IMG/VR virus record: IMGVR_UViG_3300026484_000157
Span: 62,270-126,269 of that record
Strand: one strand, 5' to 3'
Length of the DNA stretch: 64,000 bases
From: a virus
Shown: piece after piece, positions 1 to 64,000 of the stretch
Layout: the number at the start of each line of letters is the position of its first letter
Position numbering within the stretch: the first letter of the stretch is position 1
Position numbers and translations under genes: made by a program
Notes under the pieces: model-generated
Database searches by the model: none
What the model saw: the letters and a program-made list of their open reading frames with translations, nothing else
What the model was told of the DNA's origin: nothing

Positions 1-42
1 CATTACCTCGCTCAAAGAATAAGAACTAATAATCTATCAGAT

Positions 43-498
43 ATGTCAGTTAGATTATATAATGTATATAAAGATCTAACTGATAAAGAGATTAATTTCT
101 TAATGAATTTCGATTTATCAAAATATAATATCATTGAGGCAACAGGAGATATGGCAGGTTTCTCTGTTGAAAATGCAATCAAAAATGGGGCACATTTTGA
201 TATTGCAGTATTGGATATTATTTTAGGTGGATATAAAATATCTAAAAGTGAGAACATAATATATGATGGAATTGATATTTATAAAATGCTCATAGAATCT
301 AACCCAAAAATAATAATCAAATTTTACACTGGTTGTGTTCTCTCAAAATATAGCTATGAATCAATTAAATTCGACAAAATTTTTGGTGATGATATTAATA
401 ATTATGCAATTATTAAAGATGAAGACTTCAAATTCAGAAGAAAACAACTATTAAAAATACTAATTAAATCGGAAAAGCTGATAAATGAAAGCAATTAA
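43..498 (+). CDS. Response-regulator receiver-domain protein
   Basis: DIAVLDIILGG (phospho-acceptor Asp), DG..., FYTG, later K; overlaps the histidine kinase gene. May be 5'-truncated or preceded by genes outside the window. Confidence 0.7.
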   Translation: MSVRLYNVYKDLTDKEINFLMNFDLSKYNIIEATGDMAGFSVENAIKNGAHFDIAVLDIILGGYKISKSENIIYDGIDIYKMLIESNPKIIIKFYTGCVLSKYSYESIKFDKIFGDDINNYAIIKDEDFKFRRKQLLKILIKSEKLINESN

Positions 499-1840
499 AC
501 TAGATGAATCAATAAGGTCAAGAATTAACAGAAGTTTGTTATCTTATCTAATATTAGTCATAACAAGTTATAACCTATTTACTTATTTTGTCACAACCAA
601 TTATGTGGATCAACAAAACCAACTAGTAACTGAAATAACTAAAGAGATGAACGATTTTGATCCTGAGGTTGTATGTAACATAACTGGGTGTGACTCAATA
701 ACAATATATACAAATACTAATAAAGAAATCACATATAGAAGTATTAATGGCTCTTTAGAAAAGATAAACTATGAAGAGTTACCAAGTCACATAAGCATAG
801 GATCACTACAAATATTCACTGATTTATCTTTGGGATTTAGCACTAAATATAATACGAATATTCGGATACCTCTTCCATCATTCTTAATAATATTATCTAT
901 CTCATATGTGGTATTCATAATTTTATCAGTATCATTATTTAGAATGTTCCTTAATAATATTGCAGTCGAATCTAAATGGGCTGATATTATGAATTTTGCA
1001 GGTAAAGAAGCTCAATTATCAAACAAAAACATGACCCTATTAACTGAGGATATACATCATGAGATGAAGACTCCACTAGCAATAATAGTAAACAAGGTTG
1101 ACTATCTACGAGAATTCATATATGATCTTCAAAGAATTGTTAACAGTTCAACTGCAGATAGGGGATACCAACGGAAGTTAGACTTAAAAATTATGGGATG
1201 TAAGATGGAATGTGCATCTTGTTTGGCTTTTAAAAAAGGAACTGGATGCACGAGTTTAAACAAGAATGCTAAAATTGAAGAGGCTTTTGAATTAATCGAC
1301 TTTTATACTAACTCAATATATAACATATTAGAGAGAATGAAAAACTTCAAGAATATTAAATATTCAAATGGTAACAAAACATTATATGACATTGTAAATG
1401 CATCGGTATCGACAATGAAGTTACATCATAAAGGATTATTTGAATATTTAATTGATGACAATCTAAAAAACCTAAAATTAGACCATGATGGGCTAAAAAA
1501 TGAAGATCTACTGAATCTATTTCTTAATCACATAAAGAACTCACTTGAAGCTAACTCTACTTTCATATCAATAAACACAATCCAATATAAAGACAGATTT
1601 ATTTACATTGATATTGTTGACAATGGAAATGGGATACCTAATGAAGCCTTAAACCAAGTATACGATCCTAATTTTTCAACTAAATCAGGTAATGGTGATG
1701 TAAGAGGTATTGGAATGTACCTAGCAAAATCAATACTGAAGATAGCAGGTGGAGATGAAGAGGTAAAAGAAACAAGTAAATCAGGAACAGTTCTTCGGCT
1801 TTGGTTTCCAGCGATATATAATAAGGAAGATGTGAAATGA
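485..1840 (+). CDS. Membrane sensor histidine kinase
   Basis: Two hydrophobic segments; H-box HHEMKTPL; N-box NHIKNSLEAN; G1 DNGNGI; F-box YDPNFSTK; G2 GIGMY. Confidence 0.92.
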   Translation: MKAIKLDESIRSRINRSLLSYLILVITSYNLFTYFVTTNYVDQQNQLVTEITKEMNDFDPEVVCNITGCDSITIYTNTNKEITYRSINGSLEKINYEELPSHISIGSLQIFTDLSLGFSTKYNTNIRIPLPSFLIILSISYVVFIILSVSLFRMFLNNIAVESKWADIMNFAGKEAQLSNKNMTLLTEDIHHEMKTPLAIIVNKVDYLREFIYDLQRIVNSSTADRGYQRKLDLKIMGCKMECASCLAFKKGTGCTSLNKNAKIEEAFELIDFYTNSIYNILERMKNFKNIKYSNGNKTLYDIVNASVSTMKLHHKGLFEYLIDDNLKNLKLDHDGLKNEDLLNLFLNHIKNSLEANSTFISINTIQYKDRFIYIDIVDNGNGIPNEALNQVYDPNFSTKSGNGDVRGIGMYLAKSILKIAGGDEEVKETSKSGTVLRLWFPAIYNKEDVK

Positions 1841-2091
1841 GAAAACTACCATTAATAATAACATTATCTTTATCAATATCAGTATATGCAGCAGAGAATA
1901 ATATTAATGATATAATATGCAGAAGATATTATGAATCTCATAATATTGATCCAAATATCAGATCATATAACGGTTGGTTAAGATATTATAAAAATAATAA
2001 TATAACTATTTCTTCTGAACTCAAATTATGTCTTAAGAAAGACTCTTTTAATTACAATAAATATATCAATTACATGGGGAAGAAACAATGA
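1837..2091 (+). CDS. Small secreted protein
   Basis: Signal-peptide-like N-terminus ending VYA; two Cys; translational overlap with both neighbours. Confidence 0.6.
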   Translation: MRKLPLIITLSLSISVYAAENNINDIICRRYYESHNIDPNIRSYNGWLRYYKNNNITISSELKLCLKKDSFNYNKYINYMGKKQ

Positions 2092-3209
2092 AAACTCTAA
2101 TCATAACTTTAGCGGTATTATCGAGCTTATTAGCTACTGAAAATAATCCAATATTATTTGTAGATTATACATTTAACAATACAAATAATAACAGCCTAAG
2201 TTTTGCAAAAATTGATATATCAAACACCACTAAAATCGATGATGAAAACATCCTAAATTATAATTTGGTTTATTCAAGAATATCAACCAACAGTTTTATC
2301 GATCAAGGAACTGGGGATTATCCACCAAAAGATTCATTATATACTACAACTGCATATTATACACACCATTTTGGAGATAACAGCATTAATATTGGTCTTA
2401 TTCCTTTTAAAAATGGATCATATTCCGATGTTAATTATAACATAACACAAAGAGGTGATGGACTATATAACATTGTAAATGTATCTGCTTATTCAATTAT
2501 GATGACAACAAAAATAAACAACACGATGTATAAATATGGTGCGATGTTATACAACAACGAATTTTTGAACATTGAACACGATCAAGTAAAACAGAATAAT
2601 AATTCAATATTTTTAACATTTCTAACAGATACTAACATAGATTCAAAAAATAACATAACAACAAATGCATTCTACGGTAAGCCAAAATATAACGATGAAG
2701 AAGTAGCTGATATGTTTCTTACTGCAATAGGTTATAAATGGGATGATAAAGATGACACTGGATTAATAATATATACAATTATTTCTGCTTCATATATAAA
2801 CGAGAATATTTCAAATCCAATAAGAGATGATATCATTACAAAATATAATATTCCAGAACAAATGGTAGCTAGTGGCAAATCATCGGGATTTGGATATTCA
2901 ACATTGTTTGCCATCCAAAAGTCTTTTGAAACTTATTATCCAACTTCAATAACTTATGAAACACAACACAATTCTGATGAATATTATAATTTAAGTGGAT
3001 CAATGTTTAATTACGAGCGATTCGGTGGATGGGTTGGCGACTTCCAATCAATAAATTTTTCAATAAAGCCTAAGCCAAATTTGAAAATTTCTGCAAAACT
3101 AACAGAAATGACATCATCTAAAACAAAACAGCCAGGATCACTTATAAATACTATGGTAAATCCACAACATTCTAATTCTTTTTGTTTAACAATAAGATGG
3201 ATGTATTAA
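2088..3209 (+). CDS. Putative outer-membrane beta-barrel protein
   Basis: Signal peptide, alternating aromatic/polar beta strands, C-terminal aromatic residue (LTIRWMY). Confidence 0.6.
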   Translation: MKTLIITLAVLSSLLATENNPILFVDYTFNNTNNNSLSFAKIDISNTTKIDDENILNYNLVYSRISTNSFIDQGTGDYPPKDSLYTTTAYYTHHFGDNSINIGLIPFKNGSYSDVNYNITQRGDGLYNIVNVSAYSIMMTTKINNTMYKYGAMLYNNEFLNIEHDQVKQNNNSIFLTFLTDTNIDSKNNITTNAFYGKPKYNDEEVADMFLTAIGYKWDDKDDTGLIIYTIISASYINENISNPIRDDIITKYNIPEQMVASGKSSGFGYSTLFAIQKSFETYYPTSITYETQHNSDEYYNLSGSMFNYERFGGWVGDFQSINFSIKPKPNLKISAKLTEMTSSKTKQPGSLINTMVNPQHSNSFCLTIRWMY

Positions 3210-3260
3210 ATTCTCAAATTCTATCGTTTATAAATACCCAGTAAAAATCAAGGGTATAAA

Positions 3261-4781
3261 ATGTCAGATAAATTATATACAAAGTATCATCGTGGAGACA
3301 TAAGATATTATAAGCATCAAGAAGAAGGATTAATGCACCTTATCAAGCAAAAAAAGTCAATGTTATTATTGCCAACAGGTTTAGGTAAGACTCTCACATC
3401 GCTTTCTCTGTATGCACTGTTAAAACACAATAATAACGAGAACAAAAAATGCATCTTTGTTTCAACTAAGTCTGTTGTGGGGCAAGTCCATAATGATATT
3501 AATAAATTCTTCAATGGCATATCTTATGTTCATTTATTTGAAGATCCAAAGCCAAAACGAATAAAGAAATATGATCAATTCGATAAAGAAACTGATATCC
3601 TGATCATATCATATGATAATATACGAAGTGATTACCAACATATATTTAAATTGGCTAAAAAACATAACCCTTTCATAATCTGGGATGAGGGTACTGCATT
3701 TAAGAATGATCAAACCAAAGTATATAAATTAGTTAATGCAATATCCAGAGTTACAACTAGATCGACTGTATTAACAGCAACTGCTATTACAAATAAGCTT
3801 CAAGATATTGTTAATATTGCAAATGCCATTGGTATTGACATCATAACCACAACTAAGCTTCAAAGATATTATTGCAAATGGGAAACTAAACATTTTGGAA
3901 GAAGAAAAGTTAGAGAGGTAATTGGATATAAGAATATCTCAAAATTTTATGAAACAATGAAACCATTTATATTTTCAAGAAAGAAATCTGAAGTGAATGA
4001 CATTCCACCGTTCACTTTAAATAAGACATTCATCCAGAGGGATAAAAATGTAGATGAGGCACATGATGCATTAAAAGAGAGATTTAAGGCAGTCGATGAG
4101 AATGGGAATCCAGAATACGATGATAATGGAGAACAAAAATATAAACTTCCACCAGTTGGATTATATGCAATTGCTTCGGCTTGTCCATCGCTGGTTTTAG
4201 AAGATGAATCCAAATCTGTAAAATTCGACACTATTCTGTCAAAAATAGAATATGATGTAGATGAGAATGAGAAAATAATATTGTTTTGTGAATACAAATC
4301 TGTGTTATTACAACTAGAAAGACTACTTCAAATAACTTATGGGACACATACAACTGCATCAATTCATGGTGGGACAAAGAATAGACAGGCTGAAAAAGAG
4401 AGATTTATTGAAAAACCAGAATGTAGATTCTTTTTAGGTACATCGGCAATGAGTCATGGTGTTGATGGTCTTCAAGTTGCAAATAATATCTTCTTTGTGA
4501 TCCCACCATCAACAAGCGACATACTACAACAAGTGGCAGGTAGAATTTCAAGACTAAACACAACTCATACAACATTAAGTTTATATTTCTTTTTCATGAA
4601 GAACAGTATTGATTACGAATTATATTCAATGATACAAAATCAATTGGTGTTGATTAACTCAATTAACCCTGATGGCATAGACGAGGGATTGATCGATGAG
4701 GATGTAACATCTATCGGTTTCAAAACTATGGAAGAAGGTGATGAATGGATCAAATCAAGAATGAGAATGCACTTCGATTAA
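3261..4781 (+). CDS. SNF2-like superfamily 2 helicase
   Basis: PTGLGKT, IIWDEG, LTAT, QVAGRISR motifs. Confidence 0.88.
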   Translation: MSDKLYTKYHRGDIRYYKHQEEGLMHLIKQKKSMLLLPTGLGKTLTSLSLYALLKHNNNENKKCIFVSTKSVVGQVHNDINKFFNGISYVHLFEDPKPKRIKKYDQFDKETDILIISYDNIRSDYQHIFKLAKKHNPFIIWDEGTAFKNDQTKVYKLVNAISRVTTRSTVLTATAITNKLQDIVNIANAIGIDIITTTKLQRYYCKWETKHFGRRKVREVIGYKNISKFYETMKPFIFSRKKSEVNDIPPFTLNKTFIQRDKNVDEAHDALKERFKAVDENGNPEYDDNGEQKYKLPPVGLYAIASACPSLVLEDESKSVKFDTILSKIEYDVDENEKIILFCEYKSVLLQLERLLQITYGTHTTASIHGGTKNRQAEKERFIEKPECRFFLGTSAMSHGVDGLQVANNIFFVIPPSTSDILQQVAGRISRLNTTHTTLSLYFFFMKNSIDYELYSMIQNQLVLINSINPDGIDEGLIDEDVTSIGFKTMEEGDEWIKSRMRMHFD

Positions 4782-4834
4782 TCGAAAGTGCACTACAACC
4801 TATAAACAAACACAAATAAATAAAGGACTCGGAA

Positions 4835-5398
4835 ATGGCAATACAACATGATTGTAAATACTGTGGTGGCTCAGGAATAGTAATTAAGAATGGGCAAGAA
4901 CGGAGATGTAAATGCATAATAGAAAATCAACTTAAGTCTTATCTCGAACCAGCCCTTTTGAATGCAAAGATAAATAAAAAATTACTGGAGAGCCTTATTA
5001 ATGAAGGTAAAATGTCAAGATTTAGCATACTTAAAGGCAATAATGCTAAATGTCTTGGCTTGGTTAAAACATTTGTAATAAGCAAGTTTCTTCAAACAAG
5101 TGGAGATTACACATATATCTTATCAAATGACCAAGACATGCAGGATAGAATCTTTAAAGAAGATATGTTTGTATCAGACCTTATAAAGCCTGACTTCTTA
5201 TTTTATAAACTACAAGGTTATAAACACAATTCAATCCCACCAACATTATTACAAGTACTTCAGGCAAGATTGGATGAAGGGAAAGAAACATGGATATGGG
5301 CAGGTACGGATAAACATTTCGGTGCTGATACGGTATATGGATCAGAATTAGTAAGATTTTTGAGAGACGAATTTAAAATAATAGGGAAAAATAAATAA
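4835..5398 (+). CDS. Zn-ribbon protein, probable DnaC-like helicase loader (degenerate ATPase)
   Basis: N-terminal CxxCGGSG...RCxC; directly upstream of and coupled to DnaB-like gene; no intact Walker A. Confidence 0.45.
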   Translation: MAIQHDCKYCGGSGIVIKNGQERRCKCIIENQLKSYLEPALLNAKINKKLLESLINEGKMSRFSILKGNNAKCLGLVKTFVISKFLQTSGDYTYILSNDQDMQDRIFKEDMFVSDLIKPDFLFYKLQGYKHNSIPPTLLQVLQARLDEGKETWIWAGTDKHFGADTVYGSELVRFLRDEFKIIGKNK

Positions 5399-6807
5399 TG
5401 TATCAATTACCAATACTTAAAACTATAATAGAATCACCAGATTCGGTTTCACTAAATGTGATCAATGAAATAAACACTAGAAAAGATATGATATTTTTGA
5501 ACTCATCAACATCTTGTTTATTTGATACTATAAAAACATTCTACCAAAAGTATAAAAAACCACCTACAAAAGATTATCTAGAATCAATGTATGCAACCGA
5601 GAAGGATAATGAAGGTCATGAGGCATTTAAAGAGATTTATGCAGATGACATTGCCTTATCTGATAATCTTTTAGCAGTTTCAGATTTACAATTCCATTTT
5701 GGTCTGAAAACTATGATAATGAGAGTGCAAAAAGAATACAATGATAAGATAAAAATGACAAATCTTACTGACATTCAAGATGTTGCAAAAGAATTTGGGG
5801 CACAACTATCGGAGATTAATCGAAATGCATCAACATCTAATAAGGCTAAATATCGATTTGATAAAGAAACTGATGCAAGAAAAGAACTAGAAGAATATTA
5901 TAATAAAATGGAAGAATCAGGTTATGTAATTTCAAAAACATCAATAGAAAAAATCGATGAGATCTGGGGTGGTATCCAAAGAGATGATATGATAACAATA
6001 GGTGGATATACAGGGCAAGGTAAATCAACATTAGCAAGATATCTTGCATATTTACAAATTTTAGATGGTAAAAATACGGTATATATAACTACTGAAATGA
6101 CAAAAGAGTCAATTAGAGCCTATTTTATTTCAATGCATGTTAATAATAGAAAAATATGGGGTTATGGTAGACCATCAGTTTCAACTAAATCAATATTAAC
6201 AGGGGATATGACTGCAGAACAGAAAGAATTTGTTATAGAAGCATCTGAGGATTTACATAACAATCCAAAATATGGTATATTGGAGATTATTGAACCAGAT
6301 ACTTATAAGTATACCATATTGGATGCATTAGATGAAATTCAATCTATCCATAATGATGATTTTCCTATTCATCTACTGATTTGGGATTACCTAACAAATA
6401 TGAAACCAAGAGAGAAATACAGTCTTGGGAACATGAGAGAAGAATATAACAAGTCAATCTCTGATGCAAGAAGAGTTCTGCTTAATTTAGAAATACCATG
6501 GGTTGCTTGTGCACAAGTATCAAGGGGTGGATATAATGACTACATTAAGACTGGGAAGTATACCATCGATGCATTATCTGATTTCAACGAATATGATAGA
6601 TCATCTACAAAGGTAACCTTTGTTGGTCAAACTCCTGAAATGAAACAATCATCTACTTTTGAAATACAAAATGCTAAGAGTAGAAATACACCTCTATTTG
6701 AACCAATCAAAATGGTACAAGATCCAACATCAGGACTATTTCATTCTAACATATCTAATATTGATAAAGAAGATACTATGGTAATATTAGATGAACTAGA
6801 AATCTAG
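5398..6807 (+). CDS. dnaB: DnaB-like replicative helicase
   Basis: Walker A GYTGQGKST, YITTEM, IWDYL, AQVSR, KSRN. Confidence 0.88.
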   Translation: MYQLPILKTIIESPDSVSLNVINEINTRKDMIFLNSSTSCLFDTIKTFYQKYKKPPTKDYLESMYATEKDNEGHEAFKEIYADDIALSDNLLAVSDLQFHFGLKTMIMRVQKEYNDKIKMTNLTDIQDVAKEFGAQLSEINRNASTSNKAKYRFDKETDARKELEEYYNKMEESGYVISKTSIEKIDEIWGGIQRDDMITIGGYTGQGKSTLARYLAYLQILDGKNTVYITTEMTKESIRAYFISMHVNNRKIWGYGRPSVSTKSILTGDMTAEQKEFVIEASEDLHNNPKYGILEIIEPDTYKYTILDALDEIQSIHNDDFPIHLLIWDYLTNMKPREKYSLGNMREEYNKSISDARRVLLNLEIPWVACAQVSRGGYNDYIKTGKYTIDALSDFNEYDRSSTKVTFVGQTPEMKQSSTFEIQNAKSRNTPLFEPIKMVQDPTSGLFHSNISNIDKEDTMVILDELEI

Positions 6808-6866
6808 TATTAAAACTTCCACATTTTGTTTTTATAAATCAGTATAAATAAAATGTGGAGTTAATT

Positions 6867-7415
6867 TTGGAACTAAAAACACGAATAAAAAGAAATGCCA
6901 ACCTTGTATTGCTACTACTAGCACTTTCAACACAAGCAACTGCTAAAGAAGATCTATTAAAAGAACTTAATAATCTAACCCCAATTCAGAAGGCTATAAT
7001 GCTAAAGACTTTCAATAAGGCTAGACAATTTAATTATGAATATACAATGACTGCAATTGCTTGGCAAGAGTCAAAATTCGGTAAATATAAAATCAACCTG
7101 AATGATCCATCATTTGGAGTATTTCACAATCTGATATCTACAGTTCAATTAAGACATGATTCAAGAGGATCATGGGCTAGATCAAGATTAGCTGAAAGAC
7201 TTATGATAGACTACGATTTTAGTTTCACTGAAGCATTATCTGAGCTGAAATATTGGGAGAATTATTGGTCTAACAAAAGAGTACCAAAGAAATGGAGTCA
7301 TACAATTGGTAGTTATAACGGTGGGTTTACTCCAAACATGAGTTATACTGAAAAGATTAAATCAAAAATTAGAGCACTCAAAACATACTTCAAAAACAAA
7401 GGAATAACATGGTAG
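6867..7415 (+). CDS. Lysozyme-like / lytic transglycosylase
   Basis: AIAWQESKFG catalytic Glu motif, SYNGG, hydrophobic N-terminus; TTG start at 6867 chosen because GGAG precedes it. Confidence 0.75.
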   Translation: MELKTRIKRNANLVLLLLALSTQATAKEDLLKELNNLTPIQKAIMLKTFNKARQFNYEYTMTAIAWQESKFGKYKINLNDPSFGVFHNLISTVQLRHDSRGSWARSRLAERLMIDYDFSFTEALSELKYWENYWSNKRVPKKWSHTIGSYNGGFTPNMSYTEKIKSKIRALKTYFKNKGITW

Positions 7416-7573
7416 ATACATCAAACTACAATTCACTGTATGAAGAATATAACAAACTAAGGAGAAAGAATTATTTGAGTGAGGATGAAATTAAAAGAAT
7501 GCATCAAATATTCACTCCTGATTTTAAGAAATATTATATCAATAAATACACGAAGGAGAATAATAATGGTTGA
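7409..7573 (+). CDS. Small hypothetical protein (54 aa, not in ORF track)
   Basis: AAAGGA SD then ATG; overlaps both neighbours. Confidence 0.55.
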   Translation: MVDTSNYNSLYEEYNKLRRKNYLSEDEIKRMHQIFTPDFKKYYINKYTKENNNG

Positions 7574-7925
7574 AACTATAAAAAGAAGAATAAAGAAAGA
7601 AGACAGATTTCTAGAGATACTAGACTCAATGAGGAACCCCCAAATTTCTATAATAAGATCTGATGTAGGTGTTCCATCAGTTAATATATGTGCGATTGCA
7701 CAGGATGGAATATATGAGTACCAATATAATCATTCAGGAGTAATAGGAATAGATTCTTTGTTGGAAAATTTATCACATAGAATGCAACCGACTGATTACA
7801 TAGTTGAGGAAGATACTAGATCAAGAATAATATCACACATTGTTGATCTATCAAATAAACTAGATACTAACGATCTTCATGACTTAGTTCACACTATTAA
7901 GTCAAAATATCGATTTAAACTATAA
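7566..7925 (+). CDS. Hypothetical protein
   Basis: AAGGAG SD before ATG 7566. Confidence 0.6.
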   Translation: MVETIKRRIKKEDRFLEILDSMRNPQISIIRSDVGVPSVNICAIAQDGIYEYQYNHSGVIGIDSLLENLSHRMQPTDYIVEEDTRSRIISHIVDLSNKLDTNDLHDLVHTIKSKYRFKL

Positions 7926-7953
7926 CATATTACAACATAACAAAGGATTCGGA

Positions 7954-8628
7954 ATGGAAAAAATAATAGAACAAATGGCACATCTACAACATGCACTAAA
8001 TTCTAAGATACACCCAGAATGGTATAAGCAAGGAAATGACTGGGATACTGCAATCATGGTTGAGTCAGCAGAGTTGTCAGATTCTCTGCAATGGAAATGG
8101 TGGAAAAATATGGATGACGATTGGTCAAATGTAGAAGTGGAATTGGTAGATTTATTTCACTTCATACTATCTAAAATGATAGAAAAGAATAAGATGAATA
8201 TTGTGAACAAAGTGATAACTAGAGCACTTACAACATTCCAATTATCAAAGCCAATTGATGACAATGATATGAAAAGAGAACTAGTGCTTATGTTCAACAA
8301 ATCACTTGTACAAGCTACATTGGAAGATAAAATGCATGATGCAATTATGTATTGGTATAAAATGTGGCTTACTATTGGTAAAACAAAAGAAGATATCTTG
8401 AAACAATATTTTGTCAAGAACATTCTAAACACATTTAGACAAGACAATGGTTATAAAGATGGAAGTTATATCAAAGAATGGGTAGGTAAAGATGGGAGAA
8501 AATATGAGGACAATGTAATTGCATTTTACATTGCAGATGATTTAAAATTAGATGACACATTTCCAGATGAATTTGCTAAGGCATTGGATGAAGTTTATGC
8601 AGATACCAAAATTCATCATCTCAATTAA
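7954..8628 (+). CDS. dut: Dimeric all-alpha dUTPase (Campylobacter type)
   Basis: VESAEL, WKWWK, VELVDLFHF, KNILNTFRQDNGYK, EDN motifs. Confidence 0.9.
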   Translation: MEKIIEQMAHLQHALNSKIHPEWYKQGNDWDTAIMVESAELSDSLQWKWWKNMDDDWSNVEVELVDLFHFILSKMIEKNKMNIVNKVITRALTTFQLSKPIDDNDMKRELVLMFNKSLVQATLEDKMHDAIMYWYKMWLTIGKTKEDILKQYFVKNILNTFRQDNGYKDGSYIKEWVGKDGRKYEDNVIAFYIADDLKLDDTFPDEFAKALDEVYADTKIHHLN

Positions 8629-8841
8629 AACATATATCTCAGGTCTTATCCTGAGATATAAACCCCACTCTAAATATCTTCATTGTATGGATGGATCAAT
8701 AATAGAAATTAAACATACAATCACCAATAAGTGGATTTTCAGGAAATTTTATAATAACATATTGATTGCTGAAAAGTCATACAAGACGGAGAAAGAATTA
8801 TATAAAGATTCAGGAGTCTTATGAAACCCAAGGATAACAAA

Positions 8842-9099
8842 ATGTCAATATTAACAATTGAAAAAAATGCAATGATACAAATCACGAGTGACGAGCTAGA
8901 TACATACATTAAACATATAAAAAATCTAAAAATCGAACATGATCAATATGCAGTAGGATCAATTGATAATCCAAGACATATTGTGGTTGCTCAAAATCAA
9001 AAGATAATAGATTACTTAACTGAAACATTCCCACTTTCTAAGAAAGAAATTAAGAAAATTGCTTCATGTAACATGATCACATTAAAAGAAGGATACTGA
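8842..9099 (+). CDS. Hypothetical protein
   Basis: AAGGATAACAAAATG leader. Confidence 0.55.
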   Translation: MSILTIEKNAMIQITSDELDTYIKHIKNLKIEHDQYAVGSIDNPRHIVVAQNQKIIDYLTETFPLSKKEIKKIASCNMITLKEGY

Positions 9100-9101
9100 T
9101 A

Positions 9102-9926
9102 ATGGCAAACCATAAGATTAAGAAAGAATTTGAAGATTTAGAGATCTTTATCGAGGGTAACAACCCAATTGTTGAATATAAGGGTAAGTTCTATTGGATT
9201 GGAGAGGACAAATGTCCTTTTGATCATATAGACAATGTCAAAATTGAAAATCAAATAATTCCAGCATTTAGAAAATCTATTGGGATTCAACCACCAATAT
9301 CTGAGCCATATAACACTCACATGTCACAACACACTGAGTTCAAAGATGGAATTATATTAGATAAAGAATTCGGTTATCTTCCAAGTAATAGAAATCGAAT
9401 TTACAAGAAAATGCTCAATGACAACATAGATGAGGAATTCATTGTAACCAAATATGACGATGATAACAACCCAACTAGATATTGTATCAAGAATTCTTGT
9501 AACAAATGTGAATACAATGAGATCTGTAAACCAGAATTAGAAGAGATTCAATATGAAGGTCACAACCAATCAATAGTTGTATTTGATATTTCTGCCCAAG
9601 AACCAGTAATTGCAGCAGCAATAGTACATAGGGAGCCACGATGGTTGGAAACATTTAGAAACAGATCACAAAGAGAAGAATTAATTGATGTATTTCTAAA
9701 CATAGTAATTCAAGAAGAATTTGGTCTAGATATTAACCACCATACTGCTTATCAATATTGGGAATTCTTGGAATATATCGTACTAAATGAGGAACTGCTT
9801 AGTAGTTTAATCGATATGAATAATTCCTTTTATAGAATCAGAGCTAATGAGGAAGTTCCAGAATTAGAAGAGCAGATTAACTTCATGATAGACAAATATA
9901 AAGAATTTCTTAAAAGGTATAAATAA
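9102..9926 (+). CDS. Family A DNA polymerase fragment carrying palm motif A
   Basis: SIVVFDISAQEPVIAAAIVHREPRWLETFRN resembles the PolA pattern D.SQIE.R..A....D..L...F; preceded by a Cys cluster. Confidence 0.65.
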   Translation: MANHKIKKEFEDLEIFIEGNNPIVEYKGKFYWIGEDKCPFDHIDNVKIENQIIPAFRKSIGIQPPISEPYNTHMSQHTEFKDGIILDKEFGYLPSNRNRIYKKMLNDNIDEEFIVTKYDDDNNPTRYCIKNSCNKCEYNEICKPELEEIQYEGHNQSIVVFDISAQEPVIAAAIVHREPRWLETFRNRSQREELIDVFLNIVIQEEFGLDINHHTAYQYWEFLEYIVLNEELLSSLIDMNNSFYRIRANEEVPELEEQINFMIDKYKEFLKRYK

Positions 9927-10573
9927 TGAGTAAAGAACAAATCATCCAGAAAATAAAAGAGTCTTCTGAATATAAGGCTATTGAAGATGGACTGAAACTA
10001 CAAGTTGAAAACAATATAATTTCAGATTACAGAATTAATATAAGCGATGATTATATTAATTCGTTCAATGAAGATAGAACGACTGAGGTTAAGCTCATAT
10101 TAAACATTGATGTGATGCCAACTAACCCATTAAAGACAACAACTATTCAAGTGAATCCGAGACATGAGACATTGGATATGAAACCAAAATGGGGGAAAAA
10201 TGACATAGTCATACACAAGAAAACTGGATCATTAGGAGTTGTAGATAAAGATGTAAGTTACGAGAAATTCCCAGACTTCAATTGTTGGTGTGCTACTATT
10301 AACGGATTCATATATGACTGTAGAGATTGGGAATCAGCCCCATCTATTAACGGTAGAATTTGTTTGTTTAAAGATGGATCCATAACACTAGTGAATAATA
10401 TGAAAACTAGAAGATTAGTGACTGAAATCTCAAGTGGAACACACCCATATGATGCAATAATTAGAATATACAAAGATTTCGACCTATTTTATTCATCAGG
10501 GGATGCTCACATTGATTTCAGTAAAATATTTAGCAATAATGCATTCAACACTAAGGTAGGAAGACATGAATAA
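9926..10573 (+). CDS. Hypothetical protein
   Basis: 215-aa ORF, coupled start. Confidence 0.55.
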   Translation: MSKEQIIQKIKESSEYKAIEDGLKLQVENNIISDYRINISDDYINSFNEDRTTEVKLILNIDVMPTNPLKTTTIQVNPRHETLDMKPKWGKNDIVIHKKTGSLGVVDKDVSYEKFPDFNCWCATINGFIYDCRDWESAPSINGRICLFKDGSITLVNNMKTRRLVTEISSGTHPYDAIIRIYKDFDLFYSSGDAHIDFSKIFSNNAFNTKVGRHE

Positions 10574-10907
10574 TCAAATGACATCAACTGCACAATTCAC
10601 TATTGATGAATTATTTGCAATGAATGAATGCACGAATGGGACACCAATCAGAAATGAAGATGGATATTTAAAGAAATTTCTGCCTGATGACTGGTCTGAT
10701 TTTAAACATGATATTTTGATTAATGGACTTCGAGATCCAATTAAAATTGAGCTTAAAGATTCACTATATACAATAAGTGATGGAGTCCATCGGATAATAG
10801 CACTTAAGGAACTTCAAAACGAAGGGCTTTATGATAAGGATATTAAGTTAACTGTTTCAGTTACTGTATATAAGATCACAAACAAATTAAAATTCAAGGA
10901 TAACTAA
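10566..10907 (+). CDS. ParB/Srx-like N-terminal domain protein
   Basis: I..NGLRDPI...ISDGVHRIIAL. Confidence 0.7.
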   Translation: MNNQMTSTAQFTIDELFAMNECTNGTPIRNEDGYLKKFLPDDWSDFKHDILINGLRDPIKIELKDSLYTISDGVHRIIALKELQNEGLYDKDIKLTVSVTVYKITNKLKFKDN

Positions 10908-10908
10908 G

Positions 10909-11646
10909 ATGAAAACAACAAACATCATAATCGCACATGTTACAAACAAAGACATAACAACCCTATTAATCAATGGTGGATACAATGTACACCCATCGGT
11001 TGTGATTGGAACAATCATGGCAGGTAAAGGAGGAGATGACTCTTTCACTATCCATATTAATAAGGATAAAATAATCACTAAGCCAACTGCACAAGAGTTA
11101 GAAACACTTATGACTGCAGGTGTCGAAACTGTAGAGTTCGATGAACTAGTTAAACAATTCAAGCCAGAAGATGAAAGTCCATTTAAGTCATTATTTGATA
11201 TCATGGATAATATCATGAAAGAGCGATGTGAACAAGATCAGGCTGGATCTGGACTTACTCAAGGGAAGCCAGAGGAAGATACAACATCTAAACCGATAGA
11301 AAAACCAACAACATCTGAGGTTGCAGAAGATATCAACGAAAGCTTCTTTAAAAACAAACACAGAACACATTATCTAAAATGGGAAATTGGAAATGGTACA
11401 TCTATAAGATATTTCTTTTTATATGAGGACAAGCCAAAGTTAGAAGGCAAATGGGTAATTAAAAATCATGATGACAAGAAATTTCAAATATTTGAAAACA
11501 AACAAATTGCAATGTCGATGATTAGATCTCTTTGTCCATCAACGAAAGCATTGGAGATCACTGGCATTAGAAAACATGATATGTATATCAAGACAATCAT
11601 GGACGAGAACGGAGTTCTTATTAAAAAAGAAGAGCAAAAATGTTAA
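10909..11646 (+). CDS. Hypothetical protein
   Basis: 245-aa ORF with AAGGA SD. Confidence 0.55.
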   Translation: MKTTNIIIAHVTNKDITTLLINGGYNVHPSVVIGTIMAGKGGDDSFTIHINKDKIITKPTAQELETLMTAGVETVEFDELVKQFKPEDESPFKSLFDIMDNIMKERCEQDQAGSGLTQGKPEEDTTSKPIEKPTTSEVAEDINESFFKNKHRTHYLKWEIGNGTSIRYFFLYEDKPKLEGKWVIKNHDDKKFQIFENKQIAMSMIRSLCPSTKALEITGIRKHDMYIKTIMDENGVLIKKEEQKC

Positions 11647-11981
11647 AGGTCGGAACAAAATTCAACCCTAGAACAGAATCAATAGCTTCATCTGAAGTTA
11701 TTGGTGGATACACAGTCTACTCAAATGGTGATGGAGTATTTATTTCAAACTCAGATGGTGATCATAAGGTGGTCTTAGATGATCACAATGCATTCTGTGT
11801 ACAACAAATACTATCAACAATAATGAAGCCTAATTTTGGACCTTATGTACTAGAAAATGGTAAAGTTTACTATATTGTTAATGCTCTCAAAACTTCATTT
11901 ATTTTTGAATCTTTTGAAGATGTAGTTAGATTCACTTCAATCATAATGGACATCAGAACAATACTGTTAAAAGAAATCTAG
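11640..11981 (+). CDS. Hypothetical protein
   Basis: 113-aa ORF overlapping previous gene. Confidence 0.5.
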   Translation: MLKVGTKFNPRTESIASSEVIGGYTVYSNGDGVFISNSDGDHKVVLDDHNAFCVQQILSTIMKPNFGPYVLENGKVYYIVNALKTSFIFESFEDVVRFTSIIMDIRTILLKEI

Positions 11982-12031
11982 ATGTTTCAACAATTCCCAT
12001 TATAAATTAACCTGTTTAATTCAAGAGGAAA

Positions 12032-12066
12032 ACCTCAGCACAATTTCAGCTGAGGTGTGGTATAAT
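12032..12066 (+). promoter_or_regulatory. Hairpin followed by host-type extended -10 promoter (TGGTATAAT)
   Basis: ACCTCAGC/GCTGAGGT stem at 12032-12056; TGnTATAAT at 12058-12066. Confidence 0.55.
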
Positions 12067-12100
12067 TTTTATAGAAATTTGAGAAGAAAATCGTTTAATC

Positions 12101-12167
12101 TAGTATTAAAACTTTTGAAATTCAATTTTATAGGAATATAAGAATTAAACAAATCAAGGATAACAAC
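12101..12167 (+). promoter_or_regulatory. Conserved phage promoter plus leader (TAGTATTAAAA-N17-TATAGG...AAGGATAACAAC)
   Basis: Related copies near 3203, 4779, 6805, 13161, 13681, 19445, 20396, 22951, 32124, 36877, 43365, 48433, 49373, 53492, 55938, 57699, 57758 and 61948, all with exact 17-nt spacing. Confidence 0.85.
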
Positions 12168-13172
12168 ATGGCAACAAGAAGAGACTTAGACAGAACAATT
12201 TCGGCAATCGCATCAGGTATTTTACAAGTTATTGATACATATAATTTAACAGGTGATCTTCCATCAGGAAAAGATACAAACATTGAACCAAACATTGCTA
12301 AAATTTTCAACAAAGAATTTGGTTGGGCAATTGGTAGAGGCGATTATGAAACTGCAATCGATATGATCTCTGAATGGTACCAAATTTTGTTCCTTGAAAG
12401 AGCAGATAAATTGCTTGGGGAATATACACCATCTTGGGAAGAAGGACATATATCACCATTATTGGGATATTTAAAGCTTTCAATGATAAGAGCAGCACAA
12501 CAAGTATCAATTAAATTTACTAAAATTAGACAAAGAGAACAACAAGTCAACCCAATTGATGATGAATCTTACGATGATGCACTTAACAGAATAATGAACA
12601 CTCCAAAAAGTGGAAAGATCATTCATGAAAATGACCCTATGATATTAGAGTTGGAAGAAATTATCGAGTATTATGAAGCTAACCCATCTGAGAACAATGA
12701 TAAGAAACTTAAAAAAGCAAAAGAAAAACTAGATCTAATATTCAACCCAAAGAAAGTACTTCATGATGTAGATGTATTCTTAAATAAAGAGTTTGATGTT
12801 ATTGATGAAATTGCTTATGAGAGAATTCTTGCTGACCTTAAAAAGATAATCAAAGGTAGACAAAATTATGAAATCCAAATTAAAATTCTAGATTTATTGT
12901 TAGCAGACTTCGCTCCATCTGAAATTGCAAGATTATTAAATGTATCAGCAGCAAAAATATCACAAAGAAAGAAAACATTACTTGATGATATCACAAAACT
13001 AGCAAAAAAATATAGTGAAGAGGGTGATTCAACATTAGATGAGTTCCTTGAGGACAGACTAAGTAAGAAAAATTCTACTAAATCAAAATCTGGTGTTACT
13101 GGTAATAGAAAACAAGAGACTAATGTTGAGTGTCTTCTAACAACAGCAGCACTAATGGGAATTAAATTATAA
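12168..13172 (+). CDS. Putative phage sigma-factor-like protein
   Basis: C-terminal region-4-like HTH (FAPSEIARLLNVSAAKISQRKK); helical region-2-like N-half. Confidence 0.55.
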   Translation: MATRRDLDRTISAIASGILQVIDTYNLTGDLPSGKDTNIEPNIAKIFNKEFGWAIGRGDYETAIDMISEWYQILFLERADKLLGEYTPSWEEGHISPLLGYLKLSMIRAAQQVSIKFTKIRQREQQVNPIDDESYDDALNRIMNTPKSGKIIHENDPMILELEEIIEYYEANPSENNDKKLKKAKEKLDLIFNPKKVLHDVDVFLNKEFDVIDEIAYERILADLKKIIKGRQNYEIQIKILDLLLADFAPSEIARLLNVSAAKISQRKKTLLDDITKLAKKYSEEGDSTLDEFLEDRLSKKNSTKSKSGVTGNRKQETNVECLLTTAALMGIKL

Positions 13173-13218
13173 TCCAAACCAATTTATAAGAGCATAACCC
13201 AACAAAGGAGTTGCTCTT

Positions 13219-13680
13219 ATGCTACTAATACATGAAGTTCTTGAAAAAGAATGTAATATTCAAGTCGACCAAGACACCCCAAGATTAATATCTTCTCCTT
13301 TACGATCAGACTCATCACCATCATTTAGAGTATTCCCACCAGAATTCGATGATAATGGTGGTCTTGTATGCAACGGTGCATATGATTATGGTAAAGGTAA
13401 ATCATATTCTTGTTATTCATTTATTAAAGAATATCACCAGTATGAAACCAAGAGAGAAGTCCTTGATCACATTAAAGAAGTTTATGGGATAACAATGGAT
13501 GTAACATTCGAGGAATCTAAAAAGGACAAGGATCTACATGATAAAATTCAGATTATTGCCAATTCCAGATTCATTAACAATAATAAGAAGATTAAGGCTC
13601 TTGAAAAATCAGTAGTTACATATTATAGAGGTAACTCTGCCCAGATGGATTTAATAATTGAGAAGTCGTTAATTTTCTAA
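13219..13680 (+). CDS. Stand-alone primase zinc-binding-like domain (Cys-less CHC2 variant)
   Basis: ISSPLRSDSSPSFRVF...AYDYGKGK..S...FIKEY parallels CPFH.EKTPSF...CFGCG.GD.I.F. Confidence 0.55.
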   Translation: MLLIHEVLEKECNIQVDQDTPRLISSPLRSDSSPSFRVFPPEFDDNGGLVCNGAYDYGKGKSYSCYSFIKEYHQYETKREVLDHIKEVYGITMDVTFEESKKDKDLHDKIQIIANSRFINNNKKIKALEKSVVTYYRGNSAQMDLIIEKSLIF

Positions 13681-13746
13681 TTATTAAAAAGACCCAATTC
13701 AACTTTTATATAAAAATATAAACAAATCAAAAAAGGATAAGACAAA

Positions 13747-14145
13747 ATGGAAAATAATACAGCAATCCAACTTTCAGAACTACACAAACTAATGGAGATA
13801 AAAGATCAGCTTTCTAAAATGAAAGTATCAGAGCTAAATAACATTCTCATAGATAAAACTGCTGATTTAATGGTTAATGCAGATCTTAGTCAAATGGAAT
13901 ATGCAAAACATATTCAAAATGAAATTAATTCGCTTGTAACTGTAACTGCTCCACTTTCTGCTAAGCAAATATCAGAGTTGCCTATTAAAACTATAGTATC
14001 ATATGTAAAGGCATATTATGTAGTTACTAAAATTGACTGGAATAAAAATTATAGTGATGATGATGCAATGATTGATGTTGATTTCGCTTTTTATTCAGGA
14101 TTTACTGCAGAATTCTCAGAATTTGTAACTGGTATAATGGACTAA
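13747..14145 (+). CDS. Hypothetical protein
   Basis: Promoter and SD upstream. Confidence 0.6.
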   Translation: MENNTAIQLSELHKLMEIKDQLSKMKVSELNNILIDKTADLMVNADLSQMEYAKHIQNEINSLVTVTAPLSAKQISELPIKTIVSYVKAYYVVTKIDWNKNYSDDDAMIDVDFAFYSGFTAEFSEFVTGIMD

Positions 14146-14149
14146 CATT

Positions 14150-16018
14150 ATGGCTGATGTTTATTCTCTTGAAAAAGGTCTGGATCATCTTTATCCAGAA
14201 TATCAACTACAATATAAAGATAATATTGATGGGTTTAACAAGACATTTAATCCATCAATGATTGATGTGAATAAAACTATGTTCAAGAAATCTATGGAAA
14301 TGATAGAGCATCATAAATGGATGAAAGAATGTAAATTCACACTAGCAACATATACTGATCCAAAAGAGGATTATGAATTAGATATTGAAAAGTTTGACAA
14401 CATTGATCAGCTAATTGCTCTAATAGACGACCGATGTGAAATGCAAGACCCAGAGGATAACCCAGTCCTAAAAGAGCCAAAGAAAATTGTCGCATTCGAT
14501 TTAGAAACAACTGGTCTTAGAAACAGACATCAGAGAATTGGTGGTAAAAAAGAGTCACAAGTAGGTATTGTTGGAATATGTGTTGCATATTCTGAAACTG
14601 AGGGTTATTATATACCAATTAAACATAATGAGTTAGATGGCATTAAGAATTGGACTATTCAAGATGCAGTTAAGCTTATCAATTATTTCCAACAAGATAA
14701 CCATCTGGTAATATGGCACAATGCAATATACGATTTATTTGTAAGTATATCATCAGGTGTAACTTTGAATAAATCAATGAACCATGATACCTATTTATTA
14801 TGGAAGATGACATTTGAGGAAGAATTTAGCAATCTATTTCAATACGGACTAAAGCTCTTATCAGAAAGATTCCTTAAAAGAAAAATGCAGACAATTAACG
14901 ATCTGCTTGGTGTTGATGCGAAAGCACACATAGAATTTCAGAGATTACCATCTGTAAATGCAGTAACCTATGCAGTGTCTGATGCAACTAACACTTATGC
15001 ACTTTGGAAATATCTATTTAGCAAAAAATTCAGAAGAAACCCATATACTAAACAGCCAATAGCAACTAGACTGGAAATGCGATCTATCTATGATTCATTA
15101 TCAATGCTAAGTACTGGGATTCCAATAAACACAAGTCATGCAATCCCAATGCTGAAAACAATTTACAGAAGACAAATATTATTACAGAGTAAATTTGACC
15201 AATTGGTAGGTGATGGATTCACAGTAATAACTAGTGATGAAAAATGTGGAATGTATATTGGTAAAACAATAATGGGTGCTTGGGAAGAGTCAGGAAAAGA
15301 CAAAGATCAGGGATATAAATTTTTGGAAGAAAAATTTGGAATGAAGATGACTGTTAGAAATGGTGCAGGTGGAGTGAAAAAAGAGACATTCTCAAATGCT
15401 GATTCAGTTCTTGAAGCATTACTTAAATCTCTCCCAAATATGGATTTCATTAAAGATGAACAGAAGAAATCTTTAACATCAATCATTAAATATATACAAG
15501 CATATCGATCATTAGACCATGAAAGATCTGGATATCTTGGAATAATAAGATCAGTAACATTGGATGATAGAGGATATCCTTTTGTTCACAACTCGCTGAA
15601 CCTTAATGGTACCGACTGTGTAATAAAAGATACACCAATAAACATAAGAGTTAACAAATCTAATAAGCCAATATCCACGACGATGGACAAGCTAGATAGA
15701 TATTGTGATTATGATGATCTTGAGGGCGAATATGAGTTTAATGAATACATAGAAATTGAAACTATTGATGGCTGGGTACATATAACTCATTTTGTTACTA
15801 AACATAAAGACACAATTGAAATATCAACTAAATCAAGATCTATTGGTGTAGCAACTAGACATAGATTCATGAATGAAAATGACAGATGGATATATGCTAA
15901 TGAATTGAAAATTGGGGATTTTGTCAAAACAATAGATGGTTATGAAGAGGTTACAAAGATAATCAATTTAAAAGGACAAATGACATATGATATTGTCACC
16001 AACCACAAACAATTATAA
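14150..16018 (+). CDS. polA: Family A DNA polymerase N-part (3'-5' exonuclease plus thumb) fused to split-intein N-half
   Basis: ExoI AFDLETTG, ExoII WHNAIYD, YGLKLLS, ExoIII YAVSDA; LNLNGTD followed by intein block A CVIKDT. Confidence 0.88.
   Translation: MADVYSLEKGLDHLYPEYQLQYKDNIDGFNKTFNPSMIDVNKTMFKKSMEMIEHHKWMKECKFTLATYTDPKEDYELDIEKFDNIDQLIALIDDRCEMQDPEDNPVLKEPKKIVAFDLETTGLRNRHQRIGGKKESQVGIVGICVAYSETEGYYIPIKHNELDGIKNWTIQDAVKLINYFQQDNHLVIWHNAIYDLFVSISSGVTLNKSMNHDTYLLWKMTFEEEFSNLFQYGLKLLSERFLKRKMQTINDLLGVDAKAHIEFQRLPSVNAVTYAVSDATNTYALWKYLFSKKFRRNPYTKQPIATRLEMRSIYDSLSMLSTGIPINTSHAIPMLKTIYRRQILLQSKFDQLVGDGFTVITSDEKCGMYIGKTIMGAWEESGKDKDQGYKFLEEKFGMKMTVRNGAGGVKKETFSNADSVLEALLKSLPNMDFIKDEQKKSLTSIIKYIQAYRSLDHERSGYLGIIRSVTLDDRGYPFVHNSLNLNGTDCVIKDTPINIRVNKSNKPISTTMDKLDRYCDYDDLEGEYEFNEYIEIETIDGWVHITHFVTKHKDTIEISTKSRSIGVATRHRFMNENDRWIYANELKIGDFVKTIDGYEEVTKIINLKGQMTYDIVTNHKQL
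15617..16015 (+). mobile_element. Split intein N-fragment (133 aa)
   Basis: Block A Cys1; block B VATRHRF; W..A.EL..GD; start of block F TYDI; then stop with no HN terminus. Confidence 0.85.
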
Positions 16019-16835
16019 GACAATAAAATCATATACAAATGGCTTCACAAATATAAAGAAATTTGTGAAGCTACTACACACTAATAAAGGTTACAACTTT
16101 AAGAGATACAACTTCATGTATCCAATCAGATTCAAGATAGTTCTGTTCTTATTCATAATGAGGGAGCAGAACTCAATATATAAGTATAAAATTCCAGAAA
16201 ACTGTAAAATGAGATATGATACTGATAAAATCATAATAACATGTCCATTTCATGGAGACTTCAGTCAAAGAATAATAAAACACATAAGTGGTAATGGTTG
16301 CCCAAAATGTGCATCAAATATACGGCTGACAAATGAAGAATTCGACTCGAGATTGAAGTTAATAGATAAAAGTTTGATAAGATTAGATGAATATATTTCA
16401 ATGGAACATGGACTAGATATAAAATGTATGAGATGTGGAGATATATTTAATAAAACTCCAAATATATTATTATATGGTAATAGTGGATGTAGTGTATGCA
16501 GATCTAAAGAATCTAAAGGTTCATTAGAAATTTCACATCAACTAAATCTATTCAAAGTAAGGTATATTAAAGAATATAGATTCAAGGATATAGCAAGAAT
16601 GCCATTTGATTTTTATTTGCCAGATTATAATATATGCATCGAATATGATGGGGAACAACACTTCACATATAATAATCCATTTAGTTCGTTAGTAGGAAAT
16701 ACTATTAAAAATGACCAAATCAAGAACAATTTCTGTGCTAAGAACAATATCAAATTAATCAGGATACCCTATACAAGTTATAAGGATATAAGATTAATAA
16801 TAGTAACAATAAAGGACAACAATGAAAAGATATGA
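15987..16835 (+). CDS. Free-standing putative homing endonuclease (Zn ribbons plus Vsr/DUF559-like nuclease)
   Basis: CPFHG.F.Q...H..G.GCPKC, second CxxC pair, FDFYLP...IEYDGEQHF, D..KN..C..NNIKLIRIPY; lies between the intein halves. Confidence 0.82.
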   Translation: MILSPTTNNYKTIKSYTNGFTNIKKFVKLLHTNKGYNFKRYNFMYPIRFKIVLFLFIMREQNSIYKYKIPENCKMRYDTDKIIITCPFHGDFSQRIIKHISGNGCPKCASNIRLTNEEFDSRLKLIDKSLIRLDEYISMEHGLDIKCMRCGDIFNKTPNILLYGNSGCSVCRSKESKGSLEISHQLNLFKVRYIKEYRFKDIARMPFDFYLPDYNICIEYDGEQHFTYNNPFSSLVGNTIKNDQIKNNFCAKNNIKLIRIPYTSYKDIRLIIVTIKDNNEKI

Positions 16836-17115
16836 TTATATTGCAAATGGGTTTGTTTGCCATAACACTGGACGGTATTCCAATGCTAAAACAAGATTTA
16901 ATAGATTAACTATCAATGTCACAAAAACTGGTAAAGTCAATATAAAATTTAAAGATTCATCTATCCTACCAAATATGCAAGGACTATCAGGTAGACCATA
17001 TATTACGAAACCTGCTAAACAACTTAAGTCTATTCCAATATCTATCGAGCAAGACATAACAAGTTTAAATGATAAGGTTGAAGAGTTATTCAGAGAAGAA
17101 ATACTAAAATTATAA
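16822..17115 (+). CDS. polA: Split-intein C-fragment (15 aa) plus PolA C-extein (TGRYS...PNMQ)
   Basis: Own SD (AAAGGACAACAATG); MKRYDYIANGFVCHN then Thr+1; TGRYSN and PNMQ match PolA TGRLSS..PNLQ. Confidence 0.85.
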   Translation: MKRYDYIANGFVCHNTGRYSNAKTRFNRLTINVTKTGKVNIKFKDSSILPNMQGLSGRPYITKPAKQLKSIPISIEQDITSLNDKVEELFREEILKL

Positions 17116-17136
17116 TAATCAAGAAGGATAACAACA

Positions 17137-19440
17137 ATGAAATTAGATGAGTTTCAACAAAAGATAGTTGATAGCAACCAAGATCAATCAACTCTAGTTA
17201 CTATTACGGCAGGTGCAGGATGTGTAGCATATGACACCCCAATTGTAGTAAAAATAAAAGATAACATACCACAAGATGTTTATTATAAGCTTTCCAAAAT
17301 ATTAAATGATAAAATGATAACCACAATAGAAATTTCGAAGTTATTCGAAATCAAGGATCTTCTTGAATATATAGAAATAGACACACCTGATGGTTGGCAA
17401 CCGATAGATGATGTGTTTGAAACTGGTGATAAAAAGTCATATAACATAACGACTGAGACTGGTGATATAACTGTTTCTGAAGATCATTGGTTATTAGACA
17501 ACAACAATAACTGGTCTTCTGTCGCTTCGCTTCATGTTGATGATATAATACAAACCAGAGATGGGAACGAGAAGATTATATCGAAGAAATCAATTGGTAC
17601 AATAAAAACTATGGACATTACTGTTGGACATGAGAATCATAGATATTACACTCAAAATATAATATCACACAACAGTGGTAAAAGCACTGTTTTCGCAAAT
17701 AAAATAGCTAGGTTAATTTTAGAAGGTCATGCAAAACCTGATGAGATAATAACACTAACCTTCACAAATAAAGCAGCACGGGATATTAAAAGTAAAATAA
17801 AAGCACTACTTCCAAAGGGTGCTGAACTTCCACATGTATCAACAATTCATAGCTTATTTATCAAACTACTAAGAGATTTCAAAGTCAATCCTATTGTAAT
17901 GAATGAATGGGGCAATATTTTAACTTTGAGATCAATTATTGAACAACATTACCAATTTGATACAAAAGGTGAGCTTACTGCATTTACTAGAGATATTCTT
18001 GCTTATGTAGATCAATATCAATTATCTGCTCCTGATATCAACATTGATGACTGGAAATTATCTGATTATGTTGAAGATTGTACAATCACAAGTAAAAAAT
18101 TTAACAAAATTTACAAAGAATATGATAAGTTTAAGAGGGAGAAGAATTTATGGTCGTATAACGATTTAATTTCATCTAGAGTAAAAGAAGTAATCGATTT
18201 TAATAAAATTAATAGTTCAACCAAATATTTATTCAATGATGAGGCTCATGATGAGACATTGGCAGAATTACTTCTAATAAGAGATATAGCAAGTCAAAAT
18301 ATCTTATATAACATACAAGATAACTGCCAAGAAATTTATGGGTGGAGATTTAGTCGTGCTGATCTATTAGCAGATAAATCCTTTTGGGCAGATCACTTCA
18401 ATAAATATGAAGAGTACAAACTTCTGAAAAATTATAGATCAACTGAAAATATATTGAAAGTGTCGAATTTATATAGATCACATCTGGATGATATCCAATT
18501 AATACCCACTAAAGAAAACTTGAAGGGATCAGTTAAAATATCTCAGGTGGAAATGGAAACTCATGAAGGTAAATATATCGCAGTTGAGATAAAGAAATTA
18601 CTGGAAGAGGGTACTGCTCCAAAAGACATAACAATATTGGTAAGATCAAATATGTTCATTAAATCAATACTTGAGCCACACTTAATAGAATCAAATATAC
18701 CTTACACAATTGATACTCCAAAATCAAAAAAGAAGATGTTTGAATCTCCAATAAACAAGATATTCCTATCATTTATGGAAATATATTCGAATAACGAGAA
18801 TTTACTAAGCATAATCTCAATATGTGATTATTATATTGGTGTTGGTGCAGGATCTAAAAAGACTCTAATGGATTCATTTATTAACACTTCAATGTTAACA
18901 CCAGATAAGAAATTCGATAACATAAGATACACTTTTAATAACATATGTGAGTTTTCAACTCAATATTCATCTGCTTCAAAATTGCCAGTAATACTAGATT
19001 ACTTTGAATCTTTAATAAGACAATTCATAAAAACTTCTGAATACAATGAAAATAAGATCAATCTCATAAGAAAAACTATCACAAATTATGTGTATACAAT
19101 CTATGAAGATTATCCATCTTACACAATCCATGAGATTTTTGCTGAAATTATAACACAAATTGACTCATTTGAAGATGATGCTATGAATAAGGTTAAAATC
19201 ATGACATATTATGGTGCAAAAGGATTATCACTTCCATATGTATTTGTATCAGATATGTCATTAAAAGCACCTAAATCGAATAGTGATAGTGACAATTCAT
19301 TATATGTAGCATTATCTAGGGCTGAAACAAGAATGTATATTGTTTCATCAAGTATAAAAATTAACAGAAGTTTTGGCAAAATGAAACAAAATATCCCATC
19401 AATATGGACTAAAACATATAACAAGCTTGTTGGTGGTTAA
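17137..19440 (+). CDS. uvrD: UvrD/PcrA-like SF1 helicase with cis mini-intein
   Basis: Spliced P-loop AGAG|SGKS, LTFTNKAA, STIHS, DEAHD, NYRS, AKGL, LYVALSRA. Confidence 0.9.
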   Translation: MKLDEFQQKIVDSNQDQSTLVTITAGAGCVAYDTPIVVKIKDNIPQDVYYKLSKILNDKMITTIEISKLFEIKDLLEYIEIDTPDGWQPIDDVFETGDKKSYNITTETGDITVSEDHWLLDNNNNWSSVASLHVDDIIQTRDGNEKIISKKSIGTIKTMDITVGHENHRYYTQNIISHNSGKSTVFANKIARLILEGHAKPDEIITLTFTNKAARDIKSKIKALLPKGAELPHVSTIHSLFIKLLRDFKVNPIVMNEWGNILTLRSIIEQHYQFDTKGELTAFTRDILAYVDQYQLSAPDINIDDWKLSDYVEDCTITSKKFNKIYKEYDKFKREKNLWSYNDLISSRVKEVIDFNKINSSTKYLFNDEAHDETLAELLLIRDIASQNILYNIQDNCQEIYGWRFSRADLLADKSFWADHFNKYEEYKLLKNYRSTENILKVSNLYRSHLDDIQLIPTKENLKGSVKISQVEMETHEGKYIAVEIKKLLEEGTAPKDITILVRSNMFIKSILEPHLIESNIPYTIDTPKSKKKMFESPINKIFLSFMEIYSNNENLLSIISICDYYIGVGAGSKKTLMDSFINTSMLTPDKKFDNIRYTFNNICEFSTQYSSASKLPVILDYFESLIRQFIKTSEYNENKINLIRKTITNYVYTIYEDYPSYTIHEIFAEIITQIDSFEDDAMNKVKIMTYYGAKGLSLPYVFVSDMSLKAPKSNSDSDNSLYVALSRAETRMYIVSSSIKINRSFGKMKQNIPSIWTKTYNKLVGG
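17221..17673 (+). mobile_element. Cis mini-intein (151 aa, no endonuclease) in Walker A
   Basis: Starts CVAYDT, block B VSEDH, ends YYTQNIISHN followed by Ser. Confidence 0.92.
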
Positions 19441-19507
19441 TTTATAGTTAAAACTTCTAAATCCTGATTTTATAAGAACATAACAAATTAAAACTCAGGA
19501 TAACAAC

Positions 19508-20398
19508 ATGTCAGAATTTAAAAAACTAACACTTAGACAACTAGGCTTCATGGATCTATGGATGGAGACGATCAGAGAAAATAATAGAGTGAACCATAAA
19601 ATTGCACAAAGTTCAATATATTGGGGAACTCATATAGATACAACGACTGATTTCTTGTCGTTATTATCAATGTCAGAGGAGCTACCAACATTCGATTACA
19701 ATAGAATGACATTATCACACATAATAGACTCATTAGTAGAAGTCAATGCAATCATAGTATTAGATCCAATCAAGATGATATATAAAGTAACTAACGATAT
19801 GATAATACATATGTCAACAAAGAAAACAAGATTCGAGAGAGGGCAAGATAAAATATTCACAGCTGTCAATCTTAAAATATTTAGAGATTGGGTTAACAGC
19901 ACAAGAATAACTGGAGATACTATAGTTAGTTACAACTCATTCATGGACTCAACATCTGATGAAACATTTAGAGAAATTAAGGAATCTCTTAAAGGCTGTA
20001 AAGAACATAAGAAATTCCTCAAAGGTAAAAGCCAAGAGTTCTTAGACAAATATGAAGATGGATTTTTAGCAAAAATGTCCTATAGCCATCTGAGATACCT
20101 TGTAACCAGATTAAGCGATGCTAAGCTACTGACTAAATATAAACCAAAAGGAACAAGAAACATTTATACAGTTACCCCAGAATTTGTTGATGTATTAGGA
20201 AGACATAAAATCGCTTTTGCTGAAACTCCAGTTTATACTTATATAAAACCAAAAAAGAAGAGAGTAAAAGAGATCGAGCTAAAAACTGAGGATCTAGATA
20301 CATTAATAGAAGAACTGATGAATATGAGAAGTGGTAATTCTAACAAATGTAGAATAGATGCTGATAATACCATCATTGAGTTAAGTTTCAAACAATAG
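19508..20398 (+). CDS. Hypothetical protein, possible winged-helix repeats
   Basis: Behind conserved promoter and leader; two L..L....+..Y.VT segments. Confidence 0.55.
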   Translation: MSEFKKLTLRQLGFMDLWMETIRENNRVNHKIAQSSIYWGTHIDTTTDFLSLLSMSEELPTFDYNRMTLSHIIDSLVEVNAIIVLDPIKMIYKVTNDMIIHMSTKKTRFERGQDKIFTAVNLKIFRDWVNSTRITGDTIVSYNSFMDSTSDETFREIKESLKGCKEHKKFLKGKSQEFLDKYEDGFLAKMSYSHLRYLVTRLSDAKLLTKYKPKGTRNIYTVTPEFVDVLGRHKIAFAETPVYTYIKPKKKRVKEIELKTEDLDTLIEELMNMRSGNSNKCRIDADNTIIELSFKQ

Positions 20399-20459
20399 TA
20401 TTAAAATTTTTGAAATTCAATTTTATAAGAACATAAGATAAAAATCAAAGGATAACAAC

Positions 20460-20852
20460 ATGAAATTAACAAAAAAACAATCGGACATTTTAAACAACTG
20501 GCTTCAAATAACTCAGGGTAGTTGTGGTGCAGATACATGGGACAAGCTTGGACAAGATAATCACAGCTTCGCAGACATAAATGATATAACTGAAGTTTCA
20601 AAAGATTACAGTAAACCTCAAATTATTGGAATTGTAGCATCATTGGTAGACAAAGGTCTTATAATGCTAGATCCAGATGCTACAAAAAACAATAAGAGCA
20701 AAGTATGGTGGATTTGTGATGAAACGATTGATATGATGATCAAACTGGAATCTGATGAGTCATCAGAACCAAAGAAAGAAACCGCAGAACCAGAATTTGA
20801 TGACTTCACTGATGATGGCTCATTAGAAACACTAATGGAATTGGTGGGTTAA
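20460..20852 (+). CDS. Hypothetical protein, possible winged-helix
   Basis: Conserved promoter and leader; QIIGIVASLVDKGLI. Confidence 0.55.
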   Translation: MKLTKKQSDILNNWLQITQGSCGADTWDKLGQDNHSFADINDITEVSKDYSKPQIIGIVASLVDKGLIMLDPDATKNNKSKVWWICDETIDMMIKLESDESSEPKKETAEPEFDDFTDDGSLETLMELVG

Positions 20853-20854
20853 TT

Positions 20855-21214
20855 ATGGCAAAGCAAATATTAAGAAAAGAATTATACAAAATCGTTTCTG
20901 CTGAAATAACAGAGGAACGATTAGCAAAGTTACCAGTTTGGGCACAGCGAGAAATTATGGCACTATCATCAAAAATTGAGAGACTTAACAATATGTTAGA
21001 TAATACAGATCCAACTGATTTATGGATAGACCCACCAGTAGGAGATAAGAAAAGATATTTAGATCCACATTCGAGATTAGTGTTCAGAACAGATCATAAA
21101 ACTGAAATATCAATCCATATGCCACATGGATCAAACAGAGTAAGAATCAGTAAGGATACATGTGGAGAAATTTTCATGATTCCAACTGGTGGTAATACTA
21201 TGGAGGTATTATAA
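20855..21214 (+). CDS. Hypothetical phage protein
   Basis: KLPVWAQREI motif; contiguous ORF. Confidence 0.55.
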   Translation: MAKQILRKELYKIVSAEITEERLAKLPVWAQREIMALSSKIERLNNMLDNTDPTDLWIDPPVGDKKRYLDPHSRLVFRTDHKTEISIHMPHGSNRVRISKDTCGEIFMIPTGGNTMEVL

Positions 21215-21927
21215 TGAGCAGATATCATTATAAAGATTTTGATGATTACATTAAATCAAATAAGAACCTATTTAAGGATCATAAATTAACTGCCACAAAA
21301 CTGAATAACACCGATCTAATTATTGATTGGTCTAAGCCATCTAGTGGAGAAGGATCAATGAGGATAACTTATATAGGTGGATATCTATCTATCAATGGTG
21401 ACTATGGATCTGCTTCATTCACATGGCATAATCCAAATAACACAATAGAATGGATGTCTAAGTGTAACATTGGATATTTTATGTCAAAATGCATATCATC
21501 AGAGAAACAGGAAAATGGAATTCATATGATGGAATGGGATCAAGATGAATGCATTGAGACTGTAGAATCATATATATCTGAAAAAGATGACTGCGATATA
21601 AAACCAAATGACGATAGCTGGAAAATGCATACAGAATCGGCTTGTGATTGGAATTCATATTTATCAAAATATGGAGAGAATGAATTCGGAGACTCATGGT
21701 ATGAGACATATCCAAATGCAGGTCTAGTTCTCCATTCAAGAGTATACATTTGGATACATGCATTACAAGAAATTTCGAAACATCTAGATGAAGATGCTGA
21801 ATATATATCTGCACAAGTAAAATTCAATGATTTGGATTCGGAACTTCTTAAACAGGATGGCGAATTGGATTGGACTATTAATTCAAATAACGGATATATA
21901 AAACTTAAAATAATAAAAGAGGACTAA
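21214..21927 (+). CDS. Hypothetical phage protein
   Basis: 237-aa ORF with GGAGG SD. Confidence 0.6.
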   Translation: MSRYHYKDFDDYIKSNKNLFKDHKLTATKLNNTDLIIDWSKPSSGEGSMRITYIGGYLSINGDYGSASFTWHNPNNTIEWMSKCNIGYFMSKCISSEKQENGIHMMEWDQDECIETVESYISEKDDCDIKPNDDSWKMHTESACDWNSYLSKYGENEFGDSWYETYPNAGLVLHSRVYIWIHALQEISKHLDEDAEYISAQVKFNDLDSELLKQDGELDWTINSNNGYIKLKIIKED

Positions 21928-21930
21928 ATT

Positions 21931-22503
21931 ATGAGTACCTTATTCAGAGCAAAACATATAAATAGCAATCAGATGGTTATTGGCACAGGCACTACTAATT
22001 TCTTGAATATGAAACAATACGATCAATTCAAAGGATCGGGCAGAACATGGTTGTGGTCGAACTATTCATGGATTGAAGTCGATCCAGATACATTATCTGT
22101 TCACCATGAAGGTATGGATGATTCTAATGGCAAACCAATTTTTGCATCACTAGATAAAGTGAACCATATAGGTGGAGATATACTAATCCCAATAAAGCAG
22201 ACAACTTCCAATGAGCCAATTGTCTGCTTTATTGAAAACGGTCTTTGGAATTATACTGATAGCGACTGGATGATTTCAGGAATACATGGAATCAACAATA
22301 CTCCATGTGAATATTGTAACATTGTTGAATATACAGGCAAACTGTTTGAATTATCAAGTGTAATAGACGGTAAGGATCAAAACATAGAAGTCTGTCTGCA
22401 ATCTAATGTTGATGAAGAAACAGTTGGATTATCAATCGATGGGACACACTATGAAGCATTTATTGATATTAACTTCTGCCCAAAATGTGGTAAGTCATTA
22501 TGA
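21931..22503 (+). CDS. YopX-like protein with C-terminal Zn finger
   Basis: LFRAK...EVDPDTLS...D.NGK.IF..GDI; INFCPKCGK. Confidence 0.55.
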   Translation: MSTLFRAKHINSNQMVIGTGTTNFLNMKQYDQFKGSGRTWLWSNYSWIEVDPDTLSVHHEGMDDSNGKPIFASLDKVNHIGGDILIPIKQTTSNEPIVCFIENGLWNYTDSDWMISGIHGINNTPCEYCNIVEYTGKLFELSSVIDGKDQNIEVCLQSNVDEETVGLSIDGTHYEAFIDINFCPKCGKSL

Positions 22504-22953
22504 TTGAAGTTGGGACTCTAGTAACATCACCGATTTATGGTGATGGCGAGGTCATAAGGTTGTATTCGGACTGCATGATATCGATCAAATTTGTTGAAAA
22601 CACATTACCAATAATGTGTAGTTCTAGATCTATGGAGACAATACATAGTGGTAAAAAATCAAAATTCAAGGTAGTAAATAATGTTAATAAAAGCTAAATT
22701 CAATAGAATAAGATTTAAAATCGAAGAAAGAGAACGATTAGAGTTAGAAGCAGATAGAATAACTGCTGAATATAATAATTCTATCACAGAAATCACATCA
22801 CAAATTGCAGATCTGGATATAGATCACAAATATGAAGTCGCATATAATATTGGAGTTTATGCTAAAGAAAACTACAAAAAGTGTGAAAATATGACGATCT
22901 ATGAAGCATATAAATATGTGGATATGCTAATGGAAAAATATGAAGATGAATAG
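22500..22953 (+). CDS. Two small hypothetical proteins (22500-22697, 22681-22953)
   Basis: Overlapping coupled ORFs. Confidence 0.5.
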
Positions 22954-23015
22954 GTATTAAAACTTCGGCTACCTAATTTTATACAAACATAAGATAAAAA
23001 TTAAAGGATAACAAC

Positions 23016-23363
23016 ATGAGAAAATCAATCGCTTCAAACAACGAGATTAAAGAGCTAATAGCAGAAATGGAAAAGCTACAAGCACAAAAATCGGTTATTG
23101 AAAAACAATATAATTCAATCAAAAAGACTATTACTGACAGACTAATCGCTCCAGATTTAAATGATAAAGACACTGTTTATGAATATGAATTAGGTCTTGA
23201 CTCAAATAAAATTTTAAGATACGAATTAGTACCAACAACTAGATTTGATACTAAAAGATTTACTGCAGAATGCCCTGAGCTTAAAGCAAAATATACAAAT
23301 GCAACAGTAAATAAAGTCTTCAAAATTATTGAGGAGAAATCAGAAGAGAAGGTGGAAAAGTAA
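23016..23363 (+). CDS. Hypothetical phage protein
   Basis: Conserved promoter and leader; coiled coil then RFDTKRF...PEL. Confidence 0.6.
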   Translation: MRKSIASNNEIKELIAEMEKLQAQKSVIEKQYNSIKKTITDRLIAPDLNDKDTVYEYELGLDSNKILRYELVPTTRFDTKRFTAECPELKAKYTNATVNKVFKIIEEKSEEKVEK

Positions 23364-25268
23364 TGGCACAGTCAACAACTGAAATAAAACAAGCCATTGC
23401 AGATCAAGTGAATTATAAATTGCCATTAACTGTCAGCAATCAATTTCTTGCAGTTAATGTAAAGGATTTTCTTGGTAAAATACTACAGGAAGACTCTTAC
23501 ATTCTGCCTTATGGTTATTTGGAAGAATATTCTGAATACAACTACATAAGATTGGACGATCTGATTGCAAAACTTATTAAAGATGACAACACTAGATTCA
23601 TCAATACTGCAATCAAACTGGCAATAGCAGTTAATTCTGAGGAATTTAACATTCATTTTAATGAGTTTAATTTATTAGCAAAATTCTGCTATAATAGAAT
23701 TGATCAAGACAAATTTGTACAACTTATGATGCCAAGATATAATGATCGCAACTATATCATAACAAAATGGGATGAATTCAGAAATGACCCATTAAGATTC
23801 ATTATTAGTCGATCTGAGAGAGAATTATTTGATGAGATTTCGAGAGAGATTATAATGACAAAATATAAAGGATAATTAATGCCAAAAATTTACAAGCAGT
23901 TACAAGATATTAAAATTGGCAATCACTTAGAAACATTGGATTTTGATGGTCACACACCAGAGTTATATATAATATTAGATTTGAAAAAAGATCAAGAATC
24001 AATTAAATTAGATGACAAAAGAGTATTATATACTGATAATAAAAACATAATTGTTGTTGCTAAAAGAATGGCAAATCAATCAATATTGGTGGAAACTGTC
24101 ATTAATTCAATCAATATTGAGGTATACAAAAATCAAATTATTAGCCATTACTTACCAGAGGGAGAAGAATAATGGCTAATATGAGCTACTGCAGATTTGA
24201 AAATACCACTGCAGATTTTGAAGATTGTTATGATGCACTAACTGAGGCAGGATCGATTGAGAATTATATTAAGACTAAAGATCCATCAACTGAAGAGATA
24301 ATGGCAATTCAAGAATTGATAAACCTTGCTAAGGCTATGGTATCAAATTTTGGAAACATTGAAGGATCAAATAATGGCTAAGCACTTACAACTAGCAAAG
24401 AATATTGCTCTCGGCAAATTATTCTCTGAGCTTCCAACGGACTTAGTGGAACCAAAATGCACACCAGAAGAACAATGGGAATTATTCGAAAAGGTATACA
24501 GACATGAATCAATAAAAGATGATAGATTTGTCTTGATTGATCAGTTGTCTTATTTGTCATATAGAACCATATGGGAATTAGCAGATGACATTGTTAAAGC
24601 CCAAATTGAATTTCTTGAAATTTGCATTGACACTGGTGTAACAGACTAAAAACACTGTTAAAAACAAACATATAATGCTATGTAAGGATTAGTAATGAAT
24701 AAGAAGACCCACAGAGTGTCATCTCTCTTCTCGGCAGAGAAATGGCTACTGGAAAATGGATTTAATGAGAAAGAAGTAATAATAAATCAAGATTCTCTAA
24801 CAGTTCATCCAAATGAGAATGATACAGTAATGGTATCAATAGGAGAAACTATGCATCTAGAAGGTAAATTCAAAGATGGAACATATGATTTCTGGGTTAC
24901 TGACAATGACTAGAATAAAATGTAATCTATGTAATGTGAACAAAGTCTACAGAAACGATGAAAATAGTGAAATACTGCACTTTACAGGGTATATTAACAA
25001 TGAATGGCATCACCATTGGCACATTTGTATTGAATGTTCGGATTTCAACAACTTAAATATATCAAGAAGATTAGATAAAAAACTGTTGAATATAAAGATT
25101 GGTCAGCAGTTCATGAAGAGTAATTCGTGTAACATACCCTATGAAGTTTCAAAAATCAATGGGAACACAATTTATATGATACAATTCAATGGATCGGCAA
25201 CTGATGTTATAACAATATCAAGAAAGATCTCAAAAGAAGATTTTCATAAACAATTTACTAAGGTATAA
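23363..25268 (+). CDS. Cluster of small hypothetical genes (23363-23875, 23879-24172, 24172-24381, 24374-24649, 24695-24913, 24906-25268)
   Basis: Tightly packed ORFs, most with SD sequences. Confidence 0.5.
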
Positions 25269-25270
25269 AA

Positions 25271-26254
25271 ATGACAAATACACTACATGACCCAAGATTA
25301 ACCGATGAACAGAAAAAATTATACGATGAATTTTCTGTTAATGAAATGTTACCAGTAGAAGAACATGAAACTCCAATTGGTAACATACTGTTCAAAAGAA
25401 TAGATAAATATAAACCAGTTGATAACATCCATGTTGGTGGTGGAAAAACTTTACAGTCTGTAACATTGATGATAAATAACATCAATCAAATCAGAGACCA
25501 TTTTGATTCAAATGTTTCAACAGCAGCAGCACTGACATCACCTCAACATCATTTGGTATCTGGTGTTGCCAAGAAACTAGGATTGAATTCATTTGTGGGT
25601 ATACAAGGGACTCCTGAGAGACTACCAATCATTTTAGAAAAATACTCAATGATAAAAGCAGCACAATATTATGATGCGACGATATTACCAGTTACTAAAG
25701 CAGCATACCAAGTTGTAATAGAATCTAGAATGAATAAACAATTAGCAAAAGATGGTATAAAGCATTTCTTTATCAAATTCGGTATTAACATTGATAAAGA
25801 CAGGGATGCAATTCTAGGATCAATAGCTAACCAAGTTGAAAACATTCCTGATGAATTAGATCACCTAATCATCCCAAGTGGATCATGTCTATCTGCAGCA
25901 GCAATTATTAATGGCATTCATAAATTTAAAAAGAAAATCAAAAATATTCATGTAATTCAAATAGCAGGTGGCTCTCATGCCAAAAATATAGATGTAAATA
26001 TGCCAGTATTGGCTCACTATAAATATCAATTCCACTTAATAACTGATATCCCATATAAAGAACATAGATATTATACTATTGGTAAAGATGATCAAGAATT
26101 TCAAATCGATCCAGTATATGAGGGTAAGGCTTATGAATATCTTCTGAACAATCATAAAGAGATGGGAATAAAACCAGATGACAAGACACTATTTTGGGTT
26201 GTCGGATCGACTGTATCAACTAGAAAACACTTTGGTGATTCATTAGGATACTAA
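25271..26254 (+). CDS. PLP-dependent ACC deaminase / D-cysteine desulfhydrase-like enzyme
   Basis: FKRID...GGGK (PLP Lys), SPQ, IPSGSCLS, DPVYEGKA, LFWVVG. Confidence 0.78.
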   Translation: MTNTLHDPRLTDEQKKLYDEFSVNEMLPVEEHETPIGNILFKRIDKYKPVDNIHVGGGKTLQSVTLMINNINQIRDHFDSNVSTAAALTSPQHHLVSGVAKKLGLNSFVGIQGTPERLPIILEKYSMIKAAQYYDATILPVTKAAYQVVIESRMNKQLAKDGIKHFFIKFGINIDKDRDAILGSIANQVENIPDELDHLIIPSGSCLSAAAIINGIHKFKKKIKNIHVIQIAGGSHAKNIDVNMPVLAHYKYQFHLITDIPYKEHRYYTIGKDDQEFQIDPVYEGKAYEYLLNNHKEMGIKPDDKTLFWVVGSTVSTRKHFGDSLGY

Positions 26255-26390
26255 ATATAAATTGAGAAGAGGGAAAGATGCCAAAACAAAACATAAAACT
26301 AAGAGATAAATTATTGTTAATAATAGCTCTAGTCGGTGGAATTACTGATTTAATTTTGATAGTTAATGTTTGTCATCATTGGTAATTAGT

Positions 26391-26762
26391 ATGAAATTAG
26401 GAATCATTGGTAGTAGGAATATTACCAATTTCAAAACTTTTGAGCCATACATCACCAAAATTGTACAAGATGAGAACATAACAACTTTGGTATCTGGTGG
26501 TGCAACAGGTGTTGACAGTTTTGCTGAAAAATATTCAGTTAAACATCAACTCAAATTAATTCTATATAAACCAAACTGGCAAAAACATGGAATGAATGCA
26601 GGATTTATAAGAAACCATGACATAATTAAATCTTCTGATATTATATTGGCAATTTGGGATGGATCTTCAAAAGGCACAAAACACTCGATTAATTTAGCAA
26701 ACAACTATGGGAAGCCTATAAAGATTATAACAGTAAGGAGAAAAAATGGCAACAAAACATGA
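26391..26762 (+). CDS. SLOG/DprA-like (YspA-type) protein
   Basis: IIGSR, VSGGATGVD, AGFIRN, WDGSSKGT. Confidence 0.8.
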   Translation: MKLGIIGSRNITNFKTFEPYITKIVQDENITTLVSGGATGVDSFAEKYSVKHQLKLILYKPNWQKHGMNAGFIRNHDIIKSSDIILAIWDGSSKGTKHSINLANNYGKPIKIITVRRKNGNKT

Positions 26763-26825
26763 ATTCTGTGAGTTGGCAACATTCGAACAACTATTAACTA
26801 CAAAAGATATGAAAAGGATATAAAA

Positions 26826-27665
26826 ATGACGATCGAAGAGACTATGGCTATCATAGATGCTAATGGCATTTGTTATGATACAATAAATAGGAACCATTTA
26901 AAAATTGATACTGCCAATGGCACCATAAATTTCTACCCATCTTCAGGGACATTCCATTATAACAATGAAAAATCAATAGGTAAATCTGTTTACCAACTGA
27001 TGGAACATTTAGGAATAAACGAGCCTAGATCATTTGTTGCTTCATCTGATGAAGAGGAAGATGACACATTCGATTGGCTAGATGAAAATGTTCCATCTAT
27101 TGAGAAATCACCGATTGAAAATAAAACTATTAAGCCACCACCTCCACAGAAATCAAATAATAACATTCTGCGAAATATCTCAATGGCTGATAGTAGAAAT
27201 ATTATGAAGCTTAAATATAAGCGACTGGATAAAGATGCATTTCCACCAAGAAAAACCAGACTAACTGATGCAGGTGTAGATTTATATGCAGTAAAAGATG
27301 CAGTATGGCAACAACATGGATCTCAATGGTTCTGCATTGTTGAAACAGGAATTGCTCTTGAAATTCCCCCATATCATTATCTAGCAACTGCACCTAGATC
27401 ATCTGCATTATTTGGTGATGATCATGTGTCAACATTCCATTCTGTATTAGATACTGGATATAAGGGAGAGATCACATTTTTGTGTAATTCATTTAGTGAA
27501 GAAATGCCACAGATTATAAAAAGAGGTGATAGAATGTCGCAGGTGGTTTTAGTTCCTATCCCAATGATAGATACTTCTTTTGAAGAGGTTGAAGAATTAC
27601 CAAGCCATTCAGATCGTGATAAATTAGGATTCGGAAGTTCAGGAGACACACCATGGGAAAAATAA
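26826..27665 (+). CDS. dut: Trimeric dUTPase-fold enzyme with N-terminal extra domain
   Basis: DAGVDL, PRSS, LDTGYKGEI, GDRMSQ, R...GFGSSG. Confidence 0.82.
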   Translation: MTIEETMAIIDANGICYDTINRNHLKIDTANGTINFYPSSGTFHYNNEKSIGKSVYQLMEHLGINEPRSFVASSDEEEDDTFDWLDENVPSIEKSPIENKTIKPPPPQKSNNNILRNISMADSRNIMKLKYKRLDKDAFPPRKTRLTDAGVDLYAVKDAVWQQHGSQWFCIVETGIALEIPPYHYLATAPRSSALFGDDHVSTFHSVLDTGYKGEITFLCNSFSEEMPQIIKRGDRMSQVVLVPIPMIDTSFEEVEELPSHSDRDKLGFGSSGDTPWEK

Positions 27666-28396
27666 AAACAATATATCTAGTAACTGGCAAAAAGAGATCA
27701 GGTAAAGATTACTTATCGGATTTAATGCTAGATGAACTGAATAACTCTGTAACTGCAAAGTTTTCAGGACTGATGAAGTCAATTACTCAATCATTATTTT
27801 CTATTGATTCTGATCAACTAGAAGAATATAAAAATGATGAAACAATACTTATTGGTGATGTGACTAAAGTTAGAATGGACTCTCAAAGTTTGGCAACTCA
27901 TTTAGTTGAGTTATATGACATTTTCAATAATTCATTCATATTTGGAGAACATGACAAGATAAACATTAATTATGATATTGTCTATCAAGTAGTGAAAAAA
28001 GTGATGAAAGATACGAAAGTTGAAGATATTACTTTCAGAAAATGGCTTCAAATATTTGGGACAGATATTACATATCCATTATTTGGTGATGATATCTGGG
28101 CTAGATACACATCTTATGAAATCAACCAGCTACTTAAAAAACATGACTCTGTTATAGTTTCTGATTTCAGATTTCCTCATGAATATGAAGTAGTTAATTC
28201 AATGGCGAATAATCTCTATAAACTAGTAACCATTAAGGTAATAGATCACAATCTTGAAGATTCATCTGATTCTCATATTAGTGAGAATGCCTTGAGTGGG
28301 TTTCACTTCGATAAACTGTTAGATAATTCAGTAAAAAACGGAGAAGAACCTATAAGAAAGTGGATAAATGAAATCATAATAAAAGGAGTCGATTAA
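27653..28396 (+). CDS. Deoxynucleoside monophosphate kinase
   Basis: GKKRSGKD, RKWLQIFGTD, VSDFRFPHE, HISE. Confidence 0.85.
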   Translation: MGKIKTIYLVTGKKRSGKDYLSDLMLDELNNSVTAKFSGLMKSITQSLFSIDSDQLEEYKNDETILIGDVTKVRMDSQSLATHLVELYDIFNNSFIFGEHDKININYDIVYQVVKKVMKDTKVEDITFRKWLQIFGTDITYPLFGDDIWARYTSYEINQLLKKHDSVIVSDFRFPHEYEVVNSMANNLYKLVTIKVIDHNLEDSSDSHISENALSGFHFDKLLDNSVKNGEEPIRKWINEIIIKGVD

Positions 28397-28505
28397 TGAA
28401 AATATCAGCTTAAACAGGCATCACAATCAAAGAAACAAGCAAGCATTAAGTTGGATTTGCGATATATCGCAACCGTAAAAGCAAATAAAAAACAAGGAAA
28501 ATAAA

Positions 28506-29216
28506 ATGGCATATCAAGCTGAAGAACTAGAATTAGACGACATCGAGATCAAAGAAGAGGATCTTTCAAAACTAAAGTTAAAATTTGATCAAGACAAACA
28601 AAAAGTTAGAATTGGTTTCCCACTATTAGGAAAAACAGGTAAAGTAGCAATTAAGAGAATCAGATATTTTCCATTCTCTGAAAAATACAGAAAGCAATTT
28701 CTTGTAACAGGTGATGAGGAATTTGATAAAGAAATTGAAAAGTATATGGGTGCACCAAAAGACAAATATGTTACTGCAGTGGTACATTACCAAACTGACA
28801 TGAATGGAAAACTTATTAAGAATGGTGGTCTTAGTTACATAATCAGACCTTTTGTAATTCCACAAAATAAACTGCCAGTTTTACAAGCAAGTTCAGCTGA
28901 GTTTCCATTGAATGAGCATGATTACATTCTTACTTGTACAAATAAACAGTTCCAAAATTTTGATCTTAGCCCAACTAAAGATGCAATTTGGTTAAAAAAT
29001 GACAAGATTAAATCTCAAATCATGTCAGAAATTCAAGAAATGAATGAGGCAGGTCTTCATCAAGCAGTTGCGATCGAAGCATCTAAAGAGAAGATCAAAG
29101 AGTGGTTAGAAATTGGCAAAGAACCAGATCCTGAGCCAGAAGATGTTCCAGAACCATCAGGTGGATCAATCGATCTAGATGATGACGATGATATATCGGA
29201 TCTTCTAGAAGATTAA
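28506..29216 (+). CDS. Putative single-stranded DNA-binding protein
   Basis: Beta-rich core with strongly acidic C-terminal tail; replication context. Confidence 0.55.
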   Translation: MAYQAEELELDDIEIKEEDLSKLKLKFDQDKQKVRIGFPLLGKTGKVAIKRIRYFPFSEKYRKQFLVTGDEEFDKEIEKYMGAPKDKYVTAVVHYQTDMNGKLIKNGGLSYIIRPFVIPQNKLPVLQASSAEFPLNEHDYILTCTNKQFQNFDLSPTKDAIWLKNDKIKSQIMSEIQEMNEAGLHQAVAIEASKEKIKEWLEIGKEPDPEPEDVPEPSGGSIDLDDDDDISDLLED

Positions 29217-29224
29217 CTCCAAAC

Positions 29225-29250
29225 AAGTCGGCATTTGCCGACTTAGTTTT
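29225..29250 (+). terminator. Rho-independent terminator-like hairpin
   Basis: AAGTCGGCA/TGCCGACTT stem followed by AGTTTT. Confidence 0.6.
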
Positions 29251-29380
29251 ATTAGAGTTGGACATCGGATAGAGCAAAACAATCTACAATAGTGAAGTTG
29301 TTATCCTTAGTAGAACTTGCAAAAATCGTATAAGACATAAAATCCTATGACTCTATCAGGTGTTCAACTCTAATAAAACT
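29245..29380 (+). ncRNA. Candidate structured sRNA, 30-bp closing stem with anti-RBS loop
   Basis: 29245-29274 pairs with 29351-29380 (29 of 30 positions, two G-U); internal GTTGTTATCCTT. Confidence 0.55.
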
Positions 29381-29407
29381 CAAATTTCAACAAAGGATTC
29401 GGAAACC

Positions 29408-30820
29408 ATGGCAAAGAAAAATAAAGAAAAACCATTTGATTATGAAACATACAGGGATCTACTTACTAGAGTTCCAACTCATGAAGAAGCTAAAGCAATT
29501 CATAAAACATTAGCACCTAAAATCAGATCATTAGCACCAGAAGAATATTATAATATGGATTCTGAAAAATTATGGGAATATGCAGTTGCTTATTCTTGGG
29601 ATGCACATATAAGCCCTTTTAATTATGGGGATAATACTCCAAATATCAAAGATCTAAATAACCTACTTAAAGTTAATACAAGAGCAAATATCAATGCTCA
29701 ACTTGAAATAGGAAGAGGTACAAATGGTCTTAAATTCCTTAATTATTATGTTAAGGAATATTTATACAACACAGAAATTGGTGGCAGAAGTAAAACTATG
29801 ATTGAAGCTAAAGATGATATTTCTTTTGTTTATAAAGTTGTAATCAAATTAATGTACCACTCTTGTACTAATATAACAAGAAACAACATATATTCATTTT
29901 TCAAAATTGCATCTATCCAAGTTCCATCAAACTTCAAACCTGCAGTTGCTTCAGTACTATGGGATAAGCTTGGAATTCAAAAGTTAGATAAAGATGCTAC
30001 CCAATTAAATATTCTATGCCCATCAGAGGGTTGGGTATCAAGATGTTTATCGTCATATAAAATTGCACATGATAATCCACATATAAAGATAAGATATCAT
30101 ACAATAGATCCTAATCCACAAGTAAAAGTTGCATATAATACAATGACTAAATTTCTTAAAAATTTTGGTGGTTTCAATCGAGTTAAAAATTGGGAGACTA
30201 CCTACCATTTCGGTGGATCTCAAGACATAGAATCAATCCCAACCGACTTAATAGGTAGTATGGATGTAGTTGGAACATCTCCACCTTATTTTGGAATAAC
30301 TGAGTTATACGGCTTTAACATTGCATTAATAGGGGACAATGAATTTGATCCAACTAAAGGATTCCAAACTGATCATGGCAATATGATGGTTGAAGATCTA
30401 CCAGAGTTCCTAGTAACAAACCCAACTGCAGACTCGGTTACTCAATTTGATAAAGAATTTAAAATAATAAAAACTAATGATCTTGAGAAAGATTTCACAT
30501 CAGCAAACCCAAATTGTGTTTATTTTTGGGAGGCATCACAAGCATCTAACATTGACTCATACACTGGTTGGCAAGAAGAATATTTAAGACCGACAATTAC
30601 AAATGCACATATAGCACTTAAAGAAAATGGATATTTATGGATAAATGTTGCAAATTCTAAGGGTATGCCTACATTTGAGGACGATGTAACCAAAATTGTT
30701 GAAGAATGTGGATTTGAACATGTCGAAACATATAAAATGCTAATATCAAGATCACCTGCTCTTAAAGACAAAACTAAAAATAAACCATTTGAACCAATTT
30801 TCATATTTAAGAAGAGATAA
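29408..30820 (+). CDS. Amino-DNA methyltransferase (N4-C/N6-A class)
   Basis: SNFKPAVA, PSEGW..R SAM-binding-like segment, TSPPYF..E.Y, L..NGYL.INVAN, EPIFIF. Confidence 0.78.
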   Translation: MAKKNKEKPFDYETYRDLLTRVPTHEEAKAIHKTLAPKIRSLAPEEYYNMDSEKLWEYAVAYSWDAHISPFNYGDNTPNIKDLNNLLKVNTRANINAQLEIGRGTNGLKFLNYYVKEYLYNTEIGGRSKTMIEAKDDISFVYKVVIKLMYHSCTNITRNNIYSFFKIASIQVPSNFKPAVASVLWDKLGIQKLDKDATQLNILCPSEGWVSRCLSSYKIAHDNPHIKIRYHTIDPNPQVKVAYNTMTKFLKNFGGFNRVKNWETTYHFGGSQDIESIPTDLIGSMDVVGTSPPYFGITELYGFNIALIGDNEFDPTKGFQTDHGNMMVEDLPEFLVTNPTADSVTQFDKEFKIIKTNDLEKDFTSANPNCVYFWEASQASNIDSYTGWQEEYLRPTITNAHIALKENGYLWINVANSKGMPTFEDDVTKIVEECGFEHVETYKMLISRSPALKDKTKNKPFEPIFIFKKR

Positions 30821-30863
30821 CCTCTTCTTATAAATTCCATATAAACATAAAAAGGATAACAAC

Positions 30864-31487
30864 ATGGCAGTAGTACTTAATCAATTACTATCTTTAAGAA
30901 AAGAACTGATGGAGATAGTGGTAAAACCAGCAGAAACATTTACAACATTTGAACAAGATATTTCTGAAATATTCAAAGAAATTAAGGGATTAGTATCAGA
31001 TTGGTCTAAATCAGATTACCCATCATATAAAGTTGCAAAATCGTTTCTTGAAAAAGACGAGGATGGTGGTTATACAATTTCTAAAGGAGAATCTCTTTGG
31101 GTAATACACACTGCAATTTACAACATCCAAGAGATCAACACTAAAATATCAATAGATTTATATGATAAAGCAGTGGAAATCCATTCTCTTGCAAAGTCAT
31201 TACACAATTCATTAAAAGTTGAATTACAAAACAATGAGAAATTATTAATGCTAATTTCTACAAAGACCGATCAAGCTAGAGAAGTAGACTTCATTATGAA
31301 TAATACTAATCTACATTGGTCAACTATAGACATGAGATTCAAACAGATTAAAAACCTTGTAAATTATATGGAAGATCAAAGTAGTGCTTTAAATAGATTA
31401 GATTCTGCACTTAGATTGAAGCAATCAATTGATTCTACGGCAGCATTTGAAGCAATATCTACGAGTAATACGATTGAAATTGAATAA
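30864..31487 (+). CDS. Hypothetical helical protein
   Basis: AAGGATAACAAC leader. Confidence 0.6.
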   Translation: MAVVLNQLLSLRKELMEIVVKPAETFTTFEQDISEIFKEIKGLVSDWSKSDYPSYKVAKSFLEKDEDGGYTISKGESLWVIHTAIYNIQEINTKISIDLYDKAVEIHSLAKSLHNSLKVELQNNEKLLMLISTKTDQAREVDFIMNNTNLHWSTIDMRFKQIKNLVNYMEDQSSALNRLDSALRLKQSIDSTAAFEAISTSNTIEIE

Positions 31488-31499
31488 AAGGAATATATT

Positions 31500-31706
31500 A
31501 TGAATGATGACAAAATAGAACAACCAGATACAGGATTTATTGAAGCATATGGTCAAGTTTCTATGGATGACAATACACAATACCCTAGAGGTGAGAGACC
31601 AGAATTTATTCATGTTGATGAAGTTCCAACTACAAGAGTGAACCTTACTGAACTGACTCGAACTAAGAACTATACAGTGGAAGATGATGATGGTTACATT
31701 GACTAA
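31500..31706 (+). CDS. Small acidic hypothetical protein
   Basis: SD-led 68-aa ORF. Confidence 0.5.
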   Translation: MNDDKIEQPDTGFIEAYGQVSMDDNTQYPRGERPEFIHVDEVPTTRVNLTELTRTKNYTVEDDDGYID

Positions 31707-32178
31707 GAAGTCAGTACTCAGTTATGAATGTGAGATAAAAAGGTTAAATGAGTTAGTGAGAGTTTATAGATATGATTTTCTCACTAACCTTAAGATGAGG
31801 AGAGATTATTTTAATGATCTCAAAGAAAACAATAATAAATGGTTAACTATCATTGATATTAATGATCTTCATACATTGAATCGGCATCCTGATGGTGGAT
31901 ATGAAGCAGGTGATCGATTAATAATCGACACAGTAAATGCTCTGAAAGAAATATCTGAAACAGCAAATTTTAACAAAGATAATATCTACAGAATTGGTGG
32001 TGATGAATTTGCTATAATCAGTGACCACAAAATAGAACAGTATCTAACATCAATAGATAGAATAACTTTTGCTTCTGAAAAAATAATCCATAATACAGAC
32101 TACTTTAATTTAATAGATATGAAAATTAAAACTAAAAAGCGACTCCTTTATAAAAATGCAGAGAAAAGATCAAATTAA
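31684..32178 (+). CDS. GGDEF-domain protein (diguanylate cyclase-like)
   Basis: DFLTNL, IDINDLH..N....GYEAGD, YRIGGDEF. Confidence 0.8.
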   Translation: MMMVTLTKKSVLSYECEIKRLNELVRVYRYDFLTNLKMRRDYFNDLKENNNKWLTIIDINDLHTLNRHPDGGYEAGDRLIIDTVNALKEISETANFNKDNIYRIGGDEFAIISDHKIEQYLTSIDRITFASEKIIHNTDYFNLIDMKIKTKKRLLYKNAEKRSN

Positions 32179-32188
32179 AGGATAACAA

Positions 32189-32545
32189 ATGGTTTCACAC
32201 CTACTCTCAAATTTAGAGAATGAAGAAATAATTGCTAGAGTTCAAAAGATAATAGATGCAATATCTTTCAAAACAATCACATCATCAATGAATGGAGTTA
32301 ATCCATTAAGTGGTAGTTATGAATCTGCAAGTGCATCTGTAACTATCGATGCTGACATTTCAGATATCAATCATGACGATATAATGATTGCTAATGTCTG
32401 TCTGTCTTATTTAAACAGAAGAGCAGTTTTATTATCGTGGTATCAAACTGGACTAATTAAGTCTACTCAATATAAGGAACAATCTACACTTATCTTGGAT
32501 AGATCAACCAAATTATTAAATCAAATGGCAAAATCAAATGGTTAA
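32189..32545 (+). CDS. Hypothetical protein
   Basis: Promoter and AAGGATAACAAATG leader. Confidence 0.55.
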   Translation: MVSHLLSNLENEEIIARVQKIIDAISFKTITSSMNGVNPLSGSYESASASVTIDADISDINHDDIMIANVCLSYLNRRAVLLSWYQTGLIKSTQYKEQSTLILDRSTKLLNQMAKSNG

Positions 32546-33875
32546 TTATGAATTAGACCTTATTGGTCGGTTTGTTTCTGAAATGAAAGCCACAACAAAG
32601 GCAAAAGAAAAAGCACTTATTTTGGAACATTATCTACTTAATTACACTCATACTATTAGTAGAATTTACAAGATTGCTTTTGATAGTAATTATCAAACAT
32701 TCATAACTAGTGTTCCAAAAGCTAAAGAATTCTCTTATGATAAAGATGCATATGATTATTTTGTTGAACTTACTAATAGAATAATCAATGACAACGAACG
32801 AATCAAGCGAGATGAATGGGCACAATTGGTATTCCTTTTGCAACAGTCTGTTTCTGAAAAAATTCAAGCTATTCTTGGTGACATAATGATCAAAAAATTA
32901 ACTGTCGGTGCAGGTGTATCAAGTTATAATAAAATTGCTAAAAGGCTAGGATTGGATCTATTATTTGAGCATAAAGAGATGAAGGTTTCAAATTTGTCTG
33001 ATGCAGAAATAAACTGGGAATCTGGGGTTATGGTAGGCACAAAATATGATGGCTCAAATGGATCATATAAAAAAGGTATAATCTATAGCAGAAACGGAAG
33101 TCCAATTTTTACCAAACCAATGGAAGATGCATTAGAACCATTAATAGATAGTGGATATGTTATCTGTGGAGAACTTTATAATAAAGAAAGTAGACAATCT
33201 GCTAATGGTATTATAAATTCGTGTATAAAAATGGGATATGACACTAAATTACCAGTCGAGCAATTATCATTTGCAGTATTCGATGTAGTTCCAATTGAAG
33301 ATTATGAAAATGGACATTGTGCAATTCCCTATGAGGATAGAATTGCTAAGGCTGATGAGCTTATTGCTGAAATAAATCATCCAAAGATTCATGTAGTCGA
33401 ACAAACGATAGTCCATTCTATGTCTGAAGCATACAAGATGTATAGAGACATTAGATCAGACATCACTAAAATTGGCTATGAAGAAGGTATAATCATAAAT
33501 AACAGAGATGCAATTTATGAAGCCAAAAGATCTAAGTATCGTGCAAGAATTAAGGACAAACATACTGCAGACTTATATGTGAGAGGATGGAAACAACATA
33601 GAACTAATCCATCAATGGTTGGAAGTCTTCTTGTTGAAACTTCTGATAAAAGAATATCAGTTTGGGTTGGCTCAGGTCTAAAAGATTCACATATGATAGA
33701 TTTCTTTGAGAGAAGAGATAATCTAGATGGAATCATTGTTGAAATTGAATACAATCACATAATAAAAGGTAATAATGAGAGTGAATTCACTTTTTATTTA
33801 CCAGTCTTTAAGAGGGAACGAATAGATAAGTCTGATGTTAACTCATTCGATAATTTAGATGGAAAAATATTATAG
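32538..33875 (+). CDS. ATP-dependent DNA ligase
   Basis: KYDG, CGEL, FAVFD, EGIII, KRS, VGSG, LPVF..ER.DK. Confidence 0.92.
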   Translation: MVNYELDLIGRFVSEMKATTKAKEKALILEHYLLNYTHTISRIYKIAFDSNYQTFITSVPKAKEFSYDKDAYDYFVELTNRIINDNERIKRDEWAQLVFLLQQSVSEKIQAILGDIMIKKLTVGAGVSSYNKIAKRLGLDLLFEHKEMKVSNLSDAEINWESGVMVGTKYDGSNGSYKKGIIYSRNGSPIFTKPMEDALEPLIDSGYVICGELYNKESRQSANGIINSCIKMGYDTKLPVEQLSFAVFDVVPIEDYENGHCAIPYEDRIAKADELIAEINHPKIHVVEQTIVHSMSEAYKMYRDIRSDITKIGYEEGIIINNRDAIYEAKRSKYRARIKDKHTADLYVRGWKQHRTNPSMVGSLLVETSDKRISVWVGSGLKDSHMIDFFERRDNLDGIIVEIEYNHIIKGNNESEFTFYLPVFKRERIDKSDVNSFDNLDGKIL

Positions 33876-33885
33876 TGTTTTAATT

Positions 33886-33941
33886 TAAGGAGGATGTCGA
33901 AAGACATCCGAGTCCTTAGGTAGCACTTCCGATGCTACCTA
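33886..33941 (+). other. Tandem GC-rich hairpins (terminator or structured RNA)
   Basis: TAAGGA-GGATGTC-GAAA-GACATCC-..TCCTTA and TAGGTAGCA/TGCTACCTA. Confidence 0.55.
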
Positions 33942-33967
33942 TACAAACTACATAAGGAACGGATAAA

Positions 33968-34705
33968 ATGAAAATCAAAAATAAAAAATACCTAAGTAAC
34001 TGGAAGTGGAATACACTCAACGATATTATTGGTGATATCATGACTGATATCAATAGTGGAGAAGTGTTATCCTATGAGAGTTCAACTCCCAAATATATGG
34101 AATCACTAACAGAGAAATACCTCAACGATATTATTGAATTAAACGAAATGGAAATTCAATTTATCAATGACTATTTAATTTGGAAATCTGAAACAAAATA
34201 CAACAAGTTTCATTCATTTATTGGCAAGTCGGAATCAAAATTTGAATTTGTAAGCAGTAAATGTGACCAACTAATAAGATCAATAAAAGAAGGAATTGCA
34301 GAAGGTGTACCATCTGCCCAATTATATCCTTCAATTGTTCTTGCAAAACAAACTTTTCTTCTTCCAAAAGAGATATATAAGCTATTCTCGGCTTATATGA
34401 AGGTTGCACTGTTCTTAGATGAAAACAGAAAGCCTAAGGATCTTAAAGAGACTTTGGATACTGCAGCGAATTATTTAACCGACAATTACGATATTGAAGA
34501 ATTAATAATAGTCGTATCTGCTGATTATATTCCAGATGGTGGAATATCAGTATGCATCGAAAATGTCAATAATGGAGACTCAATCATAAAACATTTAAGA
34601 TCTGAGCTTGTGCATTGGGAATACAAAAATGACCTAAACCCAAACCATGATAACAATACAGGTGATGAAATTCCAATATTGTTATCCAAAGTTGAGGAGG
34701 ACTAA
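33968..34705 (+). CDS. Hypothetical protein
   Basis: 245-aa ORF. Confidence 0.55.
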   Translation: MKIKNKKYLSNWKWNTLNDIIGDIMTDINSGEVLSYESSTPKYMESLTEKYLNDIIELNEMEIQFINDYLIWKSETKYNKFHSFIGKSESKFEFVSSKCDQLIRSIKEGIAEGVPSAQLYPSIVLAKQTFLLPKEIYKLFSAYMKVALFLDENRKPKDLKETLDTAANYLTDNYDIEELIIVVSADYIPDGGISVCIENVNNGDSIIKHLRSELVHWEYKNDLNPNHDNNTGDEIPILLSKVEED

Positions 34706-34706
34706 C

Positions 34707-35249
34707 ATGAGTAAGGCAAAAGGGTCAGAATTCGAAAGAAAAATAGCAGGTATAATGAATAAAGCATTTATAGAACACACTGGTTTAGATAAGGCATTTA
34801 TAAGAAACATCCATTCAGGTGCATGGTATGGTGGTAAAAATGCACATAGAGCTGAGGGGGTAGGAGATAAGGATCTAAACACTGGAGATATAACTACTCC
34901 ATTGGATTTTATCTATACAATAGAATGTAAACATTATAAATCACCCCCAGCATTCAAGGGTTTCATTGATGGTAAAGTGAGTCAATGGGATACATGGATT
35001 GATCAAACAGAACAGGATTCTGCAACTTCAGGTAGATCATCAATGTTAATCATAAAGTACAATTTGGTTTCTGAAATAGCAATGATAAGAAAAGATGATT
35101 CTGCTCTTCTTAAAGACAAGAAACTGAATCCAATTCAGCCATTATTTTTGTTTGAGTCTAAAAATCATGGTACTTGGTATGCATACAATTTTAACAGATT
35201 AATTGCTGAGACACATATATCTAGTTGGTTTAATATTAATTTAGACTAA
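34707..35249 (+). CDS. Holliday junction resolvase (PD-(D/E)XK)
   Basis: MSKAKGSEFER, SGA, GDI, IECK. Confidence 0.82.
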   Translation: MSKAKGSEFERKIAGIMNKAFIEHTGLDKAFIRNIHSGAWYGGKNAHRAEGVGDKDLNTGDITTPLDFIYTIECKHYKSPPAFKGFIDGKVSQWDTWIDQTEQDSATSGRSSMLIIKYNLVSEIAMIRKDDSALLKDKKLNPIQPLFLFESKNHGTWYAYNFNRLIAETHISSWFNINLD

Positions 35250-35296
35250 TCACTCCCCTACAAGGGAATCAAGCCAATAAAAATAAAGGACTTAAT

Positions 35297-36475
35297 ATGG
35301 GAATAAATGAACTAGACAATGTCATGAAGGACATTCAAAAAACTTACAAAAAGAAGAATGATACAATAATCTACGATCCAGATAGAGAGAAGATTCCACT
35401 ATCATCAGGATCTGCAGTTATTGATTCACAACACAATGGTGGTCTATGTTATTTGGGCAGAATCACACAGCTTATGAGTTTAGAATCTGGTGGTAAAACA
35501 ACATTAGCCTTACAAACGGCTATATTAGCATGTAAGAATTATCCTGATAAGGGTGTAGTCTTCTTTGACATGGAACAACATATGGATTATACTTATCTTG
35601 AGATGTTATCAAGAAAATACGGATTCGATTCTGTTCCTAGCAATTTATACATTTTACAGCCAATGAATGCTGAAGAACTAGAAGATGTATGGCTCAAATT
35701 CATGGCTAAAAATGGTGATAAAATTGTATTAGCCATTATTGATTCAGTAGCAGCAACTAAACCAAAATCAATGTTAGAAAAAATTCATGGAGAATCAAGT
35801 CAAAAATCTCAACATGCAATGTTTTGGAACGATTTTATACCAAAAGTCAACAATGATGCTTCAAAATTCCAATTAGCAGTTTTATTAGTAAATCAGCTTA
35901 GAGCAGCACCATCTTTATCAAATATGGATAAGTTTAAAACTGGTGGACAGGTAGGACTAGGTGCAGGTGCATCGAATTTTGATACTGATATGACTCCAAC
36001 TGGTGGTAATGCACTTAGATATTACATTTCATGTTCATACATGTTATCTTGGTCAGGAAGAGTAAAAGAACAATTAGAAAACGATCAAACTGGTGAGATC
36101 GAAGATGTTGAGGTTTCAAATAAATATACAATCAGAAATGTTAAGAATAAAGTTGCAAGACCTTATTCAAAATCTAAATACATAATTAGATTTGGTGATG
36201 GTACTGATGATGCTCCAATCATTCTAGAAAGAATGAAAGAAATTGGCAGAATAACTAATCAAGGATCATTCTTATCTTATCATGCCAGAAATTCTGATTT
36301 AGACTTCAGAGTCAATGGTAAAGTAAAATTTAACGAAAAATTCATGATGCCAGATATATTGGCTGATGCAACAATTCAATATATAGATTCATATAAATCA
36401 GATTTTGAAATGCCAGAACTGGATGATGACGATAATGATGATATGGACGGTTTATTAGAAGAAGTAGAAGTTTAA
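35297..36475 (+). CDS. recA: RecA-like recombinase
   Basis: ESGGKTT, FFDME, IIDSVAA, VNQLR, PTGGNALRYY, VKNKVARPY. Confidence 0.92.
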   Translation: MGINELDNVMKDIQKTYKKKNDTIIYDPDREKIPLSSGSAVIDSQHNGGLCYLGRITQLMSLESGGKTTLALQTAILACKNYPDKGVVFFDMEQHMDYTYLEMLSRKYGFDSVPSNLYILQPMNAEELEDVWLKFMAKNGDKIVLAIIDSVAATKPKSMLEKIHGESSQKSQHAMFWNDFIPKVNNDASKFQLAVLLVNQLRAAPSLSNMDKFKTGGQVGLGAGASNFDTDMTPTGGNALRYYISCSYMLSWSGRVKEQLENDQTGEIEDVEVSNKYTIRNVKNKVARPYSKSKYIIRFGDGTDDAPIILERMKEIGRITNQGSFLSYHARNSDLDFRVNGKVKFNEKFMMPDILADATIQYIDSYKSDFEMPELDDDDNDDMDGLLEEVEV

Positions 36476-36498
36476 ACTTCTTCTAAAGGACTCAGAAA

Positions 36499-36879
36499 AT
36501 GTCAATACTAAATCAAGAAACATGTGAATACAATACAGACCTGATAGATGATATTATGCTATCAGTATTAGATGGTGCTGAAATTACCATTCCAATATAT
36601 AGAAGAATTATTGAGTTTCAAATATCTGAGTTTACAAAGAATTCGGATGAAGATGATCAATCGGAAGATCAGGCAATAATAATATTCAAAACAAATGACA
36701 TTATTAAAAATGATATAACCCCAGATATGGAACATTTTGTATCTGGTTATATTTATAGATCAATAGTGGAGATACTTAAAAATTCCATTATTATTGATGA
36801 GAATAGTATTCAATTCTCTGTTTCTCTTGACCATTTGGCTGACCAATATGAAGTAACAATCTACATTTCAGAAAGATAA
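36499..36879 (+). CDS. Hypothetical protein
   Basis: SD-led ORF. Confidence 0.5.
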   Translation: MSILNQETCEYNTDLIDDIMLSVLDGAEITIPIYRRIIEFQISEFTKNSDEDDQSEDQAIIIFKTNDIIKNDITPDMEHFVSGYIYRSIVEILKNSIIIDENSIQFSVSLDHLADQYEVTIYISER

Positions 36880-36991
36880 TATTAAATCTACACTTCCTTA
36901 TTTTTATAAAACAACATATCAAAATAAGGAAGAACAAAATGCCTGATGAAATACCAACTACTCCAAAATCAATATTAAATGGAGATTATTA

Positions 36992-38269
36992 ATGACAAAT
37001 TTTACATTAAAGAACTTTCAATCCCATAAAAACACCACTATAACTATTGATGGATTTACAATTATAAAAGGGTCATCTAATGGTGGGAAATCTGCAATAA
37101 GAAGAGCAATATCATGTCTATTATTTAATGAATATGATAAATCTTATATAAGAAACTCGGCAACATCACTAGAATTGGAACTAGATGATGGAACAAACAT
37201 CTTCAAACTTTCAAAGCCTAAAAATTCATACCTAGTGAATGGAAAGGAATTTCCAAAAATTGGTAAAGATGTGCCTGAGAAATTCAAACAGCTCGGCATT
37301 GACTATTTTGTTGCAGATGGCACGAAACATAATCTAATATCTAGTTCACAACTAGATCCTTTATTCATGCTAACATATTCTGATCAAGATAATACAAGAA
37401 TTCTAAACAAGATATTCTCTGTTGAAAGATACGAATTGGCATCTAAGGATGTGAAGAAAGATAAAGATAATCTAAGAAAAGAAAACAAGATATTTAGAGA
37501 ACAACTATCTGAAGAAAAAGGTCATAGAAACTTACTATCTGATTCTCTTGACCTTACTACAAGAGCAATAGAAGTAATGGATAAACTGGAGTCATTAGAT
37601 AATCACAATCTTGCTCTGTCTAAATATAATTCATTGTATTACGAATCAAGAAAAATAAAAGATTCAATCACTGAATTGGAGGAACTAGTTAGTAGATACA
37701 CTCTTCTTAAGAACAGCATAAGTAACATAGATAAGCATCTAGGAGATGAACTACAATTATCCAATGTTCAAGATCAATCTTCCAAATTAGTGAGTTTATT
37801 TGGATATTATGATAAGTTAATGAACATTCAGGTTATTTCTTCATTTTTGAAACAATTAGATAATATTGACATTGCCAAAAGCCATTTAACTGATATTTCC
37901 ACTAAGATTAATAAAGGCATGATGTCAATAGACAAAATCGATACAATAGTAAGACAGAGTGATTCTGCAAGAGATAAGATTAACAAAATCACAGAATTCA
38001 CTGCTCTTATTGATAAACTTACCACTAACAATTTAGAACATAACAAAACATTGATGGCTCTGAACGATCTGTCATCAAAAAGTGATCAATTCACTCAACA
38101 TAATGATAACATTATGGTTATTGCAAGAACTATTGACATTATAGCAATTTATGATAAGAAAAAGGATCAATTAAGTAGAATTCCTTTAAAGATTAAAGAG
38201 CTAGAAGAACAACTTCCAGAAACATGTCCGACATGTGGACAAGATATAAAGGATAATCAATGTCATTAA
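36992..38269 (+). CDS. sbcC: SbcC/Rad50 N-terminal half
   Basis: LKNFQSH, GSSNGGKS Walker A, Q-loop, coiled coil, zinc hook CPTCGQ at the C-terminus. Confidence 0.85.
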   Translation: MTNFTLKNFQSHKNTTITIDGFTIIKGSSNGGKSAIRRAISCLLFNEYDKSYIRNSATSLELELDDGTNIFKLSKPKNSYLVNGKEFPKIGKDVPEKFKQLGIDYFVADGTKHNLISSSQLDPLFMLTYSDQDNTRILNKIFSVERYELASKDVKKDKDNLRKENKIFREQLSEEKGHRNLLSDSLDLTTRAIEVMDKLESLDNHNLALSKYNSLYYESRKIKDSITELEELVSRYTLLKNSISNIDKHLGDELQLSNVQDQSSKLVSLFGYYDKLMNIQVISSFLKQLDNIDIAKSHLTDISTKINKGMMSIDKIDTIVRQSDSARDKINKITEFTALIDKLTTNNLEHNKTLMALNDLSSKSDQFTQHNDNIMVIARTIDIIAIYDKKKDQLSRIPLKIKELEEQLPETCPTCGQDIKDNQCH

Positions 38270-39213
38270 AATATGCAACAATTAAAGATCCACACCTACG
38301 ATTTGGATTTAATAAGCCAGTTGGTCGGTCTGAAAGTTTCTTTGATGAAATTTCTGCCAAATTAGATTACATAAGACAAGAAATGAATAATAAAGATATT
38401 AAGCTTTTGATCATACCAGGGGATATATTAGATATAAAAGCACCTCATAAATATACTTATGTTCAAATCAACAAGATCATTAAGGAGCTAGAAAAATTTA
38501 CAAATGATGGGATTAAAATCTTAACCATTGCAGGTAACCATGATTTGCCATTTTCATCAATTGAGAAGAAGCCAGATTCTATTTATCAATTTCTAGTAAA
38601 CAATAACTATATAATTTCTGTGGCTGATGATCCATATATAACTGATGAATATGAGATACATGGGATCGACTATTCATCACCAGAAGAATCAGTGTTTGAA
38701 AAACTAGATACAATACATGCCAAATTGGATACAAATAAGCACAATATTGTATTAATGCACCAACATTTCATCCCTGATGGTAAAGATACATTAGATTTTG
38801 TTTCTTTTTTCAAATATAGTAGCCTTACAAAGTATGAATTGGTAAATACCTTTATAATGGGACATTTACATAAAGGATATAATCCAGTCTTTCATAAAAA
38901 TAAAACCAGAGATCAATGGTATATAAACCAATGGTCACCTGTCCGATTAGCAAGGGATTACTACTCTGTCAATGACAAACATATACCTACAATGGTAACA
39001 TATATTGATAATGAGTTTACTACTATTGAATTGCCTTGCAAATCATTTGATGATTCATTCATAAAAATGGAACTGAAAAATGATAAGTCATTTAATGACG
39101 GACTGGATAAATTTATCAAAGGTATGAAAGGTGCATCATTAGATACAGAAGATCTAATTCCACCAGAGGAAATTAAGGAAAAGGTAATGCATTACCTACA
39201 AAAACATGAATAA
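38260..39213 (+). CDS. sbcD: SbcD/Mre11 metallophosphoesterase nuclease
   Basis: DPH, GDILD, GNHD, MHQ, GHLH. Confidence 0.88.
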   Translation: MSLKYATIKDPHLRFGFNKPVGRSESFFDEISAKLDYIRQEMNNKDIKLLIIPGDILDIKAPHKYTYVQINKIIKELEKFTNDGIKILTIAGNHDLPFSSIEKKPDSIYQFLVNNNYIISVADDPYITDEYEIHGIDYSSPEESVFEKLDTIHAKLDTNKHNIVLMHQHFIPDGKDTLDFVSFFKYSSLTKYELVNTFIMGHLHKGYNPVFHKNKTRDQWYINQWSPVRLARDYYSVNDKHIPTMVTYIDNEFTTIELPCKSFDDSFIKMELKNDKSFNDGLDKFIKGMKGASLDTEDLIPPEEIKEKVMHYLQKHE

Positions 39214-39228
39214 ATCAAAGGAGATATA

Positions 39229-39462
39229 GTGATAGACAAACTAAAACAAACAATTGAGAAGCTGAAGATTAAAGAGGGGATTCTTAAATCTGAACTTGAA
39301 ACTTTAGAAGAACAAGTAGCCACTGGTAAGGCAAACATGAGAGAATTATTTGGTACTGATGATGTAAAAGAGCTTGAAAACATAAAATCTGGCTTAGAAC
39401 AATCAGTTAGTGAACTAGAGGCTCAAATAAACGAGATTACTAAAGATCTCAATCTTAATTAA
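39229..39462 (+). CDS. Small coiled-coil protein, possible SbcC arm segment
   Basis: Heptad-rich 77 aa directly after sbcD. Confidence 0.5.
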   Translation: MIDKLKQTIEKLKIKEGILKSELETLEEQVATGKANMRELFGTDDVKELENIKSGLEQSVSELEAQINEITKDLNLN

Positions 39463-39473
39463 AGGAGGACAAG

Positions 39474-39716
39474 ATGAGTAAAGCAATTTTATTTGAATCA
39501 CAATTAGTTGAACATTTTGCAGACACTTCAAATTCATATCTATATAAAGTAGAAGATGATGGTACAATAACTTGTAATATGTGTAGTGATTTTGAAATAC
39601 ATAAATGTGAAGAGCATGATGATGAGATTTTAAGTGATGAAACACTACTATTTGAAGGCTCTTGTGGAGAAGGTATTAACTTCAACCCAATAACAAAACA
39701 ATTGAAAAAGGTATAA
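39474..39716 (+). CDS. Small hypothetical protein
   Basis: GGAGG SD. Confidence 0.55.
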   Translation: MSKAILFESQLVEHFADTSNSYLYKVEDDGTITCNMCSDFEIHKCEEHDDEILSDETLLFEGSCGEGINFNPITKQLKKV

Positions 39717-39717
39717 T

Positions 39718-40779
39718 ATGAACAAAATAGAATTCACACTAACACATGAACAAATGGCTGAGCTGAAAACTGCCACTGCACCAATTTCTGCAAATTCACT
39801 GTTAGTAAATGCAACAAATGATGGTGTTTCTTTTAACATCTATGATCAACAATCTTATGAGGGTACTGTAAAGTTCCCAATTATTTCTGATGGTACAGGT
39901 AACTTTACAATAAGTAAAAATATGCTAAACAGCATTTTCTCGGTTATGGGTGCAAAAACAACATTTACTGTTGATGATACATTACTTACTGTAGATATTG
40001 ATGGTACAAAACTGAACATCAACCTACCATATGATCAAGACTCAGGTGCATATATTCCACCAATGGAGGGTGCAGAACTGGTTGCTGAGATTCCAAAAGA
40101 TAGATTTCAACAAATTATCAATCTTATGAATGTATCAAATGACAGTGATGCAGGTGCATCTAAGATCATAGAATTTGCTGAAACAAGTAAATCAGGTAAT
40201 GGTCTTCAAGTAAATATTGTTGAGACTCCAGAATTTGCAGAAGTTAAGATTCCATTGACTGGCTTATTTTATGGAATTGCTAAGATGTTTGCAACACTTA
40301 CAAAAGACAATGTTTCTGTTTATCTAAATAAAGAAGCAGGGGTAGTTATTTTCACAACCTCTTACACAACTTATTGGTCTGCTCTAAACCAATATGATTT
40401 TCCAACTGATTACATTGAGGGTGATAAACAAGAAGAGACTGAATCTTTCACACTTAAAAATGTGAATCCAATAGTGTCATCATTGAAAAAATTATCGATC
40501 CCACTTATTGGTATCAGTAATCCTTTTATCTCATTAAAAACAATGAAAGATGGTAGATTGAATTTATCAGTTACTGATCTAGGTAACAGAATCAGTCATG
40601 CATTTGCTGATATTGAGATGCACACAGAGTTAGACGATGAGCTAGTTCAAATCTCAATCAAATCAATGTCATCGATTTTATCAAAATGTCCATCTGAAGA
40701 TATCGAAGTATCATTCAGAGAGACTCTTGTTAAATTCAGATTCGATGGATATTCTGCTTATTTAGGTAAATTCCTATAA
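39718..40779 (+). CDS. Putative DNA sliding clamp (beta-clamp-like)
   Basis: 353 aa; three repeated alpha/beta domains with clamp-like spacing; replication context. Confidence 0.55.
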   Translation: MNKIEFTLTHEQMAELKTATAPISANSLLVNATNDGVSFNIYDQQSYEGTVKFPIISDGTGNFTISKNMLNSIFSVMGAKTTFTVDDTLLTVDIDGTKLNINLPYDQDSGAYIPPMEGAELVAEIPKDRFQQIINLMNVSNDSDAGASKIIEFAETSKSGNGLQVNIVETPEFAEVKIPLTGLFYGIAKMFATLTKDNVSVYLNKEAGVVIFTTSYTTYWSALNQYDFPTDYIEGDKQEETESFTLKNVNPIVSSLKKLSIPLIGISNPFISLKTMKDGRLNLSVTDLGNRISHAFADIEMHTELDDELVQISIKSMSSILSKCPSEDIEVSFRETLVKFRFDGYSAYLGKFL

Positions 40780-40988
40780 GCTCAATAGCATCTCTTCTAG
40801 GCATAGTCGGTGCACTATGCCTAGCAATGAATATTGGATACAATCTTGAATCCTATTATATATTCACAGTCTCATCAATCTTATGGATCAAATATGGATT
40901 TACGATCAAAAATAACCCACTTATTATAATGAATTTGGTGTTTATTGTAATAGACTTAATAGGTATATATAATTATGGTAATAACTAA
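40776..40988 (+). CDS. Small 3-TM membrane protein (PnuC/SemiSWEET-like), non-canonical start
   Basis: Frame reads ISSIASLLGIVGALCLAMNIG...SSILWIKYG...NLVFIVIDLIGIYNY; in-frame TAA at 40767; AGGT before ATA 40776. Confidence 0.55.
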   Translation: MSSIASLLGIVGALCLAMNIGYNLESYYIFTVSSILWIKYGFTIKNNPLIIMNLVFIVIDLIGIYNYGNN

Positions 40989-41999
40989 AATAAAAAGAAC
41001 ATTTCATTTATATATAACATGTAGAATAAAGGGACACGATAATGAGTTCACATTTCATCATAATGGGTGGAAAAAGGGAACATTCCAGACTCACCGTCCA
41101 ATCCCACTATATCAGGCAAAATGTGTAAGGTGTAATAGATATTACGGAGAAAAACAAGAATTTTAAAGGAAAAATATGATAAAGTTATCAGTAGTAGCAT
41201 GTAATTTACTAGCAAAAGTAAATGTTAACATCATGAACATGGAATTAGAAAAAATTAAATCAAAGAATGAGCTGAATATAACCTATGCTAAAAACAAAGC
41301 GGTTGTTCAACATTCATTAGGTTACCTACCTGAAAATATCTCAGTTTCAGAAACTGATGACAGGGATATCATTGATAAGATGATGCATTTATTCGAGGAT
41401 CAACCAAGAAAGATAGATTTGATGCTTGTTCACAAATCATTGGTAGAGTCATTATTGAACTCATTAACAAAATATGACCATAAAGACAAAATATCTGTAG
41501 ATAACGGACTTATTGGTACAATTTGGGGTATTCCATTTTATGACTTCACTGATGAATATGAAATGTGGAAGATCATAACAGATAATACAACTGATGGAGT
41601 AATTCCAAATTATAGAGTATTAGTACCTGAGGATTACTAATCATGTCTGTTCAAATATCTTGCCTTGAGCAAATTTCACCAGATAGATGGACTGCCAGTC
41701 TGTCACTATTCGATTGTTCTAATCAATCGAATAGCAATATAGAGCAAATTAATTGTTATGCCAATTCTAAGGAAGAGGCTGAAACAAAATTAATAGAATC
41801 ATATAGAAATCTGATTGGTACAAGATTAGATATGCTCACTAAGGATTCTACTAGATTAGAAGCCAGAAAACAGGAGCTTCAATTAGAAATTGACACTTAT
41901 GAGGAAGATGACACTACTTTGTCTGAGAATGAGCTTGGTGTTGTTGAAGATGAGTTGAAAGAAATTTACAACAAAATGGAGAAACTACAATGGTTATAA
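40975..41999 (+). CDS. Three hypothetical genes (40975-41166, 41176-41640, 41643-41999)
   Basis: Packed ORFs. Confidence 0.5.
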
Positions 42000-43162
42000 A
42001 TATTTATGATGATAACATAGGTTATCTTACTAATGAAGTTAGTTCTGTTCCGACTAGTTTGGCTAATGCTAATGAAGAAAATAGAATAAAATTTGTTACA
42101 GATTTAGCAGCAGTATCTAGAGGTAAATCTGAGAGTAATAATCCAGAAAAAAGATATCAGTCGTTACTTAAGGAAGCAGCACCTAAACAAATTGATGGAT
42201 ATAAAGAGAAATCACCATCAAGACCCTTAGAATTCCTGCCAATTGCAATCAACTATACAATTGTGCCATCGGCAACTCCACATATCGCATTAAAGCTGAA
42301 AAATGAAGATCAAAATATCAATCTGATTGATTTTTCAAACAATATAGCTAAATATAGTTATATGAAGGATGGGGTATTATATACAAACATGAGATGTTTG
42401 TTAAATGCAGGGATTCCCTATGATAACATTCCATATAACGATAATATAGAAGGATTCATAGCATTGAAAGCTAAGATCCCAATGTTTGTATGGGCACAAG
42501 TTCCAAATACACACAATGCAATATCTAAGGAAGCTCAATCAGATAGAATGGTCGATATAAACGAATATTGGTTACCAAATGACATATTACAAAGAATTGT
42601 CAATAAACAGTGGAAGATATCTATCGACAAGAAGACAAAACAAGGTGTATTCTTTAGTAAAATGGATATCAGATTATTTGTTAATCAAGAAGCACCAACG
42701 AGAGAAGCCCTTGTCAATTATTTCCTATCAATTGGTCAATCTGATTGTCAAACACTATTCAAAACTTTGGGATACCCTAGAGAAATCTATTCTCGTGCAA
42801 TGTATTATTTCAAGTATAAAGAGGTAGTGACAACTGCATGGATTCAAGATCCTAATACATGGAAGCATTTGCTTGTTGAAAGAAACTCTGTTCAAGATGT
42901 TTCAAAGAATTGGACACAAACAGAAACTAATCAATTTACAAACTCAATCAAATATCTTATTGTTAAAGATTTAGGCATTGAATTGAAATATGAAGCCCAA
43001 AAGTCACCACTGGATGCTCTCATTGGATCTACAATGAGACATGGGAGAAAAAAAGTAACCATAATCAGTGTAAGTTCGTATAAATTCAATGAATTGAGAG
43101 TGTTATACAAGAATGGTGATGAGGACTCGATCCCATTAACCGATTTAACTCAATGGAAATAG
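41990..43162 (+). CDS. thyX: Divergent ThyX-like flavin-dependent thymidylate synthase
   Basis: AAVSRGK, RPLEF, IPMFVWAQVPNTHNAISKEAQSDR versus canonical RHR..S..E.S.R, W..LL..R, Q.E. Confidence 0.6.
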   Translation: MVINIYDDNIGYLTNEVSSVPTSLANANEENRIKFVTDLAAVSRGKSESNNPEKRYQSLLKEAAPKQIDGYKEKSPSRPLEFLPIAINYTIVPSATPHIALKLKNEDQNINLIDFSNNIAKYSYMKDGVLYTNMRCLLNAGIPYDNIPYNDNIEGFIALKAKIPMFVWAQVPNTHNAISKEAQSDRMVDINEYWLPNDILQRIVNKQWKISIDKKTKQGVFFSKMDIRLFVNQEAPTREALVNYFLSIGQSDCQTLFKTLGYPREIYSRAMYYFKYKEVVTTAWIQDPNTWKHLLVERNSVQDVSKNWTQTETNQFTNSIKYLIVKDLGIELKYEAQKSPLDALIGSTMRHGRKKVTIISVSSYKFNELRVLYKNGDEDSIPLTDLTQWK

Positions 43163-43426
43163 TGTTTTAATTTCCATTTTATGACTGATAGGTAATGAGT
43201 TCAGCATCCATTATTTATTTCCACGATAGCATGCTAGTGGCAGTCAATCCGTACTGAACTCACTCGTTTGTTAAGTTCATATATTCCTCCAAGAATTAAG
43301 ATAAAAGATCCCCTAAGCTTCAGCAACTTAGGGTGATTCTTATAAAACTCACTCAAAACAAATCCAGTTAAAACTACAAAAATCTCCTTTTATAAAACAA
43401 TAAGTTCAAAAACAAGGAGAAATAAC

Positions 43427-43891
43427 ATGAACCAAGAACAAAATAACATTTACATCAAAGTAGCATCTTCTCATTTAGATGAAGCACCAGTTTTAACAGC
43501 ACCGATAACAAAAGAGGATAAAGCATTCTTTGTAATAGTATCAGGTAGTCAAGGTACTAAAGTACTAGGTATTCTTACTGAACCAGAAGTTCTTGAAATT
43601 GCTAAAGGTCAGCATAATGCAATTGCTGAGGGTACAAGAGGCACACTAGCTATTCCAGAAGGTACACCATTAGAAGTTGTAAATGCTGATTTGCTTAACA
43701 CTTACACTATGATCCCACTTGAAGGTATGCAACTTCAATCAATTACAAGTCAATTTACTGTTGAAGAGACTGATGCACCTGTTGAACCAGAGACTGAAGA
43801 GTCAGAAGCTAAAGAAGATGATCTTCCATCGGAAGAAGACCATGAAGCACCAGTTGATGACTGTGAATGCGACACAGAGTGTAACTCTTAA
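43427..43891 (+). CDS. Hypothetical acidic protein
   Basis: Conserved promoter with AAGGAGA SD. Confidence 0.6.
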   Translation: MNQEQNNIYIKVASSHLDEAPVLTAPITKEDKAFFVIVSGSQGTKVLGILTEPEVLEIAKGQHNAIAEGTRGTLAIPEGTPLEVVNADLLNTYTMIPLEGMQLQSITSQFTVEETDAPVEPETEESEAKEDDLPSEEDHEAPVDDCECDTECNS

Positions 43892-44023
43892 AAAACACTT
43901 GCTCTGCTCAAATATGAATGCTATGTCAATGGCATTCATATTTTTCAATTAAAAAGAAACCAACATTTTGTTTATTGAGAAGATAGATATCATTTTACTA
44001 AACAAAATTATAAGGAATATGAG

Positions 44024-44620
44024 ATGAGAAACATACACAATCAACTTACTGCACAATACAAGGCATCAATATCGAGAGTTAAAATGTTAGAAGATAAAAT
44101 AGATTCGAATGATGCTGAAATCATAACACTGGACAAGGTTAATGAATTTTTCCAAGAAGTTATTGATTTTAAAACTAGTTCGACAAGAGAATTTATTAAG
44201 AACCTAGTTAATGATGGTCTGTCATTCATATTCAATAATGACCTCCAAATTGATATTGTATCGAGCATAAAAATGAACAAGGTGGTATATTCTATCCAAA
44301 TTATTAATACTGCAGACGGTACTATCGGTACGAAAGAATCATATGGTGGTGGAATTTTAGCAGTAATATCATTTCTATTGAAATTAACAATGCATTTCTT
44401 GTCAAATCAATACAAACTAATGGTGCTTGATGAAACATTGGCATTTGTATCAGAAGATTACCAAGAAAACTTATCAATGTTCCTTAAACAGATATCTGAG
44501 AAATTTGGATATGACATCTTATTGATATCGCATCAACCAAAGCTTAATACTCATGCAAACAAAATATATACAATAGTAAACACTAATGGTATATCTAGTC
44601 TAAGAAATAATAATGACTGA
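44024..44620 (+). CDS. sbcC: SbcC/Rad50 C-terminal half
   Basis: Signature SYGGG, Walker B MVLDE, H-loop ISH; no Walker A. Confidence 0.85.
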   Translation: MRNIHNQLTAQYKASISRVKMLEDKIDSNDAEIITLDKVNEFFQEVIDFKTSSTREFIKNLVNDGLSFIFNNDLQIDIVSSIKMNKVVYSIQIINTADGTIGTKESYGGGILAVISFLLKLTMHFLSNQYKLMVLDETLAFVSEDYQENLSMFLKQISEKFGYDILLISHQPKLNTHANKIYTIVNTNGISSLRNNND

Positions 44621-45206
44621 AGACGAATTATATCAAATAGCAAGAAAGGAATCACCTGAGCTAACTAGTTATCTAGGTAAGAGAAAGCTCAGAGATTCAG
44701 GTGCTATTGGTTATATTAAAAGCACAATTTACAATGATAGAGTTATAACCAATAGTATTTTGCTGTTTACTAGAGATTCTCTTGGCAAAATTGTACAAAT
44801 CGAACAAAGAAGAATGGACAATAATTCATACAACAAAATATATACCGATATGAATGCGATTCCAATATTTAATATTGAGTCGGTACTGTTTGCTGAAACT
44901 ATAATTATAACAGAGTCAATACATGATGCAGAGTCAATAAACCAAAATATATCAGGATGTGTGGCGATATCAACTAATTCTGCATCAGTTAAAATGAAAC
45001 AAATACTTATGCTTTTAGTTATTCTAATAGATAAGAAAGTTTGGATTGCTTTTGATAATGATAGTTCAGGACAAATCAATGCTAAGAGATTACAAGAATT
45101 TCTGCCCAATGCAGAATTATTGGACTATCCTTATAACGATTTAAATGAATTTTTGAAGAAGAATAGAAGCCTTTTTAAATCTTACATACTAGAACAAATA
45201 ATATAA
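44613..45206 (+). CDS. Primase TOPRIM/catalytic domain without zinc-binding domain
   Basis: IITESIHDA, AFDNDSSG, DLNE. Confidence 0.75.
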   Translation: MTEDELYQIARKESPELTSYLGKRKLRDSGAIGYIKSTIYNDRVITNSILLFTRDSLGKIVQIEQRRMDNNSYNKIYTDMNAIPIFNIESVLFAETIIITESIHDAESINQNISGCVAISTNSASVKMKQILMLLVILIDKKVWIAFDNDSSGQINAKRLQEFLPNAELLDYPYNDLNEFLKKNRSLFKSYILEQII

Positions 45207-45218
45207 GGATAAGACTCA

Positions 45219-46112
45219 ATGAACAAGAAAATACCTAACATATCATATTCATCATACTCAATGTACAAACAATGCCCACGAGAATTTTGGTATCAATACA
45301 TGCAAAAAGAAGTTAAGCAAACAGAATCATGTGGTTATTTCTCGTTTATAGGGACAATTTTTCAGTATGTATTTGAAAAGATAACAAATGACAGATTATA
45401 TAGAATATACAGTTATGATGAGTTAGTTAAGATGATTAATTCAGATTTACAAGCTACAATCGATACATGCACTGTTCCATTGGGGCTAGATACAGATAGG
45501 AACATTAAGGGTATAGGATTTTATGATGGCATGGAAGGACAATGGTCGATTGATATTACTAAATATACAAATCAAGATATATTGGATGAGTTTGAAAATG
45601 TATTTCCAAATCTAGAGAAATGGTTGAATAAACCACACAAAATCCTTGATGCAACAGTGTGTGAGCCTTATTACAAAAAAGAATACAAGTCATTGGAAGG
45701 TCGACCTTATAAAATGGTCGGATATATTGACTTTTTAATTAAGAGAAAGAAGTTATCGATCATTGATGGTAAGAGAAACACTTTTGTTACCTACAAGAAG
45801 TCAGACACTGAAAAGAAAAACCCAGAGTTTCCTTTTATTTCTCCGACCCAACTCCACTTTTATATAATTCTTACAAATTCTTTAGACTCTTTTGAGTTCA
45901 TCAGTTTTTGGGATTATACTAAAAATAAGATCATTAGAGTACCAGTTACAAAAGAAGATGTACTCAAAACTAAAGAAGAAATTGACAAAACAGTTGATTT
46001 AATATGGAAAGATGAACAATGGAATAAACATCCATCTCAACAAAATTGTAAATTCTGTTCGTATAAAGAACATTGTCATAAACAAATTGATGAAGAAGGG
46101 ATAGAAATATGA
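45219..46112 (+). CDS. PD-(D/E)XK RecB/Cas4-like exonuclease
   Basis: SYS...Y.QCP, GYID, IIDGK, QL.FY, CKFCSYKEHC. Confidence 0.82.
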   Translation: MNKKIPNISYSSYSMYKQCPREFWYQYMQKEVKQTESCGYFSFIGTIFQYVFEKITNDRLYRIYSYDELVKMINSDLQATIDTCTVPLGLDTDRNIKGIGFYDGMEGQWSIDITKYTNQDILDEFENVFPNLEKWLNKPHKILDATVCEPYYKKEYKSLEGRPYKMVGYIDFLIKRKKLSIIDGKRNTFVTYKKSDTEKKNPEFPFISPTQLHFYIILTNSLDSFEFISFWDYTKNKIIRVPVTKEDVLKTKEEIDKTVDLIWKDEQWNKHPSQQNCKFCSYKEHCHKQIDEEGIEI

Positions 46113-46266
46113 CCATTCATCAAGAAATTAAGCAATTAATAAACACAGGAACATCTAAAAAACTAGCAATCATATCAAAACCATCTTTAAACAAATTGGA
46201 TATGGTGTTAGAAACTCTAAAGAAAGAGAATTTGGAGTTATACAATAAACTTATGGGAGATAACAA

Positions 46267-46572
46267 ATGAGAGTAATAGCAGGGATAATCCCTTTGAAAA
46301 ACAAACGAGTAAAAGCTGAAAAGAAATTAGTGACTATTGACATTAAGGCTACTATGTCAGAGGGGGATATGGCGAATTTCCTTGGAATGCTTGATACTAT
46401 ACAGAATTTAGGTGCTGTTGGTTCATCAAGAACTATTGAATTATGGGTAGATGGTGATGGTGCTTCATCACCTAAATTTGAATATAAGATTAACCCACCA
46501 AGTTTAGTGGAACCAATAATGACAGATGAATCTGCTAATGGCACATTCAGATTTGAAATGGAGGGACAATAA
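46267..46572 (+). CDS. Hypothetical protein with 'VIAGI' leader
   Basis: LG..GSSR....VDGDG core. Confidence 0.6.
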   Translation: MRVIAGIIPLKNKRVKAEKKLVTIDIKATMSEGDMANFLGMLDTIQNLGAVGSSRTIELWVDGDGASSPKFEYKINPPSLVEPIMTDESANGTFRFEMEGQ

Positions 46573-47141
46573 TGGATAATACAATTTTGGTTGACATGGA
46601 CAATACAGCATTTGATTTTACAAAGCAATATGTAAAATATCATAATAAACAAGTTGGTACGACAATAAGACCTATAGATCTTAAGGGTGCAGGTTACAAT
46701 TTCTTCTCAATATTAGGAGTTTCAGAAGAAGGTAAATACAATTATTTAAGATTACCTAAATTTTTTGATTCAATGCCACCAATGGAGGGTGCAGTTGCAA
46801 TATTGAATAAATTACATAAACAAGGTATCAACATAATTTTTACAACTACTGGTGTTGTGCCTGAGGCATATAGTGGCAAAATTAACTGTTTGAAACGATA
46901 TTTTAAATGGTTCAATATGGAAGATCATCTAATCATGATTAAGAACAAGCATTTGTTGAAACCTGCAATCATAATTGATGATAACCCCCATGTAATTAGA
47001 AATTCAAGAGATCATCATCATGTAATTATATTTGATGATGACTGGAATCAGAACATGGAATGTGACTATCGGACTAGAAGTTGGGATGATGCTTTATATC
47101 AACACATTCTAAACACAATAAGGATACAAAATGAGAAATAA
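46572..47141 (+). CDS. 5'(3')-deoxyribonucleotidase (HAD)
   Basis: LVDMDNT, FF..MPP.EGA, K, IIDD.P, WN. Confidence 0.85.
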   Translation: MDNTILVDMDNTAFDFTKQYVKYHNKQVGTTIRPIDLKGAGYNFFSILGVSEEGKYNYLRLPKFFDSMPPMEGAVAILNKLHKQGINIIFTTTGVVPEAYSGKINCLKRYFKWFNMEDHLIMIKNKHLLKPAIIIDDNPHVIRNSRDHHHVIIFDDDWNQNMECDYRTRSWDDALYQHILNTIRIQNEK

Positions 47142-48434
47142 ATTGGATATTGGGGCATCTTTAGCTAAGGCAAAGAGTAGAAAAGCAAGAGCATCTGTTA
47201 AACATACAGCATCATTTGATGATATGTCAAAAGAATTACTTGATGTAGTTAAAAAATATGAGGGTGAGCAAGATAAGATAAACAAAAAAGTTGAACCAAT
47301 TGTTAGTAGACTAAATGAATTTTACCTAAATGACGATATTGCTGAATGTAGTGATGCAAAAGACATTAAGAAGTATGTAAAAGAAGCAAAAGACTTTGGA
47401 TTTGAAGATTATGAAGACGAAGATGAAAAAGATGCAGTAATTTCACTTCTTGACGATGTATACAAAAATGCAGAAGATTTAGCAGAATACTACAATAACC
47501 AAAACAGTGGAATTTCAGGATTAATCATCGGTGTTCAAAATCTTATAAATGATCTAAAGTAAAGGAATTTAAAATGGCAAAAGATAAAATCAAGACTGCA
47601 TCTGTTACAACTGAATTAGTTGATCATTTAGCAGCAGATATGAACGGTAGAGTAGTTGTAGTAGTAGACGGTAAAAAATATGGTATATCTGACACAGTAA
47701 AAACTGGTAGTGGTCTTATCCTAATGGTAGATGAAGATGATGATTTTCCAAAAGCTAAAGATATTATTGATGACATAGAACAATCAACTGGTTTACCTAT
47801 TTTGATTGAAATAAATGGTAAGGCTCTTCCAATCAAATCAATTGAGGGATACAAAAGAGGTATTCAAATCAATGCAAATACTAACACTAGTCTTGCTTAT
47901 ATGAATAAAGCAAAGAAGCTAGAAACTGTTGAAATGGCAGATGCTGAAGGTCTAGTAGTTGGTGAGAAAGATGGAAACCCAGTTACTATTCTAGTTGGTG
48001 ATGATTTAATTGGATCTGCAGAAATTGAGATCAACTGGGGAGAAGACAAATATGAGATCATAATGATTGATGATTTATTTGACGAACTTAAAAAGCTGAC
48101 TTCAATTAGTCTTAGTGGCTCTGAAAAAGATCAAGTTATTACTTTTGTTCAAGATAGATATGGATTTGTTATTGGTAAGAAAATGGATGCTTCAACTCCA
48201 ACTACTGCAACATCATTCACACAAGATAAGCTTGTATCAATTATTCAAGACTGGGTAGGTATGGATGCAGATGAAGATGCTATCGAATCAGTTCTTTGGG
48301 CACTTATGATGATTGATGAAGATTCTGCAGTTTGTCAATATCTTAAAAAGGCTAGATTTGAATATGAAAAAGGTCGTGAAGAGTTTGATATGACTAATAG
48401 TTCAATCATTGCAGGAATTTGCAGTAAAAAGTAA
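47131..48434 (+). CDS. Two acidic hypothetical proteins (47131-47562, 47574-48434), possible internal virion proteins
   Basis: Basic leaders ending HTAS or KTAS followed by acidic domains. Confidence 0.5.
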
Positions 48435-48481
48435 TTAATCAACCCATCTATTGATCCTATAAAAAAACAAAGGATCAATAG

Positions 48482-48954
48482 ATGAAAGCAAAAACAAATT
48501 TAGAAAATAACCTCAACACTGCAATCCAAAAACTCCAACAGATTAAAACTGAAATCTACAATCAACCAATTTTACAATACGAATTGGAACAAATCATCAA
48601 GAATAATACAGTAAAAGAAGCAACTAGACTAATCTTACAGAGATATACATTAATAGAAAATGAAGGAGACAAATAATGGGAATGTTCGATTACACATATC
48701 ATAAATGTCCAGAATGCAAGAGAATTGCAGAGGGTCAATCAAAGGCTTCGGAATGTTCATTAAAAAGGTATTACTTTGGTGATATAAAAGATGAGTTGCC
48801 AGAAGTGGTAAATGAGTTCACATATGAATCTGAAGAATTTTACCCAGCAAATTTTGAAATACTAGCAGAGGCAGAGCGATTTGGTCTTAAGTGTGACCAT
48901 TGTGGATATAAGGCAAATGTGAAGTTACTATCAATAGTGGTGGATATATCATGA
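48482..48954 (+). CDS. Two small hypothetical proteins (48482-48676, 48676-48954 Zn ribbon)
   Basis: SD-led; MGMFD...CPEC...QSK...CDHC. Confidence 0.55.
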
Positions 48955-49379
48955 ACTTCAATCGTGAAATTAAATTTAAAGCATTAGGACATCCTGATAA
49001 ATCATCTAAAAATAGATGGATATATGGCACTAATATCTATGCCAATGAGAACACAGATATGGATATTCATTCATTGGCAGCATACGAAAGACTAATGAGG
49101 GGTAACCATTTAAATGCAAAAACTAGATGTCAGTTCACTAATTGTTTCTCTAAAAATGGCGATGAACTATATGAGGGAGATATCATCTTATGGAATGGTA
49201 TTGTAAACTACATAAAATTGGTAAAAGGAGCATACTCATTGGTAAATAACAAATCGAACAACTATAGATATTTATTTGTGGTTGCAAACAACTGTGAAAT
49301 TATCGGCAATATTCACATTGAAAATAAATACTATAAAGTAACAGACTCTGGTGAGGTAATATTTGGAATTGGATATTAA
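48951..49379 (+). CDS. YopX family protein
   Basis: REIKFKA, QFT...KNG.ELYEGDI, EIIGNIH. Confidence 0.8.
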   Translation: MNFNREIKFKALGHPDKSSKNRWIYGTNIYANENTDMDIHSLAAYERLMRGNHLNAKTRCQFTNCFSKNGDELYEGDIILWNGIVNYIKLVKGAYSLVNNKSNNYRYLFVVANNCEIIGNIHIENKYYKVTDSGEVIFGIGY

Positions 49380-49436
49380 AACTTTTATCATTTGATTTTA
49401 TAAGAACATAACAAATCAAAAATCAAGGATAACAAC

Positions 49437-49727
49437 ATGATATTAGTAATAGACATTAAATCACTGGCAGTTTCTTCAATAGAAGCAATAAATGATAATC
49501 ACATAACAAAGCACAGTCCAATCAAAAGATTGATGAGAATGCATCAAGCAATTAATTTAGACATATTAGAAAATCAAGAATACGATTTCCTGAAAATAAC
49601 AGATATAAATGCCCAAGACTATAATACAGTAAAAGAATTTGTAACAGCTAGATTACAAGAGATTTATTGGAAAAATAGATCGGAAAATGCTTTTAATACA
49701 CTTCTTCAAACAATAGGAGAGCAATAA
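49437..49727 (+). CDS. Hypothetical protein
   Basis: Conserved promoter and leader. Confidence 0.6.
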   Translation: MILVIDIKSLAVSSIEAINDNHITKHSPIKRLMRMHQAINLDILENQEYDFLKITDINAQDYNTVKEFVTARLQEIYWKNRSENAFNTLLQTIGEQ

Positions 49728-49728
49728 A

Positions 49729-50583
49729 ATGATGAATATTACAGATATCTTAAGATTCGCAATACATATAGAGAAACAAGTGTTAAATTTTGATAAATTA
49801 GATACTGATACAGTTGTCGATGAGGATGGCGACATATTAGGAATCTCATTGGTGGATCAAAAAACTGGAATAGTAATAATAGCGATGAGAGCTGATTATA
49901 CAGAAGCGGATAATTTATTCATTGATCCAAACACGAATTATCTCTACATCCCTCTGTTAAATTCAGAAAATGACACCAAAAAGTTTGTATCTTCTGTAAA
50001 AAAGATGCTAAAAGACTACCCAACCTCAATTATTCATGAGGTAACTCATCTTCTTGATAACACTGATGATGCTATCGAATTAGGCACAGATCCATCAGTT
50101 AAGGATATTATGAATAATGAGCATGAAGCAAGAGCAACATTAGTGGAATTGTTAAGTTCAAATTTCAAACCAGTTAGTGGATATACAGCTGAATTTATTG
50201 AAGAGTTTCTTGCTGAAATGAATAATGAAGAATTAGATTATACTGCGACAATGTCATCTAACAAAGATATATTCTATAGATATATGTCTGTCGATGAATA
50301 CAAATGGATAAAGAAAAATAAAAAATTACCAATAGGTCATGCAGGAAATTCAAGATTTTTCACCAAAACATTAGAATTTGCAATACAACATAAGATTGAC
50401 ACTGATAATGGAGATACACAATCTAGAGGCAATAATATGGAAATTATTGCCAAGTTGAAGATTAACAACCCATTAGGAAAGGGTATGATTTGTACATCAA
50501 GAGTGGGTGGCATTTGTAAGTCACTCTTTTTCATGGGTGAGATTCTAGACCAACTCGAGATTGTTAGTATTGAATCGATCTAA
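49729..50583 (+). CDS. Zincin-like (HEVTH) domain plus possible ADP-ribosyltransferase-like domain
   Basis: IIHEVTH...E.EA; FYRYMS..E...FFTKTLEFA. Confidence 0.45.
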   Translation: MMNITDILRFAIHIEKQVLNFDKLDTDTVVDEDGDILGISLVDQKTGIVIIAMRADYTEADNLFIDPNTNYLYIPLLNSENDTKKFVSSVKKMLKDYPTSIIHEVTHLLDNTDDAIELGTDPSVKDIMNNEHEARATLVELLSSNFKPVSGYTAEFIEEFLAEMNNEELDYTATMSSNKDIFYRYMSVDEYKWIKKNKKLPIGHAGNSRFFTKTLEFAIQHKIDTDNGDTQSRGNNMEIIAKLKINNPLGKGMICTSRVGGICKSLFFMGEILDQLEIVSIESI

Positions 50584-50658
50584 ATTCATATATTGATAAC
50601 CAATCAAAGTGTCTTTGGAAACAGGATCATATAATGAGTTTGAAACATCAACTCAAAT

Positions 50659-51613
50659 ATGGAGGAAACAATGAAGACTGAATTAAGAGATATCAAAGAG
50701 AGAATCTCTAAAAACTACAAGGATGAATTTCATAAACTAGCAAATTCATCCGATCAAGAACTGATAGACATCATAAAGCCATTACTTACAACTAGAACGA
50801 GGGCAGTGGTTGGTATTGTATCATACTATAATCAATATAAGAAGTTATCGACATCACAAAGAATTACTCTGATGGAATGGGCAACAGATAAGATAATTAA
50901 AAGATATCATAATGAGGAGTTACAAAACAATATAAAACTCAAAAAGGTATAATATGAAAATAGAAGACATTGAAAGAAAAGATTTATATTGTAAGGTAAT
51001 CAATGATGAACAAACTCACAAGAATTCTAGAACTATAGAATATGAATTTCTCGGTTCAACTGCAAGTATCACATCTAATAAACCTGAGGATCATTTAAAT
51101 AAGAGGAATAGAGCAATTGATTTGATTCCAAATGGTGCAATAATAGTACCAAAGAATCTAATATCATTATTTAATGGTGTGCTTATGGCAGGGATACTGC
51201 AAGATTCAGTATATACAGTATATGGTATATGTGAGGGTGGAATTAGAGGTTATGCTTGTTCTGTATATTATGTACCAACTAAGGAAGAGCTAGATAAAAT
51301 GACACCAAATCAAGCATTATTGGACTCAATACATGGAGAAGAGCCATTCAATCGAGTTTATAATCAAATAATTCCACCAGAGAAGAAATATGGAAGATCT
51401 GGACAGACATTCTTTGAAAGACAAGAAAGTGACCATGAAGATACAATATATTGGTACTGCATTCATGGTGCTTGGGGATTTAATTCTGATCTAGATGGTA
51501 ATGCCATTCCTGAATTAAACGACTATAGAGTTCCAAAGACACTAAAAATTGAAGAATATCTGACAAGAGATGAATTGGACAATTATAAAGATAAATGGGA
51601 ACTTAAATCGTGA
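50659..51613 (+). CDS. Two hypothetical proteins (50659-50952, 50954-51613)
   Basis: Packed ORFs. Confidence 0.5.
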
Positions 51614-52155
51614 TATCACTTATCAACATCAATAAAATCACAAAATATCAACCGATGAAGAATAAAACATCTAAGAATATAAAAAGAACGGATTTTATTG
51701 ATGAGAAGGCAGTCGAGCTAGATAGAGATATTGATTGGTTTTATGAAGAGTTCACGAGATATATGGCAATTATCATTGTGAACAGAATAAAACATTCGGT
51801 ACAAACCCAGACTGTTGGTGGTAAATCAATGAAATCAAAGTATAAACCTCTTTCAAAATCTTATAATAAATCTAAACCAAAAAGAACACAAGGCAAATTT
51901 TGGATAAATTCTGATTATTTGATTAAGAATATCAAAGTATTCAAAAGAGGATCTAGTTGGAATATTGGATATCCTAAGATAATCAGACATCCGAGTGGCA
52001 AAGATGTACCAGCTCATGATATATTGGTCTTCCTTGAAAAAGGTACTAAAAATGGTGTACCAGCCAGACCTTTAATAACCCCAACTCTGAAAATAGTGGC
52101 TAAGAACTTAGATGGCTATTTTTGGCACTGGGTTAAACTAATGAAATTACAATAA
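51610..52155 (+). CDS. Virion morphogenesis / head-tail completion-like protein
   Basis: Basic; KPLSKSY, FLEKGT...PARP motif. Confidence 0.6.
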   Translation: MISLININKITKYQPMKNKTSKNIKRTDFIDEKAVELDRDIDWFYEEFTRYMAIIIVNRIKHSVQTQTVGGKSMKSKYKPLSKSYNKSKPKRTQGKFWINSDYLIKNIKVFKRGSSWNIGYPKIIRHPSGKDVPAHDILVFLEKGTKNGVPARPLITPTLKIVAKNLDGYFWHWVKLMKLQ

Positions 52156-52193
52156 AAGGACAAACAATGAATATCATTGCAGGAATTACAACA
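52155..52193 (+). repeat. 39-bp exact direct repeat (RBS plus MNIIAGITT), second copy at 57299-57337
   Basis: AAAGGACAAACAATGAATATCATTGCAGGAATTACAACA at both sites. Confidence 0.9.
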
Positions 52194-52535
52194 TCAACAG
52201 TAAAGGCTAGTACCCTTTTTGACAAGATCAAGACAATATCAAAAAGAGGTGATGGATGGGATGATGTACATCAATATTTTGATGATATCGATGGCATTGA
52301 AACAGTTGGTAGAGATCAAGGAGATAGTTGGGATAACTATGGTAACGAAACTCCACTAGATTATAAATTTAATCTAGATATTTCTTTTGGGGATGACCTA
52401 AAATATGCAGTAACAAATGATGGTAAAGCATTTGATAAATTGGACAAGTTTCTTGACAAATGTCTTGAATTATCAAAAGACCATGATGAAAACGATGTGT
52501 ACCCAGAACTAACTAAATATGCTAAAAGTCTATAA
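52167..52535 (+). CDS. Acidic protein with MNIIAGITT leader
   Basis: Leader ends VKAS. Confidence 0.65.
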   Translation: MNIIAGITTSTVKASTLFDKIKTISKRGDGWDDVHQYFDDIDGIETVGRDQGDSWDNYGNETPLDYKFNLDISFGDDLKYAVTNDGKAFDKLDKFLDKCLELSKDHDENDVYPELTKYAKSL

Positions 52536-52573
52536 AAGTTAACTCACCAATCCCAACCACTCTAAAAGGTGGT

Positions 52574-54126
52574 ATGGGAAAAATATACACAAACACTGAC
52601 AAAATACAATTTTCGGATCTTCCACCTTTTGTAAAAGAGATGGTAACAGAACTTATAAATGACCAAAATTTTTACAAAGTGACTTATGAGGGTCATCTTC
52701 CAATAGATTACATTTATGTCATTATTGACAAGAAATACTTATTCAAGAAATTTAAGAATCCAACCATAGTATTATCCACATTGGCTTATGGTGATGAGTC
52801 TGAACTCCCAATATTACCACACAATGGATTATTAATTGGTGCACACATAACAGATCATGACTATTCCAATAACAGAATAAGAATGAATACTATGCAACAA
52901 GTAAACAAGTGTATTATTAAAACCACACCACCAGAAGACTGTACAGACAAGAGGATCTATCTTGGTCACTACACAGATTAAAAGGAGAAACAAAAATGAA
53001 GAAGATATTAATAATATCATTGCTAACAGTTAGTTTATTTGCTTGGGGTAAGGACAAAATTAAGACTCAGGCAAGAGAAGAAGCACAATCAATATGTATT
53101 GCAGGATTTTTATTTGCAATAACTACAGTTCATAACGGAAGTGGGACTGGTGTGTCAATAACACAAATATTTAGAGAAGGTCTGAAAGATAACTATCCAA
53201 ATAGACCAATAAAATGTAATAATCACAAGAAAGGAAAATAATGCCAAGTTATAAAACAATAGAGATATCGGTTGATGAAGGGAGATATAGATTTCAACAA
53301 GCAGATGATTCTAACAAAATCAAATTAATTGAGTCATCAACAGGTAAAACTATTGAAGTTTTTGATATTGATTTAGAACACAAGTTGCTAGGATCTGGTG
53401 GTGGATTCCTAAGTCTTAATGAATCTTTTGGTTACAATGTTTCTAAATATAAATCTCTTGGGGAGGTAATTGAATATGCTCACAAAATGTATAGTTAAAA
53501 TTTTGGCTATTTAATTTTATAAAGACATAACAAATTAAAACATTCAAGGATAACAACATGGAACAACTATCAAAATCAGATAGAACTAAGGTTAGAAAAT
53601 ACTACATCAAGAAGCTAGGAAAATCTTCAACTGATTCTGAAATTAAAGAATTATGTGATTCTGTTACAACAGTTAGAGAAGCAAAAATCGAAATAAACAA
53701 GATTGCGAGTACAAGATAATGAAGTTCCTTAAAGTTGAAGAATCTTATTTAATGGCAATGATTGAAAAAGTTGCTACAATGCAGGAAGAAATTTCATCAC
53801 TGAGAGATGAAAATTATCGAATTAATAATTTGGCAGGAGATTTAGAAGATTACAATAAGCATCTTGTAAAAAGACATAAGACTGATTGCGATCACATTGA
53901 AACTCTAAGACATGCTAATAAAAGATTGACGATTACAAATAAATCAAATAATTTGCTTATTGCTTCATTGAATGATAAATATAAGTCAGTTAAAGGTTAT
54001 AAATCGTTATATAATTCGATAAAACACAAAATTGCGATTATCGAGTCACAACCAGAACCTGCAAGTTGTAAAATTATAAAAATTACCGATTCATTAGAAC
54101 AAATGGGGGTTGAAAAATATGCATAG
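52574..54126 (+). CDS. Small hypothetical genes (52574-52981, 52996-53241 secreted, 53241-53498, 53558-53719, 53719-54126)
   Basis: SD-led or coupled ORFs; 53558 follows the conserved promoter. Confidence 0.5.
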
Positions 54127-54847
54127 TGAGAAAATTAAAGCAAGAATTATAAAACTATTGGCTCTTGCAACAAGTTCAAATGAGGCAGAATCACTCTCTG
54201 CCATGAATAAAGCGGTTGAACTCATGCAAAAATACTCAATAGATGAGAATCAACTACATAAACAAACTATTGAAACACTTCAAATTGAAACTAAATATAA
54301 ATTAATACCAAGTTGGGTTGCAGTGTTATACAATGAAATTTCAAAATCTGCAGGAGTATACTGTGTATACAATAATGCAATTGGTTTTAACAACACTAAT
54401 GCAGAATTTTATCTATCTGGAAGAAAATCAGACATATTGAATGTGGAATATATAACTACATATTTAATGGCTCAAATTGAGAAAATGAGCAAAGAATTTA
54501 CAAAGACCCTACCTAAGGACATGAAACCAATGGATAAACAGCAAATGTCCAAGTCTTATAGAATGGGGATGTCGGTTGGCTTAGGTGCGAGAATGAATGA
54601 AATCACAAAGGAATTCTTCAAAGAAATAAACTCAACCGCATTAGTCCCAGTCGATGACAATATTGTTAAATATAATGAGGCAGAAGAGGACTTTCTTAAA
54701 GATAATAAAGTAAATATGACAAAGAGAACTGCAACACTTCACCAAGAAGCAGCAGATAGGGGTAATCAGGACTCTGCAAAGATTTCGATAAATAAATCAA
54801 TAGACGGGACTGTTACCCCACACGAGGATGCTCTTCTGTTAAAATAA
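54119..54847 (+). CDS. DUF2786-domain protein
   Basis: RIIKLLALA.SSNEAE...A..KA..LM.KY. Confidence 0.78.
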   Translation: MHSEKIKARIIKLLALATSSNEAESLSAMNKAVELMQKYSIDENQLHKQTIETLQIETKYKLIPSWVAVLYNEISKSAGVYCVYNNAIGFNNTNAEFYLSGRKSDILNVEYITTYLMAQIEKMSKEFTKTLPKDMKPMDKQQMSKSYRMGMSVGLGARMNEITKEFFKEINSTALVPVDDNIVKYNEAEEDFLKDNKVNMTKRTATLHQEAADRGNQDSAKISINKSIDGTVTPHEDALLLK

Positions 54848-54904
54848 TATGAATAACATGCTTTATTTTGGATATCCTAAATTTAACAACAAAAGGATAT
54901 CCAA

Positions 54905-55081
54905 ATGGAAAATTACAAAGCAGCAGTAGAATTCGCTCAGGCGATAGTAGATGAAGCTACAAATCTTGAGGAAAAACATACTAAATCTGGATCTGCAAGA
55001 CAGAGAAAAAACTTAAATGAAATCAAAAAACTTGTTACTGGTGCTAAGAATGAACTTCTAGCAAAAGATAAAGGAGAATAA
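54905..55081 (+). CDS. 58-aa basic helical protein, Hc1/histone-H1-like
   Basis: K.TKSGSAR.RK.LNEIKKL; SD AAGGA; absent from ORF track. Confidence 0.45.
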   Translation: MENYKAAVEFAQAIVDEATNLEEKHTKSGSARQRKNLNEIKKLVTGAKNELLAKDKGE

Positions 55082-55084
55082 ACA

Positions 55085-55933
55085 ATGTTCAATATCATAT
55101 CAGGTGTAAGCTCTAAAGCTGATAAGAGTACAGTGGCAACTCAGCTAACTACAGTACTCAGAAACTTTAAGAAGAGAAATAAAGATGCATTCAAAATTGG
55201 AGTTATCACTATCAATAAGAAAGTGCCAATTGCAATTTATTGGGCAGAGGTTGGAGAAAAATACCCAGGCATAGATGGTAAATATCCAACTGTTGAAAAT
55301 CGTAGATTAGAAGTTGGTACAAAATTTTTAGCAGCAATTCCAACATCATCAGATCTTACTAAAAAGAATGCACTATTCATTTATGATGAGATTAGTAATT
55401 CTTGGGGACGAATACCAGGGGCTTATTATAAGAAGATTATTGAAGCATCAGATATTCGACAATCAGTCTTAGAAACAGTTTTGGAAAAGAAAGAACTGAA
55501 TGAAAAACAAGCAATCCTAGATGAGGAAATAAAATTAGCTGAGCTAATTGATGATTATTCTAAATTAGCTGAAAAATTTGCCAATGAACTTAGACCTGTA
55601 AGTAGATTTGGTGCTGATTTCAAATCTAAAGATGGTCAAATTCCTGACATCTATTTCCAAGAATGGCAAGATTGGGATATGGGGACACCATCGGTTGATG
55701 TTCGTTATCGTATCAATGAGTCTTTTAGAGAAAGAACATCAAATCATTCATTAGAATTTTCATTTTCAAGTGGTCGTATTAGCAATGATGAAGATCGAAA
55801 AGAACTAGTGAAAATCACAGAAGAGATTGGTAAAATGCAATCTATTCTTGCAAAACATAAGGTTGGTCTTGATAATGCATATGACAAGATCAATAACAAA
55901 CAAGATCAAATATGGGAAATGAAAAAATCATAA
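55085..55933 (+). CDS. Hypothetical protein with 'NIISG' leader
   Basis: 282-aa ORF. Confidence 0.6.
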   Translation: MFNIISGVSSKADKSTVATQLTTVLRNFKKRNKDAFKIGVITINKKVPIAIYWAEVGEKYPGIDGKYPTVENRRLEVGTKFLAAIPTSSDLTKKNALFIYDEISNSWGRIPGAYYKKIIEASDIRQSVLETVLEKKELNEKQAILDEEIKLAELIDDYSKLAEKFANELRPVSRFGADFKSKDGQIPDIYFQEWQDWDMGTPSVDVRYRINESFRERTSNHSLEFSFSSGRISNDEDRKELVKITEEIGKMQSILAKHKVGLDNAYDKINNKQDQIWEMKKS

Positions 55934-55999
55934 TTCATAGTTAAAACAGTTATCCTTTGATTTTATAGGAACATAAGATAAAAATCAAAGGATAACAAA

Positions 56000-56809
56000 A
56001 TGTCAAAACAACCAACAATCTCACTAGAACAACTTCAAAAGTCAGTGCCATCAGCATTCACAACATCAAGATACTCAAAAGCTTCAGAAAAATACCAAGT
56101 TGCAAACACATCAGAAATCGTTAAAGAGTTCATGAAAAGTGGATGGGATATTACTCGAGCAACACAATCTATGGTAAACAACCCAGAGAAACAAGGTTAT
56201 CAGTTCCACTCAATAAGAATGAGAAATCAAGATATAAAAATCAGTGAAAATAATAAAGAGTTTGCTGAAATTGTAATTACTAATGGTCATGATACAAATC
56301 ACCTACTTACAATCAGTATGGGTATTTATAGACAAATTTGCTCAAATGGACTAGTAGTTTCGGATTCTTATATTGAGCCTATCAAAATAAAACATGTTGG
56401 GGAGACCTTTAAAACTGAATTGGCTCAGGCAATAACTTATGCATCTGAAAAAACAGAGGATTTAAAAAGATTGATGAATACAATGAAAGATAAAGAAATT
56501 ACCGATGAACAGCAACTAATGATGGCTAAGCAATTCTTTGAATTCAGAATGGAAAAAGAACCAACTGATACACAAATTGATCAAATACTAACGGCTCATC
56601 GTGAAGAAGATGATGGTAACCAACTATGGGTAACATACAACCTGCTTCAGGAAAATATTATCCAAGGTAAATTCACATATGAAGTTAAGAAGCTGATAAA
56701 AGATAAAAAGACAAAGATCTCTGAATACCAAGCTAAGGCAATATCTTCTGTTGCAAAAATACAAGACCTGAATAAAAAGATGTTCGATAGTGCGATGAGT
56801 TATGCTTAA
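56000..56809 (+). CDS. DUF932/DUF945 family protein
   Basis: NGHD, G.YRQICSNGLV, H.G, R.ED....LW..YN..QE. Confidence 0.82.
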   Translation: MSKQPTISLEQLQKSVPSAFTTSRYSKASEKYQVANTSEIVKEFMKSGWDITRATQSMVNNPEKQGYQFHSIRMRNQDIKISENNKEFAEIVITNGHDTNHLLTISMGIYRQICSNGLVVSDSYIEPIKIKHVGETFKTELAQAITYASEKTEDLKRLMNTMKDKEITDEQQLMMAKQFFEFRMEKEPTDTQIDQILTAHREEDDGNQLWVTYNLLQENIIQGKFTYEVKKLIKDKKTKISEYQAKAISSVAKIQDLNKKMFDSAMSYA

Positions 56810-57294
56810 TAGTCTGGTCGCTAAAATAAGACACTCTGAAAAGCCTACCTCTTATTGGGTAGAGCTAGTGTCGGTTTCAGATTTACCACAGCAAGTCAAG
56901 ACGGATCTTATGAACTGGTTAGAGCCACCAAAGGTACAACCTACTGTAGTACACGATACAACTAACCTATGGCAGAATGTCATAGGATTATCACACTAAG
57001 GAGACAACAATGTATGAATTACAAATAGCAAAAGACAGAATGGATAATTTAATCCACGAAAGTAGATCAGAGTTAGAATCAGCAAAGCCAACATTAAATT
57101 TTAATCATGAGATAACAAAGAATGACATTGAAAAAGCCATTCAGCAATCAAATTGGGCATGGACTGATGTAATGGTAGGTTTAACAGAGATGGGAATATC
57201 GCCAACCCAAGATGATAAAGATAGAATACTGCTACAATTGGTAAAGAAGAAAATAAAAGGTGTTCTATGGAAAAAGAACCAAACGAAATATTAG
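56802..57294 (+). CDS. Two small hypothetical proteins (56802-56999, 57010-57294)
   Basis: Packed ORFs. Confidence 0.5.
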
Positions 57295-57310
57295 AAACAA
57301 AGGACAAACA

Positions 57311-57661
57311 ATGAATATCATTGCAGGAATTACAACACAAGCATCTATGAAGGTGGATGACAAATTTGAAATTTGGGATGATAAGTTAGCGGAGTCACTT
57401 TCTGAACAGTTTGGTTTGAACAAGAGTCAACTAGACAAATACTTCAATAAGATTACAGTACACGATGGTGGTAACAGAATCACAGTTGAGTGTAAGAAAT
57501 GTGAAATCATGGAACAACTAGATGTATTCTCTGAAAAAGTATACGAGTTACAAGAGATGATGGAGTTAGAAGAAGATGAGGCAATCGAGGAAGTTATGGA
57601 TCTTGAAGTGAACTTCTATATAGAAGATGGCGAAATAGAATATGCAACTATTGGGGAATAA
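57311..57661 (+). CDS. Acidic protein with MNIIAGITT leader
   Basis: SD-supported start at 57311; leader ends TQAS. Confidence 0.65.
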   Translation: MNIIAGITTQASMKVDDKFEIWDDKLAESLSEQFGLNKSQLDKYFNKITVHDGGNRITVECKKCEIMEQLDVFSEKVYELQEMMELEEDEAIEEVMDLEVNFYIEDGEIEYATIGE

Positions 57662-57675
57662 ACAAACCCCAATAG
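57648..57675 (+). terminator. Hairpin, possible terminator
   Basis: CTATTGGGG/CCCCAATAG; no U-tract. Confidence 0.4.
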
Positions 57676-57822
57676 CCCACAATAAAATCTCTCACAAATA
57701 GTATTAAAATTCCAATTATCCAATTTTATAAGAACATAAGACATAAATCCAAAAACCTAGTATTAAAATTTTCGGTTTTTGGATTTATGAGGAAATAGAA
57801 AATAAAATTCAAGGATAACAAC

Positions 57823-58461
57823 ATGAAAGCATTTAACGGAATAGACACAAACGGAAACATCTTAGAAATCACTCACAATGATAACAACACTCACTTTTAT
57901 TGCAATAATAAGAGAATCAAAGGGTCATTGGCAATTGAAATGAAAGAAAGATTCGAATCTTCTAGAGTTATTACAGCATCTAAGAAAGAAAAAACAGAGG
58001 TAATGGTTGATTTAGCAAAAGAAGGATCATCAGATACTACTGCAATTGTATTTAATGGGACAATTGATCAACTATTCAAACTAGTATCTGAAACTAAATC
58101 AATAAAAGATAAAATGGCACTATTACAATCAAATTTAACAAGTGAAATTCAACTTTTATTAGGATGGAGCAGAAAATCAGAACTTTCAAAAGGATTCTCT
58201 TGGAAGAGAATTAACAAGTTCATGGAAAAATGTAAAACTAATGAGGACTGCAATGCTAAATTGGTTAGAACTGAAGACTGTAACCCTGAGGTTATAAATA
58301 GTCTAGTTGCTAATGGTAAACCGAGATTCGAATTAAAAGATGAAGAAAAAATTCAAGTTATTAATTCATTACCATTAGGGAAAGAAAAGCTATATTGTGA
58401 TGCTATATCAAGAAACCTTAAATTAGGATTATCTGATAAACAAATAAATAGCTTAATATAA
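57823..58461 (+). CDS. Hypothetical protein; C-half resembles a phage ligase N-terminal DNA-binding domain
   Basis: Tandem promoters upstream; S.KDK..LL...L.LGLS.K.IN similar to the ligase at 32538. Confidence 0.45.
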   Translation: MKAFNGIDTNGNILEITHNDNNTHFYCNNKRIKGSLAIEMKERFESSRVITASKKEKTEVMVDLAKEGSSDTTAIVFNGTIDQLFKLVSETKSIKDKMALLQSNLTSEIQLLLGWSRKSELSKGFSWKRINKFMEKCKTNEDCNAKLVRTEDCNPEVINSLVANGKPRFELKDEEKIQVINSLPLGKEKLYCDAISRNLKLGLSDKQINSLI

Positions 58462-58474
58462 AAGGAAATCCATT

Positions 58475-58759
58475 ATGGCAAATTACAGAGAGTTGAAAAA
58501 GAAATATCAAAATGATCCAGTAATGTTAGGTTTCGTTTCTTGTGAAGGAGATCTGGACTGTATAAATGAAAAACTGCATGAAGCAGGTAATGGATCAGAT
58601 TTCACATTACAAGAAATTGCCGACATTTTAGGAATAACAAGAGAAAGAGTGAGACAGATTGAATCTAGTGCAATTAAAAAATTAAGACACCCTAAAGTTG
58701 GTCGGTCTTTAAATACATATGTGCATGAGCACATAACTGATACACCTAATGGATTCTAG
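58475..58759 (+). CDS. Stand-alone sigma-70 region 4 protein
   Basis: FTLQEIADILGITRERVRQIESSAIKKLRHP. Confidence 0.88.
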   Translation: MANYRELKKKYQNDPVMLGFVSCEGDLDCINEKLHEAGNGSDFTLQEIADILGITRERVRQIESSAIKKLRHPKVGRSLNTYVHEHITDTPNGF

Positions 58760-58832
58760 TAATAGAATCCATCTTAAATCAAGATTGTGCACAACTTACA
58801 TAAAAATGAAATCAAATAAAAAAAGGACTCAA

Positions 58833-60230
58833 ATGGAAAATGAAACAATATTAGTCGAAGGTAAAATCAATATTTTGCTTGATCATCTATATGGCTCATC
58901 TGCTAAAGGGCAAGTATGTGCAGCGATAGCAGATAAAGAACGACCAAGTATTCTTATTGCTAATCATAGCACATCGGCATCACATACAGTAATGGAAGGG
59001 GATGAAGAATTTGTATTTAAGGCTCTACCATCTGCAACATTCTTATGTAAAACAAGAGATGACTACAATCCATCAATATTTATGGCAGCATCATCAGGAT
59101 TTGAAATTGATCAAGTTATCAAAGAGATGAAATGGATCAATAATCCAGAAATTAAAGTTTATGTACATCCATATGCAGTTATAGTTCTTCAGGAACATAA
59201 AAATCTAGAAGCAGGTCTTAATAGAGATGGGTCTTCATCTGATAACAGTGGAACATTACATCTTGGATCTACAATGAGTGGACAATCTTATGCATTTGCA
59301 GATAAAATGACAAGAAGATCACCATCATCATTAGCGAAGGATTATGCTGAGGAACTATATAAACATAATATTATAGTTATGGCTACACCATGGGCATTCC
59401 AACTACAATTATTATCAGAATTAGCAAAGGATGATGCAACTGCTCTTGCTGAAATGCCACAAGGATTTCCATTGTCAATTGATCATGGACCAGAGTTTCC
59501 TTATTCAACATTCAGAAACATTACACCTATGCAATTATTGGCAGACTTAGGTCTTAATGAAGCATATTTAGGATCAGTTATTGGTAATATTAGATCACTC
59601 CCTATCAGAGTCAGTAACAGATTTGTTGGTAATAACATGGACAATGTAATGTTATTCGCTAAATTTGATGCTGAAAACAAGATGAGTGAGTCATCTTGGA
59701 ACACACCAGAGCAACTTGGAATGACATATTCAGATGTAAATGCAATCACATATGATCTATTGATGGGTAATGAAAAACGATTCAAAAATTGGATCATAAC
59801 AGACATTAAAGGTGTAACTGGAACATCTGGACCATTTGAAGAAGATATGGAGGAGATTTCATGGAGAGAATTATCTGATCATTTAACCTCAATTGCAGGT
59901 AAAGATGTAAATGTTGAAGAAATTACTACACTTACAAAATTAAATAGAAGAATAGCAAAAATAGCCGATGAGAGATCATTATCTATAGATATGCTGATGA
60001 AATTTATGGTAGCAGTTAATCCTACTCATCTATCAATCACATTCTTGAACTATATTGATCCAAACTTGGAAGGTGCTACTTCAATAGAGGAGATCAACAA
60101 AAGTGAGATATTTAATGATTGGTCTATTAGAGCAATTGAAGACTTGAGAGAAGCATATAATGGTGAGGTATTTCCAAAAATTACTGCTCTTCAAACTGGT
60201 AAATATTTAGAAAATGTAATATTCATTTAA
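58833..60230 (+). CDS. purZ: PurZ-like (adenylosuccinate synthetase homologue with Asp-to-Ser switch)
   Basis: YGSSAKG, SHT, VHPYAVIVLQEH, GSTMSG, QGFPLSIDHG..PYST.R, PIRVSN, SGP, TTLTKL.RRI, TFLNY. Confidence 0.8.
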   Translation: MENETILVEGKINILLDHLYGSSAKGQVCAAIADKERPSILIANHSTSASHTVMEGDEEFVFKALPSATFLCKTRDDYNPSIFMAASSGFEIDQVIKEMKWINNPEIKVYVHPYAVIVLQEHKNLEAGLNRDGSSSDNSGTLHLGSTMSGQSYAFADKMTRRSPSSLAKDYAEELYKHNIIVMATPWAFQLQLLSELAKDDATALAEMPQGFPLSIDHGPEFPYSTFRNITPMQLLADLGLNEAYLGSVIGNIRSLPIRVSNRFVGNNMDNVMLFAKFDAENKMSESSWNTPEQLGMTYSDVNAITYDLLMGNEKRFKNWIITDIKGVTGTSGPFEEDMEEISWRELSDHLTSIAGKDVNVEEITTLTKLNRRIAKIADERSLSIDMLMKFMVAVNPTHLSITFLNYIDPNLEGATSIEEINKSEIFNDWSIRAIEDLREAYNGEVFPKITALQTGKYLENVIFI

Positions 60231-60242
60231 GGAGGATATATC

Positions 60243-60851
60243 ATGAGATTAACATGTAAGAAAGAATTTAGAGGTCTTGGGCTAAAACCCAATGACCAAG
60301 TGGATGCAACAATCCAAGACGGTGAGTATTTAATCGATGGTGCAGTATTGATTTCAAAAGCGACTCTAGACGAGCATTTTTCAATATCATGCGATGCTAA
60401 TGGCAGTGAAGATTCTTCTGTGCAACAGAACCAAACAGGAATGCAAATGTTTATTGGTACAAAAACAATAATGGCACGACCTCAGCAAAATGGTGATAAA
60501 GAGGGTTATGAAGTTGTCTATGAGGACGGATACAGATCGTGGTCACCTAAAGAGACATTTGAAAAAGCATACAGATTAGATGAGAATTTAACATTTGGTG
60601 ATGCAGTTCACCTAATGAAATCTGGTCATAAAATGTCTAGAGCAGGATGGAATGGGAAGAGTATGTTTGTATTCTTAGTGCAGGGATCAACATTCAAGGT
60701 AAATAGACCACCATTAAATCAATTTTATTGCGAGGGTACTGAAGTAACTTATCAACCACATATTGATATGAAAACTGTAGATGGTACAATCGTACCATGG
60801 TTGGCTTCACAAACAGATATATTAGCAGAAGATTGGGGAGTTGTACTATGA
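60243..60851 (+). CDS. DUF2829 / Tad2-like anti-defence sponge
   Basis: TFGDA...MK.G....RAGWNGK.MFV...PWLASQTDILAEDW; upstream GY.V.YEDGY.SWSPK domain. Confidence 0.8.
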   Translation: MRLTCKKEFRGLGLKPNDQVDATIQDGEYLIDGAVLISKATLDEHFSISCDANGSEDSSVQQNQTGMQMFIGTKTIMARPQQNGDKEGYEVVYEDGYRSWSPKETFEKAYRLDENLTFGDAVHLMKSGHKMSRAGWNGKSMFVFLVQGSTFKVNRPPLNQFYCEGTEVTYQPHIDMKTVDGTIVPWLASQTDILAEDWGVVL

Positions 60852-61435
60852 AATACTTGTCAGTAGATATAGAGACAACTGGTCTTAATCCAGAAAAATG
60901 CCAAACATTGGAGGTATCTTTTGTAGTAGAAGATACCAATAATATAAAACCACTGGAAGAACTTCCAAGATTTACTGTTTGTATTGAACATAAGAGGATT
61001 CATGGAGAGCCTTATGCTCTCTCAATGCCTTATAATGCTTCAATTATAAACGATATGAAGAACAAATTGGAAGATAGAAAATTCAATTTCATTAAGCCTG
61101 ATGAATTTTATTCATCTCTTTTACTATTCTTATCAAAAAACGATTTACTTGATGATAAGAATAAGGCAACTTTAAATATAGCAGGTAAGAATTTCCAAGC
61201 ATTTGATAAGCCATTCATAATGAAATTGCTAGAATCTGATCCACAATGGAACAATCAAATAAGATTTAGATATCGAGTTATTGACCCAGCAATTCTATTT
61301 GTGAATTGGAAAGATGACTCTGCTCTACCTGATTTGAATACATGTAAACAGAGAGCAAATATTAGCGGTGAGGTAGCTCATGACTCATATAGTGATGCTC
61401 TTGATGTAATCAAGCTTCTAAGAAGTACTTATTAA
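60848..61435 (+). CDS. DEDDh 3'-5' exonuclease
   Basis: VDIETTGL, GKN..FD, H.S..DA. Confidence 0.85.
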   Translation: MKYLSVDIETTGLNPEKCQTLEVSFVVEDTNNIKPLEELPRFTVCIEHKRIHGEPYALSMPYNASIINDMKNKLEDRKFNFIKPDEFYSSLLLFLSKNDLLDDKNKATLNIAGKNFQAFDKPFIMKLLESDPQWNNQIRFRYRVIDPAILFVNWKDDSALPDLNTCKQRANISGEVAHDSYSDALDVIKLLRSTY

Positions 61436-61517
61436 CTCAATAGGTACCTACATCTTATAAAACTGAAGAGAGATAATAAAGGAGCTACCAAGTCTCATAA
61501 TAAAACTCTCTTCAAAT

Positions 61518-61595
61518 GTCACGATAGACGGTTATTAGGAAGACCTCACTTATAATAGTAAGATAGCACTGGTTCGAATCCAGTTCGTGACACCA
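61518..61595 (+). tRNA. tRNA-like RNA with aberrant D and anticodon arms (identity undetermined)
   Basis: Acceptor GTCACGA/TCGTGAC, discriminator A, encoded CCA, T-arm ACTGG-TTCGAAT-CCAGT. Confidence 0.7.
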
Positions 61596-61623
61596 CCTAA
61601 AAATAAATACAAAAGAGAATAAT

Positions 61624-61950
61624 ATGAATAGAAAAATGAACTTATTAATGGCATCAGCTATGGTCGGTATGGCTTCAATGGGGATAAGCCCACAATATAA
61701 TCCTATGAGATTACCAAGAGTAGGCACTAAAGATCACGAACCTCAAAGTGACGAAGATATACAGAATATGTTATCTAAGGCTGAAATCAAAAGACAAAGA
61801 AAATTTGATAAGAAGTGTAATTCATGTCGTTTCCTTGTTAAAAACTGTAACCACCATGATGACTGTTTGTACTTTTGTAACCATCCAAGTAATCCAGAAG
61901 ATACTGAAGGTAACAACAGAATGAGTATTTGCCCAATTTTTAAAATGTAG
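61624..61950 (+). CDS. Hypothetical Cys-rich protein
   Basis: C-terminal CxxC...C...C..C. Confidence 0.5.
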   Translation: MNRKMNLLMASAMVGMASMGISPQYNPMRLPRVGTKDHEPQSDEDIQNMLSKAEIKRQRKFDKKCNSCRFLVKNCNHHDDCLYFCNHPSNPEDTEGNNRMSICPIFKM

Positions 61951-62012
61951 TATTAAAATTCCAAAAATTCGATTTTATAGGAACATAAGAAATAAAAATT
62001 GAGGATAACAAC

Positions 62013-63462
62013 ATGGCATATAAAATTTCAAAAACAATTAAAGGTATCCGAGTTAATAAAAATTACATTGGCGATTCATTTCTTGAAAAAGAAACTGTAT
62101 TATCGGATAGAAAGAACATTCATCAAGCAAGACCATCAAGATTAAGAGAATATAAAGTGGTCAAGGTCACTAGTGACCTAGATATCAACATTAGTTTGTT
62201 AAAATCACTAGTTCCTGAAATAGAAACATCAGATATTGACCAAGAGGCATTTAATATTAAAATGGCTAAAGTTGATGCAGCATATTACAATCAAGATGGT
62301 AATAATCATAATTGGGGAAATAAAGCAATTGCCTTATTTTTAAACGACTTATTTACAGTTGAAATTTTTGAGTACTAGGAGATAACCATGAAATCAAATT
62401 ACAATAGAGATACAATACCAAATGCAGATGGCACATTTACAGCTTATGTTAAAGACCCAGCAGGTAATAAAATAGAAGAACTTACAATAACAGGTAAATC
62501 GAAGATTGGGGTTGGCTCTAAATTAGGTCAAGCAATCAAAAAATTCGATTTTGATAAATATGAAGAAGAAAATGATGTATCTGTTAAAGCTGAGGTAGAT
62601 CCTTATAAAGGTCTATCAGGTGTAGATAGACTAATTGCTCAATCTATTGATAAAGGGACTTATTTGGAAGATGAGATCAATGGTTGGACTGTTAAATTAG
62701 TACCACAAGATTGGGCATCAACTTATAAATTCAGAATAGGTAAAATATCTTATTCATTTGACATGAGAATTGATGAAAAAGTAATCATATTTTCTAATTG
62801 TAGTAACAGATTTGGTGATAATCTTACCGATGTACATATGCCAAAAATTATGAACAAGATTGATGAAATCATAGCAACTGTTAAATCTAATTTGGCTCAA
62901 ATTAGTCAAGAATTGAAAGAGAAATCTAGTTATGATAAAGATTTAACACCAACTCAGAAAAAGCTAGGACAAGTTATTGATAAAGACAAATCAAATCCAT
63001 CAACTAATAAAGTCCTAATTTGGCAATTTATGGATCTACATATTATTGGGGAGGTAACACTATGAAAACCCATCCAAAGGTGGCTAAATTAATTCTACAA
63101 ATTAAGCTTGTTAAAAATAGAAAACAAAAGCTAATGGAATCAACATTGGAGAAAATAAAACAACTATCAAAGGTTAAATAATGAAGAAAATAACTATAGC
63201 ACAACACTATACGATAGATATTCCTGCTGAAATGGAAAATTTATCACCAGAGCAACTGCTTAATCAACTAAATAGAATGTATGACATTCATGGGCAGGGC
63301 ATAATTGCTCATGGACTGGATGCAAAACAAGATTATGACATGACAACATTAACTCACATTGATGATGAAGAGGTCTATACTGATAATTCATCAATTTCCA
63401 ATGAGGGTCATATCATAATCTTAGATGGTCAGCCACTATCGGATGAGGGAGATAAATTATAA
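62013..63462 (+). CDS. Hypothetical genes (62013-62378, 62388-63065, 63181-63462)
   Basis: First gene follows the conserved promoter. Confidence 0.55.
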
Positions 63463-64000
63463 TGGAATGGCATCTATTACACCCAAAAAAATCATATGGA
63501 TTATCATCTAAGTCTGAATTTTTCAAAAAGGTAGTAATCAACCACTTAGTACACCTAAATGAATCGCAAGGAATACATAAGTCTATGTCAGTATTTGGCA
63601 CTTATTTTCTTATTGATGATGTCCATGTACCAGCCAAGAATAGATTCATTATTTCTGCAATTAAAAGAGATGAGAAAGGATTTACCAATATAGACTTGGA
63701 TAAAAATTGGAATAAAATTATGTCACAATTATTTGGCATTGATTATAACCCAAGTCTATCAAAATTGATAACAAAGAACACTACAATGGATAGACTATAC
63801 CATGTATTTGCTTTACTAACAGGATCTACTACAAATAAAACAATCAATAATGATACATTTAAAAGAGTAATTTCAGGAGAAGCAAAGTTATCACATAGTT
63901 ATGGTCATAAGCTTAATTCATTGATTATGTTTGTTAATAACCCAACAAATCCTGCTCTAACAGAATTACTTACTTCAATAGATGAGTCATCTTATGAAGT
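63462..64000 (+). CDS. Hypothetical protein, runs off window end
   Basis: ATG 63462 (MEWHLLHPKK...) open to the window edge. Confidence 0.5.
   Translation, partial: MEWHLLHPKKSYGLSSKSEFFKKVVINHLVHLNESQGIHKSMSVFGTYFLIDDVHVPAKNRFIISAIKRDEKGFTNIDLDKNWNKIMSQLFGIDYNPSLSKLITKNTTMDRLYHVFALLTGSTTNKTINNDTFKRVISGEAKLSHSYGHKLNSLIMFVNNPTNPALTELLTSIDESSYE

Follow-up and report, generated by a model that had tools for sequence, protein, structure and literature searches.

Site-specific pairing between putative promoter spacers and ribosome-binding sites at about half of the copies of a repeated cassette in a myovirus genome

Many genes of an uncultured phage are preceded by the same two-box element, in which TTAAAA and TATA enclose a spacer of fixed length and variable sequence. 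Why should this spacer, in several copies, be complementary to the ribosome-binding site of the gene that follows, and with a different sequence each time? An earlier note had taken the spacers for anti-Shine-Dalgarno arms that gate translation by transcript start, as a regulon-wide design comparable to that of a few genes of phage T4. Here, the pairings were compared with chance and with other explanations.

Results

The window, the whole stretch of 64,000 nucleotides that was analysed, is the second half of a 126,269-bp myovirus genome. The genome is metagenome-derived, looks complete and carries all of its genes on a single strand, and no close relatives of the phage were found in the collections searched. 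Positions in the window are prefixed with w, while other coordinates are given as genome positions; all window cassettes described below are on the + strand.

Upstream of ~16 genes, many of them small and of unknown function, we found a highly conserved cassette of ~65 nt with the consensus tAGtaTTAAAA-N17-TATA-aGAACATAAga...AAGGATAACAACATG, ending with the Shine-Dalgarno sequence (SD) and the start codon. The boxes are set strictly 17 bp apart with variable sequence between them, the motif stands at a constant distance upstream of the start codons, and the flanks are conserved as tAGta upstream, aTTT at the 3' end of the spacer and aGAACATAA downstream. TTAAAA-N15-19-TATA occurred 16 times in the window (6.9 ± 2.2 expected; 0 of 100 shuffles reached 16), with 15 of the 16 copies on the + strand, and across the whole genome the N17 form was counted 15 times on the + strand and 0 times on the - strand. 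Judged by this arrangement, the boxes with their conserved flanks and leader probably form a promoter cassette of the phage.

Wherever a hairpin exists, the spacer between the putative -35 and -10 boxes supplies its 5' arm, which reaches as far as the first T of TATA; the TATA box and the conserved GAACATAA box fall in the loop, and the SD is covered by the 3' arm. The strongest spacer/SD hairpin was found in the cassette w55941-56002 (5' arm 55949-55964, 3' arm 55981-55996, ATG 56000), where 16 perfect bp give -18.4 kcal/mol (z = -7.16, equalled in 0/200 shuffles) ahead of a gene for a DUF932 protein. In the cassette w6810-6869 (TTAAAA 6810-6815, TATA 6833-6836), the 5' arm 6814-6831 pairs with the 3' arm 6846-6862 over the SD GGAG (6857-6860), upstream of the probable start codon TTG at 6867; the stem has 17 bp with one G-U pair and -18.3 kcal/mol (z = -6.15, 0/200 shuffles; spacer-shuffle p = 0.001). 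Two further strong stems belong to near-motif cassettes. The TTAATC-N17-TATA cassette w48435-48484 has its 5' arm at 48445-48458 and its 3' arm at 48471-48484 over both SD and ATG (48482), and its stem of 14 bp including the AUG (-18.5 kcal/mol, z = -9.70, 0/200 shuffles) is longer than the version described before. The TTAAAT-N17-TATA cassette w36882-36941 (5' arm 36893-36908, 3' arm 36917-36932, SD GGA 36928) forms a stem of 12+3 bp with -13.2 kcal/mol (z = -7.11, 0/200 shuffles); here the ATG at 36939 starts a 17-codon upstream ORF, which terminates in TAATG where the ORF 36992-38269 begins.

The remaining stems are weaker. Cassette w19448-19510 (5' arm 19461-19472, 3' arm 19489-19501, SD GGA 19498, ATG 19508) has 12 bp with one bulge and -9.4 kcal/mol (z = -4.70, 0/200 shuffles; spacer-shuffle p < 0.001), and cassette w43368-43429 (5' arm from 43383, 3' arm to 43420, ATG 43427) has the 7-bp stem TCTCCTT/AAGGAGA with -7.6 kcal/mol (z = -3.25, 0/200 shuffles; spacer-shuffle p = 0.011). 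The imperfect hairpin of w49376-49439 (5' arm 49385-49399, 3' arm 49419-49432, ATG 49437), a cassette paralogous to those of w55941 and genome position 15178, has 14 bp with a bulge and one G-U pair and -7.3 kcal/mol (z = -2.58, 5/200 shuffles; spacer-shuffle p = 0.021), and its SD was no more than half paired (0.48) when the long RNA was folded. Cassette w32126-32191, located within the 3' end of the ORF 31684-32178, has a weak 7-bp stem (5' arm 32144-32150, 3' arm 32176-32182, ATG 32189) with -4.9 kcal/mol and a 25-nt loop; 35/200 shuffles equalled it (z = -0.85), its spacer-shuffle p was 0.012, and its spacer ranked first among SD partners within 200 nt. All seven good pairings of the earlier note are thus present in the sequence, and to these we add the longer w48435 stem and, beyond the window, a strong pairing of 15 bp and -13.2 kcal/mol at genome position 15178.

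For comparison with chance, 15 cassettes were folded against 200 dinucleotide shuffles each. At 7 of the 15, none of the 200 shuffles folded as well (z -3.3 to -9.7), and one more was borderline. Spacer-based tests used 13 exact-motif sites; w48760 (within an ORF, without downstream SD or start), w57704 (own hairpin, and a leader too long to show an SD and start codon in the 80 nt searched) and w10741 (N18 form, within an ORF) were dropped beforehand. When the spacer alone was shuffled, p was ≤ 0.021 at 7 of these 13 sites, and the summed duplex energy was -118.3 against -62.1 ± 6.8 in shuffles (z = -8.3). When spacers were permuted among the leaders of other sites, the observed pairing sum was equalled in 0 of 20,000 permutations. 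At 10 of 16 sites, no segment in the upstream 200 nt was a better partner of the SD region than the spacer. TCC was present in 8 of 14 spacers as compared with 8.9% of genomic 17-mers (p = 7e-6), at registers varying from spacer position 3 to 15, and the arms comprise seven distinct sequences in differing registers. Spacer and leader co-vary site by site, in different registers. A column-wise, fixed-register covariation score was not above shuffles in the nine most similar cassettes (0.108 vs 0.098 ± 0.014, 105/500 shuffles as high).

Promoter genes also differed from other genes of the phage: the SD was paired upstream at P > 0.8 in 6/13 of the former vs 16/164 of the latter (Fisher p = 0.0018). 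At least four SD-sequestering hairpins occur without the motif (genome positions 20130, 52717 and 37976, and w54905), and SD masking is therefore not exclusive to the cassette promoter.

Pairing above shuffles was absent at six of the 15 folded cassettes. These are w12106-12170 (z = 0.06, 94/200 shuffles equal; spacer-shuffle p = 0.49), w13684-13749 (z = -0.13; p = 0.79), w20401-20462 (z = -0.69; p = 0.51) and w53495-53560 (z = 0.17; p = 0.63), which have no anti-SD arm, together with w22957-23018 (z = -0.07; p = 0.75) and w61953-62015 (z = -0.25; p = 0.17), where pairing is at chance level. All of them except w13684 were scored as canonical. The spacer of w12106 contains the palindrome TTGAAATTCAA, common to w20401, and that of w53495 is a poor-ranking partner of its SD region. 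An anti-SD arm is also missing from the tandem cassette w57704-57825, in which, as read from the sequence, a full copy at 57704 is followed by a degenerate second copy TAGTATTAAAA at 57758; the latter lies within a leader hairpin of 13 bp, in its loop and 3' arm, and the start codon is at 57823. This cassette and the four that lack an arm among the folded ones (w12106, w13684, w20401 and w53495) do not appear in the earlier note. Six or seven cassettes, about half, thus have no spacer/SD pairing, and the most canonical copies are among them. Of the three sites for which imperfect pairing had been noted, w49376 exceeds shuffles and w22957 and w61953 do not, and the term "regulon-wide" overstates the design.

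Predicted folds of long and short RNAs differed. In long RNAs the unpaired probability of the SD was ≤ 0.05 at 9/16 sites, including w53495, where the partner was a far-upstream segment and not the spacer; in short RNAs starting 7 nt past the TATA hexamer it was 0.39-0.99 at 16/16 sites. Terminator-like sites were not above chance and only five were on the + strand in w1-60000, which makes read-through plausible. Ribosomes translating the upstream ORF could open the stem at four of the nine hairpin sites, where this ORF either ends 5-6 nt ahead of the arm or continues across it.

Discussion

The reading that we prefer, with a probability of roughly 0.5, is that in eight or nine of the ~16 copies the spacer has been shaped into an anti-Shine-Dalgarno arm matching the ribosome-binding region of its own gene, and that it works in the T4 manner, with read-through RNA hiding the SD and promoter-started RNA lacking the 5' arm. 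Given the single-strand gene layout and the scarce terminators, RNA entering from upstream genes is expected, and it would carry both arms. Its SD, and at w48435 also the AUG, would be held in a stem of 7-17 bp with the -10 box and start region in the loop. RNA from the cassette's own promoter would begin within this loop, without the 5' arm, and its A-rich leader would be open. With the long RNA closed and the promoter-started RNA open, translation of the cistron would be tied to initiation at its own promoter.

Similar hairpins are described for the T4 genes e, soc, 49 and I-TevI, where the 5' strand of an RBS-sequestering hairpin overlaps a late promoter (PMC3014915). As in the model above, the SD and/or AUG of upstream-promoter RNA sits in a helix and the promoter inside the hairpin-coding DNA, so that RNA started at this promoter comes without the 5' strand and can be translated (PMC3014915). 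The T4 cases are a handful of genes with the single-box late promoter TATAAATA and an early vs late contrast (PMC3014915), whereas the arrangement predicted here from sequence has a two-box element with the arm in its spacer and involves eight or nine genes, which share one promoter class and are located in the replication half of the genome. The idea of gating by transcript start is thus partly supported: the geometry and the predicted long/short RNA difference agree with it, its regulon-wide scope does not hold, and the promoter and its start site are putative ones, placed by the boxes. The underlying observation is likewise confirmed in part.

Chance or composition, with T-rich spacer ends opposite A-rich leaders, is hardly tenable: part of each stem is indeed TTTT/AAAA between two conserved boxes, and six cassettes show no more than this, but it is rejected alike by composition-preserving shuffles, by permutation across sites, by random 21-mers from the genome and by positional scans. 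A DNA-level role is very improbable. With the -10 box and the presumed start region between them, the repeats might be operators of a dimeric regulator or hairpin promoters of the N4 type, but seven different arm sequences across sites argue against a common operator, and N4 promoter hairpins have loops of few nucleotides, far below the 12-25 nt between the arms here. Closer in appearance are the PeSL cassettes of the T4-type phages RB49, phi1, PST and nt-1 (PMC2839356, PMC4122927). These repeated, conserved composite cassettes combine promoter boxes, a stem-loop, an SD and a start codon and precede many small genes whose function is unknown, as does the ~65-nt cassette here, and their stems often lie between -35 and -10 or overlap -10 (PMC2839356); PeSL stems pair within themselves, are usually rich in G/C, and have been shown to act as terminators or attenuators of transcription (PMC2839356, PMC4122927). 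Near-identical spacers, shared by w12106/w20401 and by genome position 15178/w49376/w55941, would also suit mobile modules whose stems act as attenuators or recombination hot-spots for gene shuffling, with SD pairing incidental. We regard this as improbable, however, since in this phage the SD itself serves as the 3' arm, the loop is 12-25 nt, no U-run follows, the terminator scan missed the cassette stems, and matching of each arm to its own leader is unnecessary for attenuation or recombination.

If transcription began upstream of the 5' arm, every transcript would carry the hairpin, and the stems would be leader elements that stabilise the 5' end or keep the SD closed until it is opened by a protein or helicase, by nuclease cleavage in the AU-rich loop or by temperature. 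The TATA hexamer, with T at position 6 in 0/16 sites, is unlike a textbook sigma-70 -10 box, and 12/16 sites have A at position 2 of a TAnnnT hexamer further upstream (TAGTAT or TATAGT; p = 0.004). The latter could be an alternative -10 box, which would leave the entire hairpin within the primary transcript. No 5' arm begins before spacer position -1, and all of them lie downstream of a start ~7 nt past the TAGTAT box; motif-free SD hairpins exist as well, and the stems weaken steeply with heat (at 60 °C, -1.0 to -3.0 kcal/mol for the weaker and -5 to -11 kcal/mol for the strong ones). This reading is nevertheless doubtful: it leaves unexplained why TTAAAA and TATA are invariant and strictly 17 bp apart while the sequence between them is free, a pattern typical of two-box promoters, no conserved -35-like box was found upstream of TAGTAT, and stems of -13 to -18 kcal/mol would nearly silence genes with consensus SDs. 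Translational coupling by SD-masking stems is known in polycistronic RNA, and the likeness is that upstream sequence closes the downstream SD, which would open only when the ribosome ending the upstream gene melts the stem base. At genome position 15178, w6810 and w49376, 5-6 nt separate the upstream stop codon from the arm, the upstream ORF at w32126 crosses arm and loop, and the SD pairs with the 5'-most arm bases, that is, the stem base. As the sole explanation coupling is unlikely, because the arm coincides with the promoter spacer and most 5' arms are out of reach: the stop-to-arm distance is 13, 15, 20 and 220 nt at w36882, w55941, w19448 and w43368 and 10 nt at w48435, and, judged by the size of ribosome footprints, none of these five arms would be touched by a ribosome terminating there. 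Coupling is also compatible with T4-like masking, as promoter-started RNA would still be open.

Because all hairpin promoters are of one class, T4-like masking does not imply simple early/late timing of the T4 style; the arrangement would agree equally with insulation against read-through or with coupling to translation of the upstream gene. As this class occupies the half of the genome with the replication genes, the phage would most likely benefit by shielding the output of each gene from read-through, also from late read-through that originates in the half with the structural genes, rather than by a simple early-to-late switch.

Results

The cassette, a repeated TTAAAA-N17-TATA element with conserved flanks and a leader, precedes genes in about 16 copies, named here by window coordinate (as in w6810) or, outside the window, by genome position. 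With spacers of 15 to 19 nt allowed (TTAAAA-N15-19-TATA), 16 matches were found in the window against 6.9 ± 2.2 expected, 15 of them on the + strand, and the N17 form occurred 15 times on the + strand and 0 times on the − strand of the whole genome. A Shine-Dalgarno sequence (SD) and start codon followed 35–45 nt downstream at 13 of the 15 N17 copies; the remaining two were w57704, with a long leader, and w48760, within an ORF. Three near-motif copies were also seen (w36882, TTAAAT; w48435, TTAATC; w13162, TTAAAT). Common sequence extended beyond the search boxes, with tAGta just 5', cTt and aTTT at the spacer ends, aGAACATAA just 3' and a leader reading ...AAGGATAACAACATG, and the mean column identity among nine cassettes was 84%. 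All copies except one lay in the replication half of the genome, and no Rfam family matched the whole window at gathering score. Since two invariant boxes with a strict 17-bp gap and a variable spacer are over-represented, on one strand and 5' of genes, we read the cassette as a putative two-box promoter.

Some spacers resembled each other. The hairpin-less w12106 and w20401 had nearly identical spacers (12112-12128 and 20407-20423, + strand) containing the palindrome TTGAAATTCAA, and w22957/w53495 and w57704/w61953 were further look-alike pairs. Tandem cassettes were present at window 57699-57825 (+), where a second TAGTATTAAAA at 57758 lay in the loop of a 13-bp leader hairpin (AAATCCAAAAACC/GGTTTTTGGATTT); the spacer of this second copy was the 3' arm of the hairpin and its TATA box had decayed to TATG. 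A single low-depth contig of another run (depth 5.6) carried two variants at w53495, A>G at 53513 (spacer position 13), changing A-U to G-U opposite the leader, and A>G at 53523, two bases 3' of TATA.

The record is a single virus genome of 126,269 bp, complete according to CheckV (window, bases 62,270-126,269), with a G+C content of about 31% and all ORFs of any size on the + strand. By PHROG and Pfam matches, the window encodes two helicases, a DnaB-like helicase, a family-A polymerase, an ATP-dependent ligase, a UvsX-like recombinase and an exonuclease, and the other half a terminase, ribonucleotide reductase, dCMP deaminase, Dda-like helicase and tail sheath; the gene content therefore identifies the phage as a myovirus with its replication module inside the window. 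In the run that is probably the source, a 23-kb contig extended from window 62500 beyond the window end into the record start and included, 16.5 kb further on, the cassette at genome position 15178; the genome is therefore circularly permuted, or circular or assembled as a circle. Near the window end, an adenylosuccinate-synthetase-like protein (58749-60230, +) matched Pfam Adenylsucc_synt (47.7 bits) and PHROG 1211 (2-aminooxy adenylosuccinate synthetase, E = 8e-26), and the C-terminal part of the protein at 60243-60851 (+) matched a Thoeris anti-defence Tad2-like domain (PF11195, 92 bits, cut-off 25). A tRNA-like gene with an enlarged D region at 61518-61592 (+) scored 32.8 bits against the Rfam tRNA model (gathering 29) when a 261-nt stretch was searched alone; it was reported neither by ARAGORN nor by the whole-window gathering scan.

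No close relative was found in any collection searched. The polymerase region gave no megablast match among phages and at best 28% identity over 40% of the query by tblastn, the ligase had no match among viral contigs, and DnaB matched one locus at 30% identity. The best match of the 767-aa helicase among 5.8 billion proteins had 28% identity, and that of the DUF932 protein 60%, on a 2-kb contig. Sequencing runs containing 12–30% of the words sampled from the sequence hint that strains may exist. Scanning for the promoter pattern returned 1 locus in viral contigs and at least 120 single-match loci in metagenomes, and scanning for the leader 16-mer at least 116 loci in viral contigs. None of the pattern-scan matches listed carried a set of cassettes, and these loci were rejected as chance matches, the pattern being too weak for metagenomes.

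The earlier note had described the spacers as complementary to the ribosome site of their own gene. All seven pairings that it gave as examples were present, most of them longer than listed there. The three strongest were w48435 (14 bp including the AUG, -18.5 kcal/mol), w55941 (GTTATCCTTTGATTTT/AAAATCAAAGGATAAC, 16 bp, -18.4 kcal/mol) and w6810 (17 bp with one G-U, -18.3 kcal/mol), followed by w36882 (12+3 bp, -13.2 kcal/mol), w19448 (12 bp with one bulge, -9.4 kcal/mol), w43368 (7 bp, -7.6 kcal/mol) and w32126 (7 bp, -4.9 kcal/mol). The imperfect helix at w49376 (14 bp with a bulge and G-U, -7.3 kcal/mol) and one outside the window at genome position 15178 (15 bp, -13.2 kcal/mol) brought the set to nine. 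In each of the nine, the 5' arm lay within the spacer and ran up to the first T of TATA. The TATA box and the downstream conserved box fell in the loop (12–25 nt), and the GGA of the SD was covered by the 3' arm. That the sequence differs from site to site also held: there were seven distinct arms in different registers, with TCC anywhere from spacer position 3 to 15, and only 15178, w49376 and w55941 were evident paralogues. Distinct arms in distinct registers argue for repeated selection of the pairing rather than inheritance of one hairpin.

The w36882 hairpin was followed by a 17-codon upstream ORF (36939-36992, +) ending in TAATG, which overlaps the start of the exonuclease-like gene 36992-38269 and suggests translational coupling of the two. 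For the protein at w6867-7415, behind w6810 with its strongest hairpin of the window, a parallel with T4 lysozyme found no support, as it gave only a sub-threshold SLT match and none in the PDB.

The pairing was better than in shuffled-spacer controls for about half of the copies. When only the 17-nt spacer was shuffled, 1000 times per site at the 13 exact-motif sites, p was ≤ 0.021 at seven and 0.17–0.79 at six. When whole cassettes were folded against dinucleotide shuffles, 0 of 200 shuffles were as good at 7 of 15 cassettes (z -3.3 to -9.7), 5/200 at w49376 and 35/200 at w32126, and six cassettes were indistinguishable from shuffles. The summed duplex energy was -118.3, compared with -62.1 ± 6.8 for shuffled spacers and -47.4 ± 6.9 for random genomic 21-mers. 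Permuting the real spacers among the real leaders gave -87.4 ± 7.7, and the observed sum was reached by 0 of 20,000 permutations; each spacer is therefore fitted to the leader that it precedes, beyond generic pyrimidine richness. When a 21-nt window was slid over the 200 nt upstream, the SD region paired best with the spacer at 10/16 sites. Of 14 spacers, eight contained TCC and four TCCTT, compared with 8.9% (p = 7e-6) and 0.8% of genomic 17-mers, respectively. Among 182 genes with an assignable SD, five relaxed-motif genes being excluded, the SD was paired upstream at a probability above 0.8 in 6/13 promoter genes and 16/164 motif-less genes (Fisher p = 0.0018). The feature is thus real and statistically strong at eight or nine of the approximately 16 cassettes.

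The design is not the regulon-wide one that the earlier note had suggested: seven cassettes (w12106, w13684, w20401, w22957, w53495, w61953 and w57704) had no anti-SD arm, among them the majority of those whose flanks are best conserved. Among the sites it had listed as imperfectly paired, w49376 stood, with 5/200 shuffles as good, and w22957 and w61953 fell away, having no anti-SD arm and being indistinguishable from shuffles. Its claim of covariation failed when scored column by column in one register: for the w55941 helix across the nine most similar cassettes the score was 0.108, compared with 0.098 ± 0.014 for shuffles, and 105 of 500 shuffles scored as high. Change on both sides was seen at one helix pair only (A-U 4, G-C 2, G-U 2). 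In the true register 66% of the cells of this helix were paired, compared with 30–55% when slid by 1–3 columns, a control that is biased because the helix structure was derived from one of the sequences.

The RNAs with and without the 5' arm were folded at 16 sites. In the long RNA, read through from upstream and folded from 60 nt 5' of the -35 box to 15 nt beyond the start codon, the predicted probability of an unpaired SD was ≤ 0.05 at 9/16 sites; at one of these, w53495, the SD was paired with a far-upstream segment and not with the spacer. In the short RNA, folded from 7 nt after the TATA hexamer (one row with a misplaced anchor), this predicted probability was 0.39–0.99 at all 16 sites and the leaders were nearly unstructured (0 to -4.7 kcal/mol). 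Wherever transcription starts 3' of the TATA box, nothing of the 5' arm is left in the RNA. The strong stems were predicted to last to 50–60 °C, which matters because the source label is hydrothermal-vent metagenome.

Terminator-like sites were no more frequent than by chance (6, 8 and 9 sites, with 4.7, 6.1 and 6.1 expected), and only five were on the + strand in w1-60000; read-through RNA is therefore to be expected. The sites closest to hairpin cassettes were a stem 136 nt 5' of w36882 and a palindromic stem 35 nt 5' of w43368, and terminator-like sites upstream did not separate hairpin from hairpin-less cassettes. None of the hairpin stems was picked up by the terminator scan, and they were rejected as intrinsic terminators, which have a G/C-rich stem, a short loop and a U-run.

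Discussion

The best reading of the modelled folds is that of the earlier note, a T4-like gating of translation by transcript start. Read-through RNA would contain both arms and hide the ribosome site in the stem, and RNA started at the cassette would be missing the 5' arm and leave the site open. Each cistron would thereby be insulated from read-through, including late transcription continuing from the structural half of the permuted genome. Such insulation appears a more natural benefit than the early/late logic of T4, which is not directly transferable because all hairpin cassettes belong to one class.

This mechanism would lean on the predicted start site, which is its weak point. The TATA hexamers (TATAAG, TATAGG, TATAAA, TATACA or TATATA) ended in T at 0 of 16 sites, and a -10 box not ending in T is unusual for housekeeping sigma-70, while the hexamer whose last base is the first T of TTAAAA (TAGTAT, TATAGT, TAATAT and similar) had A at position 2 in 12/16 (p = 0.004). 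If this upstream box were the true -10, the hairpins would form part of all transcripts and act as a different kind of leader switch; we give this less weight, since it offers no explanation for the strict two-box architecture and there is no conserved box farther 5'. A ribosome finishing the upstream gene could also open the base of the SD-pairing stem, and the upstream stop codon does end 5–6 nt 5' of the arm at genome position 15178, w6810 and w49376, and the upstream ORF continues through the arm at w32126; at the other five hairpin sites the stop lies 10 to 220 nt 5' of the arm. The phage may just have a preference for masked ribosome sites, as SD-masking stems also exist outside the motif, and where cassettes fill the short intergenic gaps the spacer is the sole free sequence. 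Even so, dependence on the start site would still follow from the hairpin geometry.

The SD-masking hairpins without TTAAAA-N17-TATA were found at window 54861-54907 (+) and, outside the window, at genome positions 20130, 52717 and 37976. The stem before the start at w54905 was TTTGGATATCCT/AGGATATCCAAA (12 bp), and in several of these hairpins the loop opened with a TAnnnT or TATAAA hexamer.

TTGACA/TATAAT promoters of the sigma-70 type were not enriched, and T4-like late motifs (TATAAATA, TATAAAAA and CTATAAA) gave no convincing positional signal. Only two intergenic copies of TGGTATAAT (extended -10 type), each in a large gap, were present, at genome position 59614 (outside the window) and at window 12058-12066 (+), the latter after a CCTCAGC/GCTGAGG stem and before the w12106 cassette; both are candidate host-type promoters. 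A T7-type RNA polymerase search found no match in the phage, but found none in any control genome either. Residues 39-82 of a 94-aa ORF (58475-58759, +) closely matched region 4.2, at the C-terminus of primary sigma factors, with TRERVRQIE and KLRHP among the shared stretches, and scored 48.7 bits for Pfam Sigma70_r4 (cut-off 24.1); SigA/RpoD were the best PDB matches (E = 5e-10). Sigma region 2 was not found anywhere in the genome (Sigma70_r2, six frames), and the 212-aa protein encoded 5' of the sigma-4-like gene had no sigma-like look-alike. The 94-aa protein could be a sigma-4 mimic or part of a split sigma, with an effect on -35 recognition or on the beta flap. In the four sequencing runs examined, all of DNA contigs, sequences of other organisms piled up on this ORF.

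The closest known architecture is that of the PeSL cassettes found in T4-type phages, repeated modules of promoter, stem-loop and SD 5' of small genes of unknown function, the stems often lying between -35 and -10 and being self-contained G/C-rich terminators (PMC2839356, PMC4122927). The cassettes of this phage share with them a repeated, conserved unit of promoter boxes, SD and start codon before many genes. They differ in the defining self-contained attenuating stem-loop, because in this phage the SD itself serves as the 3' arm, the loop measures 12–25 nt and no T-run follows. Functionally, the T4 gene set is closest: as in T4-type gating, the SD, the start codon or both are predicted to lie in a stable helix of the longer transcript. 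The 5' arms extend in the spacer to the first T of TATA, and the putative promoter may thus lie inside the hairpin-coding DNA, but the TATA is atypical and an alternative -10 lies upstream. The phage differs from T4 in its two-box promoter with the arm in the spacer, in gene number and in gene class. The most likely function is thus one known in kind from T4, probably here on a larger scale and with another promoter architecture.

That a promoter within a hairpin can hide the ribosome site in read-through RNA is textbook knowledge, with a handful of T4 genes as examples. It is not known to recur as a design principle across an entire promoter class, and full-text literature searches for such a version, covering main texts, returned only a T4 review. 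A bolder reading, to which we give a probability of about 0.4, is that the spacer of a two-box promoter was recruited independently as an anti-SD arm at least seven times, with differing sequence and register, so that the start site would decide translation for each cistron and genome-scale insulation would replace terminators. A polymerase specificity factor of the phage's own would perhaps recognize the cassettes, which is suggested because the TATA box is atypical and the phage encodes the sigma region-4-like protein.

In a single genome, eight or nine natural cases of diverse sequence are available for comparing long with short leaders. If start sites confirm the reading, a compact genome without terminators can set the level of expression gene by gene, and promoter spacers, usually deemed free sequence, can bear a second code at the level of RNA.

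Follow-up and report, generated by a model that had tools for sequence, protein, structure and literature searches.

Family A DNA polymerases (PolA) are textbook single-chain 'right hands', and the locus described here raises the question of whether such an enzyme can be divided among several non-collinear genes. The window, that is, the whole stretch of 64,000 nt that was analysed, is part of a complete phage record of ~126 kb (CheckV 100%; ends overlapping by ~125 nt). An earlier note, made from the letters of the window, had proposed a PolA of several subunits, put together in part through splicing and in part by non-covalent contacts, another piece of which would lie elsewhere in the genome. 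PolA is the sole DNA polymerase detected in the genome and is coded by four genes, designated N, A, B and C. Comparison of their sequences leads us to regard it as highly likely that the replicative PolA of this phage is an obligate multi-subunit enzyme, in which four gene products would form a composite active site and N would be restored by trans-splicing.

The N gene is interrupted and comprises the following features.

14150..15616, + strand: N subunit, N-extein, 489 aa; 3'-5' exonuclease and thumb, ends ...LNLNGTD
15617..16018, + strand: intein N-fragment, 133 aa and stop; Cys1, block-B-like 'ATRH', block-F-like 'TYDIVTNH'
15987..16835, + strand: homing-endonuclease-like gene, free-standing, 282 aa as longest ORF; start position uncertain
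16822..16866, + strand: intein C-fragment, 15 aa, MKRYDYIANGFVCHN; ends ...GFVCHN
16867..17115, + strand: N subunit, C-extein, 82 aa and stop; TGRYS, PNMQ and a ~35-aa tail
16867-16881, + strand: TGRYS of the C-extein
16969-16980, + strand: PNMQ of the C-extein

The ORF at 14150-16018 (622 aa) consists of the N-extein followed by the intein N-fragment, and that at 16822-17115 (97 aa) of the intein C-fragment followed by the C-extein. The earlier note had predicted a spliced product of 489 + 82 aa ending soon after TGRYS and PNMQ, and the sequence features that it named were all found in place. The exonuclease domain of the N-extein matches PF01612 (E 3.1e-7; 30.8 bits, cut-off 23.6), as nothing else in the genome does, and displays FDLETTG, HNAIYD and YAVSD, which we take to be the motifs DxE, NxxxD and YxxxD. 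The N-extein also matches positions 616-970 of the DNA polymerase profile phrog_17 (E 2.8e-25). When the N family is compared with full-length PolA by hhalign (99.8%, E 4.4e-28), the alignment covers template columns 61-488 and extends across the PolA TGRFS and the NLQ-type motif. The C-extein ORF alone gave nothing meaningful against the PDB; in an alignment with contiguous relatives, its residues T1, R3, N36, Q38 and G39 are invariant in five of five sequences. Searches of phage records with the N piece, and likewise with the B piece, gave ordinary PolAs only, at 22-30% identity. Judged by these motifs and matches, N is the exonuclease, thumb, TGR.S and PN.Q portion of a PolA.

The junctions of the interruption read GTD/CVIKD... 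and ...VCHN/TGRYS (slash, splice point), so that the intein begins with Cys1 and ends in His-Asn, with Thr at +1. At exactly the same point the uninterrupted 572-aa N of a relative reads ...YIGTD/TLRF..., and the intein N-fragment is missing from the N genes of relatives. Two inteins occur in this 6-kb stretch, the other being a contiguous 151-aa intein in the neighbouring UvrD helicase. The N-fragment is 31% identical to the latter over ~135 aa, aligning to its residues 1-140, and the C-fragment aligns to its last 14 residues (138-151). The gene between the two fragments overlaps the ends of both flanking ORFs and matches phrog_559 (E 4.8e-46) and the homing endonuclease phrog_9084 (5e-23), with weak Pfam matches to DUF2726, DUF723 and DUF4379; it has no paralogue in this genome. 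The intein of N would have been split by a homing-endonuclease gene; the break falls between blocks F and G, ~11-14 residues short of the intein's C-terminus. This is a putative 'S11-like' site and differs from the canonical break between blocks B and F, which leaves C-fragments of ~35-50 aa (the usual lengths according to a table in a 2025 intein review).

The unusual break site makes splicing competence uncertain. The fracture of N may be unhealed, the intein fragments being catalytically dead and acting, if they act at all, as a non-covalent clamp, in which case the enzyme would comprise five polypeptides and not four; we consider this doubtful, though it deserves serious weight. Consistent with it are the 15-aa length of the C-fragment and a block B that reads T-x-H (ATRH) and not the usual T-x-x-H, and the 2025 review, in the portion drawn on here, gives short-C-fragment 'S11' splits only as synthetic and about half of the synthetic atypical splits as inactive. 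Engineered S11 splits with 6-aa C-fragments nevertheless do splice according to the same portion of that review, and the intein has kept its terminal residues together with the block F Asp. Moreover, the junction between the endonuclease gene and the C-fragment is present, with two differences, in a contig of another study's run, which shows that more than one sample has the arrangement. The C-fragment has an AAGGA site of its own, 5 nt upstream of its ATG. Most likely, the 133-aa and 15-aa fragments would associate and splice, so that the exteins of 489 and 82 aa would be joined as an N subunit of 571 aa.

Motif A had been placed by the earlier note in an ORF upstream of N, for which the following features were recorded.

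9102..9926, + strand: subunit A gene, 274 aa; homologue family, natural fusions, hhalign
9483-9527, + strand: aa 128-142, conserved Cys cluster in the ~100-aa insertion of A, C128-x4-C133-x2-C136-x5-C142
9573-9605, + strand: aa 158-168, motif A strand/helix VVFDISAQEP of A; DISAQE is D162-E167

The protein is laid out as an N-terminal head, a palm strand (PAFRKSIG), the ~100-aa insertion, motif A and a helical tail of ~85 aa. The CxxxxCxxCxxxxxC pattern that had been noticed in it corresponds to C128, C133, C136 and C142, in what may be a zinc-finger-like insertion. The reported lack of intein ends holds as well, there being neither a Cys, Ser or Thr at position 1 nor an HN-plus-nucleophile terminus. 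Used alone, as a single sequence or as a profile, A gave no polymerase match in Pfam, PHROGs or PDB sequences; a tblastn search of 50,697 phage records with ORF 9102 gave nothing at E<=0.01, and scans of IMG/VR with the single A and B proteins found no relative. An AlphaFold model of A alone (pLDDT 80, pTM 0.48) had no significant fold match in Foldseek (best E 1.3). An exhaustive profile search recovered a family of at least 42 homologue clusters (50% identity), mostly of 250-315 aa. Among 39 aligned sequences D162 and Q166 are invariant (39/39), and E167, P168, C128, C133 and C136 are conserved in at least 90%. The top hhalign match of the family, short and weak, is PolA motif A (P 3.5e-4, probability 37%, template columns 508-537). 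In a fusion-containing alignment, the A segment is aligned to PolA motif A inside a 99.5% match. A motif A regular expression is by itself unspecific: over all six reading frames of the genome it matched twice, once spuriously. The case for ORF 9102 is built not on the motif alone but on the conservation of its family, on the natural fusions and on the comparison of profiles. The earlier note had named the absence of a PolA profile match as evidence against this ORF. For Pfam and the PDB that absence is formally what was found, and it is outweighed by the other evidence, from which ORF 9102 is identified at the sequence level as the motif A piece.

As the earlier note had observed, motifs B and C are missing from the window. 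It had suggested searching the genome for fragments that carry them, and where it foresaw one further piece two were found, 42-45 kb before the first base of the window.

G000:C1:17268-18050: B (fingers, motif B), 260 aa; PF00476
G000:C1:19454-20074: C (motif C, HDE), 206 aa; conserved HDE, hhalign

B matches PF00476 over positions 199-325 (E 1.6e-14; 49.2 bits, cut-off 34.3) and residues 394-528 of Bst Pol I (E 2e-8). Besides the motif B O-helix, whose residues R57, K61, L65 and Y69 are conserved in four of four sequences, it contains the N..QG helix; compared together with fusions, it aligns to the PolA profile over columns 511-689 (hhalign 99.5%, E 2.5e-22). On this evidence, B is the motif B and N..QG piece of a PolA, as far as can be judged from homology. 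C alone, as a single sequence or as a profile, gave no polymerase match in Pfam, PHROGs or PDB sequences. Its top hhalign match is PolA motif C, a short and weak one (columns 683-738, P 5.5e-4 to 1.7e-3, probability 16-30%), which begins on the profile right where the B match ends, and H29, D30 and E31 are invariant in nine of nine C-family sequences with identities to this C down to 18%. The statistics for C, weak when taken alone, are joined by the adjacency of B and C in a relative and by a complex model (both below), and together these identify C as the motif C piece. Homologues of B and C were few: beyond the phage's own proteins, the comparisons included three B pieces at E<=1e-5 and eight C pieces. 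Both B and C carry lineage-specific tails of ~70-120 aa.

These genes might be the decaying remnants of an intact PolA gene, or an artefact of assembly or rearrangement, as their non-collinear order, the distances of tens of kilobases between them (up to ~54 kb) and the blank Pfam search with ORF 9102 could suggest. This reading, which the earlier note had raised against itself, is scarcely credible and is already contradicted. In the complete genome, profile searches found no match anywhere to PF00136, PF07733 or PF03175 and a single match each to PF01612 and PF00476; no intact PolA, PolB, PolC/DnaE or protein-primed PolB was detected. Each of the pieces is an open frame with its own ATG and SD-like site, A included. 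Independent contigs at 23-45% identity have these genes separate too, with the catalytic residues kept. Near-identical contigs from other studies' runs, short and of low depth, fall on the A, N and endonuclease/C-fragment regions; two 'joints' with sides of 22-25 letters were not counted.

The arrangement is also seen in a second phage, G001 (30-45% amino-acid identity), which again has four separate ORFs for the subunits and whose N, of 572 aa, lacks an intein. All four families are single-copy in both of the complete or near-complete genomes examined, and the cyclic order N-B-C-A is the same in the two; the B and C genes are adjacent in G001, where a copy of the homing endonuclease (36% identical) adjoins the A gene. 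In six of ten metagenome loci the genes are likewise separate and non-collinear, the A gene lying 2-6 kb upstream of the N gene on the same strand, these six being the loci that hold both genes (two of the loci, L033 and L034, appear to be the same sequence). An alignment-based scan returned 25 B-type loci, among which G001 was the one split relative. The remaining 24 were 23 ordinary contiguous PolAs of 640-1037 aa and a 326-aa ORF with motifs A, B and C (L023). The catalytic residues are invariant although the relatives are otherwise highly divergent.

The four families tile the full-length PolA profile in order (N 61-488, A 508-537, B 511-689, C 683-738). Two natural proteins, P0042 (500 aa) and P0043 (512 aa), fuse an N-half resembling ORF 9102 to a C-half that is PF00476-positive (E 2.7e-20 and 3.1e-17, respectively), and both stop where B stops. 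These A+B fusions provide a Rosetta-stone link between ORF 9102 and the Pfam-positive fingers piece. An AlphaFold model of an A+B fusion (pLDDT 64, pTM 0.38) gave nothing significant in Foldseek (best E 0.12, TM ~0.1), with Bst, Klenow and Taq Pol I chains at the top of the list. The pieces were also modelled together, as the earlier note had proposed. With residues 1-100 of C as partner of A, B and the C-extein, a median ipSAE of 0.81 was obtained over three runs and 0.04 for the best of three controls, a pass that, PolA structures having already been solved, marks likeness to the PolA palm and is not independent proof of binding. The mark used is passed by 58 of 80 solved complexes and two of 110 mismatched pairs. 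The alignments were shallow (four rows for B, five for the C-extein and three for C), the thumb and exonuclease were left out, and a predictor that has learnt from solved PolA folds can give high scores on that account; the runs share at least 46% of contacts, with a partner pLDDT of at least 55. In the model, residues 27-49 and 61-77 of C contact residues 154-167 of A (the motif A strand) and 163-179 of B, so that the motif C hairpin is predicted to be set against the motif A strand. When an unrelated protein took the place of A, the score fell to 0.04.

It is conceivable that the pieces are functional and no longer form one polymerase, N being a stand-alone exonuclease or DNA-binding factor, A, B and C having other roles and the host synthesizing the DNA. 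The heads, tails and insertions of each piece, which are lineage-specific and have no detectable homologues, would fit such a history. The invariant residues, however, are exactly those for polymerisation (the D/E of motif A, R/K/Y of motif B, N..QG and the HDE of motif C). The single-copy status of all four families, the fusion of A to B and a complex model that appears to rebuild the PolA palm likewise argue against it, and we regard it as improbable. Still less probable is the joining of A, B and C to N by cryptic split inteins or trans-splicing introns to give a single-chain PolA. This genome does tolerate inteins, but the intein end signatures seen in N are missing from A, B and C, and the heads and tails of A and B are retained, not removed, in the natural fusions. 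At E<=1, Rfam searches found no intron, group I included, in 8500-19800 of the window and none in 16500-21000 of the genome. A separate Rfam snoRNA match near the pieces (E 0.11) was judged to be due to chance.

We therefore return to a multi-subunit enzyme. The anatomy of the four genes, the homology of their products to consecutive segments of PolA and the conservation of both the separate genes and their catalytic residues are evident from the comparisons above. From these we infer that the products assemble, that N is spliced and that the complex has polymerase activity, and the proposal of the earlier note is supported by the additional pieces, the A family, the A+B fusions and the relatives. 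N would proofread through its exonuclease and would also provide the thumb and the palm segment that contains TGRYS and PNMQ. The motif A aspartate would come from A, on a palm strand, together with the zinc-finger-like insertion, and the fingers, with the O-helix and N..QG helix, from B. C would complete the palm with its last strand and with the HDE hairpin of motif C. As motif A is on A and motif C on C, the two catalytic carboxylates would reside on different polypeptides, with the dNTP-binding helix on a third, B. The lineage-specific heads and tails at all break points are probably docking elements. With moderate confidence, we propose a wider picture: a lineage of uncultivated phages, represented by the at least 42 A clusters, would possess a heterotetrameric PolA with an active site drawn from three polypeptides. 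Among its docking modules would be a tail domain homologous between B and C, and the Cys-cluster insertion, which would clasp the hairpin of motif C. The genes would have been scattered and reordered after the breaks, and the fourth subunit would here be finished by a natural 'S11-type' intein whose C-fragment has 15 residues, a format that has until now come only from engineering.

If this is correct, the catalytic core of PolA tolerates fragmentation at three defined sites, and the break points and docking tails could serve in split-polymerase engineering (conditional polymerases, sensors, orthogonal replication). The locus would also be a concrete case of 'gene fracture then uncoupling' by way of homing endonucleases. 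Should the intein of 133 + 15 aa prove active, it would represent a short-C-fragment format occurring in nature, of use where synthetic peptides are to be ligated to the C-termini of proteins. Surveys that keep PolA matches above 200-350 aa or require PF00476 would see only the B piece and miss A and C.

Placed end to end, the pieces give the same order of domains and motifs as single-chain PolA (E. coli Klenow, Bst/Taq large fragment, T7 gp5; PF00476 and PF01612): Exo I-III, thumb, TGR.S, PN.Q, motif A D..S..E, motif B R...K...L...Y, N..QG and motif C HDE, where the motif names and Klenow numbering applied to the pieces are those we take to be in general use. The difference is that no single polypeptide here, or in G001, holds the polymerase domain, which is spread over four separate ORFs; this sets the system apart and does not exclude homology. 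The domain is cut three times, into thumb/palm-N, palm motif A, fingers and palm motif C, and in contrast to single-chain PolA has the Cys-cluster insertion before motif A, the ~85-aa tail after it and the ~70-120-aa tails of B and C.

In the literature consulted, the only natural PolA split found reported is one of exonuclease from polymerase over two genes, and a polymerase domain in three or more genes is not described, although the supplements of the cited papers might list fragments. In T7-like cyanophages such as S-SBP1, PolA is split into exo and pol in adjacent genes with predicted non-covalent reassembly, a split described in the part of the paper cited here as the first seen in PolAs, from a set in which sequences of <350 aa were discarded (Czernecki et al., 2023; PMC10201439). 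The present phage likewise has a PolA from more than one gene with predicted non-covalent reassembly; unlike S-SBP1, it keeps exonuclease and thumb together on the 489-aa extein, and the cuts fall inside the catalytic domain itself, leaving pieces of 206-274 aa in place of a single exo/pol division.

Fractured genes, in which split-intein halves flank a free-standing homing endonuclease, were described at 26 loci, mainly in replication genes of phage and environmental DNA, with a model that predicts later genomic uncoupling of the gene parts (Dassa et al., 2009; PMC2677866). N resembles these in having an intein fragment on each half, the expected end residues and an endonuclease ORF between; it differs in that the break is near the intein C-terminus and not at the usual endonuclease-domain site, and a family A polymerase is not among the hosts named in the portion of their text considered here. 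Essential polymerases rebuilt from separately encoded parts, as inferred here, include the T4-like gp43 (PolB) in two genes and the split inteins of cyanobacterial DnaE and N. equitans PolB (cited in PMC2677866, as far as that text was drawn on), as well as the two-subunit PolB of PhiKZ, for which part of a preprint reports a stable complex by cryo-EM (Basu et al., 2026). Those enzymes belong to families B and C and are made of two parts, collinear or healed by an intein, whereas the PolA described here would be a family A enzyme in four parts.

Sequence comparison indicates that this phage encodes a family A replicase in four non-collinear genes, with all catalytic motifs intact and spread over different polypeptides, and that this four-gene arrangement is conserved across a divergent lineage of uncultivated phages. 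The earlier note had proposed a PolA of several subunits, joined partly by splicing and partly non-covalently; that reading is strengthened here and extended to four genes conserved in relatives, whose products would assemble into one active polymerase, with N restored by splicing in this phage. A functional multi-subunit enzyme appears very probable. Because one intein is fractured, this phage has five ORFs instead of four genes' worth. The pieces are termed N (exonuclease, thumb and TGRYS/PNMQ segment), A, B and C (with motifs A, B and C, respectively), and the relevant features are

window 9102-9926: A, 274 aa
window 14150-16018: N-extein, 489 aa, with a PolA-type 3'-5' exonuclease (PF01612, E 3.1e-7); directly after ...LNLNGTD, an intein N-fragment of 133 aa starting with Cys
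window 15987-16835: homing-endonuclease-like gene (phrog_559, E 4.8e-46)
window 16822-17115: intein C-fragment of 15 aa (...GFVCHN), then an 82-aa extein
window 17137-19440: UvrD/Rep-type helicase gene, directly downstream of N (PF00580, E 1e-28; PF13361, E 4.9e-22)
window about 17221-17673: contiguous 151-aa mini-intein in the helicase P-loop (GAG/CVAYD...IISHN/SGKST)
own genome 17268-18050: B, 260 aa, enclosing the DNA_pol_A match
own genome 19454-20074: C, 206 aa, LATFLAIHDEWDIIID, found by motif scan

ORF 14150-16018 matches positions 616-970 of 1445 of phrog_17, a phage DNA polymerase profile (E 2.8e-25), and the 82-aa extein starts with TGRYS and contains PNMQ. In a distant relative N is a single uninterrupted protein of 572 aa, reading ...YIGTD/TLRF... 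at exactly the break point, which confirms both the junction and the 489 + 82 aa arithmetic put forward for the spliced product. No group I intron was found at E ≤ 1 in window 8500-19800. The intein N-fragment is 31% identical to the mini-intein of the adjoining helicase, on which the N-fragment aligns with residues 1-140 and the C-fragment with residues 138-151; this alignment places the endonuclease gene between blocks F and G, leaving the 15-aa C-fragment. Since the catalytic end residues are intact, the N intein probably splices in trans. The natural atypical split inteins treated in a 2025 review (AceL-TerL, GOS-TerL) all have a short N-fragment, whereas here the C-fragment is short; inteins with a short C-fragment ('S11') are given there as synthetic, and several of them splice.

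The earlier note also placed a further piece elsewhere in the genome, and two were found. The whole-genome search with the DNA_pol_A Pfam model that it had suggested gave a single place (G000:C1:17409-17819, E 1.6e-14, model positions 199-325/381), in B and with motif B. Residues 394-528 of Bst Pol I align with B, from just past motif A to just short of motif C, and B carries R57-x3-K61-x3-L65-x3-Y69 and NFAVQG. L65 is the equivalent of Klenow F762; Leu occupies this position in all four aligned B sequences, so that the lineage falls into the 'Leu762' class, the commonest among the virome PolA sequences of Nasko et al. (2018).

C is the second gene downstream of B; the two are 42.2-42.8 kb (C) and 44.2-45.0 kb (B) upstream of the window's first base. 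Between them is a gene for a PIF1/Dda-like SF1 helicase (own genome 18109-19452; L043:1610-2950; PF05970, E 9.3e-25). A phage relative at 30-45% amino-acid identity, G001, has no homologue of this helicase at E < 1e-5; there the B gene is followed by a 47-base gap and then the C gene. In nine members of the C family, of 182-206 aa and with identity to own C down to 18%, H29, D30, E31, D37 and F70-D71-x-E73-x-D75 are invariant. Profile-profile comparison was made against an alignment built from 18 distinct contiguous phage PolAs. There the C family matches best at the motif C strand, in columns 683-738, directly after the end of the B match (511-689); the match is weak (P 5.5e-4 to 1.7e-3, probability 16-30%) but in the right place, and tentatively identifies C as the motif C segment.

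ORF 9102-9926 does contain the motif A and Cys cluster described for it, as VVFDISAQEP and C-x4-C-x2-C-x5-C. The earlier note would have counted the lack of a PolA profile match for this ORF against its reading, and A alone does give no Pfam, PHROG-polymerase or PDB match, but this is outweighed by other lines of evidence; an intact PolA elsewhere was not found, the one PF00476 match lying in B. An exhaustive HMMER search recovered 42 related clusters, nearly all of 250-315 aa, so that A represents a conserved family of stand-alone proteins; no homologue was detected among the GenBank phage records. D162 and Q166 are invariant in 39 aligned members, and E167, P168, C128, C133 and C136 are at least 90% conserved. 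The Cys cluster (window 9483-9527) thus has three of its four Cys conserved to at least 90%; many members have a second CxxC...C cluster near the N-terminus, which own A lacks. The family's best local profile match is PolA motif A (P 3.5e-4, probability 37%). Among the members, P0042 (500 aa) and P0043 (512 aa) each run from an A-like part into a B-like part (GDFH..., R..AK..L..YGG, GR.IY.P, YNYPIQ) and end where B ends; the latter half of each matches DNA_pol_A (E 2.7e-20 and 3.1e-17, respectively). These natural fusions link A and B to one enzyme, and the alignment in which they are included matches PolA at 99.5%, beginning at motif A and stopping just short of motif C.

The N family occupies columns 61-488 of the PolA alignment (99.8%, E 4.4e-28), followed by A (508-537), B (~540-689) and C. 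This order defines three cuts: N/A after PN.Q, A/B after the 'F..G' behind motif A, and B/C between the N..QG helix and motif C. Extra sequence is present at every cut, namely an N tail of ~35 aa, an A head of ~45 aa and an A tail of ~85 aa (retained in the A+B fusions), and tails of ~70 aa in B and ~120 aa in C. These heads and tails are probably docking elements. The B and C tails have a related module of ~40 residues in common (hhalign 88.9%, P 2.4e-6), consisting of a helix, [E/P]xG[N/D] and a strand within the last ~85 aa of either protein; the two may dock as paired domains.

Decaying remnants or an artefact would also yield separate pieces; this explanation was rejected, given relatives with the same separate genes, the start sites of the pieces and the absence of any other detected polymerase. 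G001, of 93.8 kb and with direct terminal repeats (CheckV 79%), has ~48 proteins in common with own genome at 25-49% identity. N (572 aa, without intein), B (276 aa), C (204 aa) and A (272 aa) each form a single-copy ORF of their own there, in the same cyclic order N-B-C-A. The A profile retrieved ten metagenome loci, four of them only 1.3-3.3 kb; the other six are long enough for both genes (L033, L034, L038, L039, L040 and L042, the first two apparently one sequence), and each of them has an uninterrupted N gene 2-6 kb downstream of the A gene, with both genes on one strand, in the non-collinear order of own genome. In own genome every piece has a separate ATG and SD-like AAGGA/GGGGA site; a single exonuclease domain and a single PF00476 match were found, but nothing that matches PolB, PolIII-alpha or protein-primed PolB. 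The record (126,269 bases, of which the window is 62270-126269; G+C ~31%; almost all long ORFs on the + strand; CheckV 100%) repeats its initial ~125 bases at its end and is therefore circular or terminally redundant and complete, the source class being 'linear'. Near-identical short contigs that fall on A, N and the endonuclease/C-fragment region occur in runs from three studies, two of the runs labelled hydrothermal vent metagenome; one run may be the record's own source.

Modelling, likewise proposed earlier, was carried out on A, B, the C-extein of N and the first 100 residues of C, whose tail stayed outside the model; C was the partner being scored. The ipSAE was 0.81 (median of three runs), while the best of three controls gave 0.04; of 80 solved complexes 58 reach the tool's mark, and of 110 mismatched pairs 2 do. 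Contact agreement between runs was at least 46% and partner pLDDT at least 55, and an unrelated protein in place of A abolished the score. In the model, C 27-49 (HDE hairpin) and 61-77 (last strand) meet the motif A strand (A 154-167) and the last helix of B (163-179), and the Cys-cluster insertion (A 115-134) also contacts the hairpin. The pieces can accordingly be interpreted as a PolA palm; since PolA structures are already solved, the model is not independent evidence of binding. When A is modelled by itself, confidence is generally good but falls in some segments, one of them the motif A strand (157-163), which fits a need for partner strands.

In this lineage, replication genes seem to gain and lose inteins and endonuclease genes freely. 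Immediately upstream of A, G001 has an endonuclease gene from the same family as that in N, and the helicases of G001 and L033/L034 are without the mini-intein. An endonuclease-like ORF of 546 aa is present in L002 (2222-3862). The 726-aa G001 homologue (L005, 36363-38543) of the 359-aa ribonucleotide-reductase-beta-like protein (own genome 13589-14668) suggests by its size an intein or a fusion. A 153-aa ORF (window 13219-13680; 150 aa in G001) matches phrog_12622 (DNA primase) weakly (E 1.2e-4) and only in the N-terminal part of the profile (positions 45-141/415); it may be what is left of a further replication gene, or one part of such a gene after a split.

Literature searches of the main texts of papers turned up no case in which the polymerase domain of a family A enzyme is distributed over at least three genes. 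Czernecki et al. (PMC10201439) describe PolAs of T7-like cyanophages divided once, between exonuclease and polymerase domains, as the first split known for this family; their data set leaves out sequences under 350 aa. Family B and family C polymerases in two parts are already known, for example from the cases cited by Dassa et al. (2009; PMC2677866). The split intein with a free-standing endonuclease at N corresponds to the general 'fractured gene' arrangement outlined by the same authors, in whose model the gene parts may later uncouple; fracture followed by uncoupling may likewise have given rise to the other three cuts and to the scattering of the genes.

Follow-up and report, generated by a model that had tools for sequence, protein, structure and literature searches.

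A probable natural split intein with a 15-residue C-fragment in a fractured phage DNA polymerase gene

Protein engineering makes heavy use of split inteins, and if one fragment is small enough to be synthesised, synthetic segments can be attached to proteins. Where are split inteins cut, by nature and in the laboratory? In the fractured genes described by Dassa, London, Stoddard, Schueler-Furman and Pietrokovski (2009), the C-fragments comprise 33-54 residues with both C-terminal motifs and the N-fragments 88-105 residues (PMC2677866). The natural atypical splits reported for VidaL, AceL-TerL, GOS-TerL and PolB16 have short N-fragments, of 15-37 residues (PMC13014065, PMC11766414). Both ranges agree with the usual fragment lengths given in the first-pass annotation of the DNA studied here. 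Very short C-fragments have been engineered. With its break in the loop that connects strands 10 and 11, Npu DnaE (IntN123/IntC15) reaches about 96% ligation in vivo (Aranko et al., 2009; PMC2664965), Ssp DnaE IntC16 about 3%, and IntC9 and IntC6 none (PMC2664965); by this comparison, short C-fragments are not automatically active. The S11 splits (Lin et al., 2013) have 6-residue C-fragments consisting of the last strand alone (PMC11766414).

The locus described here lies in a window of 64,000 nucleotides, the whole stretch of DNA analysed (IMG/VR record IMGVR_UViG_3300026484_000157, positions 62,270 to 126,269), to which all positions refer (Table 1). It has the layout of the fractured genes of Dassa et al.: in an uncultured phage, a gene of DNA metabolism is encoded as an N-part with an intein N-fragment, an endonuclease gene, and an intein C-fragment with the C-part, all on one strand, and the 3' end of the endonuclease gene overlaps the downstream gene, by 14 nt here and by 6-69 bp in 15 of theirs (PMC2677866). 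In contrast to theirs, the fragments have 15 and 133 residues and the break lies inside block F, so that the C-fragment falls outside the canonical range and lacks part of the two C-terminal motifs; the one unusual case in that set, a terminase, departs in the opposite direction, with a C-part of 122 residues (PMC2677866). The spacer before the endonuclease gene, 27-51 nt in those loci, is 97 nt here if the gene starts at 16116 and is replaced by an overlap if it starts at 15987 (PMC2677866). Possible hairpins have been described in the 5' UTRs of fractured-gene endonuclease genes (Dassa et al., PMC2677866). In our locus, an inverted-repeat search and a terminator-like scan both detected a hairpin that follows the N-fragment stop and precedes the conserved endonuclease part; its stem is extended in an RNAfold prediction for 16016-16120 (-19.7 kcal/mol). 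In the literature as far as it was consulted, C-pieces as short as ours are engineered, and we found no published natural case.

Table 1. Features of the fractured polymerase locus and of the neighbouring contiguous intein (window positions)
Feature	Position	Strand	Description
N gene	14150..16018	+	ORF of 622 aa; exonuclease/N-terminal part of family A polymerase and intein N-fragment
N-extein, 489 aa, ending NGTD	14150..15616	+	3'-5' exonuclease and N-terminal part of family A DNA polymerase
Intein N-fragment, 133 aa, Cys1 ... TYDIVTNHKQL	15617..16018	+	Coding 15617-16015; stop TAA 16016-16018
Free-standing endonuclease gene, longest ORF 282 aa	15987..16835	+	phrog_559, E 4.8e-46
Perfect 11-bp inverted repeat (hairpin)	16042..16071	+	Between N-fragment stop and conserved endonuclease part
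Shine-Dalgarno AAGGA	16812..16816	+	5 nt before ATG of C-fragment gene, inside 3' end of endonuclease ORF; read from the sequence
C-fragment gene, 97 aa	16822..17115	+	Starts MKRYDYIANGFVCHN, then TGRYS
Intein C-fragment, 15 aa (MKRYDYIANGFVCHN), ending HN	16822..16866	+	12-residue core corresponds to last two strands
C-extein, 82 aa (TGRYS ... PNMQG ... EILKL) and stop	16867..17115	+	C-terminal tail of polymerase N-subunit
Contiguous 151-aa mini-intein, paralogue of split intein	17221..17673	+	In P-loop of UvrD-like helicase (gene 17137-19440)

The N-extein matches Pfam DNA_pol_A_exo1 (E 3.1e-07) and, over residues 31-488, phrog_17 DNA polymerase (E 5.6e-25); at E<=1e-3 it has 335 homologues, of which the typical ones, about 570 residues long, align up to residue 489-491. 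Over its full length, the C-extein aligns with the tails of seven intein-less relatives and with that of P0152, a small gene of another lineage discussed below. The intein-less relative P0003 (45% identical overall, 49% in the tail) runs without interruption across the site, NISGTD-TGRYSNAKT, where the hyphen marks the insertion point. So do the intein-less relatives of about 570 residues, which read GTD-TGR and share the end point of the 97-aa ORF. Seven further IMG/VR loci (L084-L089 and L091) are contiguous there, and an eighth, L090, also has no intein at this position. A conserved host site with colinear intein-less homologues is thus present, as for an intein, and the interrupted LNLNGTD-TGRYS motif seen in the first-pass annotation is confirmed; judged from the sequence, the GTD-TGR junction of P0003 indicates that the split arrangement is not due to chance. 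The earlier proposal that PolA as a whole is reassembled needs to be narrowed, as it holds for the broken motif of the N-subunit only: the palm/fingers part of the polymerase is encoded by a separate gene of 260 residues about 59 kb away, and the predicted spliced product (489 + 82 = 571 residues) corresponds to no more than the N-terminal subunit of a polymerase encoded by two genes. No other polymerase was found in the record, which is rated 100% complete and has one match to PF00476 and none to PF00136; hence the phage would need the split gene.

The intein signature is distributed over the two pieces. The N gene reads ...HNSLNLNGTD, continues with a cysteine (TGT, 15617-15619) and runs on to ...MTYDIVTNHKQL and its stop codon, so that the N-fragment has the length and the end within block F that had first been read. 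Cys1, the first-residue nucleophile, directly follows NGTD and is invariant in all three N-fragments. An alignment of the three N-fragment lineages contains 39 invariant columns, including C1, H82, D125 and H130. H82 (ATRH) is the block B histidine and aligns with that of VidaL in the 6vgv alignment, with Ala-x-x-His at block B in both, and Asp125 is the block F aspartate. The second block F histidine, present in 8/8 contiguous relatives, is Tyr here and Phe in P0152 when the alignment is anchored on the NG motif. The C-fragment ends in ...CHN-T (16861-16869), providing the terminal His-Asn and a Thr +1 nucleophile. The profile of the three N-fragments matches the VidaL intein (6vgv_A, E 5.4e-06), and our N-fragment resembles the contiguous intein of the neighbouring helicase, with which the first-pass annotation had suggested comparing it (31% identical, 44/142; pairwise E 9e-18, tblastn E 1.6e-11), up to the first half of block F, where the alignment stops. 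Both place it in the HINT family. No Pfam intein family was matched at E<=1 and, for the N-fragment, no NCBIfam intein model at E<=10; residues 6-16 of the C gene match positions 13-24 of 24 in NCBIfam TIGR01443 intein_Cterm, with 12.9 bits below the cut-off of 15.6.

To which part of the fold does the break correspond? Its position was mapped, via the alignment of the N-fragment with the helicase intein, onto an AlphaFold model of the latter. This model (pLDDT 85.8) has VidaL 6vgv as its best PDB match (TM 0.79/0.82, E 1e-10) and matches 60 PDB chains at E<=0.001, with inteins or intein-like (BIL) domains only among the approximately 37 listed. On this model the break falls in loop 136-140, preceded by strand 121-135 and followed by strands 141-144/147-150, and the C-fragment is equivalent by position to residues 140-151. 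As in the engineered Npu IntC15 and Ssp IntC16, the break thus precedes the last two strands, at a length that equals the Npu fragment and suits peptide synthesis (PMC2664965), and it would lie in the same loop if the modelled strands correspond to the published strand numbering. Unlike those laboratory cuts of canonical DnaE inteins, it is natural, recurs in diverged lineages and affects a VidaL-like intein (PMC2664965). In contrast to S11 splits, the 12-residue core spans two modelled strands rather than only the last one (PMC11766414). With VidaL it shares the sequence family and the principle of one very short fragment docking into a nearly complete HINT domain; however, VidaL, AceL-TerL, GOS-TerL and PolB16 are cut near the N-terminus and this intein near the C-terminus (PMC13014065, PMC11766414).

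As first annotated, an out-of-frame endonuclease ORF fills the gap. Fractured genes are known with Vsr-like (PD-(D/E)xK) homing endonucleases, a family typified by I-Bth0305I, to which this endonuclease may belong. The phrog_559 family that it matches is labelled HNH endonuclease; Pfam matches to DUF5889, DUF2726 and DUF723 are all sub-threshold, and a PDB sequence search returned 0 matches at E<=10, while tblastn finds the family in 625 phage records. Its start is uncertain: the ATG at 16116 agrees best with the N-terminal end of the homologue in L090, conservation of the core sets in near 16215, the first endonuclease segment of L090 aligns from residue 52, and in blastp the match to LP65 orf114, which sits between two pieces of a terminase large-subunit gene, covers the ORF from residue 77 only. 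With a start at 15987, it would overlap the N gene by 32 nt. L090 is a textbook fractured gene in which the same endonuclease family breaks the same polymerase gene at another intein, leaving fragments of 101 and 35 residues; our N-fragment spans all of the L090 N-fragment and the first ~21 residues of its C-fragment. Downstream, the proposed separate gene, with its own Shine-Dalgarno sequence and a 15-residue C-fragment followed by Thr, is present with all of its elements. The N gene, the endonuclease ORF and the C-fragment gene occupy three different frames, so that no single sequencing error could fuse them. Over 14100-19500 there is no difference from a Logan contig of X1, a run that probably represents the source sample, and contigs of two other studies bridge the endonuclease/C-fragment junction (X2, 16641-16907, two differences; X4, 16795-17030, none), whereas among the matches listed the N-fragment stop at 16016 is bridged by X1 alone. 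These observations speak against an assembly error, raised as an alternative at the outset.

The same break recurs elsewhere. In two diverged metagenomic lineages, the N-fragments stop at the same point as here: P0004 (2 contigs) ends in ...TFDVVTNHSV, and P0022 (13 contigs) and its cluster members P0154, P0156 and P0157 end in ...TYDVVTNHGI. The lineages sharing this stop point are only 41-52% identical in the intein. P0152 and P0153 (8 and 6 contigs) are small genes with C-fragments of 22 and 24 residues, ...FHYVANGLYHHN, followed by TGR; P0152 starts with MEQNIEESRQFHYVANGLYHHN before TGR, and its C-fragment ends in ...HHN-T. The extein of these small genes and the P0083 tail are 76% identical, P0083 in turn is 82% identical to the P0022 extein, and the small C gene is thereby matched to the P0022 lineage; no C-fragment partner was found for P0004. 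Presumably, P0022 and P0152 are co-located and the same-split relatives carry an endonuclease gene as well. Our N-fragment is 41-47% identical to its relatives, against 32-34% for the extein, which could reflect constraint on the intein or, alternatively, horizontal spread of the element.

A model of the complex of the two chains is consistent with their association. It reaches an ipSAE of 0.75 (runs 0.75/0.79/0.71), compared with 0.01 for the best control; 58 of the 80 solved complexes attain that ipSAE mark, as do 2 of the 110 mismatched pairs. At least 63% of contacts are common to the runs, and C-gene residues 3-18 form the interface; however, the score may stem from resemblance to known intein structures, and with a pLDDT of 45-48 the fold of the partner itself is uncertain. 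The anatomy and homology, the conserved stop point and the fact that the required residues are in place lead us to infer that the pieces associate and splice; we therefore consider it probable that the locus encodes a split intein that splices in trans and is naturally split close to its C-terminus. Colinearity, homology, stop point, the small C gene of another lineage, residues, model and the lack of an intron signal agree with this unusual site around a free-standing endonuclease gene, as the first-pass annotation had it. The fractured gene would be that of a polymerase N-subunit with a VidaL-like class-1 mini-intein at the conserved GTD-TGR, the endonuclease gene having settled inside the intein-coding DNA in the loop before the last two β-strands rather than in the usual endonuclease-domain position. 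Two proteins would consequently be made, one comprising the N-extein and the 133-residue N-fragment with blocks A and B as well as the first block F strand, the other the 15-residue C-fragment, i.e. the last β-hairpin ending in HN, and the 82-residue C-extein starting with Thr. The hairpin would dock into the nearly complete HINT domain, whereupon Cys1, the block B His, the block F Asp, the terminal His-Asn and Thr+1 would perform protein trans-splicing, yielding a 571-residue subunit with a native GTD-TGR junction.

What else could the two pieces do? The fragments might dock and merely hold the 82-residue tail on the N-subunit non-covalently, which we regard as unlikely. There is a precedent in Aeh1 NrdA, which is broken by an endonuclease gene and assembles non-covalently (PMC3045599; PMC2677866), the second block F histidine is replaced both here and in P0152, and the two subunits of this polymerase, encoded by separate genes, already function together with no intein involved. 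Nevertheless, every residue assigned a part in splicing is in place, three lineages share C1, H82 and D125 without exception, and P0152 retains HN-T. Quite improbable is a recent breakage, in which the endonuclease gene hit a contiguous intein and inactivated the subunit, leaving decaying ORFs or a 489-residue N-part that functions independently of the tail. Free-standing endonuclease genes do insert into phage genes, and this family is widespread among phage records; however, the ORFs are intact, Shine-Dalgarno sequence and ATG stand exactly before the last hairpin, the stop point is shared by strongly diverged lineages, one of them has a separate small C gene on 8 + 6 contigs, the tail is conserved in all relatives of about 570 residues, and the gene belongs to the sole polymerase of a genome rated complete. 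Removal at the RNA or translation level, by a group I/II intron carrying the endonuclease ORF (an RNA splice had been named in the first-pass annotation) or by two frameshifts that restore a contiguous intein, is hardly credible: in intron-rich phages related endonuclease genes do separate the pieces of a gene, as in the LP65 terminase large-subunit gene, and the overlaps of the ORF with both flanking ORFs make frame changes geometrically possible, but an Rfam scan of 14000-20000 at E<=10 gave three matches and no intron family, the gap is nearly all endonuclease ORF and so leaves at most ~100-140 nt of non-coding DNA for a ribozyme core, the C-fragment gene comes with an ATG and a Shine-Dalgarno sequence of its own, the gene calls of independent assemblies are separate proteins with Met before the hairpin, two +1 shifts would be required with no obvious slippery site seen on reading the sequence, and the joined form is absent from the contigs compared, all from runs recorded as DNA.

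Returning to the trans-splicing intein, we lean towards the view that it belongs to a conserved natural family in which the C-fragment is the final β-hairpin only (a 12-residue core, with 15-24 residues encoded), born when a free-standing endonuclease gene invaded the coding sequence of an intein at a non-canonical loop. VidaL-like inteins at GTD-T would then exist in all three natural topologies: contiguous (P0053), with a short N-piece (P0140, judging by its start) and with a short C-piece (here, P0004 and P0022/P0152). If true, this would provide a ready-made, naturally optimised pair for C-terminal protein semisynthesis, complementing the VidaL-type tools on the N-side. Engineered short C-fragments often perform poorly, as exemplified by Ssp IntC16 (PMC2664965), which makes a natural one of interest; a naturally evolved pair with a C-fragment of 12-15 residues that has been maintained across several phage lineages would be likely to associate and to splice with no need of refolding. 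For the biology of these elements, it would mean that free-standing endonuclease genes can break up inteins outside the canonical endonuclease-domain site, and that nature needs no more than a single hairpin to restore a HINT domain in trans.

Is the interruption of this polymerase gene a genuine feature of the phage? The locus lies in the second half of a virus record of 126,269 bases (C1:62270-126269; CheckV completeness 100), and its layout, confirmed from the sequence (see the table), agrees with the first-pass annotation, whose interval for the split intein, 15617-16866, has the Cys1 codon and the codon of the terminal Asn as its exact limits. The first 14 nt of the C gene are shared with the 3' end of the middle ORF. 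As the ORFs occupy three different frames, the arrangement is not explicable by one indel. A Logan contig of sequencing run X1 is identical across 14100-19500; X1 is probably the source sample, hence not independent data, and was assembled with another pipeline. Contigs from other studies span the junction between endonuclease and C-fragment, from run X2 over 16641-16907 with 2 differences and from run X4 over 16795-17030 without any. The parts of the locus covered by run contigs showed no joints, coverage by X2-X4 being partial. Of the listed pieces, X1 alone spans the N-fragment stop; independent support for it comes from the N-fragments of relatives, which end at the same point.

Features of the fractured polymerase gene and their positions in the window
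Feature	Position	Length	Description
N gene	14150..16018	622 aa	reads ...HNSLNLNGTD, then Cys (TGT 15617-15619)
N-fragment	15617-16015	133 residues from Cys	runs up to ...MTYDIVTNHKQL; stop TAA 16016-16018
Middle ORF	15987..16835	282 aa	different frame; occupies the gap between N and C genes
AAGGA Shine-Dalgarno	16812-16816		5 nt upstream of the C gene ATG
C gene	16822..17115	97 aa	third frame; begins MKRYDYIANGFVCHN, then TGRYSNAKT...

The host gene encodes part of a family A polymerase. The N-extein contains a 3'-5' exonuclease domain (Pfam, E 3.1e-07), and its residues 31-488 match positions 616-970 of the profile phrog_17 'DNA polymerase'. An exhaustive HMMER search returned 335 relatives at E<=1e-3, 43 of them at E<=1e-30; the typical relative, of ~570 aa, aligns with residues ~30-490 of the N gene and then continues for ~85 more residues. 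P0003, a metagenomic relative (606 aa, 45% identical), reads continuously through ...NNSLNISGTD|TGRYSNAKT... to the C-terminus ...EERFKIQLTSV, and our 82-residue C-extein, 49% identical to its tail, matches over its full length the tails of seven ~570-aa relatives and that of the small protein P0152. This colinearity identifies the N and C genes as two parts of one conserved protein, with the insertion point at GTD|T. The first-pass annotation had the intein reassembling PolA: a joining of the N-subunit parts at GTD|T is likely, but palm and fingers proved to be encoded separately, ~59 kb away. The sole PF00476 match in the genome (C1:17409-17819) falls within a 260-aa ORF (C1:17268-18050; locus coordinates L001:1360-2142) that covers phrog_17 positions 1037-1171 and PF00476 positions 199-326 and has no intein ends; going by the arrangement of E. 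coli Pol I, motif A would be expected at its start. The split-intein protein is the N-terminal subunit only, with palm and fingers in this separate gene. No family B polymerase was found in the genome, and neither Pfam nor PHROGs gave a polymerase match for ORF 9102-9926. The N-subunit relatives of ~570 aa share one end point, so that encoding the polymerase in two genes looks conserved in the family.

The first-pass annotation had pointed to the cis intein at 17221 for comparison, and the two are homologous: the N-fragment shares 31% identity (44/142; pairwise E 9e-18) with this contiguous mini-intein of 151 aa, in an alignment spanning Cys1 to TYDIVTNHK over TMDITVGHE. The mini-intein (17221-17673, GAG|C...SHN|SGKST) sits in the P-loop of an adjoining UvrD-like helicase gene (17137-19440), so that two related inteins, paralogues of each other, occupy adjacent replication genes. 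A profile of three N-fragments (alignment A1, with those of two relatives) matches the VidaL intein 6vgv_A at E 5.4e-06 (positions 42-128 on chain 40-126), and VidaL is also the closest structure to an AlphaFold model of the helicase intein (9-row alignment, pLDDT 85.8) at TM 0.79/0.82 and E 1e-10, followed by many other inteins. The Pfam intein families gave nothing at E<=1; NCBIfam intein_Cterm places residues 6-16 of the 97-aa ORF on model positions 13-24 of 24, at 12.9 bits versus a cut-off of 15.6. The splicing residues are in place, namely Cys1, the block B His, the block F Asp, the terminal His-Asn and Thr+1. The second block-F His, found in 8/8 contiguous relatives (alignment A3), is replaced by Tyr in this phage and by Phe in P0152. 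Block B is Ala-x-x-His in VidaL too, in the profile alignment with 6vgv_A, and VidaL is described as an active intein in the accessible text of PMC13014065. A third intein suspected at ORF 25271-26254 (tblastn E 0.032) was dropped, as the ORF has no intein features and its sole Pfam match is a weak one to PALP.

Where does the break fall within the intein fold? In the helicase-intein model, the last elements are a strand (121-135), a loop (136-140), a strand (141-144), a turn and a strand (147-150). Via the alignment, the end of the N-fragment maps inside loop 136-140, and the C-fragment core YDYIANGFVCHN corresponds by position to residues 140-151; the C-fragment is thus the final beta-hairpin alone, with its two strands. 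A second line of evidence is L090, an IMG/VR relative (N-extein 38% identical) in which the fracture of this gene lies at a different intein site (near ...YIYA|C), with the same endonuclease family, and which has no intein at GTD|T. Its layout (4965-8161) is canonical: a 101-aa N-fragment, a 46-nt spacer that includes TGGTATAAT and AAAGGA, a 349-aa endonuclease, a 29-nt overlap and a 35-aa C-fragment, MKVVSVSPSEEHNVYDIEVNHPNHRFYANGVSVHN, followed by C. The whole L090 N-fragment aligns with residues 1-105 of ours, whose YDIVTNH stretch (124-130) matches residues 15-21 of the L090 C-fragment. This comparison argues that the unusual break is real and no gene-calling artefact, and together with the mapping it bears out the C-proximal split site that had been proposed.

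The break recurs in metagenomic relatives. P0004 (616 aa, 2 contigs, the longest of 81 kb) reads ...EGTD|CLVAGTP... and ends ...TFDVVTNHSV, while P0022 (352 aa, 13 contigs), with its cluster members P0154, P0156 and P0157, reads ...EGTD|CLVANTP... and ends ...TYDVVTNHGI. Identity to our N-fragment is 41% for P0004 and 47% for P0022, and 39 columns, including C1, H82, D125 and H130, are invariant across all three. P0083 is an intein-less cousin, its extein sharing 82% identity with the P0022 extein; when its tail was used to search small proteins, P0152 (108 aa) and P0153 (110 aa) were found, on 8 and 6 contigs, respectively. The P0152 sequence is MEQNIEESRQFHYVANGLYHHN, then TGRASAQKG..., with an extein 76% identical to the P0083 tail. 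The two proteins show a second lineage with a separate small gene, its C-fragment of 22-24 residues ending in the same hairpin; P0022 and P0152 are probably linked, and an endonuclease gene may lie between the N and C genes of the relatives. Searches of viral, JGI metagenome and genome contigs with the 622-aa and 97-aa proteins, P0004, P0022 and A1 returned no related loci. A word-indexed search with the 97-aa protein found itself only, a 9-row tail profile found only this protein and P0152 among 486 candidates, and no C-fragment partner of P0004 was found. In tblastn against deposited phages the 622-aa protein matched 122 records, all at <60% identity and none covering 80% of the query; no listed match extends beyond residue 354, that is, into the intein.

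Modelled together, the N-fragment (3-row alignment) and the 97-aa protein (9-row alignment) gave an ipSAE of 0.75 (runs 0.75, 0.79 and 0.71), versus 0.01 for the best of 3 controls; the mark is attained by 58/80 solved complexes and by 2/110 mismatched pairs. At least 63% of contacts are common to the runs, with a partner pLDDT of 45-48, and the interface comprises residues 3-18 of the small protein and residues 1-2, 6-9, 82-85, 103-107 and 125-128 of the N-fragment. This predicted fit may reflect likeness to solved inteins. In the accessible text of PMC2664965, engineered Npu DnaE, split within the loop that joins strands 10 and 11 to leave a 15-residue C-fragment, reaches ~96% ligation in vivo, versus ~3% for Ssp DnaE IntC16 and nil for IntC9 and IntC6; by analogy, such a split site would be workable, though not guaranteed.

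Residues, homology, recurrence and the complex model thus support the original reading as a trans-splicing split intein, and functional trans-splicing of the pair is the best-supported explanation, which we consider likely. The reaction would join the exteins via the splicing residues named above. Docking of the intein fragments as a non-covalent clasp without splicing has a precedent in Aeh1 NrdA (in the accessible part of PMC3045599) and could accommodate the replaced block-F His, but with the catalytic set intact we give it a small chance. A recent and non-functional breakage of the gene is more doubtful still: the stop point is conserved in diverged lineages, N-fragment identity (41-47%) exceeds extein identity (32-34%), and this is the only polymerase found in the genome. 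Removal of the intervening part by RNA splicing, or its bridging by double frameshifting, is very improbable, given that a permissive search of Rfam gave no intron family (3 irrelevant matches, E 2.2-8.8), scant non-coding room and a C gene with its own Shine-Dalgarno and ATG; two programmed frameshifts fusing the three ORFs were set aside, since two shifts would be required and no slippery site was seen on reading.

The middle ORF matches phrog_559 (E 4.8e-46), and tblastn finds relatives of this endonuclease in 625 deposited phage records. A homologue, LP65 orf114 (locus L082, NC_006565.1 96579-100373), lies between orf115 and orf113, annotated as pieces of the terminase large subunit. Pfam matches are sub-threshold only (DUF5889, DUF2726, treble-clef finger, DUF723), and a PDB sequence search gave no match. 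By comparison with LP65, the conserved core starts near residue 77 of the 282-aa ORF. The start of the enzyme is uncertain; ATG 16116 is favoured, because homology to the L090 enzyme's N-terminus starts at residue 52. With one relative from a huge phage, a weak alignment starts as early as residue 3, which would fit a first zinc-finger module that persists in degenerate form. Between the N-fragment stop and ATG 16116, and within the longest endonuclease ORF, lies a perfect 11-bp inverted repeat (16042-16071; 13 pairs in the RNAfold structure), which may form a hairpin in the leader RNA of the endonuclease or act as a barrier to transcription or translation. Possible hairpins in the 5' UTRs of fractured-gene endonuclease genes are mentioned by Dassa et al. 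(PMC2677866, accessible part).

How does the locus compare with known systems? It is a fractured gene like those of Dassa et al. (2009), but departs from one feature common there: in the accessible part of that paper (PMC2677866), C-fragments measure 33-54 aa with both C-terminal motifs, and N-fragments 88-105 aa. Natural split sites, as far as PMC13014065 and PMC11766414 are accessible, are described in two positions only, the canonical one (N ~100-130 aa, C ~35-50 aa) and one near the N-terminus (N-fragments of 15-37 aa), and C-proximal cuts (S11, 6 aa) are given as artificial. Compared with S11, the C-fragment here is natural and keeps two strands; compared with VidaL, the intein is similar in sequence, but cut near the C-terminus instead of the N-terminus. 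No natural short C-fragment was found in the accessible literature, on which the fragment lengths in Table S1 and Figure S1 of PMC2677866 could bear. From its sequence, the locus is a fractured gene with a non-canonical, C-proximal natural split, whose kind of natural C-fragment we did not find published.

Other relatives carry further forms. P0053 has a contiguous intein at GTD|T (...NGTD|CVIKGT...VYDITVDHENHRYYSNGICSHN, then TRRYK). P0140 (222 aa) begins within a VidaL-like intein, near the VidaL-type short-N split position, and passes through ...SHN|TRRYK into the polymerase tail; P0053 begins like P0140, but at an upstream site. A scan with P0140 gave 80 JGI metagenome loci (L002-L081), essentially all of them other inteins: 7 hold a whole intein in a single frame, in the context LAG|C...SHN|TGV, most others match from intein position 18-33 onward, that is, the short-N-piece type, and continue into a ~265-aa extein, and none of the 80 shows a short C-piece. 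P0140 and P0053 suggest that the GTD|T polymerase site may host contiguous, short-N and short-C forms. P0022, P0154 and P0157 have a split-intein piece at either end: first a 35-aa C-fragment of canonical type, from an intein further upstream, and last the long GTD|T N-fragment. Making the N-subunit in this lineage would therefore take no fewer than three genes and two distinct trans-splicing reactions.

Follow-up and report, generated by a model that had tools for sequence, protein, structure and literature searches.

A long intercistronic stem in a large phage genome encloses the exact complement of a shared ribosome-binding leader and may give rise to a c4-like antisense RNA

To our knowledge, the known phage antisense RNAs (c4, sar, OOP, and DicF) mostly come from temperate phages, and each acts on a single gene or operon. 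The c4 RNA is processed out of a longer transcript. According to PMC12197685, the c4 RNA of phages P1 and P7 is encoded upstream of the genes under its control and on their strand, and a sequence that it exposes pairs with the ribosome-binding region of a phage mRNA and blocks translation. DicF, from the dicB operon of the Qin prophage, is a small antisense RNA without a promoter of its own (PMC12197685). For T7 early mRNA, PMC3867540 gives five RNase III signals in a precursor of ~7000 nt and an ideal substrate of 22 bp. Here we describe a phage element that recalls each of these systems in part. Our favored reading, drawn from sequence analysis and given a probability of roughly 0.4, is that the element yields an mRNA-derived, stem-closed, c4-like RNA whose loop pairs with a leader shared by about a dozen phage genes and may damp their translation.

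The window, meaning the whole 64,000-nt stretch analyzed here, is the second half of a virus record of 126,269 bp (31.5% G+C, terminal overlap of ~131 bp) that CheckV rates as complete. All 98 of the 98 open reading frames (ORFs) of at least 90 aa lie on the plus strand, when ORFs inside a longer plus-strand ORF are left out, and the G/C and A/T skews are monotonic along the sequence. A replication origin as the role of the element was rejected, since the skew plot has no inflection suggesting one. Five runs hold the stretch, all of them metagenomes, none recorded as RNA, and two of them labelled hydrothermal vent. The phage is large and uncultured and appears to be lytic/virulent-like, and no immunity role is evident for the element, which is laid out between two genes as follows:

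28506-29216, + strand: upstream gene, 236 aa, the last before the terminator (ORF list)
29225-29244, + strand: intrinsic terminator hairpin, 8 pairs (5 G-C), 4-nt loop (terminator search)
29245-29274, + strand: left arm of the 30-position stem (pair reading, fold, inverted-repeat search)
29275-29350, + strand: A-rich interior loop, 76 nt, without significant structure of its own (z +0.40, base-pair probabilities)
29297-29308, + strand: anti-leader GTTGTTATCCTT, exact complement of the shared ribosome-binding-site (RBS) leader AAGGATAACAAC
29329-29345, + strand: 17-nt segment missing from one variant contig (record 23, run X5)
29351-29380, + strand: right arm of the 30-position stem (pair reading, fold, inverted-repeat search)
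29393-29397, + strand: Shine-Dalgarno (SD) sequence AAGGA of the downstream gene, part of the second leader class AAGGAYTCGGAA
29408-30820, + strand: downstream gene, 470 aa, DNA-methyltransferase-like, without a promoter of its own

The element is like c4 in that its exposed 12 nt are complementary to the RBS region of phage leaders, nine in this case. It differs from c4 in having no match to the Rfam C4 covariance model, in presenting one 12-nt site in a large open loop on a 30-bp stem where c4 has two short loops, and in its putative targets, which are 9 to 15 dispersed genes and not one operon. It likewise shares with DicF the lack of its own promoter; DicF, however, targets host ftsZ, is 53 nt long, and has a terminator-like 3' end, and the element has no Rfam match. 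The likeness to T7 lies in the long intercistronic hairpins of a one-directional polycistronic phage transcript. Processing signals in T7 are compact hairpins with an internal loop, whereas the element is a 30-bp stem around a 76-nt loop with an anti-leader, and RNase III cleavage is putative here.

The two arms, 30 nt each, 90% complementary, and 76 nt apart, rank first among 20 inverted repeats in the window. Read base by base, they form 27 Watson-Crick pairs, 2 G-U pairs (G-U at 29261/29364 and U-G at 29265/29360), and 1 G/A mismatch (29267/29358), leaving 29 of 30 positions paired. This count upholds the claim of the sequence-only reading, an initial inspection of the letters, that a 30-bp stem exists here with G-U pairs valid only on the plus strand: both become A/C mismatches on the minus strand. 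The preference is for the strand that carries the genes, but just 2 transitions underlie it (chance 1 in 4). The 136-nt plus-strand RNA folds at -44.5 kcal/mol (z -7.33), with none of 200 shuffles equally stable, and the minus strand is nearly equal (-42.4 kcal/mol, z -6.72). The stem persists in a 204-nt context fold (z -7.25), and the gap that holds it, 29217-29407, is the most stable per nucleotide among 26 intergenic gaps (-0.309 kcal/mol/nt). A long near-perfect duplex is the type of structure that is cut by host RNase III and that shields RNA ends from exonucleases. With 29 of 30 positions paired, the 2 G-U pairs included, the stem has the ~two turns (22 bp or more) of near-regular double-stranded RNA expected of an RNase III substrate, a threshold taken from PMC3867540. 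No RNase III gene was found in the phage genome. Elsewhere in the window, at 43892-44023 (+), a second terminator has an AT-rich hairpin behind it, with arms of 21 nt and a loop of 2 nt, right before the SD of the next gene; that hairpin sits between TTAAAA and TATAAGG, which are thereby too distant for a promoter cassette of the kind described below.

Folded alone, the 76-nt interior reaches only -5.3 kcal/mol (z +0.40), a value equalled or bettered by 119 of 200 shuffles. Since it is no more stable than shuffled sequence, we regard it as an open loop; the inner hairpin that had been proposed on first inspection, tipped by TCCT, finds no support. In the minimum-free-energy structure, weak pairing joins GUUGUU to AACAAU, AUC stays unpaired at a junction, and CUU lies in a 4-bp stem; in the ensemble, GUUGUU is again weakly paired, and the AUC of the anti-leader is unpaired with a probability of 0.73 to 0.91. 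Because the interior is an open loop, the anti-leader is cheap to expose (~3 kcal/mol): the calculated opening cost of the site is 3.0 kcal/mol, compared with -14.8 kcal/mol for the 12-bp duplex. No small ORF with an SD and a start codon was read in the loop, and a minus-strand ORF (29277-29095) begins 19 nt past the anti-leader motif, inside the arm.

The motif at 29297-29308 is the perfect complement that the sequence-only reading took it to be: GTTGTTATCCTT matches AAGGATAACAAC over 12 nt exactly and is the sole antisense copy of this leader in the 126-kb genome. Sense copies of AAGGATAACAAC number eight on the plus strand of the window and nine in the genome, always 0 to 1 nt before an ATG, and with up to one mismatch allowed the window holds 15 matches versus 0.76 expected. 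The leader sites listed earlier were all recovered in the window (8/8 exact and 5/5 near matches). The exact copies are as follows:

12156-12167, + strand: exact leader before ATG 12168
17124-17135, + strand: exact leader before ATG 17137 (UvrD-type helicase)
20448-20459, + strand: exact leader before ATG 20460
23004-23015, + strand: exact leader before ATG 23016, first gene of the operon ending at the terminator
30852-30863, + strand: exact leader before ATG 30864, the gene next after the methyltransferase-like gene, without its own promoter cassette
49425-49436, + strand: exact leader before ATG 49437
53546-53557, + strand: exact leader before ATG 53558
57811-57822, + strand: exact leader before ATG 57823

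The copy at 30852, 1.5 kb downstream, is the exact leader nearest to the loop. The anti-leader spans exactly the invariant core of the leader (SD plus spacer) and ends before the invariant ATG. Under a second-order Markov model, 0.0034 antisense copies of the 12-mer are expected by chance per genome on the plus strand. Among 44 12-mers with at least 4 copies, the leader 12-mer alone has an antisense copy; ~1.3 copies would be expected for the 44 in total, mostly from AT-only words. Since a 231-nt query gives about a dozen unrelated 12- to 13-mer matches in the genome, the significance lies in which 12-mer matches and not in the match itself. Only two loci in the genome carry 10 nt or more of sequence antisense to the leader, the loop and a promoter spacer at 55949.

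The potential for pairing between the loop and phage translation-initiation regions was gauged in two ways. Twenty of 174 initiation regions have a perfect complement of at least 9 nt to the loop, whereas across 200 shuffled loops the mean was 2.6 and the highest count 14; the complement is 12 nt long in nine regions and 11 nt in four. Duplex energies calculated without an accessibility constraint, on the other hand, place 91 of the 174 genes at -12 kcal/mol or lower, and only 11 of the top 22 genes by this ranking are leader-class. Unconstrained duplex energies fail to discriminate targets in this AT-rich genome.

Genes with the exact leader are mostly the first cistron behind a promoter plus leader cassette, TTAAAA-N17-TATAAG-AACATAAGA...AAGGATAACAACATG, which occurs in 18 copies, all on the plus strand and with strict spacing (window 3206-61953 plus genome position 15178). 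In at least four of these, the promoter spacer is the antisense of the SD region that it precedes. The antisense stretch measures 16 nt at 55941, 15 nt at genome position 15178, 12 nt at 36882, and 10 nt at 6810, and spacer/leader complementarity is 7.8 nt for cognate versus 6.2 nt for non-cognate pairs (permutation p 0.0002). The phage demonstrably uses upstream anti-SD complementarity. Since such a spacer is antisense to the gene's own SD, the RBS would be masked in read-through transcripts but not in promoter-initiated ones. The string TTATCCTT has three copies on the plus strand, one in the loop and two in promoter spacers, where it begins 3 nt past the -35 element. The spacer arms at 55941 and genome position 15178 resemble the anti-leader: they share its TTATCCTT core, which is antisense to the SD, and likewise lie on the plus strand, upstream of leaders. 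They differ in lying 45 nt upstream of their own leader, in 10- to 16-nt cis hairpins, whereas the loop copy has no leader nearby; furthermore, the cis arms cover gene-specific upstream bases, and the loop copy covers the class-invariant core only.

The downstream gene of the element carries a different leader. This second class, AAGGA(C/T)TCGGAA, lies 1 to 6 nt before six start codons, that of the gene at 29408 among them (window 4823, 7943, and 29393; genome 7009, 17255, and 29268), and a seventh copy lies inside an ORF at genome position 47226. Several other intergenic features were seen in the window. At 57742-57789 (+), a hairpin (23-nt arms, 87% complementary) is located between tandem cassettes at 57704 and 57763, and its loop contains the -35 element of the second promoter. 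Two intergenic gaps, at 33876 and 43163 (+), open with the same TGTTTTAATTT right after the stop codon. A tRNA-like element at 61518-61595 (+) scores 32.8 bits on the Rfam tRNA model in a local search (gathering score 29). Its acceptor stem of 7 bp, its T-loop, which matches the consensus, and its encoded CCA are tRNA-like, but the "anticodon" loop has only 4 nt and the D region is oversized; it was called neither by ARAGORN nor by the whole-window Rfam scan and may be a processing signal or a decayed tRNA.

How an RNA could be made from the element depends on its flanks. Three terminator-like sites were found on the plus strand in 19000-38000, of which 29225-29244 has the most G-C pairs (5 versus 3 and 3) and, in our judgment, the sole good U-tract; its U-rich tail is formed by the first bases of the left arm. 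The interval 29217-29407 contains no sigma-70-like or phage-type promoter on either strand. The best score there of a position weight matrix (PWM) for the phage cassette is -18.4 (rank 2161), versus 17 to 47 bits for the 18 cassettes, and no positive -10 block occurs in the loop at spacings of 15 to 19; a promoter inside the loop was rejected by these PWM scans. No terminator-like site was found after 29380, and no minus-strand promoter adjoins the right arm, the nearest sigma-70-like matches being 170 to 270 nt away. The two marks of an independent small RNA (sRNA) gene, a promoter upstream and a terminator downstream, are both lacking: since the terminator abuts the left arm with no promoter in between, and no terminator follows the stem, a stand-alone sRNA gene is unsupported. 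Of the trans-acting anti-RBS RNA envisaged by the sequence-only reading, the exact complement, the accessible site, and the excess of complementary initiation regions stand, while a discrete sRNA gene is unsupported. Because no promoter follows the terminator, plus-strand RNA over the element would arise only via read-through of the operon that starts at ~22957, and without a dedicated promoter or a terminator after the stem, the abundance of this RNA would depend on terminator leakage.

The steps of our favored c4-like reading (read-through transcription, RNase III cleavage, RNA accumulation, and repression) are ones that we infer from features established directly at the locus, namely, the stem and its adjoining terminator, the lack of a promoter, the improbable complementarity, and the accessibility of the site. 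Transcription that reads through the terminator ending the upstream operon would give a plus-strand RNA over the element, and in such transcripts the two 30-nt arms would close the 76-nt open loop. The stem, as an RNase III or stability element, would separate the upstream and downstream messages, and cleavage or end protection might leave a stable stem-closed RNA of ~100 to 136 nt. Through its loop, this RNA could pair exactly over 12 nt with the leader core of nine genes and over 11 nt with four more, occluding the RBS; it would thus act in the manner of c4 and be generated in that of DicF (PMC12197685). The putative targets would mostly be first cistrons behind the phage's own promoter class.

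The genes on either side were examined for what they might encode. A small hairpin and a long leader, rich in A and unstructured, lie upstream of the gene at 28506-29216. Its 236-aa product has an acidic C-terminal tail, DDDxDISDL, that is conserved in a 51%-identical homolog (P0018), and its look-alikes by language model (0.93 to 0.94) include a cluster auto-named T4 Gp32 ssDNA-binding-domain protein. The protein has no Pfam match even at E<=5, no PHROG match, and no PDB sequence match, and its AlphaFold model (pLDDT 36) is unusable; it is possibly a gp32-type ssDNA-binding protein, a likeness by language-model features only. On the other side, the alignment of the 470-aa protein places an SPPY motif in its C-terminal half, and weak homologs carry PF01555; there is no direct Pfam match, and the N-terminal half (~270 aa) is without known identity. 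One close homolog of this protein was found (P0002, 54% identity), and the ligase of the phage has a homolog at 55% identity (P0015). An atlas search with the 207-aa protein gave no usable match. At 30821-30863 (+), the methyltransferase-like gene has its stop codon overlapped by an 8-bp hairpin (AAGAAGAG/CTCTTCTT). Next come a -10-like CATATAAACATAAAA, for which there is no -35 element, and the exact leader of gene 30864.

Relatives of the locus were sought in several collections. No relative was found by blastn of 28000-31000 against GenBank phages, by tblastn of the 470-aa protein against phages, by searches of IMG/VR with the 470-aa protein and its alignment, the ligase, and the 236-aa protein and its alignment, or by a search of JGI metagenomes with the methyltransferase alignment. 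IMG/VR scans with the arm pattern and with the promoter plus leader pattern were empty. The 16-nt anti-leader pattern matched 21 IMG/VR loci, 0 of which share flanks or carry the leader set, and the promoter pattern matched 6 loci in JGI metagenomes, all unrelated AT-rich matches without the leader. In GTDB, 67 loci match the arm in a scan that required the exact 18-nt pattern, and the best 25 BLAST matches to the element are 16 to 22 nt long, none spanning it. Rfam gave no match at gathering score in the window and, at E<=10 over 29150-29450, six chance-level matches, none of them to C4 (RF01695) or to 6S. As tested, the element belongs to no described RNA family.

A single contig provides a variant of the locus. 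Recovered from run X5 of another study at a depth of 2.3, it spans 29282-29638 and so lacks the left arm. Its anti-leader and right arm are identical to those of the record, but 17 nt of the loop are deleted (29329-29345) and four substitutions occur farther downstream; the difference between 0 changes in 82 nt and 4 in ~258 nt is not significant. This one contig shows that the loop part with the -10-like TATAAGACATAAAATCC is dispensable or variable. Contigs of several runs leave the hairpin uncovered and are uninformative either way.

The alternative that survives best is that the element is a purely structural intercistronic hairpin, a stem for RNase III processing, insulation, or end protection, in which the 12-mer is a relic of a spacer arm or a product of chance and has no target. 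We consider this possible, if somewhat doubtful. It accords with the position between a terminator and a promoterless gene, with the second terminator-hairpin-gene arrangement at 43892-44023, and with a stem longer than the 22-bp ideal substrate in a phage transcript, the T7 early precursor having five such signals (PMC3867540). Because the other two TTATCCTT copies sit in promoter spacers close behind the -35 element, the anti-leader could be a non-functional relic; the loop also reads ATAGT..GTTATCCTT, like the spacer at 55941, contains a -10-like TATAAGACATAA, and is in part dispensable in the one variant. However, since the loop scores far below every real cassette, without a positive -10 block at any of the spacings scanned, the relic idea needs several rearrangements, and it leaves the exact coverage of the class-invariant core by the complement unexplained. 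Chance, for its part, would supply exact 12-mers at the expected number of only 0.0034.

A role at the level of DNA is improbable in our estimate, whether as protein-bound inverted sites looping 76 bp or as a remnant of recombination or of a miniature inverted-repeat transposable element (MITE). Such a role, or a strand-neutral one, is left some room by the near-equal folding of both strands and by the place of the element in front of a promoterless gene, and the arm centers, 106 bp apart, would be separated by ~10 helical turns. The size of the element and the length of its arms resemble those of miniature inverted-repeat elements, with the 30-nt arms as terminal inverted repeats. However, no direct repeat indicating a target-site duplication is visible at its ends, there is no second copy in the 126-kb genome, the best 25 GTDB BLAST matches are only 16 to 22 nt, no skew inflection is present, and 76 bp is short for an invertible segment.

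We give very little weight to a 6S-like decoy, in which a stem-closed bubble with a single-stranded -10-like UAUAAGACAUAA would sequester the polymerase that reads the phage promoter class. Although the TATAAGACATAA of the loop is one deletion away from the -10/start block of the cassette, TATAAGAACATAA, the 6S-like alternative raised on first inspection found no Rfam match at gathering score or at E<=10, the element has no second (terminal) stem (interior z +0.40), and the 12-mer match ATAAGACATAAA is no better than chance (E 1.4). The -10 mimic is further weakened because the variant contig lacks exactly the 17-nt segment with the -10-like TATAAGACATAAAATCC. A minus-strand sponge, an RNA that would show the sense leader to a leader-binding protein or to ribosomes and end at a bidirectional terminator hairpin, is highly unlikely: the minus strand does present the large hairpin and then the same G+C-rich terminator hairpin, and the leader resembles the A(N)GGA protein-binding motif, but all genes and 18/18 promoter cassettes are on the plus strand, no minus-strand promoter adjoins the right arm, the G-U pairs become A/C mismatches, and neither a CsrA nor a RegA homolog was found in the phage, although the control of the RegA search gave no match anywhere.

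Returning to the stem-closed antisense RNA, we tentatively suggest that it could act as a "timer," a riboregulator cut from phage mRNA whose accumulation would shut the promoter class off in trans. Transcription continuing beyond the terminator that follows the SSB-like gene, itself abundantly transcribed in this scheme, would yield an RNase III-trimmed, duplex-protected RNA, and its open loop would titrate the invariant 12-nt leader of the first cistrons in nearly every operon of the class. One anti-RBS seed would then act regulon-wide, alongside the gene-specific cis anti-SD arms in the promoter spacers.

If the element is a processing hairpin only, it is an ordinary one. If it is functional as an antisense RNA, it would represent a new variant among those of phages, one that is regulon-wide, mRNA-derived, and stem-closed. 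Masking the leader of a whole promoter class would, if true, be a new way to time gene expression, and it would account for a leader whose conservation extends past the Shine-Dalgarno sequence.
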